38,054 nt of DNA from Candidatus Omnitrophota bacterium. GTDB taxonomy: Bacteria > Omnitrophota > Gorgyraeia > Zapsychrales > Fredricksoniimonadaceae. The notes under the pieces are model-generated. The model was not told the DNA's origin, did no database searches, and saw only the letters and a program-made list of their open reading frames with translations. Shown here one piece after another: positions 1 through 38,054 of the stretch. The number at the start of each line of letters is the position of its first letter. Position 1 is the first letter of the stretch. The translations under genes and the position numbers were made by a program. The stretch covers positions 1 through 38,054 of the forward strand of contig JADFWS010000003.1 of NCBI GenBank assembly GCA_015234065.1, read 5' to 3'.

Positions 1-21
1 CCCTCGTTCCTCCTGTTATCC

Positions 22-363
22 CTACAGATTAAACAACAGATCACGCAAATCCGGCGGCGTCTTGAGTTTATCATGCCCCTGCTCGACCCGCTCGACAATG
101 CCTTTGGCGATCTTTTTTATTTCTTCTTTTAACGGCTCTTGACTGCTGCCGCCCATTTTAAGCTTGGCCACGATCCCCATCAAACGGGTCGTTTCCCCCC
201 AGGAAATCGCATCACAGATCCGGCGAATATCTTCTTCCAGGAGGCTTTGCACATCCAATTTCTTGATCTTTTGAGCGATCGGAGAATCAACATCCAACTG
301 TTGAAGCCCTGACTTGGCCGCGCCCATCAACATCGACGCCATTTGTCCGCGCAAAGGGTTCAT
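22..363 (-). CDS. Hypothetical soluble, helical protein in the mam operon (113 aa)
   Basis: ATG at 363 lies 1 nt past the stop of the upstream gene (365). The track start at 411 overlaps that gene. An AGGAGG RBS near 9-14 on the minus strand shows the operon continues beyond the window. No recognisable domain. Confidence 0.6.
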   Translation of the reverse strand: MNPLRGQMASMLMGAAKSGLQQLDVDSPIAQKIKKLDVQSLLEEDIRRICDAISWGETTRLMGIVAKLKMGGSSQEPLKEEIKKIAKGIVERVEQGHDKLKTPPDLRDLLFNL

Positions 364-364
364 A

Positions 365-919
365 TTATTTCGGCTGCGGGATCGGAAGAAACCCGTCCAT
401 TTCGCCTTCACCGATAAAGATCACTGTATTTTTCTTGTGCGTTCCACGCATATAATCCAATTTATAGTCTTTTTCCGGCGGAGCTTTCACGAGCATATCC
501 TGGAACTGCGCCAGGCTTTCAATACTCTTCCCATTGAATGACAGGAGCATATCCCCGATCTTAAGGCCGGCCTTCTCAGCCCAGGAATTACCCATGATCC
601 CGGTCACCTTAACTTTGCCCCCATTGATCGCGATCACCTCGCACCCGAAATACTTGATGAGAACAGGCTTATCAGGCGCATCCGTAATCGCCGGAGCCGT
701 TGCAAACGCGGCCTGCGCCATAGCCGCGGGCTGCATCATCACCTGCTGGCCGCCAACGATCGGGCAAGGCGCTGCCGCCTGCTTGAACGCATCAACGGCC
801 TGGATCTCATGGAACGTATCTACGGCGACATCCTGCGTCTCCTGATGCGTAAAGATCGCGATCACCAGCATGCCCAGGAATCCCACCCCGCAGAGCCCGA
901 TAAAAATTTCTCTCTTCAT
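365..919 (-). CDS. Membrane-anchored single-PDZ protein, magnetosome-associated
   Basis: N-terminal TM, a Met/Gln/Ala-rich linker, then a PDZ signature (YFGCEV...VKVTGIMGNSWAEKAGLKIGDMLLSFNG). Confidence 0.75.
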   Translation of the reverse strand: MKREIFIGLCGVGFLGMLVIAIFTHQETQDVAVDTFHEIQAVDAFKQAAAPCPIVGGQQVMMQPAAMAQAAFATAPAITDAPDKPVLIKYFGCEVIAINGGKVKVTGIMGNSWAEKAGLKIGDMLLSFNGKSIESLAQFQDMLVKAPPEKDYKLDYMRGTHKKNTVIFIGEGEMDGFLPIPQPK

Positions 920-933
920 ACAAACCCTTTCTC

Positions 934-1119
934 TCAGTTACCCTGCGGTTGGTCCGCCCGGCCTGTCAAATAATAAAGAATGATCCCCAACACCGGCACG
1001 GCCAGCACAAGAACGATCCAGAGGATCTTTTTATCCAGGGACAAATACCCCTTCAGAATATCCACTAACGCAATGATCGCGATCAGGACATATAGAATAA
1101 AAACCAGTGAAAATTCCAT
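934..1119 (-). CDS. PLDc_N-type small two-TM membrane protein
   Basis: IALVDILK...KKILWIVLVLAVPVLGIILYYLTGR matches the phospholipase-D N-terminal hairpin pattern. AGGAG RBS upstream. Confidence 0.7.
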   Translation of the reverse strand: MEFSLVFILYVLIAIIALVDILKGYLSLDKKILWIVLVLAVPVLGIILYYLTGRADQPQGN

Positions 1120-1131
1120 TCCTAACTCCTT

Positions 1132-2190
1132 TTAACGCAAGAATAACTTGATCGCAAATACAACAAGAATAATAATAAACAGATACAACGTCACTTTGGT
1201 ATTCAGCTTGGAGGCAATACGCGCCCCGACCTGAGCGCCAACAACCACGCCCACGCCCATCCAGCCCGCTTCGTTATACATGACGTTGCCCAAAAAGATA
1301 TGCGGCAACAACGCCACTGCGCACGTAAGCAGGGTCACAAAGTGGCTCGTGGCTGTTGCTACGTGTGTCGGATAATACAATAAGAAGATCAGGATCGGCA
1401 CCTGGAACACGCCGCCGCCGATACCTAAAAAGCCGCAAAAGAAGCCCAACAGCAAATTCATGGAAATACCAAGTTTGTCGTTGGAATAGTAATCGTACTT
1501 GATCCCGAAATTATCCATGAATTTGACCCGGCGAAACCCTCCGGCCTTGGCCGCTTTCAGCTGTTTCTGTTTTTCATGGGCGTTCTTGTCCAGCTTGCCA
1601 ACACTAAAGAATGTATATCCGGCGAGAAACACCAGGAAAATACCAAAAATAATATCAAAAAAGGTCAGATTGACCAGGTGATGAATATAACTGGAAATGA
1701 ACGCTCCCGGCATAGCGGCCAGTGTGAACTTAATCCCGCCTTTATAATCGATGCGCTTTTGCATGGCATATCCGGCGCACCCGGAAAGCGCGTTCAGGAA
1801 CACAATAAAAAGCGATGTTGCCACCAGAAGCTCATTCTCCCAGCCGTAAAAGAATACCAGGATCGGGAGAATCAACGGGCCGCCGCCAATACCCACGATC
1901 GTGCCATAACATCCGATCGCAAAACCGACCAGCGCCAGAACCCAGAACGGCTGATCCGCAACCGGTGCGGCTGGAACAACAGCACCACCGGGCGTCACAA
2001 CCCCACCCTGTGTCTGCAGCGCCACGGCCATGGGCGTACGCGCCATTGTCGTCTGTATCGTCACCGGAACACGGCCTGTCGGATCCGGCGGCCGGAACAT
2101 TGCGAACAACGCCAGGATCACCACTAAAACACCGGCGCCCAGCTTCACATAATCAACACGCTGATCTGCCATGACCTTCTCGGAATCCAT
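1132..2190 (-). CDS. mamO: MamO C-terminal part (TauE/SafE family transporter), no protease domain
   Basis: Two TauE repeats (GTIVGIGGGPLILP; GFLGIGGGVFQVP, ATATS) after an N-terminal TM and linker, inside the mam operon. Confidence 0.75.
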   Translation of the reverse strand: MDSEKVMADQRVDYVKLGAGVLVVILALFAMFRPPDPTGRVPVTIQTTMARTPMAVALQTQGGVVTPGGAVVPAAPVADQPFWVLALVGFAIGCYGTIVGIGGGPLILPILVFFYGWENELLVATSLFIVFLNALSGCAGYAMQKRIDYKGGIKFTLAAMPGAFISSYIHHLVNLTFFDIIFGIFLVFLAGYTFFSVGKLDKNAHEKQKQLKAAKAGGFRRVKFMDNFGIKYDYYSNDKLGISMNLLLGFFCGFLGIGGGVFQVPILIFLLYYPTHVATATSHFVTLLTCAVALLPHIFLGNVMYNEAGWMGVGVVVGAQVGARIASKLNTKVTLYLFIIILVVFAIKLFLR

Positions 2191-2200
2191 GAAATACTCC

Positions 2201-4021
2201 TTACTGAGAATTACAAATTATAAAGATATACGCTGTTGAGATCACCAACAAAATAAGCGAGATCGGCAAACCGCGCCGGTTATAGCTCGCAAATGTCAGG
2301 CCTTCTTTGGAACGGCCGTCGAGTTTCGCCACATGTAACTCTTCGGTCAGCTGATGCGTGATCACACCGCCGCTCGCCGGCGTTAAACAGGTGCAGCTCC
2401 CCACCATGACGCCCAACGACAACGCCCACCACACGACATCCGTAAAGTCCGCAAACCCTGAATGCATGACCACCGGAATAAAGAACGCGGCCGCCGCGCC
2501 CGGATTCAAAAGGATCGTAAACGCCGCCACAAACCACAGCAAAAAGATCGGATATAATACCTTATTTCCCGCAGAAATGGACATAAGAATATCAGAAATA
2601 TTATTGAGCAGGCCCGAGTACACCGCACCGCCAACAATGATGAAAATAGCGATATAATAAATAGCGTCGATCAGGCGGACCTTGCGGATCACATGACGCG
2701 CCTTATGATGTTCAATGGCCAAAAGAAGGAACGCCCCACCGAGCGCGATCGGCGCCAGCTGGATCCGAAACACCGGCAGGACAAAAAACGCGGCAATAAC
2801 AGCGCCCAGCACATACAGCACCATCTTGACCGCAGGCCAGTCCATGTGCATGCCTTCCAGCTCATGCTCCACGCCCAGCAACAATACTTTTTCCTGCTTC
2901 ACAGACCGCAGGATCTTATGCTGCCTGAACTCTGTAAACCACATGTATGCCAATGATGCCAGAAAACACACGATCGTGATCGGCAATAAATAGATCAAGA
3001 AATCCAGAAATGTGATCCCGGTCACAGATGCAACCTGCATATTGGCAAAGCCGCCGATGGCCGTGGCAGTCGATCCGATATTCGCCGCAATGATCTCAAA
3101 GATCACGACCGGCACCGGATCAAACATCAGTGTTCTCGCCGCGTAGATCGTGATCGGAATCATGACCAATAAAAGGATCATCACGCGCAAGGACCCGGCG
3201 AACATGGAAAACAGGAATGTCATGACGCATAGCCCCATGAGGATCCTGACCTTATCCGCCTTAAAGAACACGATCATGCGCTTGGTCGCATACTGAAAGA
3301 ACCGCAGGTCTTCCAGAAACACGGCAAAAACGCCCATACCTAAAAAGATAAAGATCGGGCTCATCTTGATCGCATCAAACGCTTCGGACTGCTTGTAAAA
3401 ACCAAAAAGAGAGCCAGCCACAAGCATGACCACCGCACCGAGGATCGCGCACACGGTCCGGTCAAAAAGATTCAGGGATATCATGGCAAACGTTACCAGA
3501 ATAATAACAAGCGCGATCGCAATATTCCGGCCTTCAGGCGCGAAAATATCCAAACCCGTGGCTGCCGGGATCTTATTATTGATCGTAAGCATTTTGCCAT
3601 TACGCGACACAACGAACTGCACCGTATCGCCAGGCTTGCTGCTCGACATCAGAAATGCCAGATGATGCGCGGACTGCACATCCACATTGTTATATTTCAG
3701 GATAACATCCCCGCGGGTCAGGTCGAACAGGCGGCGCGCCGCACCTTTGGGCTCGCTGTTAATAAGAACACCCGCCGCATACGGAAGGTTGAAATCTTTC
3801 GCAATGATCGGATTTACCGTAATGACATCAAACTCAATGGCATTGCTGCCGCTCGTCTGCGCCAGGCGAGGCGCGCTCTGCGGCGCCATGTGCCGAGTAT
3901 CGATGAACATGGCCCCCAGGACAACGACCACGACCAGCGCTATCGCCGCCTCCACATAAGGAAAGCTCCGCAGACGCTCTAATTTGTCCGCGTTCATGAT
4001 CCCTCGTATGCTCAACGCCAT
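2201..4021 (-). CDS. mamN: MamN-like ArsB/NhaD (IT superfamily) permease with an N-terminal PDZ domain
   Basis: TM, then PDZ (AAGVLINSEP...RGDVILKYNN), then a multi-TM permease with AANIGSTATAIGGFAN and WWALSLGVMVGS motifs. Located between mamQ and mamO-Cter. Confidence 0.7.
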   Translation of the reverse strand: MALSIRGIMNADKLERLRSFPYVEAAIALVVVVVLGAMFIDTRHMAPQSAPRLAQTSGSNAIEFDVITVNPIIAKDFNLPYAAGVLINSEPKGAARRLFDLTRGDVILKYNNVDVQSAHHLAFLMSSSKPGDTVQFVVSRNGKMLTINNKIPAATGLDIFAPEGRNIAIALVIILVTFAMISLNLFDRTVCAILGAVVMLVAGSLFGFYKQSEAFDAIKMSPIFIFLGMGVFAVFLEDLRFFQYATKRMIVFFKADKVRILMGLCVMTFLFSMFAGSLRVMILLLVMIPITIYAARTLMFDPVPVVIFEIIAANIGSTATAIGGFANMQVASVTGITFLDFLIYLLPITIVCFLASLAYMWFTEFRQHKILRSVKQEKVLLLGVEHELEGMHMDWPAVKMVLYVLGAVIAAFFVLPVFRIQLAPIALGGAFLLLAIEHHKARHVIRKVRLIDAIYYIAIFIIVGGAVYSGLLNNISDILMSISAGNKVLYPIFLLWFVAAFTILLNPGAAAAFFIPVVMHSGFADFTDVVWWALSLGVMVGSCTCLTPASGGVITHQLTEELHVAKLDGRSKEGLTFASYNRRGLPISLILLVISTAYIFIICNSQ

Positions 4022-4054
4022 TGAATGCTCCTTGTATTTCCTGTTATCACTTCT

Positions 4055-4753
4055 TTAATATCTGATCCGGTTCGTCTGCGACACATCAGAATCCACAGAC
4101 ACATAATGGAACATGTTTTCACGATAACCGAAAATGAACGCATAAAAACATGCCGGGACCTGACGCACATACGCATGAAAAACACTGGCCGCATGGTTAT
4201 ACGCCAAACGGCGGTCTGCAATACGATCTTCACTGGTGATCAGCGCATCCATCAATTTCTGAAAATTGGCGCTCAATTTAAGTTCAGGATACGCTTCGGC
4301 CAATGCCATGAACTTGCCCGCGACCTGGTCCAAACTCCCCGCACCCTTGCTGTTCTTGACCATGTCCATAATGCCCGCATCTTTGAGCGCGTTCATCAGC
4401 AGTTCAGGATTCTTGAGCGTCTCTTCGCGCTTGTTCGTCACATACTGGAACATGGTGCGCTCGTGCTTCGCATAATCAATGACCGTGGTCGTCAAATTGA
4501 ACGACAGGTCTTTTCTGCGCTGAAGCATGACTTCGATCTGATGCTGTTCCATTTCCGTGAAACGGTGAAGCTCAATGAATTTATTGTAATAATACACGCC
4601 GGACAAAAGGATGACCGCCACACCGGCGCCGATCCAAATGGCCTGCTGACTTTTCAAATTCTCAAAGTCGATCTTCTGCCACCAGTGCTTCTCCGACGGC
4701 TTCAGCTCTTTTGCAAAAATCTTCTTGATCGTGTATGACGTTAATCTATTCAT
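4055..4753 (-). CDS. mamQ: Magnetosome protein MamQ (LemA family)
   Basis: LemA motifs (LQRRKDL, YAKHE, LAEAYPELKLSANF, EDRIADRRLAYN); next to mamA. Confidence 0.85.
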   Translation of the reverse strand: MNRLTSYTIKKIFAKELKPSEKHWWQKIDFENLKSQQAIWIGAGVAVILLSGVYYYNKFIELHRFTEMEQHQIEVMLQRRKDLSFNLTTTVIDYAKHERTMFQYVTNKREETLKNPELLMNALKDAGIMDMVKNSKGAGSLDQVAGKFMALAEAYPELKLSANFQKLMDALITSEDRIADRRLAYNHAASVFHAYVRQVPACFYAFIFGYRENMFHYVSVDSDVSQTNRIRY

Positions 4754-4768
4754 AAAGATTCCCTGAGT

Positions 4769-5509
4769 TTAGTCTTTCTTCCTCTTCTCCAAATCCATAG
4801 CCTTCTTAAAACAAACGATCGCGTCCTTATGATCACCGGAATTCTCGTACAGGAACCCGAGCGCGTGATAATACACCGACTCACGCGGATTAATATCGAT
4901 CGCCTTCTTATACATGGCCTTGGCATCTTCGACCTTGTCGGTCTTCTCGTAACAGGTGCCGAGATTATAATAATTATCTGCGACATCCGGCGTCATCTCG
5001 ATCAACTTTGTCAAATACGGCGTCGCATCCGCATACTGCTCCAGGTCAAGCAGGCAACCGGTCAGCGCGTGCATGATATCCGCATCCTCTGGCTTTATTT
5101 CCTCGGCCTTCTTGAAATACTCCACCGCCTCTTTAAACTCTTCCAGCTTTTCATGGCACTGCGCCATCAAAAACAACAACTCGGCATCATCCCCATGCCC
5201 CTTTGATATATAAGACTCAAAGAACTCAAGCGACTTGGTCCAATCACCTTTTTCAAAGAACTTGATGCCCTGCTCTTTATCGAAATCCTTGGTGATCTCC
5301 TCCGTATCTGCCACAAACAGCTTTTCATACGCATTGCCTAAACCCGCGACGATCTTGCCGCAGACATTCAGCGTTTTGTATGCCGCATAATTCAATTTCT
5401 TGCTGATCCCCAGGCTGCTTTCATCTTTTCTGGGGCGAGCCGCCTTCACCGGCGTTTCTGCCTCAACCTGCGGCGCTTCATGCTTTTTATGTCTTTTTAA
5501 CTCTTCCAT
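4769..5509 (-). CDS. mamA: Magnetosome TPR protein MamA
   Basis: Tandem TPR repeats (YYNLGTCYEK...AKAMYKKAIDINP; YYHALGFLYE...FKKAMDL). ATG at 5509 has an AGGAGG RBS, so the track start at 5584 was rejected. Confidence 0.85.
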   Translation of the reverse strand: MEELKRHKKHEAPQVEAETPVKAARPRKDESSLGISKKLNYAAYKTLNVCGKIVAGLGNAYEKLFVADTEEITKDFDKEQGIKFFEKGDWTKSLEFFESYISKGHGDDAELLFLMAQCHEKLEEFKEAVEYFKKAEEIKPEDADIMHALTGCLLDLEQYADATPYLTKLIEMTPDVADNYYNLGTCYEKTDKVEDAKAMYKKAIDINPRESVYYHALGFLYENSGDHKDAIVCFKKAMDLEKRKKD

Positions 5510-6467
5510 GCCGTCCTCCTGTGAATATAGATAATAAATTCGCCAAAGGATGTGCCGCTTCCTCGGGGCTGTCTGACACAACATGCTTCTCGTTCGGCGT
5601 CTCTTTACACGTAAAGGCGATATTCACTTCCTTGATCTGCGCGAAGCGGCGCATCAGCGCTGCGCGAGCTTCACGGGCGATCATGTGGCCTTCGGTAACT
5701 GTCTTTTTCGGATCAATAAATATCTCCATATCGATCCACGCTTCATGCCCGACCCGACGGGCATTGATATAATTGACACCTTTGACTTCGCGGTACTGAA
5801 GCACGGTCTTTTCGATCAGGCCACGCTTCTCCATAGGCAGCGATTCATCGATCAAGCTCTTGAAGGCCTCGATCCCGAGTTCGATCGCTGTCTTCGCAAT
5901 GATCAACCCGACGAGAACTGCCGCCAGCGAATCCAGGATCGGAAAACCGACATTCGCCATTACGATCCCGAACAAGACCGCGATCGACGAAATAAGGTCA
6001 GCCCGGTTCTCATTGGCATTCGCGATCATGGCCGGAGAATTAAGTTTTCTACCTGCGCAAAACCCGTAACCGGACAAAATATAGTTGGCAATGATCGAGA
6101 CCAGCGCACCAAAGAACGCAATAATATGCGGCGGATGGATCTGGCCGCTTAAAATAACCTCAACAGCGTCATACAAAATCAAAAGCGCAATACCCAGAAG
6201 GACCATGTACACAAGCGCCGCGCCTAAAAACTCAGCCTTGCCGTATCCCCAGGGATGCGTTTTATCTTCCTTCTTCCCGGAGATCGCGAGCGTCACAATA
6301 ACCATGAGCGTCGCGATCACGTCGGTGCCGGAATGGATCCCGTCCGCAATAAGCCCCTTGGACCCGGAAACATACCCGATATAAATTTTAAACAACGTCA
6401 ACGTCGAGTTTCCCAGGAAACATATCCAGGGAACGATCCGCCCGCATCTGACACATTTATCTTCCAT
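5487..6467 (-). CDS. mamB: Magnetosome CDF transporter MamB
   Basis: N-terminal CxxC (CVRC), TM2 ADGIHSGTD, HPWGYGK, NSPAMIANANENRAD and a C-terminal dimerisation domain, all MamB-like. Start placed at MEDK. Confidence 0.85.
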   Translation of the reverse strand: MEDKCVRCGRIVPWICFLGNSTLTLFKIYIGYVSGSKGLIADGIHSGTDVIATLMVIVTLAISGKKEDKTHPWGYGKAEFLGAALVYMVLLGIALLILYDAVEVILSGQIHPPHIIAFFGALVSIIANYILSGYGFCAGRKLNSPAMIANANENRADLISSIAVLFGIVMANVGFPILDSLAAVLVGLIIAKTAIELGIEAFKSLIDESLPMEKRGLIEKTVLQYREVKGVNYINARRVGHEAWIDMEIFIDPKKTVTEGHMIAREARAALMRRFAQIKEVNIAFTCKETPNEKHVVSDSPEEAAHPLANLLSIFTGGRHGRVKKT

Positions 6468-6470
6468 TAT

Positions 6471-6585
6471 CGTCATCCTGAGTCTCGCCGAAGGCGGACG
6501 AAGGATCCCCAACGTTTTTAGTTTCCAAGAATATTATGCCAACCAAACAATGCCGGAGATTCTTCGGCTTCGCCTCAGAATGACG
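6471..6585. repeat. CGTC-family REP dimer (REPIN-like inverted element)
   Basis: Left arm CGTCATCCTGAG...CGAAGGATCCCC (6471-6510); right arm GGAGATTCTTCGGCTTCGCCTCAGAATGACG (6555-6585), whose reverse complement is CGTCATTCTGAG...CGAAGAATCTCC. Confidence 0.75.
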
Positions 6586-6592
6586 TACTCTT

Positions 6593-7486
6593 TCAAACTT
6601 CAGCTGGCACGACCTGGATCATAATATTGCCGATATTCTTATCTTCACTGCGCAAATATGTTTTGATCGCCTGATTGATCCGTTTGGCTTCAAGCACTGT
6701 CAAATCCGCGTCCAACTGCATCAGGACATCCAGAACGATCTTGCGGCCTGTCTGACGTGCCCGGATATCTTCGATCTTGCGCACGCCCTTCACTTCAAGG
6801 ATATGTGCGCGGATCTTTTCTATATACTGCTCAGGCAGGCTCGTATCCATGATGCCCTTAACGCCGTCCATCAGGATAATGTAACTGCCATGAATAACAT
6901 GCACCGACTCAAAAATAGCGATCGCCGGATCCACCCAATGCATGCCCTTTTGCGCCACAATAACGCCGATCGCAACGAGCAACGATGAAATAACGTCAAT
7001 CTTATTATGTTCCGCATGCGCCTTGAGCACCGGGCTGTTCAGCTGTTTGGCCCCGCAATGCGAATATTTATACAACAAGCCGTTCACGATCGCGCTCAGG
7101 ATGGCCGTAAAGAATACGACCATATGCGGCACCACGATCACGCGCTTCGCGATCACGAATGTGGAACTTAAAATGATCGCCGCAGTACCCAAGATCATGA
7201 ACAAACTCATCACAGACTGGACGATGAATTCGATCTTGCCGTACCCGTACGGATAGCGCATGTTCGCCGGCCGCTTGGAATACCGCACCCCGATGATCGC
7301 CGCGATCGACGTGACAATATCGCTCAGGTTGCACATACCGCTGCCGATCAAGGCACGGCTGCGTCCGAGGAACCCTACAAAGAGCTTGAAGATCGCCAGG
7401 AAGAAATTCGCCAGCAGGCCGACAACGATCGTCCTGTTGGCACAGCCCTCACACTTCACCATGTCTTTATCAGCAGCAGGGCTCAT
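6593..7486 (-). CDS. mamM: Magnetosome CDF transporter MamM
   Basis: CEGC at the N-terminus, YPYGYGKIEF, PHMVVF, NSPVLKAHAEHNKID and MHWVDPAIAIFE resemble MamM motifs (PHLIVL, NSPLIK, WIDPAVALWE). Confidence 0.8.
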   Translation of the reverse strand: MSPAADKDMVKCEGCANRTIVVGLLANFFLAIFKLFVGFLGRSRALIGSGMCNLSDIVTSIAAIIGVRYSKRPANMRYPYGYGKIEFIVQSVMSLFMILGTAAIILSSTFVIAKRVIVVPHMVVFFTAILSAIVNGLLYKYSHCGAKQLNSPVLKAHAEHNKIDVISSLLVAIGVIVAQKGMHWVDPAIAIFESVHVIHGSYIILMDGVKGIMDTSLPEQYIEKIRAHILEVKGVRKIEDIRARQTGRKIVLDVLMQLDADLTVLEAKRINQAIKTYLRSEDKNIGNIMIQVVPAEV

Positions 7487-7755
7487 TCTTCTTCAAACAG
7501 CTCCTGTTCTTCTTCAGGAACCTCCTCAGACTTCCGCTTATCCCTGATCGCGGCGCCAACACGCGTCATCACGATCATGGACGTGATCGCGCCCATCATG
7601 TACGACCCGAAAATAATAAAGGTAAGCCCGATACGCTTTCCCCGGATGATCGGAAAGAATACCTGAACCGGCTCGAGGTTATCGACCACGAACATGATCA
7701 TACAGATCAGGATAAAAACCCCGATAACGATCTTTGCCACTGTTGCAAATTTCAT
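7483..7755 (-). CDS. mamL: MamL-like (LapA-type) small membrane protein
   Basis: TM, N-x3-V-x-V loop (VVDNLEPVQVFFP), second TM, basic patch (RDKRK), then an acidic tail. Between mamP and mamM. Confidence 0.6.
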   Translation of the reverse strand: MKFATVAKIVIGVFILICMIMFVVDNLEPVQVFFPIIRGKRIGLTFIIFGSYMMGAITSMIVMTRVGAAIRDKRKSEEVPEEEQELFEEE

Positions 7756-7779
7756 AATATTTCCCTTAAGGGCAAAGCC

Positions 7780-8979
7780 TTATTTCTTCAAAATAATATG
7801 GCACGTTTTACATTTTCCACGAAACTCGTGGGGCGCAACCGCAGCCTTCGTGATCGGCGGCGGGTTGGGCAGAATATCTCCGGCATCCGTCGGCAGCTGT
7901 CCGCCGGTCACCATAATGATATGACATGTGGTACACGGCTTGTTCCTGTTGCGGTGCGGCGGCAACGCTCCCGGCGTGATCGGCTGAGCCGCTTCATTCT
8001 GGGAAAACCCGAGCGTCCTCAAAGATGTGATCGTAAACTCAAATAACTGCCCGCGCCTGGATACAAGCACCTTGGCTTTATGCTCATTCTTGACCCTGCG
8101 GGTCGCTTCTGTGAACGCCAGGATATCCGGCGTTGAAATGCGCTCCACCGCCAAAACCACGTCCCCGGCTAAGATCCCGGACTCCGCAGATTCAAGCGAT
8201 ATTTCATCGACCAGAATGCCTTTGGCATCCGGCGCCAACTTAAATTCCGTGGCCAATTCAGGCGTGATCGGAATAACTTCAAGCCCCAGCCAATGGCCTT
8301 CGATCAATTCTTTTTGGGCAGCATTTTGTTCTTTCGGTGAAGGCAGGTTCTGGCCTGACGGCGCCCGTTGCGTATTCGCCGGATTAAGCGCCCTGGCTTC
8401 TGTCGTTTCCGCCGGTGACCGGTTCGCAAACGCGACCTGGGTCATGCCCGGTTCTGTGACAAACCCCGGCGTCGGAACAGATGCGGCACCATTGCCTATA
8501 CCTACCGTCTCTGTCTGAACCTGCGCGACAGGCTTATCAAGCCCTATAGCCTGCTTCAGCACATCATGAACACCCACTTTATTTTCCATGGTGATATACA
8601 ACGGCTGGCCCTGACGCGACACATCGAGCAATGCCCCATCTGCAATATTCGTGACCTTGGTCACATTCAGAAAATCGGAAAGATTTTTGATCTTCTTATT
8701 ATTGATGCCTTTTAGCACGTCCCCGGTGCGCACGCCCGCGTCATACGACGGAGACTCGCACCAGTTGACCACAACACCAACCTCTTCCTTCGGGATGTTA
8801 TGCTCCATCGCGATCGAGGGCGTGATATTGCTCACGGACATGCCCGCCCATTCCGCGTCACCCGCACCAATGTGCATAAGCGCCGCCGTAATGAGAAGCC
8901 CCAGGAAAGACAGCACGGCAATAAAGATGACTATCTGTTTCTTTTTTGTCTTGTATTCAATAATAGAAGGCGTGGACAT
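7780..8979 (-). CDS. mamP: MamP (PDZ plus two magnetochrome hemes) with an extra N-terminal PDZ
   Basis: EGHWLGLE PDZ start, and magnetochrome motifs PITPGALPPH...CTTCH and PPPITKAAVAPHEFRGKCKTCH. An additional PDZ begins at AEWAGMSV. Confidence 0.85.
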   Translation of the reverse strand: MSTPSIIEYKTKKKQIVIFIAVLSFLGLLITAALMHIGAGDAEWAGMSVSNITPSIAMEHNIPKEEVGVVVNWCESPSYDAGVRTGDVLKGINNKKIKNLSDFLNVTKVTNIADGALLDVSRQGQPLYITMENKVGVHDVLKQAIGLDKPVAQVQTETVGIGNGAASVPTPGFVTEPGMTQVAFANRSPAETTEARALNPANTQRAPSGQNLPSPKEQNAAQKELIEGHWLGLEVIPITPELATEFKLAPDAKGILVDEISLESAESGILAGDVVLAVERISTPDILAFTEATRRVKNEHKAKVLVSRRGQLFEFTITSLRTLGFSQNEAAQPITPGALPPHRNRNKPCTTCHIIMVTGGQLPTDAGDILPNPPPITKAAVAPHEFRGKCKTCHIILKK

Positions 8980-8987
8980 AGATTATT

Positions 8988-9266
8988 TTATTCTTCTTTT
9001 TTTGTCTCTGCGGCTTTGGTCTCAGACCCCACTTCAATACGTTCGATCGCGGTATGGCACTCGCGGCAAACCCATAACTGCCTCTTGGCGCTGACCATGT
9101 AGCCACCGATCAGCATGAGCGGAACGCCCAAGACCGGGCCGATCCAGAACAGCGTCGAAAGAATGCCGCCCACAAAAAGCACAGAACCAAATTTCTTATT
9201 AAACCTCGGGCCGGTATAAAGCTGCATTTCTCCACTGCAAAGATTACACGTCAACGCTTTTTTCAT
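8988..9266 (-). CDS. Small CxxC-hydrophobic hairpin-CxxC protein
   Basis: CNLC, about 30 hydrophobic/Gly residues, then CRECH. GGAG RBS; operonic. Confidence 0.7.
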   Translation of the reverse strand: MKKALTCNLCSGEMQLYTGPRFNKKFGSVLFVGGILSTLFWIGPVLGVPLMLIGGYMVSAKRQLWVCRECHTAIERIEVGSETKAAETKKEE

Positions 9267-9300
9267 GGATCAACTCCCGTATTAAAAATTGTACTGATGT

Positions 9301-9513
9301 TTACTGCTTGCCCGCGATCAGATCATCGATCGCCTTCTCTTTATCCGCATCGACGGCCTCTACGCTGGCTGCTGCTAACGGCTGTTCCGCAGGAGCTTCT
9401 TCTTTCGACGGCGCCGCACATGAAGACTTGCCTTTGCACAAATTCGCCAACATTGCACCCGCTGCCATGGATAACGCAATCACACCCATTGTGGTTAATG
9501 ATATCGGCTCCAT
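9301..9513 (-). CDS. Small single-TM protein with an acidic Ala/Pro tail
   Basis: GGAGG RBS, N-terminal hydrophobic stretch, fills the operon gap. Confidence 0.65.
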   Translation of the reverse strand: MEPISLTTMGVIALSMAAGAMLANLCKGKSSCAAPSKEEAPAEQPLAAASVEAVDADKEKAIDDLIAGKQ

Positions 9514-9530
9514 TTTATCCTCCCCGGTTA

Positions 9531-11018
9531 TTATCTGACCGCCTGGCCAAATGCCACGCGTGCTGTGTTCGCCTGCTGACCATTATCCATCATCTGATTA
9601 TTCTGAGCCGCCATCGGTGCGTTCATAACCTGATGACAATTCGTACACACACCCCTGTAGACATGCGGCATATTGGCATTGCTTGGAATTGGCGGAGCCA
9701 CAACAGCCGCGACCTGCTGGGCCGCGACCGGAAACGCATTCGCCTGCGTATTAACAGGCATAGCTACCGGAATACCGCCCTGACTGATCATCTGTTTACA
9801 ATTCGGGCATCTCGGATACCCATCATTCGGATCCAACCGGGCATAAAATCTCCAGTTGCACGTCGGACAAACAAACGCTTTCACCGGTGCCTGGCCTTGA
9901 TCAAAATTCGGCTGAACCGGCATCATCTGATTCATTTGCGGCTGCTGGAACTGCACCATGTTCGTCACCGGCTGTTCGATCACCGGGGCCGGCACATTGT
10001 TATTATTGGCCATTTCAAGAGCCATTTCTGCATCACAATTCGGGCATTTCGGAAATTTGTTCGCCTGCCGAACCGCTTTCATACGCCAATTGCAAACCGG
10101 GCAAATAAACCCCTGGGTCTGCTGTTGCTGCGCCGGCTGCACCTGCTGTGGCTGTACCTGCTGCGGTCCAAAACCAAACGCCACTTGCTGCCCTATGCCA
10201 TTCTGATTTCCCGGCAATGGGCACAACGGGCCGCCGTTCCAAGCCACGGGCATATTACCCTGATTAGCCGCTTGCTGCATCATCATACCATTGCCCTGCA
10301 TGCCCCCCTGTTGCATCATGGCCGGTTGCATCATCACACCCTGCTGCATCATGGCCGGGCGCATCATCATGCCGCCGCCTTGTCCCATCGGCATCGGGCA
10401 GTTCGGGCCCATGCCATTACCAAAAGCCACGGGAGCAGGCATCGCCTGACCCATATTCTGGTCTGGCATCTGTCCGGGCATGCCCGGCTGTGGCAGCGTA
10501 TTACTTGCTTGCGGTGTCGCCTGAATTCTGGCCTTGCGATACAACGTCACAACTTTCCTGGCCTGGCCCGTATAACCGCCAAATGCCCTAATACCAAACT
10601 GCATTAAAATGTTATAACTGTCCGGGTCAATGTTGCCAACAATGACCGCTTCTTCACCCTTACCCGCGATCAAATACACCAATTGCGGATTCGGCTGCGT
10701 GCCAAGATACGGATTCTTGATAGACTCAAGCATTTTCTTCGACAACGGATCAACAACCAGGAAATATTTAGCTTCGGGTAACGTAGCCGCCACATTCGCG
10801 TTCAAATTGGACCCGGTCGCGGCAATCACGATCTTCCCGCACGCCGGATTCCCGACATTCTGCGTCTGGCCTTCCGGTGAAAACAGCGCAAAGATCCCGA
10901 CCGCGAGCACCAGCAAAATCGCGCCAAAAATAAAATACGTGTTCAGGTCTGTTTCTTCGAGCCGCGATGAGAGATCGTCGATCGAAACATTCATTTTTTC
11001 TTTCGGATGCTTTACCAT
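9531..11018 (-). CDS. Membrane-anchored mosaic: NifB/NifX domain, Met/Gln-rich region, two CxxC ribbons, one magnetochrome
   Basis: KIVIAATGSNLNANVA...AKYFLVVD...AVIVGNID (NifX-like); CPVCNWR...CPNC and CPTCNWR...CPNC; PPIPSNANMPHVYRGVCTNCH. Confidence 0.8.
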   Translation of the reverse strand: MVKHPKEKMNVSIDDLSSRLEETDLNTYFIFGAILLVLAVGIFALFSPEGQTQNVGNPACGKIVIAATGSNLNANVAATLPEAKYFLVVDPLSKKMLESIKNPYLGTQPNPQLVYLIAGKGEEAVIVGNIDPDSYNILMQFGIRAFGGYTGQARKVVTLYRKARIQATPQASNTLPQPGMPGQMPDQNMGQAMPAPVAFGNGMGPNCPMPMGQGGGMMMRPAMMQQGVMMQPAMMQQGGMQGNGMMMQQAANQGNMPVAWNGGPLCPLPGNQNGIGQQVAFGFGPQQVQPQQVQPAQQQQTQGFICPVCNWRMKAVRQANKFPKCPNCDAEMALEMANNNNVPAPVIEQPVTNMVQFQQPQMNQMMPVQPNFDQGQAPVKAFVCPTCNWRFYARLDPNDGYPRCPNCKQMISQGGIPVAMPVNTQANAFPVAAQQVAAVVAPPIPSNANMPHVYRGVCTNCHQVMNAPMAAQNNQMMDNGQQANTARVAFGQAVR

Positions 11019-11037
11019 ATCTTCCCCTTGTTTAAGA

Positions 11038-11631
11038 TCACTGCATGACCTGGCCGTAACCGAACGGTTTACCCAACAGCGGTGATCCGAGCTGCCAGCT
11101 TCCTTTATAAGGCCCCATGAGCGGCCCGTACTGATAATCGAACGGGATCGTCACATAAGAATTCTTGCCATTCCGGTACACATCCAACAAAATGCCATCT
11201 CTGTACTGAACGCCATTGGCCGCGTTCAAAAAACTTTTACTATCCGCAACAGCCTGACGGCTGATGGACACGATCACATCTGCGGTCTTAATGCCATACT
11301 TGAACGCCAGCTCTTTGCCTTCATCGATCACAAACATCCCTTTGATCTTTCCCGGGAGTTTGAATTCTTTACGGACCACGGCGTTAACCGGAGCCACTTC
11401 CATGCCGAGCCACATCAGGCTGTCCGCTTTTTCCAGCGCTACCGCCGGATTCACTTTCGGCTCGCGCACTTCTCCAAAAAACCCGAACGATGACAAAAGC
11501 TGCAACAAGACGATGACGGCAAGCAACACCGCGCCGAAGAAAATAACCGGCTTCTGTGCCGCGAATTTCTTAACCGCCTCTAAACGCTTTTCAAGATCGC
11601 TCTGATGTTGAGTGTGTTTTGTATGTGTCAT
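11038..11631 (-). CDS. Membrane-anchored PDZ protein (possible detached MamE C-terminal module)
   Basis: TM, then WLGMEVAPV...GIKTADVIVSIS PDZ. Overlaps the mamE stop by 4 nt. Confidence 0.75.
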   Translation of the reverse strand: MTHTKHTQHQSDLEKRLEAVKKFAAQKPVIFFGAVLLAVIVLLQLLSSFGFFGEVREPKVNPAVALEKADSLMWLGMEVAPVNAVVRKEFKLPGKIKGMFVIDEGKELAFKYGIKTADVIVSISRQAVADSKSFLNAANGVQYRDGILLDVYRNGKNSYVTIPFDYQYGPLMGPYKGSWQLGSPLLGKPFGYGQVMQ

Positions 11632-13010
11632 TGGACTTTAACCAACAGCTCATCTGTTTTCCCATTACGGATAATACGGACATTCACATTATCGCCCGGC
11701 CTGAAATGCGTGACAACTTTCTGCACTTCATCTTTACTTGACACCAGAACACCGGCGATCGACGTGATCACGTCCCCACGCTGTATCCCGGCAAAGCTCG
11801 CCGGTGATTCATCCACAACACGATTAACCAGGACTCCCTGCCCCTCGCCAATACCAAACTGGCGCGCCACCACATGGCTTACAGGCATCACTTCAAGCCC
11901 GAAATGGATCGGCACTGGAGCGCTCATGGCCGTAACCGGCAATTTTCCGGTCACCATACCCTTTTGATCTACAGGCACGGTAAAATTCCGGCCCAGATTG
12001 GCTGCCAGGAAATCCTTGCAATCATTGATCGGGATCGTAAATCCTGTGCCGCTGAAAACACCTGTCGGCGCATAAATAGCTGTATTGACACCCACCACCT
12101 CACCATCCAAATTCACAAGAGGCCCGCCGGAAGAACCACGATTAATGGGTGTATCTGTCTGAAAGAGATTCTGGTAACGCACCCCTTCGATCATCAGAGA
12201 CTTGCGAATACCACTGATAATACCGCTGGTGACGGTCTGTTCAATACCAAACGGACTGCCGACCGCGATCACATAATCGCCGATCTGGGTAAAGCTGGAA
12301 TCTCCGAGCTTTGCCTCTGGAAACGGGCCGTCCGCCCTGAGCTTCAACAGCGACAGGTCAAGATTCGGTTCCTGCGCCACAATATCCGCCTTAAGGTCCC
12401 GTGAAGGATTGCCGAACACGGTCACCACAATATCTGTCGCTTCCAGCGTAACATGCGAATTCGTCAGCACATAGCCGCGGTCATCCACAATAATACCAGC
12501 GCCAACATTCTCAAAACCCTTGTTCTCTACAAATTTATCGATCGCCCCGGTAAACGGAGGAACGAATTTAAAACCCTGGGCATCCGTTGTCTGCCGAACA
12601 GGCGTACGAACAATGTGCCTGGCATGAATATCACACACCGAAGGAATGATCGTATTCACGGAATCTTTTAAAGAATTCTGAAATTTGCTGTCCGTATTGG
12701 CCACCAGCTGGAACCCACCACCAGGCGTCGCCTTGGTGATCGCTGCCAACGAATAATTTTTTGCCGAACCCGGTTGCTGAGCCGGAAACGCAGCCGCCCT
12801 AACCTCGCGAGGAAACTTGGGTTCGTTCATGACCTGTGGCGGTGGCGGTGCCGACATCTGAGCTTTTAACTCTTCGGCCTCAACCCCCATCACGATCTCT
12901 TTACGCCTCATGATGACCCAGAACACCAGCATGATCGTGACAAAAACAATGCCAGCGATCCATGGCCCGAGCGGTTGACCGCAAAATTTATTTTTTTCTT
13001 CTTCCGGCAT
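11628..13010 (-). CDS. mamE: MamE HtrA-type serine protease with one PDZ and no magnetochrome
   Basis: Catalytic triad motifs LTNSHV, DLSLLK and INRGSSGGPL; N-terminal TM; C-terminal PDZ; mam context. Confidence 0.85.
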   Translation of the reverse strand: MPEEEKNKFCGQPLGPWIAGIVFVTIMLVFWVIMRRKEIVMGVEAEELKAQMSAPPPPQVMNEPKFPREVRAAAFPAQQPGSAKNYSLAAITKATPGGGFQLVANTDSKFQNSLKDSVNTIIPSVCDIHARHIVRTPVRQTTDAQGFKFVPPFTGAIDKFVENKGFENVGAGIIVDDRGYVLTNSHVTLEATDIVVTVFGNPSRDLKADIVAQEPNLDLSLLKLRADGPFPEAKLGDSSFTQIGDYVIAVGSPFGIEQTVTSGIISGIRKSLMIEGVRYQNLFQTDTPINRGSSGGPLVNLDGEVVGVNTAIYAPTGVFSGTGFTIPINDCKDFLAANLGRNFTVPVDQKGMVTGKLPVTAMSAPVPIHFGLEVMPVSHVVARQFGIGEGQGVLVNRVVDESPASFAGIQRGDVITSIAGVLVSSKDEVQKVVTHFRPGDNVNVRIIRNGKTDELLVKVQ

Positions 13011-13027
13011 CTTTGCTCCCTAACGTG

Positions 13028-13249
13028 TCAGAATGCGAACTTATCACCCGTTGTTGCGCCGCCTGTTGCGGCCTGCGGAAACGCCACCTGTGCCGCTGTT
13101 GTCTTGGGGACAGGCGTTTTATGGAGCCTCTTGTGATGCGTAGTTCCCTTGAATTCAAAGAATATCCCTGCCGCGATCAAAATACAGACCGCTGCAATGA
13201 TCAGAAATCCGAACCAGGGGCTGACACATGTTTCTTTATTGCCGATCAT
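13028..13249 (-). CDS. Small single-TM protein with a QVAF motif
   Basis: Hydrophobic segment, then HHKRLHK and AAQVAFPQ. Between mamI and mamE with an AGGA RBS. Confidence 0.6.
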   Translation of the reverse strand: MIGNKETCVSPWFGFLIIAAVCILIAAGIFFEFKGTTHHKRLHKTPVPKTTAAQVAFPQAATGGATTGDKFAF

Positions 13250-13262
13250 AAAATCCTATCGC

Positions 13263-13433
13263 TTATTTCTTGTCTTTAGCAAGCTTCAAACCGGTATTGA
13301 TCGCAATAAGCCCGCCAACAAGGATCGCAAGCGGCAAAGCCCCGCGCAGGAAATCGCCAAAATTATCCCACCATCCAATGATCCCCACAAGCCCGAGTAC
13401 TGCTGCAACTGCTCCACCGATAATATGTGCCAT
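13263..13433 (-). CDS. mamI: Magnetosome protein MamI (56 aa, absent from the ORF track)
   Basis: Manual translation MAHIIGGAVAAVLGLVGIIGWWDNFGDFLRGALPLAILVGGLIAINTGLKLAKDKK matches the MamI WW-x5-FLRG-x2-P...GL-x-A pattern. AAGGAG RBS. Confidence 0.85.
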   Translation of the reverse strand: MAHIIGGAVAAVLGLVGIIGWWDNFGDFLRGALPLAILVGGLIAINTGLKLAKDKK

Positions 13434-13481
13434 CTTGTTCTCCTTTTTTACTTTTCGTTTAAAATCTTCCCTAAATATGCC

Positions 13482-13853
13482 CTAAACCCCACCGCGTAAG
13501 AACCGCGGGAGGCGATTCTTGATCGAAGCGATCTTTTGACCTAAAACATAAGCGCCTTTTTCAAAAGCAACCGGCTCATCAATTTTATCGGAAATAGCCG
13601 CCCCTGAAGCCGCTTCATGCGCCTTTGGAACGTGCTGGGATACCGATGAATTGCTCTTTTCAACTAATGCAAGAATAACTTTTTTGGGGATCCGCTGATG
13701 CCCACCAATGGTCTCAAAGGCCCGAAGCTTACCTTGCTTGATCCAATTAAGGACCGTAAAACGCGTAACATGGCAAAGCTCTGCGGCTTGAGTGGTGGTC
13801 AGGTAGTCTTCGCTGATCGTGGAAGTGAAATTGTCTTTTAAAGAATGTTCCAT
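13482..13853 (-). CDS. Excisionase/MerR-type HTH DNA-binding protein heading the mam operon
   Basis: YLTTTQAAELCHVTRFTVLNWIKQGKL...GGHQRI. Start set at MEHS and uncertain. Confidence 0.75.
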   Translation of the reverse strand: MEHSLKDNFTSTISEDYLTTTQAAELCHVTRFTVLNWIKQGKLRAFETIGGHQRIPKKVILALVEKSNSSVSQHVPKAHEAASGAAISDKIDEPVAFEKGAYVLGQKIASIKNRLPRFLRGGV

Positions 13854-13965
13854 GACGAATGTAAGCGTATATTTTTCAAGGAGATTAAACGTTCTAAATA
13901 AGTGCCAAATAATATCAATCAACCTAAATCTAGTCAAGAAATATTTCTATACGGATCTATTCTTT

Positions 13966-15024
13966 TCAGCTTTCGACGGGAAAAAATTGTTGAAATCGTT
14001 GAGCATTGAACGCTGCAGCAAAATCGGGACGTTTTAAAGATGCACTTTTATAAACAACAAGAGCATCCTTCTTCTGTTCCACAATAAAAACTTCAACATT
14101 TTTTAACAACCGCGCTGCATGAAGGCCCTGCCGGCCTCCTAAAATACACATGACCGTTGACAGAACATCCGCTTCTTCTGCCGTTCGTGCAATCACGGTC
14201 GCACTGATAGCCCCTGTCTCAGGATAACCTGTCATAGGATCAATAATATGCGAATATTTAACCCCATTGATCATTGAAAACTTTTCATAACTGCCAGATG
14301 TTGATATGCCCTGGTCTTTGATGAGCGCGGCCGCCAGTACTTTAGTCTTATCCAGCGGATCCTGAATGCCGATCATCCAGGGTTTTTGGCCATGATCCAA
14401 ACCACGGCAAAAAAGCTCCCCTCCCATATCCAGCAAAAAGTGCTTTATCTCATTGGCATCTAGCATCTTAGCTAATTCATCGCAGGCAAACCCAGAAACA
14501 ATGCCACCCAAATCTATTCCCATGCCTTGTTTCTTGAAAAACACGCGATCCGGCCCTTCCAAGCGAATATTTTGATACCCAACCATCGCTTGAGCGCCTT
14601 TAACAGCGTTTGAATCAGGGATACAACCCTGCTGACTTGCATTTTTCCACAATTTGATCAGCGGAAGACAGGTAATATCAAACGTGCCGCGGGTCATTTT
14701 AGCCAAACGCAACGCATTTTTCACCACGCGATAAACATCCGAGCTTACTTTTACCCCATGAAACCCATCCTGATTTAATTTGGCCAAGTCTCCGGAAGAC
14801 GAAAAAACATTCATGTGCTGATGCCATTGCTCTATCTTGGCCCAACACGACTGTGTAACAGCAGAAATATCAATGGCGGGGTCATGATAAAGACGTATTT
14901 CAACCATTGTACCGAAATACGGCCTGATTTCCTGATACTCCTTAAGATTTACAGGCAATTTTTTCTCGGAAGAAAAACTCATGCGGGTTTGAAGGCTGGA
15001 AAGGATTTTGGTTATCATGCGCAA
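13966..15024 (-). CDS. apbE: FAD:protein FMN transferase ApbE
   Basis: FGTMVEI, GTFDIT, IDLGGI, ISTSGSYEK, HIIDP, AD-x-LST motifs. Confidence 0.9.
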   Translation of the reverse strand: MRMITKILSSLQTRMSFSSEKKLPVNLKEYQEIRPYFGTMVEIRLYHDPAIDISAVTQSCWAKIEQWHQHMNVFSSSGDLAKLNQDGFHGVKVSSDVYRVVKNALRLAKMTRGTFDITCLPLIKLWKNASQQGCIPDSNAVKGAQAMVGYQNIRLEGPDRVFFKKQGMGIDLGGIVSGFACDELAKMLDANEIKHFLLDMGGELFCRGLDHGQKPWMIGIQDPLDKTKVLAAALIKDQGISTSGSYEKFSMINGVKYSHIIDPMTGYPETGAISATVIARTAEEADVLSTVMCILGGRQGLHAARLLKNVEVFIVEQKKDALVVYKSASLKRPDFAAAFNAQRFQQFFPVES

Positions 15025-15035
15025 CCGGAAACAGA

Positions 15036-15818
15036 TTAAACAAACCGGAGATACTTGCGGAAAAGGCCGGTCATAAAGATCGGCATTAAAAAGACCCCGA
15101 AAAACTCCTCGACTACCGTAATATACCCATTGATCCCCACAGGAACAATGTCTTTATAGCTGATATGGATGAGTGTCAGCGTGCTGTAATAGGTTGTTTC
15201 CAATAAACTGGGCTTTACAGTAACCCCGGCATTGATCATCTGGCCATGAGAGTACAGGTAGGAAAACGTCAAGATAAGAAATAACGCGAATAGAATGGTT
15301 CTCTGGGGCTTTTCGCCGTGTCCCCATATACAAAAGGAGAACGTCATGGTGATCCATGAAAAAACCATGCCCACTTGCTTTTTGAGGCCGTTATTCTGAT
15401 CAAAACCAAACGCGCCGCGCGGACGCAAAAAAGGAAATATATTTAAGGCAAGATGCTTGCGATAACACTCTTTGGAACGATAATAACACTCTGAAAATCC
15501 GGCGTCTTCAAGGTCCCGCTCATGCGATGTAGCCGCATATTTATACAGCATGCTGGCGTATTCAAGATCATACGCCAATTCAGCTTCTTTAGCGGCCTTC
15601 TCATAATTCAATGCCGCATAGTGAAAAAAGGTCTTGTCGCCAGCTTTCAGCGCCCAGCAACTAGCCGCTGATGAGAAACATAGCGCCGCACTTTGATGCT
15701 TGCCTTGACCCTGATGGATCCCGGCCGCTTGAACGAACAATTTTGACGCATCGCCGTAATGCTGTTCATCCAGAAGCCGATGCGCCTCTTTTTCAATCGC
15801 GGAAACATCGTTAGGCAT
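15036..15818 (-). CDS. Helical-repeat protein with a C-terminal K+-channel-like (two TM plus pore) domain and degenerate filter
   Basis: Ala-rich TPR/SNAP-like N-terminus; WGHGEKP, TM, YYSTLTLIHISYKDIVP, TM. Confidence 0.65.
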   Translation of the reverse strand: MPNDVSAIEKEAHRLLDEQHYGDASKLFVQAAGIHQGQGKHQSAALCFSSAASCWALKAGDKTFFHYAALNYEKAAKEAELAYDLEYASMLYKYAATSHERDLEDAGFSECYYRSKECYRKHLALNIFPFLRPRGAFGFDQNNGLKKQVGMVFSWITMTFSFCIWGHGEKPQRTILFALFLILTFSYLYSHGQMINAGVTVKPSLLETTYYSTLTLIHISYKDIVPVGINGYITVVEEFFGVFLMPIFMTGLFRKYLRFV

Positions 15819-15858
15819 ACATTAATTTCAGGTAAATGTTGAAAATGTTGAATTCGTT

Positions 15859-16188
15859 TTAACCCTTTAACGCCTGATCCATGGAATCGTGGATAGCGAC
15901 GATCTTATGCACTTTTGTGATCTCAAGAACGCCCCGGATATCCTTATTGACATTGCAAAGAGATAATTTCCCGTTCACCTTCCGAAGCTTTTGGACCAAC
16001 TCGATCAATGATGCGAGCCCGGAGCTATCCATAAAACTCACGGTTTCAAAATCCAATATCACTTTATTGATTTTTTCGCTGACGATCGGCATGAATACAT
16101 CACGCAGCTGTGCTACATTGTCGGCGTTGATCTCGCCATTCAGCATCAAGATCAGAAAATCATTGTTACGTGTGACTTTTATGTCCAT
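15859..16188 (-). CDS. STAS anti-sigma-factor antagonist (RsbV/SpoIIAA-like)
   Basis: VILDFETVSFMDSSGL phosphoserine motif. Confidence 0.85.
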   Translation of the reverse strand: MDIKVTRNNDFLILMLNGEINADNVAQLRDVFMPIVSEKINKVILDFETVSFMDSSGLASLIELVQKLRKVNGKLSLCNVNKDIRGVLEITKVHKIVAIHDSMDQALKG

Positions 16189-16203
16189 CAAGCCCTCCCT
16201 GCC

Positions 16204-16629
16204 TCAGAAGTTCTTTGTCATCCTGATCGTACGGCCATGATCTTCAAATTCCACATGATCCATCGCATTTTGTATCAAAAAGATGCCCCGTCCGCTCATC
16301 TTTTCCAAGTTTTCAGGCAAAATCGGATTGGGGATGCTTGTATAATCAAAGCCCGGCCCCTGATCTGTGACCTCAATAGTCAACTGCCGCTCTTGAGCCT
16401 GAATATCAACCTTAACAACAAGCGCGGCGTTTAATTTATTGCCATGCTTCATGGCATTGATCACTGCTTCCTGAAGCGCCAGTTTAATATCAAAAGACGC
16501 CTTCTGTTCAAACGGCAGGAAACACAATTTTCCCATGACCGCTGCTATAAAAGCCGGAACAAGGCCTATCCTGGACTGAAGCGTTTCTGAAATATGCAAC
16601 GGAATACCTGACATGAAGCACATGGCCAT
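16204..16629 (-). CDS. RsbW-like anti-sigma factor / Ser kinase
   Basis: LALQEAVINAMKHGN, DQGPGFD and SGRGIFLI HATPase motifs. Confidence 0.85.
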   Translation of the reverse strand: MAMCFMSGIPLHISETLQSRIGLVPAFIAAVMGKLCFLPFEQKASFDIKLALQEAVINAMKHGNKLNAALVVKVDIQAQERQLTIEVTDQGPGFDYTSIPNPILPENLEKMSGRGIFLIQNAMDHVEFEDHGRTIRMTKNF

Positions 16630-16779
16630 AATAAGAATTTATGAATACATTTAAGAATGGCTAATTTTATCAGAAAAGATTTTTTGCGCAAATTATTTGT
16701 TTCAGGTGATAAAACAGTTTTAATATTACGCATAATAGTGGGGCATTTGATGCGGCCGAAACGTACTTACAGGCACCAA

Positions 16780-16932
16780 TTAATGGCAGTTTCCTTTAGA
16801 CTTCGCGCCACACGACCCTTTATCTCCACTGCAACTGGAACATCCGTCACCCTGCTTGAGCGCTTTTTTCATATACCCGGCCAATGCTGCGATCGCGGCC
16901 CCGAATATAGCAAATACGACAAGAATTTCCAT
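16780..16932 (-). CDS. FeoB-associated Cys-rich membrane peptide (50 aa, absent from the ORF track)
   Basis: Manual translation MEILVVFAIFGAAIAALAGYMKKALKQGDGCSSCSGDKGSCGAKSKGNCH: TM, basic patch, GCxxC..C..CH. AAGGGA RBS. Confidence 0.7.
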   Translation of the reverse strand: MEILVVFAIFGAAIAALAGYMKKALKQGDGCSSCSGDKGSCGAKSKGNCH

Positions 16933-17048
16933 AATATTCCCTTCTTGATAATGTCTAAAACGTAAATATTAAACACGAGCGAACCTTATGTCCGCCCGCA
17001 ATAATCTAACATATTAGTCTATGCGACAGGGGAAACCATACGAAAATA

Positions 17049-17951
17049 TTACGCAGGGTCAATAAAGAAATCAATGTCACTTATTAACGGGAGATCCCGA
17101 AAAAGCGCCTGCTTCATGGCATCTGTAAACACGGCAGTATCTGCAATCGTTCCTTTGGAAGAACCGCGCAGGCTAATACCAACCCAGAATTTTTTCCCAA
17201 CCCTTTTAAATTTAATATGTTCCGGCCAGAAATCCGGGCGAATACGCGTAATAACATTACGGATATGCAGAATAAAGCCCGCATCCGGGGCCTGGTCCAG
17301 AATATTCTGTACGCTCATGACCCAATGCTTTAACGCGTCTTTAATGATCGCAACCCCGACGACAAGCGCCGCCAGCCTGTCGCATACGGCAAAATCCGGG
17401 CCAAACTGGGACAAAATAATGCCGCCAATGACCGCACTCGAAGAAATAACATCTGCCCCGGCATGTGCCCCGTTCGCGATCAGCGCCGGACTCTCCAATC
17501 TGCGACCGGCACAAAAATTATAGCGCTGCATCATATATGTCAGAAAAACAGATGTCATGGCCACCGGCAATACCATGATATCTGGCTGAACAAAATCACG
17601 CCGAAGAATAGCCAGAAGGCTGGACAGGGAAATAAATGCCCCCACTCCGATAAGAACGCTAAACGCAATAAGCGTCACCAGAAATTCAAGCCGGGCATAT
17701 CCATACGGGAACCGTGCATCCTGCGGACGGTTAGAGAATGAAAGCGTCACCATGATGGCAATGCTTGTTACCACACACACAATGGACTGAATGCCATCCG
17801 CCAGCATACCGGAACTGTTCGCAAGAACACCCCCCGCAAGCTTGATCACGACGAGAATGGCATTTCCTACAACAGTCCATGCCAGAACCTTTTTAGAACA
17901 CGCCACGCAAGCTTCTGCACTGGGACATGATTGAGCACGTGCTTTTGTCAT
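17049..17951 (-). CDS. Second MamB-like CDF transporter
   Basis: CVAC at the N-terminus, FPYGYARLEF, RYNFCAGRRLESPALIANG, matching mamB GYGFCAGRKLNSPAMIANA. Confidence 0.8.
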   Translation of the reverse strand: MTKARAQSCPSAEACVACSKKVLAWTVVGNAILVVIKLAGGVLANSSGMLADGIQSIVCVVTSIAIMVTLSFSNRPQDARFPYGYARLEFLVTLIAFSVLIGVGAFISLSSLLAILRRDFVQPDIMVLPVAMTSVFLTYMMQRYNFCAGRRLESPALIANGAHAGADVISSSAVIGGIILSQFGPDFAVCDRLAALVVGVAIIKDALKHWVMSVQNILDQAPDAGFILHIRNVITRIRPDFWPEHIKFKRVGKKFWVGISLRGSSKGTIADTAVFTDAMKQALFRDLPLISDIDFFIDPA

Positions 17952-18844
17952 TGTTCGACCATGGGTTTCATCCCCACAAAAATCTCATGGGGTTTTAAAA
18001 ACTTTATTCTTAACGCTTCTTTGATCCTTGCAATAATCTTCTTGGCTTCTGATACCGGCATATCCTTGATCACCGTCAGAATGAGCACAATCTCATACAC
18101 ATGCCCCACTTTGTTCACGCGCAACGCTTCAAGTTCTGCGCCCCGTCCTGCCTGACGCACATGCCGTTCAACAGTACTGATGATCTCCTTATCGCACGAT
18201 GCATCCATAAGCCCGTTAAATGCTCTGTATAGAAACCACACACTGTACGCCACAATAAACACTGCCGCAAAGATCGCGCATGCATAATCAAGGATATACG
18301 CCCCCATCCTTGCCACCACCACCACGACCGCGGTCACGACTGAGAGGATAAAATTTGTTTCAAGGATGAACATGATGTCATGCGCATCTGTCTCACGAAC
18401 AGCAGCAACCTTATTACCAACGATCCCCATAAAAACAAGACTGACGACTGCCGTGCCAAGCGCGATCCATGCCCCCAGAAGTTCCGGCGGATACAGCGTA
18501 TGGAAAAAAACCATGTGACCGGTTGAAAAGATCATCTCCCCTGTAGCCAGCGCAATGATTGCCGATACGCCAAAGAGAACCATGTATTCAAGCTTTCCCT
18601 GGGTAAAAAGCATTTCCCGGCGCCCTGGCCGCACCGACGGATGCGCAACCGCGATCCGCATCAATGTCGCCACTGCGATCAAAATACCGAACAGGGCAAA
18701 AATACCGGCGACGAGCAGGCTTTTCGATGCACTCATAACGCCAAAAACAGTTTTAACAATAAAATCCAACATAAAGAAATAAAGAAGCGCGTACGCAAAA
18801 CGCTCTTTGTTTTCTTTAGCAATATCCAACTTGAATTTCTTCAT
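17948..18844 (-). CDS. Divergent CDF (MamM/MamB-like) lacking canonical metal ligands
   Basis: GKLEY, FNGLMDAS and LRVNKVG CDF landmarks; overlaps the next CDF by 4 nt. Start set at MKKFK. Confidence 0.7.
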   Translation of the reverse strand: MKKFKLDIAKENKERFAYALLYFFMLDFIVKTVFGVMSASKSLLVAGIFALFGILIAVATLMRIAVAHPSVRPGRREMLFTQGKLEYMVLFGVSAIIALATGEMIFSTGHMVFFHTLYPPELLGAWIALGTAVVSLVFMGIVGNKVAAVRETDAHDIMFILETNFILSVVTAVVVVVARMGAYILDYACAIFAAVFIVAYSVWFLYRAFNGLMDASCDKEIISTVERHVRQAGRGAELEALRVNKVGHVYEIVLILTVIKDMPVSEAKKIIARIKEALRIKFLKPHEIFVGMKPMVEQ

Positions 18845-18846
18845 TC

Positions 18847-19671
18847 TTACTTTGCCCCTGTTGTAAGCCCCTGGATCAAATGGCAATTAGAACAGACACC
18901 CCGATAGTTATGCGGCATCTGCGCCGTGATCGGAATAGCGATATCAGGATTAACAACATGACAGCGCTCACATACACCCCGATACTCATGCGGCATGACC
19001 GCATCACGAAATATCATCGGCGCGCCATTGGCTTGCCCTGCCATCGGCTGCGTAAAAGCCACGTTTTGAATGCCCGCTCCCTGCGCCTGACTGTTCATGG
19101 TAATATTCGCACCGCAACGAGGGCAGCGTGAAAATCCGTTTGCACCGGCATTTTGATCAATATAGGAATGATTACAGCGCGGACAGCGAATCCCACTATA
19201 AACCGGCCGCTGAAACGCGACCTGTTGTACGCCAACCGCACAACCGGGCCTGAACGCTACTTGTTGAGCCCCATTAATACCTTGAGGAAAGCATTGGGCA
19301 ACGCTTGGACATGTCGCGCAATTCGGATTTGTTAAAGCCACCTGCTGGGCTGATCCTGCGGCCCCTGGGAAACAATTCGTTACCGTCGGGCACGTAGCGC
19401 AGCCTGGTGGCACATAAGCTGCCTGCAAAGCTCCGCCCAGAACAACAGTTTCCTGCCCGGGCTGAAATGCCACCTGCTGGGCCCCCTGAACCATAACGCC
19501 ATGAACTTGATCCGGCATCGGAATCGGCTTCTTTGCACTACTAAAAACTGCAACGCAAAAGAACGTGGCCAGCCCAAGAATGATAGTTCCAATGATCCAT
19601 AAACTCTTGGAGCTCAAGTTCACACACGACCCGTATTCCCACGCCTCATTTTTCTTTTTTTCACTGCTCAT
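18847..19671 (-). CDS. Two-magnetochrome (MamT-like) protein with Cys-rich repeats
   Basis: TM; two CATCP-x-V-x2-CFP repeats; CPRC...CPRC; MPHEYRGVCERCH and MPHNYRGVCSNCH. Confidence 0.8.
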   Translation of the reverse strand: MSSEKKKNEAWEYGSCVNLSSKSLWIIGTIILGLATFFCVAVFSSAKKPIPMPDQVHGVMVQGAQQVAFQPGQETVVLGGALQAAYVPPGCATCPTVTNCFPGAAGSAQQVALTNPNCATCPSVAQCFPQGINGAQQVAFRPGCAVGVQQVAFQRPVYSGIRCPRCNHSYIDQNAGANGFSRCPRCGANITMNSQAQGAGIQNVAFTQPMAGQANGAPMIFRDAVMPHEYRGVCERCHVVNPDIAIPITAQMPHNYRGVCSNCHLIQGLTTGAK

Positions 19672-19683
19672 AATAATGCCCTT

Positions 19684-20112
19684 TCATGGCCTTGTTCCTA
19701 CAACAATATAAACCGAAACCGGCTGCCCCTGTCGGTCGACTGTGAGCGCAACCTTCTGATTTTCCTGCGCCGCCTGAATCAAGCCCTGCAACTCATCCGA
19801 ACTTGTAATACTGACCCCGTTCCAACGTCGGATCACATCTCCGACCTGAATACCCGCCACCTGCGCCGGAGAGTCAATGAACGTTCGCGCCACAAGAACA
19901 CCGCTCGAAGACGGAACGCTGAATTGCCGCTGAACATCCGAGGTCAGATCAATCGTCTCGGCCCCGATCCACACCTTTGTTTTCATAGCGTTAAAGTACA
20001 TGGGGATCAATTTCAAATAAATGATAAAGACCGCGGACATAAACAACAGGACCAGAACAACAATCCCCCGCCCTTTATATGCTGAACTCGCGCGTTGCAC
20101 AGGTTTAAACAT
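19684..20112 (-). CDS. Membrane-anchored PDZ protein
   Basis: TM, then VWIGAE...SGVLV...DSPAQVAGIQVGDVIRRWNG. Confidence 0.8.
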   Translation of the reverse strand: MFKPVQRASSAYKGRGIVVLVLLFMSAVFIIYLKLIPMYFNAMKTKVWIGAETIDLTSDVQRQFSVPSSSGVLVARTFIDSPAQVAGIQVGDVIRRWNGVSITSSDELQGLIQAAQENQKVALTVDRQGQPVSVYIVVGTRP

Positions 20113-20968
20113 CTTTAGGCCTATCTTTAAAAGCTTCCTTTATCGGATCTCCCGGCCCTATCTGAACACGAACATTCTCACACTTCAAACACTTGAAACA
20201 TCGGACACAGGTTGCTGCGCCGGTGTTATCACTGATATTGATATCCACCGGGCAAACGTCCCGGCACTTTTGGCAGTCTTTACAACCATGCGTATCCACC
20301 TTCAACTGAAGGATACTGTACTTGTTAAAAAATCCGAATATTGCACCGAGCGGGCAGGCTAATGTACAAAACGGCCTTTTTGCCACCATAAAAAGTCCGA
20401 TGAACGCAAACGCGATCAAAATTTTAATAATAAACAGTAGTCCCAACGTCTGCGTTGATACCGCAGGCTCTCCGTACACCGGAATAATCGGATTCCATGT
20501 CACCCACGGGATCGCGGCCTGAAATGTCCCCATGGGACACACTTTAGAAAACCATGTTTCCTGGGTGATCAGCGGGAATAAAACAACCAAAAAGAACAAT
20601 ATGAAATATCTCAAATTTGACAACTTTTCAGGAATCCGGATCTTAATGCTTTTGACCTTATACAACAGGTCCTGAAGAAGCCCGAACGGACACACCCACC
20701 CGCAAGCAAGGCTGCCCACCAGAATACCGATCGTCGCAAGATACGCTGTCACCATGTACGGAAACTTCCGGATGGTCATAAAATGCTGGACCGTACCGAT
20801 TGGGCATGAAAAGAATGCCGACGGACAACTGTGGCAATTCAAAACCGGCACGCAAATACTTTTAAGGTCGCCCTGATACACCTGCTTTGTCTTAAAGAAT
20901 CCCACATACGCGTTCATCAAAAGCGCCGAACACCACTGAACCGTAAGTCGTATGCCTTGAAGATCCAT
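20105..20968 (-). CDS. NapH/MauN-type membrane 4Fe-4S binding protein
   Basis: NCHSCP..CPIG, CGWVCPFG, CPMG, RPFCTLACPLG, CKDCQKCRDVCP, CVRCFKC. Confidence 0.85.
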   Translation of the reverse strand: MDLQGIRLTVQWCSALLMNAYVGFFKTKQVYQGDLKSICVPVLNCHSCPSAFFSCPIGTVQHFMTIRKFPYMVTAYLATIGILVGSLACGWVCPFGLLQDLLYKVKSIKIRIPEKLSNLRYFILFFLVVLFPLITQETWFSKVCPMGTFQAAIPWVTWNPIIPVYGEPAVSTQTLGLLFIIKILIAFAFIGLFMVAKRPFCTLACPLGAIFGFFNKYSILQLKVDTHGCKDCQKCRDVCPVDINISDNTGAATCVRCFKCLKCENVRVQIGPGDPIKEAFKDRPKDV

Positions 20969-20971
20969 TCC

Positions 20972-21106
20972 CTACTCCAGTCCTATACACGCCATGCACA
21001 TGGTGGCGCCATTATTCTGTATTTCCAACGGCTCATTATTCGTATCGCCGATCAGAAAGAAAACAAACGTCAAAAAGAAGACACCTGTAACTGCTATTTT
21101 TTTCAT
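20972..21106 (-). CDS. CD1871A-type CxxC peptide (44 aa, absent from the ORF track)
   Basis: Manual translation MKKIAVTGVFFLTFVFFLIGDTNNEPLEIQNNGATMCMACIGLE ends in CxxCIG, typical of peptides encoded beside this 4Fe-4S family. Confidence 0.7.
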   Translation of the reverse strand: MKKIAVTGVFFLTFVFFLIGDTNNEPLEIQNNGATMCMACIGLE

Positions 21107-21125
21107 TATGTACTCCGGACACTCT

Positions 21126-21482
21126 TTACTGCGTTTCTATCCAGGTCATTGGCCTCCCACAATGCGGGCACAACGGAAATCCACCTTTGCCGCACGCAGG
21201 ACAAACAAAAATTCCTCTGTATCCGTTCCAAAACATCGCGACTTTACATGTCGGGCATAACGGGATCCCCTTGGTGCCGCATATAGGACACACGCTATAG
21301 ACATTATGCGCAATAACTTTCATGACCACATTGCCTGCAATAAGTGAACGCACCTGAAGGGTTTTATATTTCCCGACAGAATACGCACCGTACCCGGCCA
21401 CGAACACCATGAAGATCACGCCCATAATCAACAGCCTGATCCGGTCCTGTTCGTGAATGTTCGTTTGGTCGTTAATACTCAC
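21126..21482 (-). CDS. Membrane-anchored protein with four CPxC motifs (double zinc/rubredoxin-like ribbon)
   Basis: CPIC, CPTC, CPAC and CPHC in two internally repeated units after a TM. Confidence 0.75.
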   Translation of the reverse strand: MSINDQTNIHEQDRIRLLIMGVIFMVFVAGYGAYSVGKYKTLQVRSLIAGNVVMKVIAHNVYSVCPICGTKGIPLCPTCKVAMFWNGYRGIFVCPACGKGGFPLCPHCGRPMTWIETQ

Positions 21483-22183
21483 AGCACCTTTACCTTTGGT
21501 TTCACGCCGCCCGCCGGAGCCGGCGCTGTCACCGCCGTTACTTCATGCATGGCCCCGCCGCATTTGGGGCATTTGTCCGGGATCACCTTGCCGGCGCTCT
21601 TTTCCGAAATGCGATACTGGCAATCGAAACAAATATAATATTTGCCCTGAACGACCCGTCCGAGGTTGGCCTGCGTATCAAAAGAATTGCAGGCCACGGC
21701 CTTTTTGCTTCCCGTAATACCAAAATGCGCCGGAACATTCTCCGCGGTCAGTTTGGTCAGCGCATCCGGATAATCCTGAAGCGCCTGCCAGGCCGTCCCG
21801 TGAATGTCCGTATACACATCAATACGTGCCTGATCAAAAATACGGAAAGGCTCAAAGCCGACATTGTTCCCCAAGACCACATCCACGCCAAGATCAACCA
21901 ACATTTGCGCCGAGCGCAATCCCGCGGCATGCTGAGCATCCATATATTTATTTGGAACAGCTTTCCATGTTCTTCTGGCACGGTCGCAAATGATATAGTA
22001 CGGCGCGCGCCCAAAAAGATAGGAAACAGGGCTCGTAATATCTTGCCCAGTCGCGGCAATAGCCACCAGAACAGCCTTTCTTCCGCTTAAAACAAGCGGA
22101 TTATCCATTTCATACCATGCACGGCCGGCTACAAGGCCAAGTGCGCACAAAAGAACCAGTAGAAAGGCTGATCTCTTCTTCAT
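21479..22183 (-). CDS. Signal/TM-bearing NifB/NifX-family protein with a C-terminal CxxC ribbon
   Basis: VAIAATGQDITSPVSYLFGRAPYYII...GVDVVLGNNVG; CFDC...CPKC. Confidence 0.85.
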   Translation of the reverse strand: MKKRSAFLLVLLCALGLVAGRAWYEMDNPLVLSGRKAVLVAIAATGQDITSPVSYLFGRAPYYIICDRARRTWKAVPNKYMDAQHAAGLRSAQMLVDLGVDVVLGNNVGFEPFRIFDQARIDVYTDIHGTAWQALQDYPDALTKLTAENVPAHFGITGSKKAVACNSFDTQANLGRVVQGKYYICFDCQYRISEKSAGKVIPDKCPKCGGAMHEVTAVTAPAPAGGVKPKVKVL

Positions 22184-22641
22184 TTCCTGGGACGCCTCTG
22201 TTTCACGTCACCAGAGTCAATAACTTCTGTATTCCCGTGCTCAAAATGTATCTTTTTGTAATACTCACAAGAAAGGCAGGATGTCTTGCAGAATATCTTC
22301 TGATGCGCCACATGCTCGCGCAGGGCATAACACTTTTTGGTGTCCGAGAGAAAAACCACGCACAGCTTGCAATTATGAACGCCATTCATCTTCGGCGTCT
22401 GATGATACTCCCAGCACCTGAGAAAATCCGATTGCGATATGAGTTTTTCCGATTTAAACGCATCGATCCCGATCTTGTAGGTCTTGATAAATGCGATAAG
22501 GTCCGCCCGATGGATCCGGCGATGCCCTCCAGGCGTTTTTGTGCTTTTAAGGATCCCCTGCTTGGCCCAATTAATGACTGAAAATCTTGTGACACTACAA
22601 AGTTTGGCCGCATCCACGGTCGAATAATATTCCTTCATCAT
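22180..22641 (-). CDS. Excisionase-type HTH regulator with a Cys-rich C-terminal domain
   Basis: YYSTVDAAKLCSVTRFSVINWAKQG...TPGGHRRI; CWEYH..CKLC..CY..CKTSCLSCEYY. GGAGG RBS before ATG 22641. Confidence 0.8.
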   Translation of the reverse strand: MMKEYYSTVDAAKLCSVTRFSVINWAKQGILKSTKTPGGHRRIHRADLIAFIKTYKIGIDAFKSEKLISQSDFLRCWEYHQTPKMNGVHNCKLCVVFLSDTKKCYALREHVAHQKIFCKTSCLSCEYYKKIHFEHGNTEVIDSGDVKQRRPRK

Positions 22642-22659
22642 GCACCCTCCCAAGGCAAC

Positions 22660-22687
22660 TCAACATATTATACTAATTCAACATATT
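22660..22687. promoter_or_regulatory. Direct repeat TCAACATATT x2, candidate operator
   Basis: Identical 10-mers at 22660-22669 and 22678-22687, just upstream of the HTH gene. Confidence 0.35.
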
Positions 22688-22795
22688 CTACATTGTAGGC
22701 CAAAAAAAATCAGTCCCCGTCGGAACTTTAATTCTTGAAGCCACGCGATCCGTGGTCATCAATTGTTTTGGATTCTAACAAAATGCACAGCAAAG

Positions 22796-23170
22796 TCAAA
22801 TATTTTTATTTGCCTGCCGCTCACATATTCCATCAACATGCGTTGCGACCATCTCAACACATCCGACGCAAGGCAGTTTCTTCAACGCGCGGATCTCCCG
22901 GCATTGGATGGATCCGGCACGGGCCAACAGCGCCGCCGCGCAATCCTTCGCCGCCTGCGAATGATTCTTTTCCAATATCACCTGGGCCGCATACAAAGAA
23001 CCGCATACGCCACCTGGAGCCCGCCCGCCTCCACACGCAACAAAGCGCGACAGGTCTTCCGCAGACAATTTGAATTTATCCTGGAAAGCATACGCGATCG
23101 CCTCTGCGCAGTTAGACTTTTTAAACCCTGAAGTTCCTGAATAGTGTGCTTTTGCTTTTTCAACTGACAT
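22796..23170 (-). CDS. C-GCAxxG-C-C family putative redox protein
   Basis: NCAEAI, GGGRAPGGVCGSL, IQCREIR, PCVGCV. Confidence 0.8.
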   Translation of the reverse strand: MSVEKAKAHYSGTSGFKKSNCAEAIAYAFQDKFKLSAEDLSRFVACGGGRAPGGVCGSLYAAQVILEKNHSQAAKDCAAALLARAGSIQCREIRALKKLPCVGCVEMVATHVDGICERQANKNI

Positions 23171-23308
23171 TTAAAACCTCCGCTATATTGATATTCCTTT
23201 TCCTGAAAATCTCAGGCAGTTGATCCACAGCGCTTTGCCGCGAATCAGTACCGCCGCATCTTCCTGATGCATTTGGCGATTGTATCCATCTACGACCAAA
23301 GAAATAAC

Positions 23309-23734
23309 CTAAAATTGTTTTAGCCAACCTTCGATCTTTTGCCTGATCTCCTCACGAACAGCCCTGGTCTTGGCAAGCTTCTCTTCAAAAGCCCCCTCGA
23401 ACTTCGACGGGTCTGTGAAGCCCCAATGAAGCCTCTTGGCCACGCCCGGAAATACCGGACAGCGCTCAGCACTTGTTTCATCGCACACCGTGACTACATA
23501 GTTATACAACTTGCGCTGTTTCAAAAGATCAAAAACCGCCTGCGTTTTCTTCCCGGTAATATCAACCCCGATCTCCTTCAAGGCCTCAATAACAACTGGA
23601 TTCAACTTGCCCGGCTCGATCCCGGCACTTTCTACCTCAAACCTATCCCCGCCCAGCTTGCGCAAAATCTCTTCTGCCATCTGGCTTCTTGCTGAATTGT
23701 GAATACACACAAACAACACCTTTACCTTGCCCAT
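23309..23734 (-). CDS. arsC: Arsenate reductase (LMW-PTP fold)
   Basis: VLFVCIHNSARSQMAE, VTVCD, CPVFPG, HWGFTDP. Confidence 0.9.
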   Translation of the reverse strand: MGKVKVLFVCIHNSARSQMAEEILRKLGGDRFEVESAGIEPGKLNPVVIEALKEIGVDITGKKTQAVFDLLKQRKLYNYVVTVCDETSAERCPVFPGVAKRLHWGFTDPSKFEGAFEEKLAKTRAVREEIRQKIEGWLKQF

Positions 23735-23743
23735 CACAACCCC

Positions 23744-24712
23744 CTAGCTAGTTAGAACAATTTGAAGAAAATTAAACGCATATCCAATAGCGATAATTCC
23801 CGCCGTTACGACCCCGAAATAAATAAGGATCAAATGGAGATTCATTGCCCGTCTCAGCATGATAGCCTCGGGCAAACTTAACCCGGTGACCGCCATCATA
23901 AAAGCCAAGGCAGTCCCCAGCGGTATCCCTTTTTGAAATAAAACCAATGCAACGGGCACGATTGCGGCACAACTACCATACATCGGAACACCTAAAAGAG
24001 TCGCTATTGGCACCGAAAAGATCCCCGTGCCGGAAATCAGCGCATGGATCTGTTCTTGAGGGAGATAATTGTGTATGAAAGACCCTAAAGCAACGCCCAC
24101 CAAAATCCATAACCAGATCTTCTGAACGATCGAGGACGCCTCATTCAGACCAAAAACAATTCTATCTTTGAAGGACGAGATCTGTGGTTCATTGGAGGAA
24201 AGCTCTTCGTTTCCACTGGCAACCATATCAACAACAAGATGCCGCTCCAGCTTCATCCTCCCAATAACAAGCCCTGACACAATGGCTAACAGCAATCCGC
24301 TCAATACATACAGAACAGTTATTTTCCAGCCGAACAGCCCTATCATGATGATAACCAGGTATTCGTTGATCAGAGGAGATGCCACTAGAAAAGTAAGCGC
24401 CGCGCTCAACGATATGCCCGCCTTAAGAAAACTTAAAAACATCGGGATCGATGAACAGGAACAGAACGGCGTGATAGCACCGAACAAAGCCGCGTAGACA
24501 TTTCCCATCAGCCCGTTATTAGCCATCCACTTCTTGACCGACCGCTGCGGAATAAATGTCCTTAATACTCCGATAACCAGGATCATCACATAGAGCAAGA
24601 ATAATATCTTTATTGAATCGTAAATAAAGAAATCCAATGCTGCTGCCAGCGTCGATGATCTTGGCAGATCCAAGACTTGATAAACAAACCAATCAGAGAA
24701 ATTTAACAGCAC
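23744..24712 (-). CDS. DUF318 / ArsP-type permease
   Basis: [34 protein letters not shown] start with GGAGG RBS. Confidence 0.85.
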
Positions 24713-25761
24713 TTGCCCTCCTTCTTAATGTCGACCAACCAAACGCTGCTTTTCAAATACAACGCCACATTGACCAACCCGATCATGACCGGCACCTCGA
24801 CCAAAGGCCCGATGACCGCGGCGAAAGCCACGCCAGAATTGATACCAAAGACAGCAATCGCAACGGCAATAGCCAACTCAAAATTGTTGCTTGCCGCCGT
24901 GAACGAAAGCGTCACGGTCTTGCCATGATCAGCCCCCGCCTTCCCGCTCATGAAGAAGGAGAGAAAAAACATGACCACAAAATAAATCAGGAGCGGAATC
25001 GCGATCCGAAGAACATCCCACGGGATCTTTACGATGTACTCCCCCTTAAGCGAGAACATCACAAAGATCGTGAACAGAAGGGCGATCAGCGTCATGGGGC
25101 TGATGCGAGGAATGAACACCTTCTCATACCATTCCTTGCCCCTCAGCCGAAGCAGGGCAAACCTGGAGATCATTCCAGCCAAGAACGGAATACCCAGATA
25201 AATGAATACACTTTTGGCGATCTGCATGATCGTGACATTAACAATCACGCCTTTAAGACCAAACCAGCCAGGAAGGATCGTAATAAAGACCCACGCGTAC
25301 ACCGAGAAGAACAGCACCTGAAAAATGGCGTTAAACGCCACCAACCCGGCGCAATACTCGGTATCCCCATCAGCCAGGTCGTTCCAGACAATGACCATGG
25401 CAATGCACCGCGCCAAGCCGATCATGATAAGACCGACCATGTATTCCGGATAGCCTCGCAAAAAGACGATCGCCAGGGCAAACATCAATATTGGGCCAAT
25501 AATCCAGTTCTGAACCAGCGACAGCGCCAGGATCTTGTAATCCTTAAACACATCCCCCAATTCCTCATACTTCACCTTCGCCAAAGGTGGATACATCATG
25601 AGGATCAATCCAATAGCGATCGGTACATTGGTTGTCCCTGATTGAAACTGATTCCAGAATCCCATAACTCCCGGAATAAAGTACCCGACGCCAACGCCAA
25701 GCGCCATCGCCAGGAATATCCATGCCGTCAAATACTGATCCAGGAATGCCAGCTTCTTCAT
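24703..25761 (-). CDS. acr3: Arsenite efflux transporter Acr3
   Basis: [39 protein letters not shown]. Confidence 0.95.
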
Positions 25762-26066
25762 CCCTTCTCCTCGGGCGTCTTAATACTGCAACATCCACCT
25801 TCAATCTTGATAGCCTTGATGTTAACCAGCCCGTCAGCCACTTTCTTATGGGCAGAAGATAATATCCTGGTAAATGTCGGGCGCGACACCTTCATCAGTT
25901 TCCCCGCCTGCGCGTGGGTCAAATCTTCAAGATCCGCCAACCGAATGGCCTCGAACTCATCAATGGTCACGGCCACGCCCTCCAGCACGCCCGGTTTCTT
26001 ACACTTGGGACGAAAGCATCTCTCCCCCGGCAGGCACTTGATCCATCTGGTCTTTTTTGGTCTCAT
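25758..26066 (-). CDS. DUF134 domain HTH protein
   Basis: [41 protein letters not shown]...IKIEGG. Confidence 0.9.
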
Positions 26067-26077
26067 CTTAAACCTCG

Positions 26078-26099
26078 ATTATGAACTATGGTTCATAAT
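26078..26099. promoter_or_regulatory. Palindromic operator upstream of DUF134
   Basis: ATTATGAAC-tatg-GTTCATAAT, a perfect 9-bp inverted repeat 11 nt upstream of the ATG. Confidence 0.6.
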
Positions 26100-26225
26100 A
26101 ACAGCGGTCGCAATTTTGTCAACTGCTTTCGTAAACCCTAAATCGTACATGCTAATTGTTTGGTAATTCGAAAGATGCAATTCTCTCTGACTGCTACAAG
26201 ATTCAGAATTGTATTGGGATGCTGC

Positions 26226-27380
26226 TTACCACGGAGTGATCCATCGGCCCTGATTACGGCCAAAGCCGGTATACACATGCGCAATGAGCGCCATTCTAAG
26301 ATGCCCGTCCTGAAAAGCGGCGAACGTCTGCTCGACCGTGGCGGGACGATCAATATAGTAAACTCGAACGCCCACAGACCTGAGCGCCGCATACATCTCG
26401 GGATCCATCTGTGCCGCCAGGACTGTGCCGACATTATTCTGACGCACCAGCGCGGTCAGCATCTGGATCGTGTTCCCGTTAAAGAACTGGCTGTTATTCA
26501 TAAACACAACCGTCTTGTTCTGTGTCATATCCGCGACAAAATAATACGGGGCCCGGCCGAACATATTCTCAACCGGGCTCTGGGCGAACTGCCCCTGCGC
26601 CGGAATCAGGACGACCTTTCTCTTATTCAGCGTATCGTGGGCATCATGGGCGAACAAAAGGACGATCAACACGGTCAACACATACAAAGCCGTCGCAACC
26701 CGCCGCTTGATCGCCACTTCATTCGGGATCTGCTCCGCAAAAGCTTCCTTAAACAGTACAAACGCGCCCCGGAATTGGAAACAGGCGATCAAAACAGCAC
26801 CCAGAGGATCGCAATATACCAATCCCGCTTCGGCGAGCGTCAGCCCAACCAGCGCCACGATCGTCGAATAGAAATTCGCCTTGTTCTGCACCATGCAGAT
26901 ATAAATACTGCTGTTGTCCGGCTTTTGCTTGAGCGCACTGACAGAAACCCGATACAAATGTGTCGTGGCTAAAAAAGAAACGAGCGCAACAAAAAGCGAC
27001 AGGATCCCAGGATGCCCCGGCAAATGCACAAAAAGGATCGCCACATTATCCGAAAGGATCCAAACGCCCGACAGGAACATCACGATCCCGATCAGAATCC
27101 CCTGCCAGAACGGCGAAAGCCTGAGGCGGCGGACACCCTGATAATTGATCCCGAACGCAACACAATCCGCGAACGAATTCACAGCATCAGCAACGAGGAT
27201 CTTACTTCCGGTCAAAAGCCCGACAAAACCTTTGACGATCGTCGCGATAATATAATAAATGAGCGAGCCGAACACAACGCGCGAATGGCAATTGCGGCAC
27301 TTGGGATTGATCTTGCCCTTGAACAGAAGTTGATTACAGGTACAGGCTTTATCTTTAGGATGGTGTTCCGCGAGCGGCAT
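26226..27380 (-). CDS. MamB-like CDF membrane domain fused via an extra TM to a NifB/NifX domain
   Basis: CRNC, KGFVGLLTGSKILVADAVNSFAD, YCDPLGA; a further TM; then SPVENMFGRAPYYFVAD. Confidence 0.8.
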   Translation of the reverse strand: MPLAEHHPKDKACTCNQLLFKGKINPKCRNCHSRVVFGSLIYYIIATIVKGFVGLLTGSKILVADAVNSFADCVAFGINYQGVRRLRLSPFWQGILIGIVMFLSGVWILSDNVAILFVHLPGHPGILSLFVALVSFLATTHLYRVSVSALKQKPDNSSIYICMVQNKANFYSTIVALVGLTLAEAGLVYCDPLGAVLIACFQFRGAFVLFKEAFAEQIPNEVAIKRRVATALYVLTVLIVLLFAHDAHDTLNKRKVVLIPAQGQFAQSPVENMFGRAPYYFVADMTQNKTVVFMNNSQFFNGNTIQMLTALVRQNNVGTVLAAQMDPEMYAALRSVGVRVYYIDRPATVEQTFAAFQDGHLRMALIAHVYTGFGRNQGRWITPW

Positions 27381-27496
27381 TCAAATCTTTCTGATCAAAG
27401 AATGTTAACGAATAATGTGCGGTGAATTTTATGCGCAAGCCGCCCGAATGTCAATTATTTTAAACGGCCCATTATCCTTAACAGCCATGCTCTCCT

Positions 27497-28714
27497 TTAA
27501 CATCTCTTCGTTACACGATCCGACACTTTTTGAATATCGTCGGGCCGCATGAACTGGCTCGTTGAAAATGTCCACAGATGCGCTGCCATAAAACGGGCAT
27601 TCGGGCAGGCTCCGGGCAAGACCACGCCCTTTAAATCTTCATAATCAGGCACTGCCCTGCTAAAAGAACGCGACAGGCCGATCCCCATTTCCTCCAGGGG
27701 CTGCATGGCGACTGGATCCGCCGCATCAACAATAACCGCGACATAAGGATATGTCGCACGCGCACCCGGCGCTTCCTGGACAACGATGATCCCCGGATAC
27801 CGCTGCAATGCCTTTTTATAAACCTCGGCTTTTTGCCGCTGTGATCCGATCGCGGACTCCAGTGTATGAAAATTCCTGTGCCCGATAAATTTGCGGAACA
27901 ACGAAACTTTCTGAATAGGAAAATCACTGGCAAAATCCTCAGACAGCGCTTTCATTTTGTGCCCGGCCCATTGCCAGAATATTTCCGGCAGGCGATATAC
28001 AAACCAGAATAACGACGGCCGGTAAAACACAGCATACCCGCATAATCCCGTGATCCGCTTTGCCTCTTCCCAAGGATCTTTTCTTTCCAGCGCATCAATG
28101 TTCTGGTCAAGAAGCCGGGCATGATTCGACAATTTCGCCGTCACAACGCCGCCTTCATACATGGTCAGGCCCTTGCCTGCGGCCATACTGAAAAACGCAA
28201 AATCCCCGAACGTCCCGACCTTGCGCCCCTTATATTCCGCGCCCAAAGACTGCGCACAATCCTCGACGATCAAAATGCCGCGATTTTGAACAATGCCGGC
28301 AATGGCCTCCATGTCAGACGGCAATCCGCCCAAATGATTGACCACAACAGCCAGAATGTCATTATTCTCACGGCACAGGCGCTCCAGCTCCGTCGCATCA
28401 ATATCAAAATTATCTTTACGAATATCGCAAACCTGAACTTTGAGCCCTGCCCTTGCGATCGCAAGCGGCACCAGCGGACACGTAAACGCCGGGATGATCA
28501 CCGTTCTTTTAGGCGACAAGGCCTTCAGCGTTTCTGCGATAAAATAAAGCCCTGCGGTACCGGAACAGGTGACCCGTGTATACGCAACATCCAAAAAAGA
28601 GGTGAAATCGCGCTCCAAAGATCCACCGTCGCGCTCCTTGCTGAAGAACGCGGCAATATCCCTGATCGACACCGGCAAGCCGGCTGTAGGTGGAATTTCT
28701 CTCCAAAAACTCAT
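27497..28714 (-). CDS. DegT/DnrJ/EryC1/StrS PLP aminotransferase
   Basis: VIIPAFTCP, IVEDCAQSLGA, FFSMAAGKGLTMYEGG. Confidence 0.85.
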   Translation of the reverse strand: MSFWREIPPTAGLPVSIRDIAAFFSKERDGGSLERDFTSFLDVAYTRVTCSGTAGLYFIAETLKALSPKRTVIIPAFTCPLVPLAIARAGLKVQVCDIRKDNFDIDATELERLCRENNDILAVVVNHLGGLPSDMEAIAGIVQNRGILIVEDCAQSLGAEYKGRKVGTFGDFAFFSMAAGKGLTMYEGGVVTAKLSNHARLLDQNIDALERKDPWEEAKRITGLCGYAVFYRPSLFWFVYRLPEIFWQWAGHKMKALSEDFASDFPIQKVSLFRKFIGHRNFHTLESAIGSQRQKAEVYKKALQRYPGIIVVQEAPGARATYPYVAVIVDAADPVAMQPLEEMGIGLSRSFSRAVPDYEDLKGVVLPGACPNARFMAAHLWTFSTSQFMRPDDIQKVSDRVTKRC

Positions 28715-28720
28715 GGGGTG

Positions 28721-28756
28721 ATTATAACATTATATCCAAAAAAGTTATGTTATAAT
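28721..28756. promoter_or_regulatory. Symmetric divergent extended -10 promoters
   Basis: ATTATAACAT-N16-ATGTTATAAT; each arm reads TGtTATAAT toward a divergent gene. Confidence 0.55.
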
Positions 28757-28766
28757 GCCATCCCTT

Positions 28767-30323
28767 ATGGCCGAAACGCATCATTTTTCAAGCATCGTAA
28801 CCCCTGATATCACCGCGATCCCCGAGCAGGATTGGCATGCTGTTTTTCCTTCTATCGCGGAAAGTTACGGATTCTTTAAAACACTCGACGAGACTCTAAC
28901 CGGACAATTCAAGCCATGGTATATCATGCTGTACGAAAACAGCATTCCTGTGTGCCTGGCCCCCTGCTTTATCATGGAATACCCGCTCGACACCACACTC
29001 GAAGGAAAGCCCAAAGAGCTCCTTTGCTGGATCCAGAAGAAACTGAACAAAAATTTTACACTAAAAATGCTTCTCTGCGGCTGTCAGGCGGCCGAAGGGC
29101 GGCTCGGGCTTTCTGATATGCGCCGGGCCGATATTGCCAGCGCCCTTCTTCATGAAATGGAAGCCCTCGCAAGAAAAGAAAAAGCCTCTCTTGTCGCGTT
29201 TAAAGACTTTCCTGATGACTATGGCCCGTTCTTTCAGACACTTTCCAAACGCGGCCTGCACAAGATGGAAAGCTACCCGTCGGTCGAACTGCACCTGCCG
29301 TTCACGTCGTTTGAAGAATACTTTGCTACTTTAAGCAAGGCCACGCGCAAGGACTTGCGCCGGAAATTTCAAAAAGTAGACGCATTGCCCAAGGTCAGCT
29401 TTGACGTCGCCCATTCTCTTAAAGGTGCGCTTCTCGATGAAGCATATCCTCTTTACCTGAACACCCTCGATAAAAGCGATGTTCAGTTCGAGCGCCTGAG
29501 CAAAGAATTCTTTCAATGCATCAGCGATAATCTACCGAAAGAAACTGTCTATTTCCTCTGGAAACTCGACGGGAAACTTGTCGCCTTTGATTTGTGCCTG
29601 ATACATAACGGCATTCTCGTCGATGAATATATCGGCATGGATTATTCCGTGGCTCTGCAATATCACCTGTACTATGTGACGTTCCGCGATATGGTGCGCT
29701 GGTGCATCGCGAACAATGTCCGCGTTTATGAGAGCGGCGCTTTAAACTATGACCCAAAAAGACGCCTGGACTTTCAATTCGTGCCGGAGAATATTTATCT
29801 CAAGCACTTAAACCCGTTCATTAATCCTTTATTCGCACCAGTGTGCCTTCTTCTCAAACCCGACAACTTTGACCCGATCCTCAAAGAGATCAAGCACGGG
29901 AAACCCGCGAAGAAATCCTCGAGCGGCCTTACCTTGAAGCTCCTGTTCCTTATTCTCATGACCGACATCCTTGAATCTGTAGGCGAAATATTTTTCAAGC
30001 AGGGCGTTACTGCGACGGGATTCAGCAATGTCACACTGCACAACGCGCTGGCTTTTCTTGTCAAATTAAGCGCGACCCCGGCGTTATGGTTCGGCGTCCT
30101 TACCTACATCCTCAATTTTGTCCTGTGGATGGCGGTTCTGTCGCGTGTCGATCTAAGCATCGCGTTTCCCATTGGAAACGCGACCTATATCATTATCCCG
30201 TTCTTATCCATGCTCATCCTGCATGAAAAAGTCTCTCTCCTGCGCTGGGCCGGCATCGCCTGCATTATTATCGGCGCGGCTTTGATCACCCGCTCTGCGC
30301 ATAGCAAGGATGTGGCCTCATGA
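28767..30323 (+). CDS. GNAT/FemAB-like acyltransferase fused to an ArnE/SMR-like transporter domain
   Basis: SFEEYFATLSKATRKDLRRK, YIGMDY, YESGALNYDPKRRL; C-terminal 4-TM (VLSRVDLSIAFP, LHEKVS..RWAG). Start set at MAETH because 28755 overlaps the -10 box. Confidence 0.75.
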   Translation: MAETHHFSSIVTPDITAIPEQDWHAVFPSIAESYGFFKTLDETLTGQFKPWYIMLYENSIPVCLAPCFIMEYPLDTTLEGKPKELLCWIQKKLNKNFTLKMLLCGCQAAEGRLGLSDMRRADIASALLHEMEALARKEKASLVAFKDFPDDYGPFFQTLSKRGLHKMESYPSVELHLPFTSFEEYFATLSKATRKDLRRKFQKVDALPKVSFDVAHSLKGALLDEAYPLYLNTLDKSDVQFERLSKEFFQCISDNLPKETVYFLWKLDGKLVAFDLCLIHNGILVDEYIGMDYSVALQYHLYYVTFRDMVRWCIANNVRVYESGALNYDPKRRLDFQFVPENIYLKHLNPFINPLFAPVCLLLKPDNFDPILKEIKHGKPAKKSSSGLTLKLLFLILMTDILESVGEIFFKQGVTATGFSNVTLHNALAFLVKLSATPALWFGVLTYILNFVLWMAVLSRVDLSIAFPIGNATYIIIPFLSMLILHEKVSLLRWAGIACIIIGAALITRSAHSKDVAS

Positions 30324-30694
30324 ATCCTGTGAGCCTTATTCTCCTTCTCATCCACCAGGTTTGTGCGACTGTCGAACAGATCGTATTTAAGAAAGCCGCA
30401 GACCGCCTGGGCGGGCATGCGCTTAAAAACCCGCGCGACCTTTTTCTGTTTATTCTCAAAGCTGTTCAAATGCCGCTGATCTGGGCAGGGTTCCTCCTTG
30501 TGGTCGGAGCCTGGGTCTTCTGGTTCGCGGTGCTATCCTACCTGGACCTGAATGTCGCGGTCCTGGTCGACAGCATGCAATACATCATGATCCTGCTGGC
30601 GTCTTATTTCTTGCTAAAAGAAAAGATCGGGTGGCTGCGCATTCTGGGGACCGCTTTCATTCTCGGCGGTGTCTTACTCGTTGTGAAGGGCTAA
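30320..30694 (+). CDS. ArnE/ArnF (SMR/EamA-like) small transporter subunit
   Basis: Four TM, VLSYLDLNVA, LLKEKIGWLRILG; overlaps the upstream stop. Confidence 0.8.
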   Translation: MNPVSLILLLIHQVCATVEQIVFKKAADRLGGHALKNPRDLFLFILKAVQMPLIWAGFLLVVGAWVFWFAVLSYLDLNVAVLVDSMQYIMILLASYFLLKEKIGWLRILGTAFILGGVLLVVKG

Positions 30695-31615
30695 AACTTC
30701 AAGGATCTTCAGGTTCTGGGCCTGGTTCAAGGCCTGGATCGCGGCCGCATCATGGCCCTTCGCGCTAAACGCCCTCGGATGATCCATTTCCGCAAGGATC
30801 GTTTTAATCTTGCCGTTCATGATCGGAACAGAATAATCCCCGGTCACGTCACAACCCGCAATATCCAGATGCTCTCGAATAAGTTTCAATAACAGCTCAA
30901 AGCCTTCCCATGGAAAAAGCCCTTCTTCCCAATTGGTCAAGGCATACCCGGATTGAAGGCAATCTTTATCCAAGCTGAGATACACCTGTTGTGTTTCAAT
31001 GCGGCCAAGAAGTCCCATGAAAAATGCGGTGAGGTCTTTTCCTTTCAGCTCTGTCCATGAAATCTTACTTCGAAAAATACCGTTCTCGACGCGCACCGAC
31101 ACATTATCCGCCGGAACTTTCTGAAAAAGCGTAAAAGTGGGCTCATGCGCATATGGATAGATCTCAACCCGGCTCTGGTGCAACGCCTTCAGGTTCCCGG
31201 TCTGGATGGAATAACTGGAAATATCATCCGAACTGATGCCTAACAGAATAACTTTCTTAACGTTGGGCCGGCGCAGGATCCTGGAAACCCATGATCCACA
31301 CCCCAGTTTCGGCGGAAGGATGTCCCAATCAGGATGATGATCAAACACAATGACCGTGATCGGCGCATCGAATTGCTCGACGAGAAGGCTTGAAATATGA
31401 TGAAAATCGCCGGAACCAAGGAACGTCACCGCGTTCTTCAATTCCGGCGATAAAATATTCTTAACCTTATTGGCATTCTGCCGATTGCTCCACAACCGGA
31501 CCGCTGGCCCCAGCGCCTTAAGATCCGAGATTACGGGCTGATACCGGCGAACCAGGCCCTCCTGCCCGGCGACTGTCCCATCAAAATCCAGGATGCGCAC
31601 TTGGCCTGAAAGCAT
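30674..31615 (-). CDS. Arginase/ureohydrolase-fold protein
   Basis: GSGDFHH, VFDHHPDW, VYLSLDKD metal-binding motifs. Confidence 0.75.
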   Translation of the reverse strand: MLSGQVRILDFDGTVAGQEGLVRRYQPVISDLKALGPAVRLWSNRQNANKVKNILSPELKNAVTFLGSGDFHHISSLLVEQFDAPITVIVFDHHPDWDILPPKLGCGSWVSRILRRPNVKKVILLGISSDDISSYSIQTGNLKALHQSRVEIYPYAHEPTFTLFQKVPADNVSVRVENGIFRSKISWTELKGKDLTAFFMGLLGRIETQQVYLSLDKDCLQSGYALTNWEEGLFPWEGFELLLKLIREHLDIAGCDVTGDYSVPIMNGKIKTILAEMDHPRAFSAKGHDAAAIQALNQAQNLKILEVLALHNE

Positions 31616-31623
31616 TTTTTCCT

Positions 31624-33027
31624 TTATTGCGTCATCGCAATGCCCTTTTTGAGCGCTTCCTCAAAAAGGTCGATCGACAGGTCGATCTCTTTTTCCGTAA
31701 TATATAACGACGGCGCCAATGTGAACACGTTCTTATAATAACCGCCAACGTCAAGGATCAGGCCGCGGGTTTTCCCTCCGGCAGTCAACGTCCCGCTTAG
31801 TCCGATATTCATGATCGCATCCGTCAGCTCACGATTAGGCGTAAAACCATCTTTCTGGCATATTTCCACACGAAGAGCCAAGCCCAGGCCTTCGGCCTCG
31901 CCGACCTGAGGATACTTCTTCTGCAACGCTTTTAAGCGTGCCACAAAATAAGCACCCTTTTCCGGGACCGTCCGCTCAAAGTCTTCTTCTTCGATCATCT
32001 TCATGACCTCAAGTCCTGCCGCCGTACCCAGAGGATTGGACGAGAATGTCGCGTGTGTTGAACCCGGCGGAAATACTTCCGGAGATATCAATTCTTCTTT
32101 AGCCCAGATCGCAGAAATAGGATTCAGCCCATTCGTTAAAGCTTTTCCAAGAACCATCACATCCGGCGTAATGCCAAAATGCTCAATAGCCCAAAGTTTC
32201 CCTGTCCTAAAGAAGCCCATCTGGATCTCATCGTCCACAAAAAGAACCTTATAACGGTCGAGGATCTTTTTCAGCTCCTTAAAATAGTTCATCGGCGGAA
32301 TAATATACCCGCCTGTGGCCTGAACAGGCTCAACATAAAAAGCGCCGAACTCACAATTCCCTGTTTTCGTATTCACCAGAGAATAATATTCGGATTCAAA
32401 AAGCTTCTCAAATTGCCGCAAGCAGGCAAGGTTACAGCTCTCCTTCTTTTTCCCGAGCGGGCAACGGAAACAATACGGATACGGAATAAAGTTTGCCCGA
32501 TCTGCAAAATGCCCGAACTTTTCACGGTAACGGAAGCTCGACGTGATCGCAGTTGCGCCCAGCGTCCGGCCGTGATAGCTGCCGGTAAATGCGAACGCCA
32601 GATTCTTTTTCGTCTTATTTCGAACAAGCTTCATGGCATCTTCGATCGCGGACGCCCCGCCCACGTTAAAATGCACCCGGCCTTTTTCCTTGAATTTCTT
32701 TTCAACATCCTGCGCAATCTTCATCGAAAGCAGGACTTTTTCCTCATGGAGATATTGGCATGCCAGCTGAGGCAGGGTATCGATCTGCTTCTTAAGTGCC
32801 TCATTCAACCTTTTATTCTTATACCCGAACGTGGCGGCAGAATACCACATCTGAAGATCCATATATTCAACATCATTACGGTCATACAAAAATGACCCCT
32901 CTGCCTGCTGGAAAAACCTGAGTTCCTTCGCGTAATGGACCGTGTCCCCCCAAGAACAATATTTTGCTTCAAGAGCCAGAAGCTCTTTTTCTGTCATTCT
33001 TACCGGATCAATTTTCTTGACTACCAT
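31624..33027 (-). CDS. Class III PLP aminotransferase
   Basis: GSYHGRT, EPVQATGG, DDEIQMGFFRTG, PDVMVLGKAL. Confidence 0.9.
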   Translation of the reverse strand: MVVKKIDPVRMTEKELLALEAKYCSWGDTVHYAKELRFFQQAEGSFLYDRNDVEYMDLQMWYSAATFGYKNKRLNEALKKQIDTLPQLACQYLHEEKVLLSMKIAQDVEKKFKEKGRVHFNVGGASAIEDAMKLVRNKTKKNLAFAFTGSYHGRTLGATAITSSFRYREKFGHFADRANFIPYPYCFRCPLGKKKESCNLACLRQFEKLFESEYYSLVNTKTGNCEFGAFYVEPVQATGGYIIPPMNYFKELKKILDRYKVLFVDDEIQMGFFRTGKLWAIEHFGITPDVMVLGKALTNGLNPISAIWAKEELISPEVFPPGSTHATFSSNPLGTAAGLEVMKMIEEEDFERTVPEKGAYFVARLKALQKKYPQVGEAEGLGLALRVEICQKDGFTPNRELTDAIMNIGLSGTLTAGGKTRGLILDVGGYYKNVFTLAPSLYITEKEIDLSIDLFEEALKKGIAMTQ

Positions 33028-33042
33028 GACCTCTTCCCCTTT

Positions 33043-33690
33043 TTACTTGAAATATTGCGCAATACTCCCGAGATCTTCAAAAGGAATACATTCTTTTTTA
33101 ATACTATTCAAATGCTTGAGCAACGTGGCTTTAGCAAACACAATATCACTGTATTCCGCCGGACAAATATCCGAACGGCCATCGCCCACATAAACCGTTA
33201 AACCTTTTCGAACCCCGCTTGCCGGCAAATGGGACTTTTTGCAGTTTCCACACTTGGGGCAATCAGCCTTGAAATACGGAAAAGAAAGCGCCCAGCGATC
33301 CCCATGAACAAGCAATTCATTACTGAAGATCGGAATATCTGAAATGCCCTGATGGCCCAGGATCTCCCGAATAATAAAAGATACATTATCACTCGTAATG
33401 ACCGGCTGAAGCCCACCATTGCGAAGCCTCTTTAAAAGAGGCTTGAATTGCGGATCGATCTCAACAGTCTTTAAATATTCAACAAGCTTTTCCTGTGTGA
33501 TCCTGACACCCGAAAGCTGTTGTTCCAAACAGAGCCTGGAACCTATTTCTCCTCGAGCCCACGCTTCTTCCAGCTTTTGCCAGTCATCATTAATAGAAAA
33601 ACGTTGAATGATCTCATCCAGGACATCTACCCGGGCGATCGTATTATCAAAATCAAAGAACACGGCTTCTATCTCGGAAAACTTAAACAT
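33043..33690 (-). CDS. MtnX-like HAD-IB phosphatase
   Basis: FFDFDNTI, CPKCGNCK, YVGDGRSDICPA, VFAK. Confidence 0.85.
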   Translation of the reverse strand: MFKFSEIEAVFFDFDNTIARVDVLDEIIQRFSINDDWQKLEEAWARGEIGSRLCLEQQLSGVRITQEKLVEYLKTVEIDPQFKPLLKRLRNGGLQPVITSDNVSFIIREILGHQGISDIPIFSNELLVHGDRWALSFPYFKADCPKCGNCKKSHLPASGVRKGLTVYVGDGRSDICPAEYSDIVFAKATLLKHLNSIKKECIPFEDLGSIAQYFK

Positions 33691-34555
33691 GGATCTTCTC
33701 AAAAAAACTTTCCATTTTATGCGCTACCTTGTCCCGCTCCTGGTCAGCCGTTATGACATGATAAGAATTCTTGAGAATAACCATCTCTTTTATCTTCGAG
33801 CCGATCCGGTCAAAAATAAACCTGGAATTCTCAAGGCTTGCCGTATCATCCTCTTTGGAATGGATCAATTGAACGGGGACCTCGATATCTTTTAGTTTCG
33901 AGGTTAAATGCTTTACCAGAAGTTCCAACTGATATAAAAGCGTAACCGGAAAGAATGCATAACCGAACTTATCGATCTCATCAATGTTCTTGAGCTTGGC
34001 CTTGGTGAAATATTTATGGACCAAATCACGAATGCGCTCATTCTTGATCCCGTATGGCGCGTCTTCTTTAAAATAAACAAAATTCTTCAATCCTGTGTGG
34101 CAAATGACCGGTAAGAAACAACGATACCAGGGGATCGCCCAACCATCAAAAAAGAGTGTCGGCGCCAGGCAGGCGACTCCACCCACCTCATCGCCAAATT
34201 CATTCGCGAGAAGCAATACTAGGAGTGCGCTCATAGAAAGGCCGGCAACAAAGACCTTATCCCCTCTTTTGCGCGCTTCCAGAAAAGCTTCCCGCACAGA
34301 CTGATAAAATTCTTCCCACGACGTGTATTTAAGTTTTTGCAATGGTTCGCCGTGATTGGCAAGGCGCGGGCAATGGACCGAATAGCCGAGTTTATTAAAA
34401 TAATACGCCAAGAACTTCATTTCGTTCGGGGTCCCGGTCAACCCATGAACTAAAATAAGCGTACGGGGAAGATCCCCTTTCAGGGATATTTCCTCCATCG
34501 GAAAGCTGGCAGGGCGGGTTAACCGCTTGCGTCTAAAAGAGAATACGACAGACAT
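33683..34555 (-). CDS. Alpha/beta hydrolase (carboxylesterase-like)
   Basis: LVHGLTGTP, AGLSMS nucleophile, HSKEDD, SYHVIT. Confidence 0.85.
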   Translation of the reverse strand: MSVVFSFRRKRLTRPASFPMEEISLKGDLPRTLILVHGLTGTPNEMKFLAYYFNKLGYSVHCPRLANHGEPLQKLKYTSWEEFYQSVREAFLEARKRGDKVFVAGLSMSALLVLLLANEFGDEVGGVACLAPTLFFDGWAIPWYRCFLPVICHTGLKNFVYFKEDAPYGIKNERIRDLVHKYFTKAKLKNIDEIDKFGYAFFPVTLLYQLELLVKHLTSKLKDIEVPVQLIHSKEDDTASLENSRFIFDRIGSKIKEMVILKNSYHVITADQERDKVAHKMESFFEKIHV

Positions 34556-34660
34556 GAAAAGTTATTATACGCCAATAATAAATAAAAGAAAGTAAAAGGA
34601 CAGGACTATTTTATTCCAATTGCCTGCCTTGTCCGCATAAAACAACATATCCCTATTGTA

Positions 34661-35152
34661 TTAATTCTGATGCCTGTGCCCGATTGAACGATGACATTGC
34701 GTACAACGGGCCTGGTCTTTCCCGGCATCCTTGTGCGCCGCGATATCCTCCGGCATCGACGAATGGCACGCCGCACAATTGTACTGCAACGCGTCTAAAT
34801 TTAACGGAGCGATCCTAACCGGCTCCACAAAATTCTGCAGCGTGAACGACCTGGAATAATTAAACCCGTTAGAAATTTTTGCATAACACCGTTCAATGAA
34901 GCCGCGCGGCAAATGACAGTCATTACAAGCCGCGGCCTGATGATGCGATGACTTGGCCCACGAATCATAATCCTCCTGCATCACATGGCAATTCGTGCAG
35001 GCCTTTGGATCATTGCTGATATAGGAATACCCCTTAGCATAAATAAAGAAAAAGATACTCACGCCGGCCGCGATACCGAGAGCCGCGCAAATAAACACCA
35101 CAAATGGCTTATTGAATATCCCAGAATTAAAGAAATTCTTTACAGGCGCCAT
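34661..35152 (-). CDS. nrfH: Cytochrome c nitrite reductase small subunit NrfH (tetraheme NapC/NirT family)
   Basis: TM, SYISNDPKACTNCHVM, CNDCHLP, CAACH, CTQCHRSIGH. Start set at MAPVK and uncertain. Confidence 0.85.
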   Translation of the reverse strand: MAPVKNFFNSGIFNKPFVVFICAALGIAAGVSIFFFIYAKGYSYISNDPKACTNCHVMQEDYDSWAKSSHHQAAACNDCHLPRGFIERCYAKISNGFNYSRSFTLQNFVEPVRIAPLNLDALQYNCAACHSSMPEDIAAHKDAGKDQARCTQCHRSIGHRHQN

Positions 35153-35265
35153 AGATGTTATTTTAACATCAGAAAGTAAAAATAAAGAATAATAGCAAAA
35201 AAATGAAGACACTCGGCATTTCAACGGCTAACCATACAAGCATTGCCAACGACCATATCCCGCCG

Positions 35266-35308
35266 TTTAATAAAAAAGCCCGCTATAAAAGCAGGCTTTT
35301 TTATTAAA
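35266..35308. terminator. Bidirectional intrinsic terminator after the tRNA
   Basis: TTTAATAAAAAAGCC...GGCTTTTTTATTAAA, a 15-bp inverted repeat. Confidence 0.75.
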
Positions 35309-35400
35309 TGGCGGAGAGACAGGGATTCGAACCCTGGGATACCATTTCTGACATCACACACTTTCCAGGCGTGCGCCTTCAACCACTCGGCCATCTCTCC
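35309..35400 (-). tRNA. tRNA-Ser(GGA)
   Basis: GGAGAGATGGCCGAGTGG...CT-GGA-AA...long variable arm...GGTTCGAATCC...TCTCTCCGCCA with encoded CCA. Confidence 0.95.
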
Positions 35401-35512
35401 CTAAAATCAAAGCGCGCTCAAAAGAACGGGCAAGATAATATCATTCCCTCTGGAGAAAGTCAACCACAGGACGTTTGAACAAGCCGTCACCTGTTGACAA
35501 ACCAAAAACCTT

Positions 35513-35543
35513 GGGGATCCTTCGCTTCGGGCTCAGGATAACG
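35513..35543. repeat. Single degenerate CGTC-family REP
   Basis: Reverse complement CGTTATCCTGAGCCCGAAGCGAAGGATCCCC resembles the 6471-6510 arm. Confidence 0.6.
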
Positions 35544-35546
35544 TCA

Positions 35547-36164
35547 TCAATAATTCTTCACTTTCATCTCAAACACCGCCTGCGGATATTGGCACGTCGG
35601 GCACGCGTTCGGCGCCTGCTTGGCAACATGAACATGCCCGCACTCCCGGCATACCCAAACTGTTTCAGCATCCTTGGCAAATACTTTTCCGCTCTTCACA
35701 TTCTCAGCGAGCGCACGATAACGCTCCTCGTGCTCTTTTTCCACCTTCGCGATCATTTTGAACTGATTACTGATCTTCGGAAACCCTTCTTTTAACGCCA
35801 CTTCGGCGAACTGCGGATAAATGTCCATGAACTCTTCATGTTCGCCAGCGGCAGCCGCCATCAAATTATCAACTGTCGTTGCAACAATCCCCGCAGGATA
35901 TGTAGCCGTGATCTCAACCGGAGCACCTTCAAGAAACGCAAAGAATACCTGAGCATGATGCTTTTCATTATGCGCAGTTTCTTCGAAAATAGCCGCGATC
36001 TGATTAAACCCGTCTTCTTTCGCGCGTTCCGCGAACATATTATACCGATTCCTTGCCTGGGATTCCCCGGCAAACGCCTTGAGTAAATTCTTTTCTGTTT
36101 CTGTCCCGCGTAATGACTTTCCACCCCTGTACCCGGCAAAACGCTCTCTTAATTCCGCTTTCAT
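35547..36164 (-). CDS. rbr: Rubrerythrin
   Basis: NLLKAFAGESQARNRY, ExxH motifs, CRECG...CPTC. Confidence 0.9.
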   Translation of the reverse strand: MKAELRERFAGYRGGKSLRGTETEKNLLKAFAGESQARNRYNMFAERAKEDGFNQIAAIFEETAHNEKHHAQVFFAFLEGAPVEITATYPAGIVATTVDNLMAAAAGEHEEFMDIYPQFAEVALKEGFPKISNQFKMIAKVEKEHEERYRALAENVKSGKVFAKDAETVWVCRECGHVHVAKQAPNACPTCQYPQAVFEMKVKNY

Positions 36165-36199
36165 TGATCCTCCTTATGGTGAACCCGTCAAACCATTAT

Positions 36200-36733
36200 T
36201 TATTCTGCGTTGCCCCAACTATTCCAAAAAAGACTCTTGGGATCAAATTTATCCCGCGGCTTTTCATCTCCGGTAGATTTTCCCACTGCGATCGCGCATA
36301 ACGGCATCACATGCGCTGGAATCCCCAGAAACTCCCTTAAGAACGCCACACGCTCAGGCCTCGGATGAACGCCTGTCCAGCATGCGCCATACCCCAAGGA
36401 ATGTGCCGCCAACAGGACATTCTCCGCCGCAGCCGCACTGTCCTGAACCCAGTAATCGATCTCGGCGCCGCCGTACGCGATATTCAGGTCGCTACACACA
36501 ATGATCGCATGTTTTGCGGTCAAAAGCATTTTGGCATACGGCAAACCTTCGGTCAGTCTTTCCACCTTAGCCGCATCATCTACCACCATAAAACGAAGAT
36601 GCCGCGTGTCTTTCGATGTTGGCGCGGCCATGCCCGCACGCACCATTGTTTCAAGATCAGCCCGGCTCACCTTTTCGCCGGTGTACTTGCGAACACTCCG
36701 ACGAACTAATATCGTTTCAATGATTTTATTCAT
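36200..36733 (-). CDS. Nitroreductase family protein
   Basis: RRSVRKY, AAPT, AAENVLLAAHSLGYGACW. Confidence 0.9.
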   Translation of the reverse strand: MNKIIETILVRRSVRKYTGEKVSRADLETMVRAGMAAPTSKDTRHLRFMVVDDAAKVERLTEGLPYAKMLLTAKHAIIVCSDLNIAYGGAEIDYWVQDSAAAAENVLLAAHSLGYGACWTGVHPRPERVAFLREFLGIPAHVMPLCAIAVGKSTGDEKPRDKFDPKSLFWNSWGNAE

Positions 36734-36754
36734 ATCGTCCTCTTATACAATGAG

Positions 36755-36777
36755 AAAGGAGGCTCTTCGCCTCCTTT
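36755..36777. terminator. Hairpin / possible terminator
   Basis: AAAGGAGGC-tcttc-GCCTCCTTT between the acyl-CoA synthetase and nitroreductase genes. Confidence 0.5.
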
Positions 36778-36806
36778 GCCCAACGAAGAATTATTGCCTT
36801 ATCTCA

Positions 36807-38054
36807 TTAAATAATGATCCGCGCATCCACTGCAAAAGAACCGTCCTTATTGGTGATCAGCGGATTCACGTCCACTTCTTTCACATGATCCGCGATCTTC
36901 TGGACCGCCATGAGCGTCTTGATGATCGACTCCTTATGCGCGCCCTGGCCGCGATACCCGTCGAGAAGCTTTTTGGCCTTGATCTCGCCGACCAAACGCG
37001 TTGCCTCGCCCTCGCTGAAAGGCACAATACGAAACGACACGTCTTTCAAGATCTCCACAAAAATCCCACCCATGCCGAACATGACCGCGGGCCCGAACTG
37101 CGGGTCTTTATTCATGCCGACGATGCACTGCACACCCTCGACCATCTGGCAGAGATTAACACCCAGGATTTTGGCATTCGGCGCATTCTTTTTGACCGTT
37201 TCCATCATCTGATTGAACTTCGCCTTCATGTCCTCGGCGTTCTTGATATTAAGGATAACACCGCCCACATCAGACTTATGAATGATATCAACAGAGGCGA
37301 TCTTCATCGCGACCGGATACATCTGTTTGGCTTCCGCAACCTTGGCCGCTTCTTCTGCCGTCGTTGCAAAACCCCACTTAGGCATCGGCACGCCGCACGC
37401 TTCAAGCACTTCACGCGACTCATGTTCCAGAAGGAACGTACGCCCTTCTTTACGGACCCGATCGATCACCTCGAGAGCCTTGGCCGGAGCCTCAGGCGCT
37501 TTCACTTTTTCCTTGGGCCGCGCAGAAATTTCTTTCCATGTATACAGCGACCTGAGCCCGCCGACCGCTTCACGCACTTCGGTCATGGCCGGGATCTGAT
37601 TCTCATTAAGGATCTGTATCGCCTGACGGGAGCGCTCACCACCGACGATCGTTACCACGAGCGGTTTATTACGCTTCACGGCGTTATATTCTGCCACGAT
37701 CGCTTTGGCGATCTCAACAGGATCTGTGACCGCCGTTTCACAATAAAGCACGATCAAAGAATGGATCTTTTCCTCAGTCAGGGCAATATGCACGGCTTTG
37801 CGATAACTCTCGCATCCACCGCCGCCCGTAACGTCGATCGGATTCTTGGTAGACCCGAATTCCGGCATCGTATGGCGAAATTTCTCTTCCAACCACACTG
37901 GGTCTTCCAGCAACTTAACACCGGCATTCTCACATTCATCTGTCGCGCTCACGCCGATACCGCCGCCATTGGTAATAATAAGCGTTTCATCGCCCGTCGG
38001 AAGGGGCATGGACAGCGCGGAGGACATGGCAAATGCCTGCGTAAACGTCTTGGC
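36807..38054 (-). CDS. ADP-forming acetate/acyl-CoA ligase, 5' end outside the window
   Basis: ITNGGGIGV, NPIDVTG, HKSDVGGV, DPQFGPAVMFGMGG, DVNPL, VDARI. The frame stays open to the window end. Confidence 0.9.
   Translation of the reverse strand, partial: AKTFTQAFAMSSALSMPLPTGDETLIITNGGGIGVSATDECENAGVKLLEDPVWLEEKFRHTMPEFGSTKNPIDVTGGGGCESYRKAVHIALTEEKIHSLIVLYCETAVTDPVEIAKAIVAEYNAVKRNKPLVVTIVGGERSRQAIQILNENQIPAMTEVREAVGGLRSLYTWKEISARPKEKVKAPEAPAKALEVIDRVRKEGRTFLLEHESREVLEACGVPMPKWGFATTAEEAAKVAEAKQMYPVAMKIASVDIIHKSDVGGVILNIKNAEDMKAKFNQMMETVKKNAPNAKILGVNLCQMVEGVQCIVGMNKDPQFGPAVMFGMGGIFVEILKDVSFRIVPFSEGEATRLVGEIKAKKLLDGYRGQGAHKESIIKTLMAVQKIADHVKEVDVNPLITNKDGSFAVDARIII

What the first reader, a model, noticed from the sequence alone, without database searches (positions are those of the whole stretch)
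7780..19671. Shared Q-V-A-F linker motif in several magnetosome proteins: candidate MamE cleavage or PDZ docking code
Seen: QQVAF three times plus QQVAL and QNVAF in 18847-19671; QQVAF, PVAF, RVAF, PVAW and QQVAA in 9531-11018; TQVAF in MamP; AQVAF in 13028-13249. Weaker variants are AQAAF in 365-919 and RAAAF in MamE. All lie in low-complexity linkers downstream of a TM, often between domains. I did not notice Q-V-A-F in the non-magnetosome proteins here. Known: MamE processes itself and other Mam proteins, HtrA proteases prefer small aliphatic P1 residues, and PDZ domains bind hydrophobic C-termini. Inference: the motif marks processing sites, and cleavage could release modules whose new C-termini bind the many PDZ domains.
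Basis: partly seen in the sequence, partly recalled or inferred. Interest (0 to 1): 0.85.

Follow-up and report, generated by a model that had tools for sequence, protein, structure and literature searches.

The report
Shared linker motif in magnetosome proteins
A four-to-five-residue motif (Gln/Pro, Val/Ile/Ala, Ala, aromatic) recurs in the flexible linkers of several magnetosome proteins, is conserved in related bacteria, and resembles the one mapped cut site of the magnetosome protease MamE, so it is probably a protease or PDZ recognition signal.

Summary
Every listed instance is present. QVAF occurs 6 times in 4 cluster proteins against about 0.05 expected from local shuffles. It occurs 0 times in 22,878 aa of composition-matched linker-like sequence elsewhere in the genome. 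Copies use different codons.

The motif is conserved. 47 of 58 homologs of the 18847-19671 protein carry Q-x-[VI]-A-Φ. In 78 MamP-like orthologs it is a conserved island (Ala in 76 of 78) in an otherwise gappy linker. In 33 related loci, 94 of 118 hits fall in six protein families. AlphaFold2 gives pLDDT below 50 at the motif segments. The consensus is [QP]-[VIA]-A-[FYWLM], a short linear motif on the lumenal side.

The best reading is a recognition and cleavage determinant of the cluster's HtrA protease (MamE-like). The only mapped MamE site, in AMB-1 MamO (TQTV|AAGS), has the same Q-x-V-A core and also lies in a linker before a TauE domain. HtrA2 and HtrA3 cut V|S-Y. In MamP the motif separates an anchor module from the canonical MamP core.

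No cleavage or binding was shown. PDZ docking without cleavage and a structural role remain open. I found no description of the motif in print.

The parts
18847..19671 (-). 274-aa protein: TM, two 3-Cys modules, zinc ribbon, two magnetochrome (MCR) domains. Carries five motif copies.
   Evidence: Pfam MCR 2.7e-11. 58 homologs found. AF2 model: helix 21-47, zinc ribbon region pLDDT 92-97.
19465..19476 (-). Motif copy QVAF (aa 66-69 of QQVAF)
   Evidence: Lies in the pLDDT<50 segment 57-69.
19333..19344 (-). Motif copy QVAL (aa 110-113)
   Evidence: Lies in the pLDDT<50 segment 106-115.
19252..19263 (-). Motif copy QVAF (aa 137-140)
   Evidence: Lies in the pLDDT<50 segment 129-156.
19213..19224 (-). 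Motif copy QVAF (aa 150-153)
   Evidence: Lies in the pLDDT<50 segment 129-156.
19054..19065 (-). Motif copy NVAF (aa 203-206), the MCR-proximal copy, about 28 aa before the first CxxCH
   Evidence: Lies in the pLDDT<50 segment 199-221. 45 of 209 family instances lie 20-35 aa before a CxxCH.
9531..11018 (-). 495-aa protein: TM, NifX-like domain, Q/M/P-rich linkers, two zinc ribbons, one MCR
   Evidence: Pfam MCR 8e-08, Nitro_FeMo-Co 5.2e-05 (below cutoff). Alignment of 12 sequences.
10422..10433 (-). Motif copy PVAF (aa 196-199)
   Evidence: An aligned column in orthologs shows AQVAF, TQAAF, TQVAF and APVAF forms.
10239..10250 (-). Motif copy PVAW (aa 257-260)
10176..10187 (-). Motif copy QVAF (aa 278-281), just before zinc ribbon 1
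   Evidence: All 12 aligned sequences have Q-[VA]-[AG]-aromatic/L followed by G-x-G at this place.
9705..9716 (-). Motif variant QVAA (aa 435-438), MCR-proximal
   Evidence: Orthologs show QVAM, QIAL and PVAM forms at this place.
9549..9560 (-). Motif variant RVAF (aa 487-490) near the C-terminus
   Evidence: Orthologs end [RH]-[VI]-[AGV]-[FI]-G-x-x-K/R.
7780..8979 (-). MamP-like protein: TM, PDZ1, linker, PDZ2, two MCR
   Evidence: Pfam. Residues 220-397 align to solved MamP 4jj0 at E 4.5e-37. AF2 model.
8428..8439 (-). Motif copy QVAF (aa 181-184) in the PDZ1-PDZ2 linker
   Evidence: In 78 orthologs the columns read Q39/P21, V33/I25/A19, A76, F59/L9/M7. Linker 149-210 has pLDDT<50.
13028..13249 (-). 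73-aa single-TM protein with one motif copy and a conserved hydrophobic C-terminus
   Evidence: Five orthologs aligned.
13079..13090 (-). Motif copy QVAF (aa 54-57)
   Evidence: Four of five orthologs have [QP]-[AI]-A-[FY] here.
13031..13039 (-). C-terminal F-A-F. The family ends K-[FL]-x-F.
   Evidence: All 6 aligned sequences end in F, with F or L two residues before it.
11628..13010 (-). MamE-like HtrA protease (trypsin fold plus one PDZ), the proposed reader of the motif
   Evidence: Pfam Trypsin_2 3.5e-29, PDZ_2 3.6e-15. DegP, DegQ and DegS structures match at E 1e-53 to 1e-32. H186, D218 and S294 are invariant in 15 sequences.
12786..12797 (-). Weak motif AAAF (aa 72-75) in the MamE linker after the TM
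   Evidence: A73 is invariant in 15 of 15. 10 of 15 sequences have F, M or Y at the last position.
365..919 (-). 184-aa TM plus PDZ protein
   Evidence: Pfam PDZ_6 1.7e-09.
704..715 (-). Weak motif QAAF (aa 69-72)
   Evidence: 6 of 9 distinct orthologs carry [QP][VIA]A[FYWM].
1132..2190 (-). TauE-family transporter with an N-terminal TM and linker
   Evidence: Pfam TauE 3.2e-55.
2017..2028 (-). Motif-like AVAL (aa 55-58) in the linker before the TauE domain
   Evidence: Of 10 aligned sequences, 5 have x-[VA]-A-[LA] here (MQVAA, MQVAL, MQAAL, MAVAL), 2 are degenerate and 3 lack the segment.
11038..11631 (-). 197-aa TM plus PDZ protein, a candidate reader. No motif.
   Evidence: Pfam PDZ_2 7.1e-06. 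0 hits in 11 orthologs.
19684..20112 (-). 142-aa TM plus PDZ protein, a candidate reader
   Evidence: Pfam PDZ_2 5.1e-11.

Best explanation
[QP]-[VIA]-A-[FYWLM] is a short linear motif in disordered, lumen-facing linkers of at least six protein families of this magnetosome gene cluster. QQVAF is its commonest form here. The families are the two magnetochrome/zinc-ribbon proteins, the MamP-like protein, a 73-aa anchor protein, a PDZ protein and the MamE-like protease itself, with a weaker form in the TauE transporter.

I read it as the recognition determinant of the cluster's HtrA protease (MamE-like, 11628-13010). The aliphatic residue sits in S1, the near-invariant Ala in S1' and the aromatic in S2'. 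The chain would then be cut between [VIA] and Ala. This would free modules from their membrane anchors or from one another, for example the canonical PDZ-MCR-MCR core of MamP. The PDZ domain may help to engage the same segment.

Shown: existence, specificity, conservation, predicted disorder, location, and an intact protease.

For: 1. Specific and conserved motif.
- 6 QVAF observed against about 0.05 expected.
- 0 in 22,878 aa of matched linker-like sequence elsewhere in the genome.
- 47 of 58 homologs of the 18847 protein have Q-x-[VI]-A-[FYWLM], and 55 of 58 have the broader form.
- In 78 MamP orthologs it is an island with Ala in 76 of 78.
- In 33 related loci, 94 of 118 [QP][VIA]A[FYWM] hits lie in six families that make up 26,308 of 161,246 aa.
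- Flanks differ between families; only the core is shared.

2. Predicted disorder. Every motif segment of the 18847 protein and the MamP linker has pLDDT<50.

3. Lumenal side. The motifs lie C-terminal to a single TM in proteins with c-type haem MCR domains. The topology itself is inferred.

4. Match to the only mapped MamE site. AMB-1 MamO ends ...TQTV and is followed by AAGS. The peptide TQTVAAGS is cut by MamE and not by S297A (10.1101/047555). The pentamer QTVAA stands in motif position in a Fibrobacteria homolog (P0028) and in a fused MamE-MamP protein (P0175).

5. Same kinds of place as in AMB-1. There, MamO is cut between its protease and TauE domains, and MamP loses its membrane anchor. 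Here a motif-like string lies in the linker before TauE in 5 of 10 sequences. In MamP the motif lies just before residues 220-397, which align to the solved MamP core.

6. HtrA specificity.
- HtrA2 and HtrA3 cut IRRV|SYSF.
- HtrA3 prefers Leu or Val at P1.
- It prefers polar residues or Pro at P2.
- It prefers Leu, Ala or Ser at P1' (PMC4481513).

7. The protein is an HtrA family member with invariant H186, D218 and S294.
Against: - No cleavage was observed. The support from a mapped site rests on one site in a distant organism (Alphaproteobacteria), whose last motif position is Ala rather than an aromatic.
- HtrA proteases are usually loose in specificity. A near-invariant Ala and a preferred aromatic are stricter than known HtrA sites and could equally reflect a binding groove.
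- In the 18847 family, 127 of 178 motif instances are followed within 10 residues by a Cys of a repeated C-x-x-C-P-x4-C-F-P module. One copy per protein sits in fixed register (20-35 aa) before the first haem motif. Some copies may therefore belong to folded units that AlphaFold2 does not model well.
- The MamP island extends beyond the motif (A-N-R-S-P-A-E-T-A-E), which a bare cut site does not explain.
- In 117 more distant MCR proteins the enrichment is modest: 46 observed against a shuffle mean of 27.0.
- ORF sets were made by a crude longest-ORF rule, and the broad pattern was refined after seeing the data.
Confidence: 0.45

Rival explanations
1. The motif is an internal PDZ ligand that is not cut. 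By strand addition it docks to one or more of the seven HtrA-type PDZ domains of the cluster. It would either build a multivalent lumenal scaffold that holds the magnetochrome proteins together, or switch on the protease allosterically.
For: - Seven PDZ domains lie in the window: 365-919, 2201-4021, two in MamP, 11038-11631, MamE and 19684-20112.
- There are at least 14 motif copies.
- AMB-1 MamE PDZ domains bind internal peptides, and such peptides activate the protease. The PDZ1 selection was aligned by its authors on hydrophilic-x-x-x-aromatic, which Q-x-V-A-F fits (10.1101/047555).
- V-A-F has the hydrophobic-x-hydrophobic form of class II PDZ ligands (recalled).
- The 73-aa protein ends in K-[FL]-x-F in 6 of 6 sequences.
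Against: - In canonical PDZ ligands the middle residue points to solvent and varies (recalled). Here the middle Ala is the most conserved position, 76 of 78 in MamP.
- The phage-display pattern is loose, and the peptide tables are images that I could not read.
- No docking was obtained.
Confidence: 0.22
2. The motif is a structural piece of small folded units and carries no signal of its own. It would be the first strand of the roughly 27-aa three-Cys repeat, or an N-terminal extension of the magnetochrome domain. Its presence in several proteins would then reflect shared descent of these segments.
For: - 127 of 178 instances in the 18847 family have a Cys within 10 aa, and 100 have a Cys-Pro.
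- The repeat consensus is QQVAF-x-P-P-x-C-A-T-C-P-x4-C-F-P.
- An MCR-proximal copy is shared by the 18847 and 9531 families in the same register.
Against: - MamP, the 73-aa protein and MamE carry the motif with no Cys nearby: 0 of 15, 0 of 4 and 0 of 13 instances.
- In MamP, 83 of 85 instances lie more than 100 aa from a haem motif.
- Flanks are family-specific.
- The motif segments have lower pLDDT than the neighbouring Cys modules.
Confidence: 0.15
3. The motif is read by some other partner. It could be a sorting signal that brings lumenal proteins to the magnetosome membrane, or a contact to the growing crystal or to another protease.
For: - The motif is restricted to magnetosome-cluster proteins.
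- How magnetosome proteins are recognised for sorting is still open. PMC11628618 (passages read) states that no universal recognition motif is known.
Against: - The motif lies on the lumenal side and is often repeated several times per protein, which is unusual for a sorting signal.
- It has no charged residues that would bind iron oxide.
- Many cluster membrane proteins lack it: 0 hits in the CDF transporter, TPR and LemA families.
Confidence: 0.08
4. The motif is chance, a by-product of Gln/Ala-rich composition, or recent internal DNA duplication.
For: The linkers are rich in Q, A, G and P. Three QQVAF copies lie in one protein.
Against: - Local shuffles never reach the observed count: 0 of 3000.
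- Matched linker-like regions elsewhere hold none.
- Codons differ between copies.
- The motif is conserved in orthologs from other genomes.
Confidence: 0.01

Closest known systems
MamE-dependent cleavage motif in the MamO linker of Magnetospirillum magneticum AMB-1 (Hershey et al. 2016, 10.1101/047555; abstract, sections 5 and 9 and passages read)
   Same: - It has the Q-x-V-A core (TQTV|AAGS).
- It lies in a lumenal linker before a TauE domain.
- It is cut by an HtrA protease encoded in the magnetosome cluster.
- Cleavage separates modules or removes anchors.
   Different: - It is a single site in one protein of an alphaproteobacterium, with Ala rather than an aromatic after V-A.
- It has not been described as a recurring motif.
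- Here the motif recurs at least 14 times in 6-7 proteins and is conserved in other phyla.
- The MamE-like protease here has one PDZ and no magnetochrome domains.
HtrA2/HtrA3 optimal substrate IRRV|SYSF and HtrA P1 preference (PMC4481513; passages read)
   Same: Aliphatic P1 (Val), small P1', aromatic P2', polar or Pro at P2. This fits [QP]-[VIA]|A-[FYW].
   Different: - These are eukaryotic enzymes and an artificial peptide.
- HtrA specificity is loose, whereas this motif is tightly conserved.
DegS activation by outer-membrane-protein C-termini ending Y-x-F, and class II PDZ ligands (hydrophobic-x-hydrophobic) (recalled, not checked in a call)
   Same: - The 73-aa protein ends K-[FL]-x-F in 6 of 6 sequences.
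- V-A-F has the class II form.
- All the PDZ domains here are of HtrA type.
   Different: - Most copies are internal and lack a free carboxylate.
- The middle Ala is the most conserved residue.
Short linear motifs in disordered regions (general concept)
   Same: A 4-5 residue conserved island in gappy, low-confidence linkers, shared by otherwise unrelated contexts.
   Different: Such motifs are seldom described in bacterial organelle lumens. No reader is known here.

Membership tests
Short linear motif in a disordered region | Conserved short island within a poorly conserved, gappy segment | tested here: met
   In MamP (78 orthologs) the flanking columns are mostly gaps, but the island reads Q39/P21, V33/I25/A19, A76, F59. 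The same holds in the 9531 family.
Short linear motif in a disordered region | Segment predicted to be unstructured | tested here: met
   pLDDT<50 for MamP 149-210 and for 18847 segments 57-69, 106-115, 129-156 and 199-221. Low pLDDT is a prediction, not a measurement.
Short linear motif in a disordered region | Same core in non-homologous flanks | tested here: met
   Flank profiles differ by family: P-P-x-C in 18847, G-x-G in 9531, A-N-R-S in MamP, P-S in the 73-aa protein.
MamE / HtrA substrate cleavage site | Sequence compatible with HtrA subsites (aliphatic P1, small P1') | tested here: met
   [VIA]-A core. Compared with TQTV|AAGS and IRRV|SYSF and the HtrA3 preferences.
MamE / HtrA substrate cleavage site | Same compartment as an active HtrA protease | tested here: inconclusive
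   The protease is present with invariant H186, D218 and S294. Topology is inferred from the single TM and haem domains and was not measured.
MamE / HtrA substrate cleavage site | Actually cut by the protease at that bond | not testable with these tools
   Needs enzyme assays or terminomics.
PDZ-binding motif | Hydrophobic residues at positions 0 and -2 | tested here: met
   [VIA]-A-[FYWLM]. The C-terminus of the 73-aa protein is [FL]-x-F.
PDZ-binding motif | Free C-terminal carboxylate (canonical mode) | tested here: not met
   All copies but the C-terminus of the 73-aa protein are internal. Internal binding modes exist; AMB-1 MamE PDZ domains use them.
PDZ-binding motif | Measured or confidently modelled binding to a PDZ domain | not testable with these tools
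Signal peptidase I site (small-x-small directly after a signal or TM helix) | Small residues at -3 and -1, within a few residues of the hydrophobic core | tested here: not met
   The motifs lie 18 to more than 400 residues after the TM helix. With Ala at -1, position -3 would be Gln or Pro. The rule itself is recalled.

The most novel reading that the evidence does not exclude
One 4-5 residue code, [QP]-[VIA]-A-aromatic, is the general substrate and activator signal of magnetosome HtrA proteases in deep-branching magnetotactic bacteria (Omnitrophota, Planctomycetota, Fibrobacteria, Hydrogenedentes lineages). It would mark every point where redox (magnetochrome), zinc-ribbon, PDZ and transporter modules are released from their anchors. 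The 73-aa protein, with its OMP-like K-F-x-F end, would act as a DegS-style activator peptide. The AMB-1 MamO site would be a degenerate relic of the same code. Protease-controlled maturation of the biomineralisation machinery would then be ancient and readable from sequence.
Probability: 0.3. Interest if true: 0.8.

Novelty: new variant of a known kind. Interest (0 to 1): 0.62.

Why it matters
MamE-dependent proteolysis is a checkpoint of magnetite formation. Only one cut site has been mapped so far, and attempts to map others, such as in MamD, failed (PMC8833152, passages read). A conserved, sequence-readable motif has three uses.
- It gives concrete peptides and point mutants to test.
- It predicts substrates and fragment boundaries in uncultured magnetotactic bacteria.
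- It suggests that the canonical MamP core is released from a larger precursor.

It would also be a clear case of a short linear motif network inside a bacterial organelle.

Tried and rejected
- **Complex prediction.** I modelled the MamE-like protease (residues 150-460, 15-row alignment) with the MamP linker (160-215, 77 rows). The score was 0.03 against a mark of 0.32, so there is no verdict and no controls were run. I do not use it for or against binding.
- **Fused MamO forms.** I searched with the TauE protein at lengths 'longer'. It returned 2 unrelated multidomain proteins. I therefore could not inspect alphaproteobacterial MamO, MamE or MamP sequences, and what I say about the AMB-1 site comes from the paper's text only.
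- **Composition artefact and recent duplication.** Both rejected.
- **Signal peptidase site.** Rejected on position (see membership test).
- **Other genome hits.** The hits outside the contig that I inspected are a ribosomal protein S3-like ORF, a BioD/BioA-like ORF and a Q/A-rich secreted ORF, all judged by eye from the sequence. They are unrelated.
- **Literature.** Search listings for magnetochrome + Omnitrophica + magnetosome gene cluster and for MamE + magnetosome + cleavage + motif + linker showed no paper describing the motif. The search for QVAF/QQVAF/QPVAF/TQTVAA returned 113 papers, of which 15 were listed. None of those 15 held QQVAF, QPVAF or TQTVAA, and none concerned magnetosomes.
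- **Material not seen.** Supplements are closed, and Tables 3 and 4 of 10.1101/047555 (the PDZ phage peptides) are images. Both could bear on the PDZ reading.

Full report
**Setting.** The window is one whole contig (C110) of a 1.75 Mb, 176-contig assembly. Nearly all long ORFs are on the minus strand.

Pfam assigns these parts of a magnetosome gene cluster:
- three magnetochrome (MCR) proteins (7780-8979, 9531-11018, 18847-19671);
- an HtrA protease with one PDZ (11628-13010);
- single-TM PDZ proteins (365-919, 11038-11631, 19684-20112) and a PDZ-CitMHS transporter (2201-4021);
- a TauE transporter (1132-2190);
- five cation-efflux (CDF) proteins;
- a TPR protein, a LemA protein, NifX-like proteins and a 4Fe-4S protein.

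The closest homologs come from records titled Candidatus Omnitrophica or Omnitrophota, with others from Planctomycetota, Fibrobacteria and Hydrogenedentes. I use 'MamP-like' and 'MamE-like' for domain architecture. Residues 220-397 of the MamP-like protein align to solved MamP (4jj0) at E 4.5e-37. The protease matches DegP, DegQ and DegS structures at E 1e-53 to 1e-32.

**The observation.** QVAF occurs six times in four proteins and nowhere else among the 46 window ORFs I translated.
- Shuffling the four proteins globally or in 40- or 20-residue blocks (3000 shuffles each) gave means of 0.035-0.056 and never more than 2.
- In a crude ORF set of the whole assembly (1719 ORFs, 560,186 aa) QVAF occurs 10 times, five on this contig. 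The sixth cluster copy is in a 73-aa ORF that my overlap filter dropped. QQVAF occurs four times, all here.
- Against the rest of the genome the six cluster proteins hold 6 QVAF in 1885 aa, compared with 5 in 548,147 aa.
Stretches with at least 65% Q/A/G/P/T/N/S/M outside the contig (22,878 aa in 515 regions) hold 0 QVAF and 2 [QP][VIA]A[FYW]. The same kind of stretch in the six proteins (791 aa) holds 5 and 9.
- The copies use different synonymous codons, so selection acts on the peptide.

**Conservation.**
- *18847 family.* Of 58 homologs of the 18847-19671 protein, 47 carry at least one Q-x-[VI]-A-[FYWLM] and 26 carry two or more. 55 of 58 carry the broader [QP][VIA]A[FYWLM].
- *MamP.* In 78 MamP-like orthologs the PDZ1-PDZ2 linker is mostly gaps. 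At the motif the columns read Q39/P21, V33/I25/A19, A76, F59/L9/M7, followed by a further conserved stretch A-N-R-S-P-A-E-T-A-E.
- *9531 family.* In 12 sequences there are three conserved motif places plus a related C-terminal R-V-[AG]-[FI]-G.
- *73-aa protein.* Four of five orthologs keep [QP]-[AI]-A-[FY].
- *MamE-like protease.* An alignment of 15 sequences has an invariant Ala (A73) in V-x-[PQ]-A-A-x after the TM, with F, M or Y at the last place in 10 of 15.
- *Related loci.* In 33 related loci (620 distinct crude ORFs, 161,246 aa), 94 of 118 [QP][VIA]A[FYWM] hits fall in six families that make up 26,308 aa. The remaining 134,938 aa hold 24.
- *Caveats.* This broad pattern was refined after seeing the data. 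Families were assigned by best BLASTP hit to window proteins. ORFs came from a longest-ORF rule.
- *Distant MCR proteins.* In 117 more distant MCR proteins the enrichment is modest: 46 observed against a shuffle mean of 27.0 and a maximum of 45 in 300 shuffles. [QP]-V-A-M forms recur there.

**What kind of element it is.** AlphaFold2 with family alignments gives pLDDT below 50 for the MamP linker 149-210. It gives the same for exactly the motif-bearing segments of the 18847 protein (57-69, 106-115, 129-156, 199-221), while the zinc ribbon reaches 92-97. Flanks differ between families, and only the 4-5 residue core is shared. This is the signature of a short linear motif.

Two qualifications apply.
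- In the 18847 family the motif heads a roughly 27-residue repeat, QQVAF-x-P-P-x-C-A-T-C-P-x4-C-F-P. 127 of 178 instances have a Cys within 10 residues.
- About one copy per protein lies 20-35 residues before the first CxxCH: 45 of 209 instances.

In MamP, the 73-aa protein and MamE there is no Cys nearby.

**Mechanism.** The literature gives one mapped MamE-dependent site. In AMB-1 MamO the protease-domain fragment ends ...GQPQTQTV. The fluorogenic peptide TQTVAAGS is hydrolysed by MamE and not by S297A (10.1101/047555). That is Q-x-V|A-A, the same core as the motif.

The exact pentamer QTVAA stands in motif position in two places:
- a Fibrobacteria homolog of the 18847 protein;
- the inter-PDZ linker of a fused MamE-MamP protein, where relatives read FQTVA[LFMAV].

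The positions also correspond.
- AMB-1 MamO is cut between its protease and TauE domains, and AMB-1 MamP loses its membrane anchor.
- Here a motif-like string (MQVAA, MQVAL, MQAAL, MAVAL) lies in the linker before TauE in 5 of 10 sequences. Two more are degenerate and three lack the segment.
- The MamP motif sits just upstream of the part that equals the solved MamP core.

HtrA2 and HtrA3 cut IRRV|SYSF. HtrA3 prefers Leu or Val at P1, polar residues or Pro at P2, and Leu, Ala or Ser at P1' (PMC4481513). This fits [QP]-[VIA]|A-aromatic. The cluster's protease keeps invariant H186, D218 and S294; that these are the catalytic triad is inferred from the family.

I therefore favour a MamE-type recognition and cleavage determinant (0.45).

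**Rivals.**
- *PDZ docking without cleavage (0.22).* It is favoured by the seven PDZ domains and by the finding that AMB-1 MamE PDZ domains bind internal peptides that activate the enzyme. The K-[FL]-x-F end of the 73-aa protein also favours it. The near-invariance of the middle Ala is atypical for PDZ ligands (recalled). This reading and the main one can both be true.
- *Structural role inside the Cys repeat or the MCR flank (0.15).* It fits some copies but not those in MamP, MamE and the 73-aa protein.
- *Sorting signal or other reader (0.08).*
- *Chance (0.01).*

**Comparison and novelty.** MamE-dependent processing and one cut site are known. A recurring, conserved motif shared by several magnetosome proteins is not in any paper that my searches listed, and cut sites in MamD could not be mapped (PMC8833152). 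I rate it a new variant of a known kind. It matters as a directly testable substrate and ligand code for a protease checkpoint of biomineralisation in uncultured lineages. Nothing here shows cleavage or binding. The single complex prediction gave no verdict and is listed only under Tried and rejected.

Noticed in passing
window 18847-19671(-), aa 85-130; homologs P0002-P0059: A repeated module of about 27 residues with three Cys (C-A-T-C-P-x4-C-F-P) follows most motif copies. The copy number varies from 0 to at least 4 between homologs. AlphaFold2 confidence is only 45-64. It may be a small metal- or disulfide-bound unit with no Pfam family.
   Followed up: partly
window 13028-13249(-), aa 69-73: The 73-aa single-TM protein and its five orthologs all end K-[FL]-x-F. 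This resembles the outer-membrane-protein C-termini that activate DegS (recalled). It is a candidate activator peptide for the MamE-like protease.
   Followed up: partly
proteins P0144, P0152, P0160, P0164, P0175, P0178: These natural fusions have the order TM, linker, HtrA protease, PDZ, linker, PDZ and 2-3 MCR, that is MamE plus MamP in one chain. They carry PAAF-like strings after the TM and FQTVA[LFMAV] in the inter-PDZ linker.
   Followed up: partly
window 7780-8979(-), aa 185-199: The MamP linker island continues beyond the motif as A-N-R-S-P-A-E-T-A-E-A. It is conserved in about 50 of 78 orthologs and absent as a block in about 23. This may be a second signal.
   Followed up: no
window 11628-13010(-), aa 85-105; L022, L024, L029, L031: The MamE-like N-terminal linker holds a conserved A-A-I-T-K-A-T-P-N-G-G-M-Q-L-V-A segment. 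It is partly duplicated in four orthologs.
   Followed up: no
window 9531-11018(-) and 21479-22183(-), 26226-27380(-): Three proteins carry NifX / FeMo-cofactor-like domains (one below the Pfam cutoff). They are fused to zinc ribbons plus MCR, to a zinc ribbon, and to a CDF transporter respectively.
   Followed up: no
window 15859-16629(-) and 13482-13937(-), 22180-22653(-): A STAS anti-sigma antagonist, an anti-sigma-type kinase (HATPase_c_2) and two HTH_17 regulators lie inside the cluster and are conserved in related loci.
   Followed up: no
window 9297-10607(+): A 436-aa ORF lies on the opposite strand of the 9531-11018 gene. It is most likely a by-product of the low-complexity Q/M/P-rich coding sequence and not a gene.
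   Followed up: no
genome contig C147, 4172-5273(-): This 367-aa Q/A-rich ORF with a signal-like N-terminus is the only non-cluster source of [QP][VIA]A[FYW] hits in linker-like regions (QAAY, QIAY). It looks helical and repetitive and unrelated.
   Followed up: partly

Follow-up and report, generated by a model that had tools for sequence, protein, structure and literature searches.

The window, i.e. the whole stretch of 38,054 nt (38 kb) that was analysed, holds the magnetosome gene cluster of a magnetotactic bacterium of the Omnitrophota. Three of its open reading frames had been predicted to encode NifX-like domains, each directly after a TM or signal segment. These reading frames, P0001, P0002, and P0003, were confirmed; all three are on the minus strand, and their products have lengths of 495, 234, and 384 aa, respectively.

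9531-11018, minus: P0001, 495 aa, with a TM anchor, a NifX-like domain, Q/M/G/P-rich linkers, two Cys4 ribbons, and one magnetochrome
10878-10934, minus: TM anchor of P0001, residues 29-47 (Kyte-Doolittle 2.74)
10503-10838, minus: NifX-like domain of P0001, residues ~61-172 (Pfam and family profile)
10035-10103, minus: Cys4 ribbon 1 of P0001 (C306, C309, C325, C328)
9798-9869, minus: Cys4 ribbon 2 of P0001 (C384, C387, C404, C407)
9618-9695, minus: magnetochrome of P0001, residues 442-467, CTNCH at 458 (Pfam MCR)
21479-22183, minus: P0002, 234 aa, with a signal/anchor segment, a NifX-like domain, a linker, a Cys4 ribbon, and a tail
22115-22171, minus: N-terminal hydrophobic segment of P0002, residues 5-23, after MKKR (Kyte-Doolittle; modelled helix 3-27)
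21758-22069, minus: NifX-like domain of P0002, residues ~39-142 (Pfam, profile, Foldseek)
21644-21736, minus: linker of P0002, residues 150-180, 'VPxHFGITGSK...C...F...AN...VQG', invariant in an alignment of 27 sequences
21560-21631, minus: Cys4 ribbon of P0002 (CFDC...CPKC; C185, C188, C205, C208), all four Cys invariant
26226-27380, minus: P0003, 384 aa, with a divergent CDF-like six-helix domain, a seventh helix, and a NifX-like domain
26736-27278, minus: CDF-like TM domain of P0003, residues 35-215 (Pfam Cation_efflux 61.8 bits)
26643-26699, minus: seventh hydrophobic helix of P0003, residues 228-246, replacing the cytoplasmic ZT_dimer (Kyte-Doolittle 2.06; modelled helix 221-254)
26283-26618, minus: NifX-like domain of P0003, residues ~255-366 (Pfam, Foldseek, hhalign)

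The Pfam model Nitro_FeMo-Co matches P0002 (55.6 bits, residues 51-138) and P0003 (40.2 bits, residues 267-357) above its cut-off of 26.3 bits, and P0001 just below it (23.9 bits, E 5e-5, residues 76-161); in the six-frame family search P0001 reached 27.5 bits and was flagged as over the cut-off. The assignment of P0001 is backed by the profile of its family (28 members), which matches MTH1175 (E 2e-9) and TM1290 (E 8e-8), and by a structure match to an Atlas Nitro_FeMo-Co cluster (TM 0.60/0.77). The P0002 family profile matches MTH1175 (4e-17), TM1290 (2e-16), and ORP (5e-9). In Foldseek, ORP (2wfb) ranks first for the P0002 model (target TM 0.85, rmsd 1.3), and the P0003 domain has target TM values of 0.85 to ORP and 0.84 to TM1290. 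All three window domains are thus members of the NifX superfamily by HMM, profile, and fold searches. The label NifB/NifX family holds at this level, but the domains resemble the subgroup of MTH1175, TM1290, and the orange protein rather than NifB or NifX proper; for the fold models of P0002 and P0003 the orange protein/MTH1175 class, not true NifX, fits best. Proteins of this subgroup stand alone as single domains of ~120 aa in anaerobes and have no hydrophobic segments, whereas the window proteins are tethered and carry redox, metal, or transporter modules as fusion partners. NifX, NafY, and the C-terminal domain of NifB, which carry FeMo-co or NifB-co, have the Pfam family and the fold in common with the window domains; the structural match to NifX chain 9ian_F is weaker (target TM 0.52), and in contrast to these carriers the window domains have a predicted location outside the cytoplasm. 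Nor do the window genes belong to a nif cluster, because nifB, nifE, nifN, and nifK of this genome are located on another contig. Nitro_FeMo-Co has four matches in the whole genome (1.75 Mb), the fourth being NifB; because three of the four fall within 38 kb, their clustering in the window is not due to chance.

The three domains are not each other's closest relatives, so that a single common function is an assumption. The P0002 family and P0003 domains are related (hhalign probability 98.8%, E 6e-17) and have a GFG motif after the domain in common. The three families have no conserved Cys or His in common, and therefore no common ligand set can be named. Each family has invariant residues of its own, i.e. 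'NPACG' ahead of strand 1, 'AGKGEEA', and the polar residues C60, K120, E122, and E123 in the P0001 family, and C66, D67, and E111, with a nearly invariant H85, in the P0002 family.

The predicted fusions to a magnetochrome, a ribbon, and a CDF-like module were all present; the two Cys4 ribbons of P0001 had been missed. These ribbons are of the CPxC...CPNC type, and 'CPxCNWR...FPxCPNC' is kept across the family. The magnetochrome of P0001 has a single CxxCH (residue 458) and scores 32.2 bits with Pfam MCR (cut-off 30.4) and 37.7 bits in the six-frame search. The family profile matches the solved structure of MamP (4jj0, E 2e-10) through this C-terminal motif, which links P0001 to the MamP/MamT magnetochrome proteins; P0001 reaches only 23.5 bits with the NCBIfam MamP model, has no PDZ domain in the Pfam scan, and a separate, more canonical MamP is encoded at 7780-8979. 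The ribbon of P0002 shows a weak match to an NCBIfam rubrerythrin-like model (23 bits, cut-off 32 bits), the invariant linker is modelled with a pLDDT of ~44, and the C-terminal tail, KPKV(K/R)V(L/F), is conserved and hydrophobic. The six helices of the CDF-like part of P0003 match YiiP (target TM 0.59). Its TM2 reads N68...D72, the TM2-TM3 loop is shortened, and TM5 has Q165...N169 instead of the HxxxD that is present in the other CDFs of the window. The original description of this part as a transporter is uncertain, because the TM5 site and the cytoplasmic dimerisation domain are missing.

Hydrophobic segments were taken from Kyte-Doolittle windows, and topology from hydropathy and helix counts. 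A segment precedes the NifX-like domain in each of the three proteins, in P0003 immediately, and among complete family members in 53 of 53 (P0001), 53 of 57 (P0002), and 6 of 6 (P0003). For comparison, the values are 12 of 12 for FmpB-like proteins, 18 of 18 for PDZ-multi-NifX proteins, and 1 of 42 for small generic NifX-like proteins. c-type haem is attached outside the cytoplasm, and the N-terminus of CDF proteins is cytoplasmic. In P0001 no hydrophobic segment separates the NifX-like domain from the CxxCH motif, so this uninterrupted chain after the TM segment, magnetochrome included, would be outside the cytoplasm. The model of P0003 has seven long helices, an odd number, which would bring its domain to the same side. 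The most likely location of all three domains is therefore the periplasmic or magnetosome-lumen side, in line with the lumen-facing placement originally proposed.

The neighbouring genes, annotated with Pfam and NCBIfam, are:

4055-13010, minus: core mam block around P0001
11628-13010, minus: mamE
11038-11631, minus: TM-PDZ gene beside mamE
8988-9266, minus: small 92-aa Cys protein
7780-8979, minus: mamP, PDZ and two MCR (NCBIfam MamP 208.6 bits; the 300-bit cut-off is not reached)
between mamP and mamA, minus: a 90-aa gene and two CDFs (MamM/B-like)
4769-5584, minus: mamA
4055-4753, minus: mamQ
17049-21482, minus: gene set associated with P0002
21126-21482, minus: TM and double Cys4 ribbon gene
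20105-20968, minus: Mad6/NapH-like ferredoxin membrane protein
19684-20112, minus: TM-PDZ gene
18847-19671, minus: TM-ribbons-2xMCR gene
17948-18886 and 17049-17951, minus: two CDFs
23309-26066, minus: ars-type operon (context) between P0003 and the P0002 module, with DUF134, ACR3, an ArsP-type permease, and an ArsC-like gene

The order of the core mam block is identical in five other genomes. The order kept in other genomes runs mamE, PDZ, P0001, small gene, mamP, CDFs, mamA, mamQ, followed by P0002, ribbon, Mad6-like, PDZ, MCR, CDF, CDF. Orthologues of P0001 were found in all five other magnetochrome-positive genomes examined, flanked in each case by the PDZ gene on one side and, on the other, by the small 92-aa gene that is upstream of mamP. 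Of the 12 loci with P0002 homologues, all have the ribbon gene, 11 the Mad6-like gene, 10 the PDZ gene, and 10 the MCR gene; the missing partner genes fall at contig ends. Co-occurrence with magnetosome genes was surveyed in 401 sampled Omnitrophota genomes, eight of which have a magnetochrome match. Full-length relatives of P0002 (E <= 1e-106) occur in four genomes, all among these eight, and the best match in any other genome has an E value of 1e-18, such matches being generic proteins of roughly 130 aa. P0001 and P0002 are core, syntenic members of the magnetosome clusters of Omnitrophota and Planctomycetota. The magnetosome setting predicted for all three proteins thus applies to these two, but a magnetosome role of P0003 is uncertain, because the gene is rare and lies at the cluster edge beside the ars operon. 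The fusion of the P0003 type is absent from the 400 other sampled Omnitrophota genomes, and its association with magnetosomes, which rests on adjacency in two genomes, is uncertain.

The original prediction placed NifX-family domains outside the known magnetosome set, yet such domains have been published for Desulfovibrio magneticus RS-1. FmpB (DMR_41100, MamP-like) was described in 2015 as a protein with magnetochrome and NifX/NifB domains (PMC4287615), and in 2025 FmpA (DMR_41090, MamE-Cter) and FmpB were reported to contain 'denitrogenase Fe-Mo domains' and to be enriched on early-stage magnetosomes (PMC12748827). Mutant alleles of fmpA and fmpB, predicted by the authors to eliminate the Fe-Mo domains, led to fewer, smaller, and misshapen crystals (PMC12748827; PMC4287615); as described, they are a premature stop and a frameshift and thus not domain-precise, so that the phenotype may reflect a loss wider than that of the domain. 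By these descriptions, FmpB resembles P0001 in being secreted or anchored, in combining magnetochrome haem motifs with NifX-like domains, and in being encoded beside mamE-type PDZ genes. When the P0001 domain profile was searched against 1.84 billion representatives, the matches beyond its own family were MCR-PDZ-2xNifX proteins (498-548 aa) and PDZ-2-4xNifX proteins (1039-1516 aa), among them one named MamP of Ca. Desulfarcum epimagneticum and several from Desulfamplus MAGs. In a scan of 84 further representatives, Nitro_FeMo-Co was found in 76, PDZ_2 in 29, and MCR in 17. Outside its own family, the P0001 domain is most closely related to proteins of the FmpB-like architecture (P0132, E 9e-23), RS-1 FmpB itself being compared by description. 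The P0001 domain belongs to one NifX-like lineage with the domains of FmpB-like and PDZ-multi-NifX proteins from magnetosome clusters of Desulfobacterota. The arrangement differs, i.e. FmpB-like proteins have MCR, PDZ, and two NifX-like domains in this order, whereas P0001 starts with one NifX-like domain, ends with the MCR, lacks a PDZ domain, and has two Cys4 ribbons and long Q/M/G/P-rich linkers. FmpA and the Desulfamplus PDZ-multi-NifX proteins are, like the window proteins, membrane-anchored NifX-like proteins of magnetosome clusters (PMC12748827). This group has two PDZ and 2-4 NifX-like domains in 1039-1516 aa; in contrast, the PDZ protein beside mamE in the window (11038-11631) has no NifX-like domain. 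The window proteins are therefore new architectural variants of a domain already published in magnetosome proteins of D. magneticus.

A role of the tethered domains in iron or cluster hand-off, e.g. in the originally proposed Fe or Fe-S relay, is plausible, and other readings have to be weighed against it. For P0003, the chance is somewhat below even that it is not a magnetosome gene and belongs to a metal/metalloid homeostasis island bordering the cluster. The gene is located 160 bp upstream of the DUF134-ACR3-ArsP-ArsC-like operon, the gene ends of which overlap (ACR3 456 bits, cut-off 282.8; arsC family model 116 bits, below cut-off), and has its own promoter-like site at 27454-27426 (a consensus match, 11 of 12 positions). 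The only other locus with an orthologue follows the last cluster gene, near Fur, DUF134, methyltransferase, and C_GCAxxG genes, and fused orthologues are missing from all five other magnetochrome-positive genomes as well as the 400 others sampled. Similar fusions exist outside magnetotactic bacteria; an Atlas cluster of CDF-ZT_dimer-NifX proteins (454 members, 72% archaeal, mostly Methanobacteriota; P0067) likewise has a CDF membrane domain followed by a NifX-like domain. However, these fusions retain the dimerisation domain and lack the seventh helix, so that their NifX-like domain would be cytoplasmic, whereas in P0003 the seventh helix replaces the dimerisation domain, the TM5 site is degenerate, and the NifX-like domain is predicted on the opposite side. 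Furthermore, both occurrences of P0003 adjoin a magnetosome cluster, and its NifX-like domain shows a clear relationship to that of P0002, a core protein, GFG motif included. That all three domains are instead cytoplasmic and take ordinary Fe-S clusters, e.g. to mature the Mad6/NapH-like ferredoxin, is highly improbable. Cys4 ribbons usually occur in the cytoplasm, the generic NifX-like proteins, small and without hydrophobic segments, are presumably cytoplasmic, and the archaeal fusions place the domain after a cytoplasmic dimerisation domain; yet the CxxCH of P0001 is on the same side as its NifX-like domain, the MKKR and hydrophobic segment of P0002 resemble a signal peptide or an N-in anchor, P0003 has seven modelled helices, and a signal peptide is stated for FmpB (PMC12748827).

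The domains might also have lost a carrier role and act as protein-protein or scaffold modules, which would arrange the PDZ, protease, and magnetochrome proteins of the lumen instead of handling iron; we regard this as unlikely. The absence of a ligand residue conserved across the three families, the fusion of relatives to PDZ interaction domains (29/84), and the invariant but unstructured linker and hydrophobic tail of P0002 are compatible with it, and the orange protein of the same family holds its cluster non-covalently, so that sequence alone cannot reveal binding. However, each family retains the core motifs of NifX-like domains together with polar residues that are invariant within it, and the domains are repeatedly joined to redox or metal modules (MCR, Cys4 ribbons, CDF). 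The original prediction also suggested iron-sulfide chemistry. Characterised carriers of the NifX family bind Fe-S-based clusters, and the domains could mark greigite formation, with Fe-S clusters as precursors of the mineral. PDZ-multi-NifX proteins are encoded in Desulfamplus MAGs, and a cultured Desulfamplus strain is described as making greigite as well as magnetite (Lin 2020). In contrast, of eight loci whose bin names follow the pattern used by Lin et al. 2020, only one (nS315bin20) belongs to the eight Fe3S4-bearing bins given in that paper, the same modules occur in bins classed as Fe3O4-type by their authors, and RS-1, with FmpA and FmpB, is described as forming magnetite (PMC4287615). 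This suggestion is therefore not supported, and a greigite role has very little probability.

We favour, at about even chances, that the tethered NifX-like domains bind iron or a small cluster in the lumen, poised by redox centres for magnetite growth. The domains would bind iron or small polynuclear iron (Fe-O or Fe-S) species and keep them beside one-electron centres, i.e. the magnetochrome haems and possibly rubredoxin-like Fe(Cys)4 ribbons, which would be fed via the Mad6/NapH-like membrane ferredoxin. Nearby CDF transporters would deliver the Fe(II)/Fe(III) supply, which in this way would be poised for magnetite to nucleate and grow. P0003 may be an accessory variant, in which a divergent CDF-like membrane module directly carries the NifX-like domain.

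Open reading frames of 495, 234, and 384 aa are present at the three positions for which the original prediction had proposed membrane-anchored NifX-like domains, i.e.:

9531-11018, minus strand: P0001 (495 aa), with a membrane anchor, a NifX-like domain, two Cys4 ribbons, and one magnetochrome (MCR)
21479-22183, minus strand: P0002 (234 aa), with an N-terminal hydrophobic segment, a NifX-like domain, a linker, and a Cys4 ribbon
26226-27380, minus strand: P0003 (384 aa), with a CDF-like six-helix domain, a seventh helix, and a NifX-like domain

The domain itself could be verified in all three proteins. The gathering cut-off of Pfam Nitro_FeMo-Co (PF02579) is 26.3 bits, and P0002 (55.6 bits) and P0003 (40.2 bits) exceed it. 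For P0001, the Pfam protein scan yielded 23.9 bits, just under the cut-off, and the six-frame family search yielded 27.5 bits for the same stretch, marked as over the cut-off. This near-threshold assignment is backed by the profile of the P0001 family (28 members), which matches MTH1175 with an E value of 2e-9 and TM1290 with 8e-8. The AlphaFold models of P0002 and P0003 (pLDDT 75 and 74, respectively) both have the orange protein 2wfb as best fold match, with a target TM of 0.85, followed by TM1290, PH0822, TM1816, and MTH1175, whereas the true NifX chain 9ian_F fits the P0002 model less well, with a target TM of only 0.52. The fold evidence for P0001 comes solely from an Atlas model of residues 61-175 (TM 0.60/0.77 to a Nitro_FeMo-Co cluster). 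All three domains belong to the Nitro_FeMo-Co (PF02579) superfamily, by HMM as well as by their NifX-type alpha/beta fold.

The genome has four Nitro_FeMo-Co matches, three of which are inside the window. The remaining one is the C-terminal domain of a bona fide NifB, encoded on another contig beside nifN, nifE, and nifK:

Contig C131 (locus L013), 1-5323, minus strand: nifK (451.7 bits) and nifE (631.3 bits)
Same contig: nifN-like gene, 311.8 bits, just under the cut-off of 326.8 bits
Same contig: nifB, 391.6 bits, running past the contig end

This Omnitrophota genome carries nitrogenase genes in addition to its magnetosome gene cluster. True carriers, i.e. NifX, NafY, and the C-terminal domain of NifB, are soluble and cytoplasmic, whereas each of the domains in the window comes after a hydrophobic segment, and the respective genes are located among mam genes rather than among nif/FeMo-co assembly genes.

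The minus strand carries nearly all long ORFs of the window, and the magnetosome gene cluster was identified with Pfam and NCBIfam scans. Compared with other genomes, the two halves of the cluster are in a different arrangement and are separated by regulators and ApbE:

Core mam block: mamQ (LemA), mamA (TPR), and two CDFs with ZT_dimer (Pfam/NCBIfam)
Core mam block: mamP, with PDZ and two magnetochromes, 208.6 bits on the NCBIfam MamP model
Core mam block: trypsin-PDZ mamE, a MamN-like PDZ-CitMHS protein, and a TauE protein
Second block: two more CDFs, a TM-ribbon-2xMCR protein, a TM-PDZ protein, and a Mad6/NapH-like ferredoxin membrane protein
23309-26066, minus strand: ars-type operon with overlapping gene ends, encoding DUF134, ACR3 (456 bits), an ArsP-type permease, and an ArsC-like phosphatase
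13482-16629, minus strand, between the cluster halves: excisionase/BldC-like HTH, ApbE (flavin transferase), ion-channel-like protein, STAS anti-anti-sigma factor, and HATPase_c_2 anti-sigma kinase
8988-9266, minus strand: small membrane protein of 92 aa, with CNLC near the N-terminus and CRECH past the hydrophobic segment, without a family match

The ars-type operon is situated between the P0003 gene and the P0002 module, and an ACR3 homologue of 79% identity is found near mamE in another genome (locus L021, 5788-6828). Parts of the HTH/ApbE/ion-channel/STAS/HATPase_c_2 set recur beside the cluster in the loci L007, L016, and L021. The 92-aa protein is kept at 52-63% identity in the eight fetched loci that span its position, and in these its gene is invariably flanked by the P0001-type gene and mamP. 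A promoter/terminator scan of the window gave no more sites than shuffled sequence.

The gene neighbourhoods are conserved across genomes. To see whether P0002 might be Mad2 or might otherwise be found in Desulfobacterota or Nitrospirota clusters, species genomes were scanned with two peptide patterns, with which distant relatives may be missed; this revealed 12 P0002-family loci, all of them in Omnitrophota (10) or Planctomycetota (two). The P0002 homologues are accompanied by a TM-double-ribbon protein in 12 of 12 cases, a Mad6-like protein in 11, a PDZ protein in 10, and a magnetochrome protein in 10, and the missing cases are at contig ends. The corresponding regions of five other genomes share the order mamE, PDZ, P0001 type, 92-aa gene, mamP, 90-aa gene, CDF, CDF, mamA, mamQ, PDZ-CitMHS, TauE, PDZ, and HTH, which continues with P0002 type, ribbon, Mad6-like, PDZ, MCR, CDF, and CDF. 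Any match to P0002 occurs in 165 of the 401 sampled Omnitrophota genomes, and a full-length relative (E <= 1e-106) in only four; the next best match has a value of 1e-18, and such matches are generic frames of ~130 aa. Magnetochrome matches were found in eight of the 401 genomes, seven of them over the cut-off, with weak matches in G250 and G375. All four genomes with a full-length P0002 relative are among these eight. P0001 orthologues are present in all five other magnetochrome-positive genomes tested, and a P0002 orthologue was not found in two of these five (G241 and G388), the assemblies of which are 93% and 91% complete and may thus have missed it. Taken together, the proteins are tethered to the membrane, have a conserved synteny with CDFs, magnetochromes, ribbon and PDZ proteins, and a NapH-like ferredoxin, and are restricted to cluster-bearing genomes among those sampled.

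The topology was deduced from hydropathy windows and the number of helices, together with general rules. In P0001, residues 29-47 form the only strongly hydrophobic segment, and no hydrophobic segment separates the NifX-like domain from the CxxCH motif. As haem is attached covalently outside the cytoplasm, the C-terminal chain with the NifX-like domain and the ribbons should be periplasmic/lumenal. In P0002, a hydrophobic stretch comes after the initial MKKR. In P0003, the six CDF helices are followed by a seventh (residues 228-246; modelled as H221-254) and then by the NifX-like domain. Because the N-terminus of CDFs is usually cytoplasmic, seven helices would place this domain outside. Among complete family members, the hydrophobic segment precedes the domain in 53/53 (P0001), 53/57 (P0002), and 6/6 (P0003) proteins, and also in 12/12 FmpB-like and 18/18 PDZ-multi-NifX proteins. 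The fraction for small generic NifX-like proteins is only 1/42. We infer that the NifX-like domains are located in the lumen.

To compare the three domains, a quick tree of 94 rows and 120 columns was calculated, for which the generic proteins had been chosen by similarity to P0001 and are thus biased. Each family forms a well-supported group (SH-aLRT 100, 100, and 83-95), and the three are not sisters in this tree, the backbone of which has no resolution: P0002 falls within the small generic proteins, and P0001 is close to PDZ- and MCR-linked domains. The profile link between P0003 and P0002 is strong (probability 98.8%, E 6e-17) and includes a post-domain GFG motif within the alignment, and the link between P0001 and P0002 is weak (93.4%, E 3e-7). 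By profile scores, many generic proteins are nearer to the domain of P0001 than are the domains of P0002 and P0003. Judged from these comparisons of sequences, the domain was likely recruited more than once. A ligand residue common to all groups was not found.

The fusion partners are a magnetochrome, a ribbon, and a CDF, as had been predicted; the two ribbons of P0001 are to be added. The P0001 magnetochrome (PF18509) has 32.2 bits versus a cut-off of 30.4 bits, with a predicted haem site at CTNCH (position 458), and the protein also has two Cys4 ribbons (CPxC...CPNC) and long linkers rich in Q/M/G/P. These low-complexity linkers (window 9700-10500, residues about 175-440) are highly variable in length among homologues, which have two to four ribbons and one or two magnetochromes, so that the window copy represents the minimal set. 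P0002 has one invariant Cys4 ribbon. Its linker 'VPxHFGITGSK...C...AN...VQG' (residues 150-180; 21644-21736) is invariant in 27 of 27 aligned homologues and is modelled as disordered, and its C-terminal tail KPKV(K/R)V(L/F) (21479-21505) is conserved as well. The end of the P0003 family, 'TGFGR...RW..PW', resembles that of P0002. Docking of the P0002 tail (residues 176-234) into the TM-PDZ protein encoded at 19684-20112 (PDZ residues 44-142) scored 0.23 against a mark of 0.32. In another genome (G219, contig C23, locus L014, 3280-6233), a ribbon-free, TM-anchored NifX-like protein (191-aa ORF) adjoins a second Mad6/NapH-like paralogue and a MamE-like protease, a mini-module that repeats the NifX-like/NapH-like pairing.

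The Cation_efflux domain of P0003 has 61.8 bits in Pfam, and its six-helix model matches YiiP. The transport-site motif of CDFs in TM2 and TM5 is HxxxD/DxxxD; P0003 has N68...D72 in TM2 and Q165...N169 in TM5, no ZT_dimer match, and a shortened TM2-TM3 loop. Among the four other CDFs of the window, two have HxxxD in TM5, and three match ZT_dimer (two above the cut-off). P0003 therefore has a six-helix Cation_efflux domain, but lacks the transport-site residues of MamB/MamM-type CDFs and the ZT_dimer. Its architecture is rare: a large protein search revealed only five such proteins, a fused orthologue is absent from all five magnetochrome-positive genomes, and the 400 other sampled Omnitrophota genomes yielded no match at E <= 1e-20. 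The P0003 gene is 160 bp upstream of the DUF134-ACR3-ArsP-ArsC-like operon, and at one other locus a P0003-type gene comes after the last CDF of the cluster, with Fur, DUF134, methyltransferase, and C_GCAxxG genes following it. Fusions of CDF, ZT_dimer, and NifX (P0067 type) form an Atlas cluster of 454 members, mostly from methanogens. Outside magnetotactic bacteria, metal transporters therefore repeatedly carry a NifX-like domain, which in their case is cytoplasmic.

The original prediction had regarded the domain as foreign to the canonical Mam set, but it has already been published for two proteins of Desulfovibrio magneticus RS-1. In the available text of Rahn-Lee et al. 2015 (PMC4287615), FmpB is described with an N-terminal magnetochrome and a C-terminal NifX/NifB domain. 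The available part of a 2025 RS-1 study (PMC12748827) ascribes 'denitrogenase Fe-Mo domains' to both FmpA, which has a TM domain, and FmpB, which has a signal peptide, and reports that both are enriched on early-stage magnetosomes. According to the same part, mutant fmpA/fmpB alleles with predicted loss of the Fe-Mo domains lead to crystals that are fewer, smaller, and misshapen; the alleles are a premature stop and a frameshift. A literature search on magnetosome NifX/NifB/FeMo-type domains revealed, among the papers listed and beyond these two, no publication bearing on the domain and nothing on the Omnitrophota proteins discussed here, which may already be labelled in the supplementary annotations of Lin et al. 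2020.

Searching 1.84 billion representatives with the profile of the P0001 domain yielded 582 proteins at E <= 1e-3, of which 27 reach E <= 1e-30. Next after P0001's own family are MCR-PDZ-2xNifX (498-548 aa) and PDZ-2-4xNifX (1039-1516 aa) proteins, with source names pointing to MamP of Ca. Desulfarcum epimagneticum, Desulfamplus MAGs, and a Bacteriovoracaceae MAG. A scan of 84 further representatives showed Nitro_FeMo-Co in 76, PDZ_2 in 29, and MCR in 17 proteins, and an Atlas lead is a 73-member 'MamP-like' cluster with all three domains. As to a possible common lineage of the NifX-like domains, FmpB-like proteins are the top matches beyond P0001's own family (E 1e-23 to 1e-17), but with a tree backbone support of only 82-83 SH-aLRT over 120 columns. 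Like FmpB and the MamP-like proteins, P0001 unites a magnetochrome and a NifX-like domain in one anchored chain within a magnetosome cluster. In contrast to the FmpB-like proteins P0132, P0134, P0139, and P0143, which have the order MCR, PDZ, 2xNifX, it has no PDZ match, and the NifX-like domain comes first and the MCR last. Thus, NifX-like domains of magnetosome proteins have already been published for one organism and are widespread among the clusters of Desulfobacterota, and the three proteins are architectural variants of a known but uncharacterised magnetosome protein kind. New is the architecture: a leading NifX-like domain without PDZ, Cys4 ribbons, a separate NifX-ribbon protein, and the CDF-TM7-NifX fusion.

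The conserved setting suggests that the Mad6/NapH-like ferredoxin, the ribbon proteins, the magnetochromes, and the CDFs act together with the domain. The tethered domains may have a role in iron handling. The CDFs would be the entry route for iron, and the tethered NifX-like domains might bind the entering iron or small polynuclear species. The redox state of the bound iron could be set by haem centres nearby and possibly also by Fe(Cys)4 centres, with the Mad6/NapH-like protein as a potential electron path. A serious rival is that the NifX-like domains are a pure scaffold, because no ligand set is conserved across the families and, going by the available RS-1 text, the alleles with crystal defects are not domain-precise deletions. 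Of the original prediction, the domain, its tethering, and the cluster setting stand. The idea of iron-sulfide chemistry finds no support, as only one (nS315bin20) of eight loci with bin names styled after Lin et al. 2020 is on the Fe3S4-bearing list in the available part of that paper, and RS-1 makes magnetite.

It is conceivable, albeit rather improbable at present, that the deep-branching magnetotactic Omnitrophota, Planctomycetota, and Desulfobacterota have in common a dedicated set of NifX-like domains, tethered to the membrane and facing the lumen, that carries preformed polynuclear iron to the crystal, so that magnetite would nucleate via protein-bound clusters poised by haem/Fe(Cys)4 centres instead of from free ions, the Omnitrophota proteins being minimal, separable versions.

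Outside the Alphaproteobacteria, there has been hardly any study of how the magnetosome holds iron and poises its redox state prior to crystallisation. The window turns a domain noted in FmpA and FmpB of RS-1 into a conserved, membrane-tethered feature of the cluster in a second, distant phylum. The Omnitrophota architectures are simpler, i.e. a single domain plus Cys4 ribbons, with or without one magnetochrome, and offer small soluble domains suited to direct metal-binding and structural tests of the module in biomineralisation. Should the domain prove to bind an iron cluster, this would identify a carrier step that is so far missing in biomineralisation; if it does not, its repeated fusion to PDZ and redox modules would still mark it as a lineage-specific organiser.

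Follow-up and report, generated by a model that had tools for sequence, protein, structure and literature searches.

The 38,054-nucleotide stretch of Candidatus Omnitrophota DNA analyzed here (the window) contains a core magnetosome operon, running from 13937 to 365, and a second group of genes encoding magnetosome-like domains, referred to below as the cassette. The question was whether this second group forms a unit with a role of its own. On the sequence evidence, we consider it rather likely that the cassette is a movable accessory unit that controls redox conditions in the magnetosome and supplies it with iron.

Nine tightly coupled genes were found on the minus strand from 22641 to 17049 (Table 1), in the order HTH regulator, NifX+ribbon protein, 4xCPxC protein, 44-aa CxxC peptide, NapH-like polyferredoxin, PDZ protein, two-magnetochrome protein, CDFa and CDFb. 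Together with a FeoB-associated-like peptide, they made up ten ORFs, all on the minus strand and at the place given in the preliminary description, whose claim of a run from HTH through two CDFs was borne out by the ORFs, the Pfam profiles and the conserved gene order. The HTH/NifX, NifX/4xCPxC and CDFa/CDFb genes overlap by 4 nt, the polyferredoxin and PDZ genes overlap by 8 nt, and the other junctions within the run are gaps of 3 to 19 nt. The CDFa gene starts 2 nt past the stop of the magnetochrome gene if the ATG matching the starts of its relatives is used, and the HTH ORF spans 22180-22653, with a probable ATG start at 22641 or 22638. Arsenic-type genes (LMWPc, ArsP and SBF) and a third CDF gene lie just upstream of the cassette.

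Table 1. Features of the cassette and its flanks, in the direction of the genes.
Feature	Position	Strand	Basis
Terminator-like hairpin with T-run, ending the C_GCAxxG gene that precedes the cassette	22712..22727	-	Hairpin
Element conserved upstream of the HTH gene, a 9-bp repeat (consensus ATGTWGAAT) in three tandem copies	22668..22693	-	Five-locus alignment
HTH_17/excisionase-type regulator, Cys/His-rich C-terminal half	22180..22641	-	Pfam HTH_17, E 3e-10
Membrane-anchored NifX-like domain with rubredoxin-like CxxC..CxxC ribbon	21479..22183	-	Pfam Nitro_FeMo-Co, E 6.9e-15, 55.6 bits
Membrane-anchored four-CPxC protein (double ribbon)	21126..21482	-	Sequence; weak Pfam double-zinc-ribbon matches
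44-aa membrane peptide, C-terminal CxxCIGLE	20972..21106	-	Conserved C-terminus; alignment to CD1871A-family peptides
Mad6-type NapH-like membrane polyferredoxin	20105..20968	-	Pfam Fer4_5, E 1.5e-16
Membrane-anchored PDZ protein (FmpA/MamE-C-terminal type)	19684..20112	-	Pfam PDZ_2, E 5e-11
Membrane-anchored two-magnetochrome protein (two haem motifs), with CxxC-rich repeats and a CPRC..CPRC ribbon	18847..19671	-	Pfam MCR
CDFa, divergent CDF without transport-site ligands	17948..18886, probable ATG start 18844	-	Weak Pfam matches
CDFb, MamB-like CDF, transport site Q55-C59-H163-D167	17049..17951	-	Pfam Cation_efflux, E 3e-34
Terminator-like hairpin after CDFb	16974..17000	-	Hairpin
FeoB-associated-like Cys-rich peptide	16780..16932	-	Pfam FeoB_associated 20.8 bits, below cut-off 27

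At the downstream end, a gap of 116 nt containing a terminator-like hairpin separates CDFb from the FeoB-associated-like peptide. No such peptide was found downstream of the cassette in the relatives, and feoB lies on another contig. It is doubtful that the peptide belongs to the cassette, and its earlier listing as a conserved member of the unit did not hold.

The nine-gene order is kept in four other Omnitrophota, namely G219 (HTH not found), G368, contig C16 of G327 and the MAG locus L029, and this conservation from HTH to CDFb indicates that the run is not a chance pattern. Among 401 Omnitrophota genomes, CDFa orthologs (46-52% identity, next best at most 26%) and the polyferredoxin (E≤1e-30) were each recorded only in G000, G219, G327 and G368, three of them besides the genome of the window. 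Magnetochrome matched 8 of the 401, including all four carriers, and none of 14 control genomes. As for a possible occurrence of the cassette in genomes without core mam genes, the carriers of either marker were thus all magnetochrome-positive. In three genomes the cassette comes straight after the core operon; its position in the window is upstream of a conserved RsbW-STAS-260aa-ApbE-core block, and in the genome of L029 cassette and core are on different contigs. G388 and G241 lack the cassette at the syntenic position; both have the core cluster, but CDFa and Mad6 were found in neither, and the cassette is accordingly regarded as dispensable. On contig C11 of G327 it is reduced to the HTH gene and a short MCR protein.

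The core operon of the window encodes HTH, MamE, PDZ, NifX-MCR, MamP, MamM, MamB, MamA, MamQ, a MamN-like protein and TauE. No TPR/MamA, LemA/MamQ or MamE of its own was detected in the cassette with Pfam, and the proposal of a second unit linked to magnetosomes, similar in part to the core operon but without MamA and MamQ, was supported.

The cassette HTH protein shows 66-83% identity in four other loci, and seven cysteines in its C-terminal half are invariant in the alignment. When the 220 nt upstream of the HTH gene were aligned, the repeat element was found in all five loci, as was the T-run of the upstream hairpin; its matches in the window are 22668-22684 and 22677-22693. Of 146 fetched loci, only 4 (L019, L021, L024 and L029) contain the exact pattern TGTWGAATAWGTWGAW, always just 5' of the cassette HTH gene and in L021 also upstream of the NifX gene. 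The element is probably an operator or promoter of the cassette. The claim of separate regulation is supported at the sequence level by this repeat and by the cassette's own HTH paralog, although the regulator is not obligatory, because no HTH gene was found in the G219 cassette.

The best NCBIfam matches of the polyferredoxin were NapH/MauN, at 58.8 bits and under the cut-off of 213. Over 100% of its length it is 45% identical to a Ca. Desulfarcum epimagneticum protein named magnetosome protein Mad6. In a quick tree, computed without bootstraps, it falls inside the MGC-linked Mad6 clade (SH-aLRT 98); loci L032 and L037 fall inside this clade, yet have no mam neighbors. The family is broad, with 73 of 80 genome loci having no mam gene within 10 kb, and no solved-structure relative of the polyferredoxin was found. 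The 44-aa peptide ends in MCMACIGLE, and the C-terminus NGA[TS]MCMACIGLE is invariant in five genomes. It matched no Pfam family, and the NCBIfam model NF040920 (CD1871A) recognized four of four non-magnetotactic examples but not this peptide. It nevertheless aligns with the CD1871A-family peptides, with G, C, C, I and G invariant in common, and is read from the alignment as a divergent CD1871A-type partner of the polyferredoxin. In 59 of 85 loci, the gene immediately upstream of Fer4_5 encodes a CxxC peptide of this kind. The non-magnetotactic Fer4_5 loci carry a conserved same-strand protein upstream in 29 of 73 cases; five sampled members were AhpC-TSA/Redoxin proteins, and one scored best to ResA/TlpA.

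The NifX+ribbon protein, with a single N-terminal hydrophobic segment and 69-77% identity in four genomes, also matched an NCBIfam rubrerythrin-like domain (E 4.4e-5) and has the PDB relatives 1rdu, 1eo1 and 2wfb. For the 4xCPxC protein (59-64% identity in four genomes), no family was found, the weak Pfam zinc-ribbon matches aside; six of its eight ribbon cysteines are invariant, L029 departing at the fourth and L019 at the fifth. The PDZ protein is 41-46% identical in four genomes. The two-magnetochrome protein scored 43.3 bits with Pfam MCR (cut-off 30.4) over two stretches, and conservation of its MCR part extends over five loci. With a single N-terminal hydrophobic segment, the core NifX-MCR protein would have its NifX and haem domains facing one and the same compartment. 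It is a fused counterpart of the cassette NifX and MCR proteins. These topologies were predicted from K/R counts and a rough hydropathy scan.

CDFa matched Pfam Cation_efflux and ZT_dimer at 28.4 and 25.4 bits, and its best NCBIfam model was MamM (73 bits). Its TM2 segment LLVAGIFALFGILIAV has no liganding residue, and the TM5 positions are occupied by I and N. CDFb scored 155 bits with MamB, 147 with MamM and 76 with FieF, and had no ZT_dimer match in Pfam. Its residues were mapped by alignment to E. coli FieF (2qfi); in the available text on YiiP, site A is given as D45-D49-H153-D157 (PMC6465983). In the tree, CDFb stands beside the core MamB clade (support 97/81) and away from ordinary CDFs, so the possibility that it groups with ordinary FieF proteins was not borne out. 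It retains the N-terminal CxxC and the FCAG cysteine common to MamB and MamM, which ordinary CDFs lack. CDFa is probably a non-transporting partner of CDFb. In P0165, a natural 601-aa fusion, one half is CDFa-like (33% identity) and the other CDFb-like (35%), which argues for a complex, and MamM and MamB are described as interacting, with MamB stabilized by MamM, in the part of the literature available (PMC3905215).

The following mode of action was proposed. The cassette would be governed by its own regulator through its own upstream control element. The Mad6-type polyferredoxin, with cytoplasmic [4Fe-4S] clusters and membrane CxxxCP motifs, would together with the small CxxC peptide move reducing equivalents across the membrane to the NifX+ribbon, PDZ and two-magnetochrome proteins. 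These are membrane-anchored, rich in cysteine and haem and predicted to face the lumen; they would accept the electrons and set the Fe(II)/Fe(III) balance. Iron would be delivered by CDFb, a putative MamB-derived paralog with an altered Q-C-H-D site, acting as a heterodimer with CDFa, whose site is lost, as MamM and MamB do. In the available portion of a study of Desulfovibrio magneticus RS-1, mutants in mad6, fmpA (PDZ) and fmpB (magnetochrome+PDZ+NifX) formed fewer particles (PMC4287615); the earlier suggestion that the module tunes redox state fits these phenotypes of homologs and the gene content.

It is unlikely that the cassette is instead a redundant paralogous copy, produced by partial duplication of the core operon and without a separate role. 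Only Mad6, its peptide and the 4xCPxC protein lack a core paralog; for the other cassette domains, the identities are 44% for HTH, 34% for PDZ (to the core MamE PDZ), 31% for MCR (the C-terminal 120 aa, to the C-terminus of core NifX-MCR), 23% for NifX and 30% for CDFb to core MamB, whose clade is the nearest large one to CDFb. However, the paralogs, at 23-44%, are old, and the cassette genes still keep 41-83% identity at the levels of family, order and class. There is a systematic difference in the CDF sites, Q/E-x3-C being common to the entire CDFb clade and its sister and the CDFa site being lost, and Mad6 and the peptide have no counterpart in the core operon.

Quite improbable, too, is a remnant or reduced second-type (Fe3S4/greigite-type) gene set that biases the mineral formed, the label "greigite" for the second-type set being a tentative one drawn from the literature. 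Two Omnitrophota bins are described as holding Fe3O4-type and Fe3S4-type sets together in the available text of Lin et al. 2020 (PMC7602337). Three Desulfobacteraceae genomes have a second-type set (PDZ, MamE, divergent CDF, MamA, MamB*, PDZ, NifX, NifX, MamE) that, like the cassette, combines a divergent CDF, a MamB-like CDF, PDZ and NifX proteins. In the tree, CDFa joins that divergent CDF (support 100/92), and a cysteine is present in the CDFb transport site. However, this placement of CDFa unites two long branches (2.6 and 1.45), and BLAST gave no special likeness. The best tree places CDFb with the Omnitrophota core MamB clade and not with second-type MamB, although a constraint joining the CDFb clade to the latter was not rejected (delta lnL 16.5, p-AU 0.087); with that value, the earlier link to mineral type is neither shown nor rejected. 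The MamA, MamQ and MamE absent from the cassette also weigh against such a set, published Fe3S4-type sets being defined, in the same text, by MamA, MamB, MamM and MamQ clades.

A general metal-efflux or thiol-redox operon (e.g., against Zn, Cd or Fe toxicity) that happens to neighbor the magnetosome genes is very improbable: the arsenic-type genes and third CDF upstream, the polyferredoxin/CxxC peptide/redoxin triad widespread in non-magnetotactic anaerobes and the Zn or Cd export common among CDFs would suit it, but the cassette itself encodes the rare magnetochrome, its markers were never recorded without magnetochrome in the 401 genomes, three genomes have it adjoining the core operon and CDFb has the MamB/MamM-specific cysteines.

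The preferred reading, an accessory redox and iron unit, can be set against known systems. The polyferredoxin resembles NapH of the NapGH quinol dehydrogenase in its Fer4_5 membrane domain and two C-terminal [4Fe-4S] motifs, but NapG, NapA and NapB are not near it. In the triad of CD1871A, Fer4_5 and a TlpA/ResA-like redoxin (NF040920), which presumably has a redox function, a small N-in membrane peptide with CxxCIG(I/L)(E/G) at its end lies just upstream of Fer4_5, as in the cassette, where magnetosome-type lumenal proteins replace the redoxin; our literature search found no paper on CD1871A. As with Magnetospirillum MamM and MamB, the cassette CDF genes are adjacent, M-like then B-like, and CDFb shares the N-terminal CxxC and FCAG cysteine. 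The transport sites, however, are H-D-D-D in MamB and Y-D-H-D in MamM, as far as given in the text available (PMC3905215), against Q-C-H-D in CDFb and no ligands in CDFa. Like the core MamM and MamB copies, both cassette CDFs stay far under the NCBIfam equivalog cut-offs. Double Fe3O4 and Fe3S4 sets, as described in the accessible text for Ca. Desulfamplus BW-1 and the two Omnitrophota bins (PMC7602337), likewise provide a second mam-like set per genome, but these have their own MamA, MamB, MamM and MamQ, whereas A and Q are missing from the cassette, and the best tree keeps its CDFb apart from second-type MamB.

The same building blocks were recognized in the mad6-fmpA-fmpB-mamB/mamM region of D. 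magneticus RS-1, as far as described in the available text of Rahn-Lee et al. 2015 (PMC4287615): a NapH-like Mad6, a PDZ-only protein, NifX and magnetochrome domains and a MamM/MamB-type CDF pair. In MAG loci, those of Desulfamplus among them, MamB, NifX, PDZ, MamE, MamE, Mad6 and MamM occur within one operon. NifX, PDZ and magnetochrome are separate proteins in the cassette but fused in FmpB, and a CxxC peptide upstream of mad6 was found in none of eight Desulfobacterota-type loci, against four of four Omnitrophota relatives and the window. In Desulfobacterota, the corresponding genes lie within the single core operon and the core MamB/MamM are used, whereas the cassette here is a separate unit with its own HTH, CDF pair, 4xCPxC protein and CxxC peptide.

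The nine-gene cassette, encoding an HTH protein, a NifX+ribbon protein, a 4xCPxC protein, a 44-aa CxxC peptide, a Mad6-type polyferredoxin, a PDZ protein, a two-magnetochrome protein and two cation diffusion facilitators (CDFa and CDFb), is a real, conserved and magnetosome-restricted accessory unit. The main point of the preliminary description, a second magnetosome-linked unit paralleling part of the core operon, was right: all ten ORFs that it listed were present with the domains it had named, and the genes from the HTH through the second CDF were tightly coupled as described, overlapping or lying no more than 19 nt apart. The second CDF was separated from the last small gene by a 116-nt gap with a terminator-like hairpin. 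The FeoB-associated-like peptide scored 20.8 bits against a PF12669 cut-off of 27 and was not found in the cassette-bearing relatives. No feoB gene was located beside it, the only full FeoB_N match of the genome being on contig C37.

The distribution of the cassette was investigated in 401 Omnitrophota genomes. The magnetochrome domain was detected in eight of them, seven of these over the cut-off. Orthologs of CDFa with 46-52% identity were recorded in three other genomes only (G219, G327 and G368), all remaining matches being at most 26% identical, and the polyferredoxin at E<=1e-30 was confined to the same four genomes including that of the window (G000). Alignments showed that all nine cassette proteins were conserved with 36-83% identity; the HTH was absent from the G219 cassette. 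The synteny survey by tblastn of the fetched regions revealed the same gene order in the relatives. The placement of the cassette varied: it lay directly 3' of the last PDZ gene of the core operon in G219, G368 and on contig C16 of G327, on a contig separate from the core genes in a named Omnitrophota MAG locus (L029), where it was complete, and, in the window, upstream of a block of RsbW-like, STAS, 260-aa and ApbE genes, which also precedes the core HTH in relatives. Therefore, it was concluded that the cassette moves as a unit. When the window proteins were searched by tblastn against the fetched regions of G388 and G241, the core was present and no cassette gene was found at the syntenic site. 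The second core copy of G327, on contig C11, was followed only by the cassette HTH and a short two-magnetochrome protein.

The window was the entire contig C110 of a 1.75-Mb MAG of 176 contigs with a completeness of 85.7%, and almost all of its genes were carried on the minus strand. A megablast search of a plasmid collection with a 6-kb stretch as the query gave no match. Several genes near the cassette were also recorded (Table). A PAS-domain protein followed the second CDF in three relatives; the window lacked it, and it could not be located elsewhere in this 85.7%-complete genome. In two relatives, an AIR-synthase-type (SelD-like) protein with a Cys-rich N-terminus was encoded downstream of the cassette at a distance of a few genes, and the L029 copy had a C-terminal CMD domain. 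Just upstream of the cassette in the window, an arsenic-type run and a C_GCAxxG_C_C protein were observed. The SBF gene was 79% identical to one beside the G368 cluster, and the C_GCAxxG gene recurred near the cassette in G327.

Table. Positions of the features discussed, in the window unless a genome or fetched locus is named
Feature	Position	Strand	Remark
Core magnetosome operon	about 13937-365	-	
Own promoter-like site of the core HTH	13937-13909		
Core NifX-magnetochrome protein, 495 aa	9531-11018	-	looks like a fusion of the cassette NifX+ribbon and two-magnetochrome proteins
RsbW-like kinase, STAS protein, 260-aa protein, ApbE block	13966-16629	-	260-aa protein with a weak ion-channel match
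One-mismatch copy of the repeat element, ATGTTGAAAATGTTGAA	15836-15852	+	between the STAS and 260-aa genes, opposite strand
Cassette, HTH to CDFb	22641-17049	-	nine genes
Conserved block upstream of the cassette HTH	22668-22693		T-run, then three tandem ATGTWGAAT copies
C_GCAxxG_C_C protein	22796-23170		between the arsenic-type run and the cassette
Arsenic-type run	23309-26066	-	LMW phosphatase/ArsC-like, ArsP permease, SBF/Acr3-like carrier, DUF134 HTH
Third CDF	26226-27380	-	fused to an extra membrane segment and a NifX-like domain (Pfam Cation_efflux, Nitro_FeMo-Co)
PAS-domain protein, ~308 aa	L017 9544-10464		directly after the second CDF
PAS-domain protein, ~308 aa	L021 17300-18226		directly after the second CDF
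PAS-domain protein, ~308 aa	L029 13880-14815		directly after the second CDF
SelD-like protein	L029 15535-17154		
SelD-like protein	L019 1-1045		
Second Mad6-like paralog	G219:C23:15809-16594		
Second Mad6-like paralog	G368:C42:3870-4655		

The core operon opened with an HTH_17 protein, a trypsin+PDZ protein (MamE), a PDZ protein and a NifX+magnetochrome protein, which were followed by a 92-aa protein, a PDZ+magnetochrome protein (MamP), a 90-aa protein and two CDFs. The final genes encoded a TPR protein (MamA), a LemA protein (MamQ), a PDZ-CitMHS protein, a TauE protein and a further PDZ protein. In G219, all four genes of the RsbW-to-ApbE block were observed ahead of the core HTH, as were the RsbW-like, STAS and 260-aa genes in G241; at this site in G368, G327 and G388, ApbE was the only block gene seen. 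The block possibly provides the core operon with partner-switching control and a flavinylation step. Two copies of the core operon were present in G327 (contigs C11 and C16; loci L021, L023 and L024), 64-69% identical to that of the window, and these could be a duplication or the result of a mixed bin.

The core HTH had a promoter-like site of its own, and a different element was found before the cassette. When the 220 nt upstream of the cassette HTH gene were aligned, one conserved block was found in five of five loci. The exact 16-mer pattern occurred in four of the 146 fetched loci, always upstream of the cassette HTH, and G327 had an extra copy before the NifX gene. The repeat element was not seen before the core HTH. 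Within the RsbW-to-ApbE block, a one-mismatch copy was noted. A sigma-70 promoter reading of the element was rejected, as inspection by eye gave no properly spaced pair of hexamers, and for this reason only the term control element was used. The separate control that had been proposed for the cassette is supported by this element at the sequence level. The HTH protein itself matched only HTH_17 clusters in the protein atlas.

The two cassette CDFs were compared with NCBIfam models, and the highest score of CDFb was recorded for MamB (NF033616, 155.3 bits), followed by MamM (147) and FieF (76). For CDFa, MamM ranked first (NF033615, 73.3 bits), ahead of MamB (64) and FieF (54). The best models of the core CDFs were MamM with 250.6 bits and MamB with 255 bits. 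All four proteins were below the NCBIfam cut-offs (350 for both MamB and MamM); since even the core MamB of the window did not reach the cut-off, NF033616 is too narrow for the Omnitrophota phylum. The close homologs of CDFb formed about 30 clusters with 42-68% identity, and all six named clusters belonged to Candidatus Omnitrophica. An exhaustive profile-free search for CDFb homologs added more distant kin, among them a protein from a Fibrobacteria MAG and the natural fusion P0165 described below.

A careful IQ-TREE analysis of 76 rows was performed. The Omnitrophota CDFb clade was supported by 100/100, its union with six outside representatives by 100/98, and the addition of a three-row sister group by 100/97. 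The CDFb clade, its sister, the homologous protein P0172 and the Omnitrophota core MamB clade united at 97/81, which placed CDFb within the MamB radiation. The ordinary CDFs, including three from non-magnetotactic Desulfobacteraceae, formed a separate clade (100/99), and the MamM-type proteins another. CDFa, with a branch length of 2.6, joined a divergent CDF from the second-type mam set of three Desulfobacteraceae genomes; this was a long-branch union and was not trusted.

The transport site of CDFb was mapped onto E. coli FieF (2qfi) with a HMMER alignment. The YiiP site is given as D45, D49, H153 and D157 (PMC6465983); the corresponding residues of CDFb were Q55, C59, H163 and D167. Hence, CDFb was without the H-D-D-D transport site of the MamB type, and the Q/E-x3-C pattern in TM2 was common to the CDFb clade and its sister. 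The MamM-type Y-D-H-D site was missing from CDFa, which had no possible TM2 ligand, I and N at the TM5 positions and no N-terminal CxxC. The C15xxC18 motif and the FCAG C147 of CDFb aligned with the cysteines of MamB and MamM (Cys9/Cys138 type), both of which were lacking in the ordinary CDFs. PMC3905215 states that the N-terminal and loop cysteines matter in MamB and that MamM stabilises MamB, and the importance of the N-terminal Cys was also indicated by the mamB C9Y allele of Desulfovibrio magneticus RS-1 (PMC4287615). A 601-aa natural fusion (P0165) was found, the halves of which matched CDFa (33%) and CDFb (35%). The translational coupling, this fusion and the precedent of MamB stabilisation by MamM point to a CDFa-CDFb heteromer with one working and one dead-site subunit.

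The preliminary description had also proposed that the cassette tunes the mineral type, and this role was unsupported. No TPR or LemA gene was detected in the cassette by Pfam, hence the MamA and MamQ of an Fe3S4-type set were missing, as had already been noted. The Fe3S4-type sets described by Lin et al. 2020 (PMC7602337) have MamA, MamB, MamM and MamQ, unlike the cassette, and the same paper records two Omnitrophota bins that hold both Fe3O4-type and Fe3S4-type sets. In the best tree, the cassette CDFs were not sisters of the presumed Fe3S4-type MamB and MamM. A topology constrained to unite the CDFb group with the second-type MamB, a reference set only presumed to be of the Fe3S4 type, cost 16.5 log-likelihood units and was not rejected by the data (p-AU 0.087). 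No separately labelled Fe3S4-type MamB was present among the 120 matches listed for a Desulfamplus MamB, all at least 58% identical, and a metagenome scan with the homologous protein P0183 matched ordinary MamB genes in other clusters. The second-type mam set was itself observed in the three Desulfobacteraceae genomes (G423, G456 and G489; loci L140, L141, L142 and L143). It contained PDZ, MamE, a very divergent CDF, MamA, a MamB-like protein, PDZ, two or three NifX-domain proteins and MamE, and in G423 it was situated ~20 kb from the ordinary set.

The cassette NifX protein scored 55.6 bits with PF02579 (gathering score 26.3), and no nif genes were seen within the window. The two-magnetochrome protein scored 43.3 bits with PF18509 (30.4) and carried the paired units CERCH and CSNCH. 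The 4xCPxC protein showed no match above 0.78 in the protein atlas. A crude hydropathy scan assigned one N-terminal hydrophobic segment to each of the NifX+ribbon, PDZ, magnetochrome and peptide products, and with the exception of the magnetochrome protein, more K/R residues preceded this segment than followed it. The charge pattern was reversed in the 4xCPxC protein, which weakly suggests, as a crude estimate, that its ribbons are cytoplasmic. The core NifX-magnetochrome protein likewise had a single N-terminal hydrophobic segment, and it was 23% identical to the cassette NifX protein over NifX residues 63-183 and 31% identical to the cassette magnetochrome protein over C-terminal residues 376-472. 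The c-type haem domains mature outside the cytoplasm. Given this maturation and the single segment, the NifX domain of the core protein would be lumenal, and by homology that of the cassette may be as well, although both placements are crude.

A third CDF, fused to an anchored NifX-like domain, was also encoded in the window. Its best NCBIfam model was MamB (68.5 bits), its residues 224-318 shared 36% identity with the cassette NifX protein over the N-terminal anchor and NifX domain of the latter, and at E<=1e-25 it was recorded in this genome only among the 401 Omnitrophota. A joint function of CDFs and anchored NifX domains is hinted at by this fusion.

Across its full length, the 287-aa polyferredoxin shared 45% identity with a protein that bears the name Mad6. 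It scored 60.5 bits with Pfam Fer4_5, showed Fer4-type matches, and thus had both the Fer4_5 domain and the C-terminal 4Fe-4S region. Sixteen cysteines were invariant in 15 aligned homologs. The family proved to be wide: among the matches listed for the Mad6-alignment query, mam genes lay within 10 kb in just seven of 80 genome loci. In a quick tree, every one of the 13 cluster-linked rows fell into a 22-row clade with an SH-aLRT of 98, which also held the named Mad6 and two rows that had no mam neighbours, and the Omnitrophota copies adjoined Fibrobacteria and Planctomycetes MAG proteins. A PDB sequence search with Mad6 gave no match. We know of no mechanism for Mad6. A second Mad6-like paralog, 42-46% identical, was observed in two cassette-bearing relatives. 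The loss of mad6 results in fewer particles in RS-1, the only strain for which this effect is known (PMC4287615).

The C-terminus NGA[TS]MCMACIGLE of the 44-aa peptide was invariant across the cassette relatives. Among the matches listed, a small membrane peptide ending in CxxCIG(I/L)(E/G) was encoded upstream of the Mad6-family gene in 59 of 85 loci, namely in all four Omnitrophota relatives, in 55 of 73 loci without mam genes and in none of the eight loci with the Desulfobacterota-type mad6. Four such peptides from other phyla all matched NF040920, the NCBIfam model of the CD1871A family CXXC motif-containing protein, with 32.5-67.4 bits (cut-off 32); the 44-aa peptide gave no match at E<=1. 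It nevertheless aligned with CD1871A-family peptides, with G, C, C, I and G invariant, and had their layout of an N-terminal membrane segment, a C-terminal CxxCIG and a position directly upstream of a Fer4_5 gene.

A further conserved protein was encoded upstream on the same strand in 29 of the 73 non-magnetotactic loci among the matches listed. Five sampled members were AhpC-TSA/Redoxin proteins, one of which scored best to ResA/TlpA. The three-gene arrangement of a TlpA/ResA-like redoxin, a CD1871A-type peptide and a Fer4_5 polyferredoxin recurred among the matches listed in Bacillota, Actinomycetota, Zixibacteria and other phyla (loci L040-L108), and no paper on CD1871A or on this module was found in the literature searched. 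On the basis of this triad, we proposed that the polyferredoxin and the peptide would pass reducing equivalents to the outer side of the membrane, with magnetosome-type proteins occupying the place of the redoxin in the cassette. The redox role advanced in the preliminary description was judged right. The predicted complex of the polyferredoxin and the 44-aa peptide scored 0.18, the mark being 0.32, a value that speaks neither for nor against their pairing.

A more detailed proposal is put forward as speculative and rather improbable. Mad6 and the CxxC peptide would form a DsbD/CcdA-like device that stems from the widespread, unstudied triad of the clostridial type (TlpA-like redoxin, CD1871A peptide and polyferredoxin) and drives reducing equivalents from Fe-S clusters in the cytoplasm to the lumen of the magnetosome. 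The device would be joined by a MamB paralog that carries a cysteine and is locked to a dead-site partner, and by lumenal NifX/rubredoxin-like iron holders, to make up a self-contained, transposable electron-and-iron feed. If true, such a feed could set the crystal chemistry in the carrier Omnitrophota, including a sulfide-leaning or more reduced mineral.

To our knowledge, little more than gene lists is available on magnetosome formation outside Alphaproteobacteria. In some Omnitrophota, the functions of Mad6, NifX, PDZ and magnetochrome proteins are combined with a second CDF pair of different chemistry, and the resulting package is movable and has a regulator of its own. Through its link to the CD1871A-type peptide/redoxin triad, Mad6 acquires a concrete, testable candidate mechanism, namely transmembrane electron transfer. 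A defined target for transport biochemistry is offered by the Q-C-H-D site together with the dead-site partner and the natural fusion, and close relatives that carry or lack the cassette provide a natural experiment on the number, shape or mineral of the crystals.

In the text of the literature searched, the cassette as a unit, the control element, the CD1871A link, the altered and lost CDF sites and the natural fusion were not found; cluster maps in the literature may already depict the cassette genes. The mad genes are reported from 11 phyla by Lin et al. 2020 (PMC7602337). The building blocks of the cassette match the mad6-fmpA-fmpB-mamB/mamM part of Desulfobacterota; however, in Desulfobacterota these genes are located inside a single core operon and mad6 is without the peptide.
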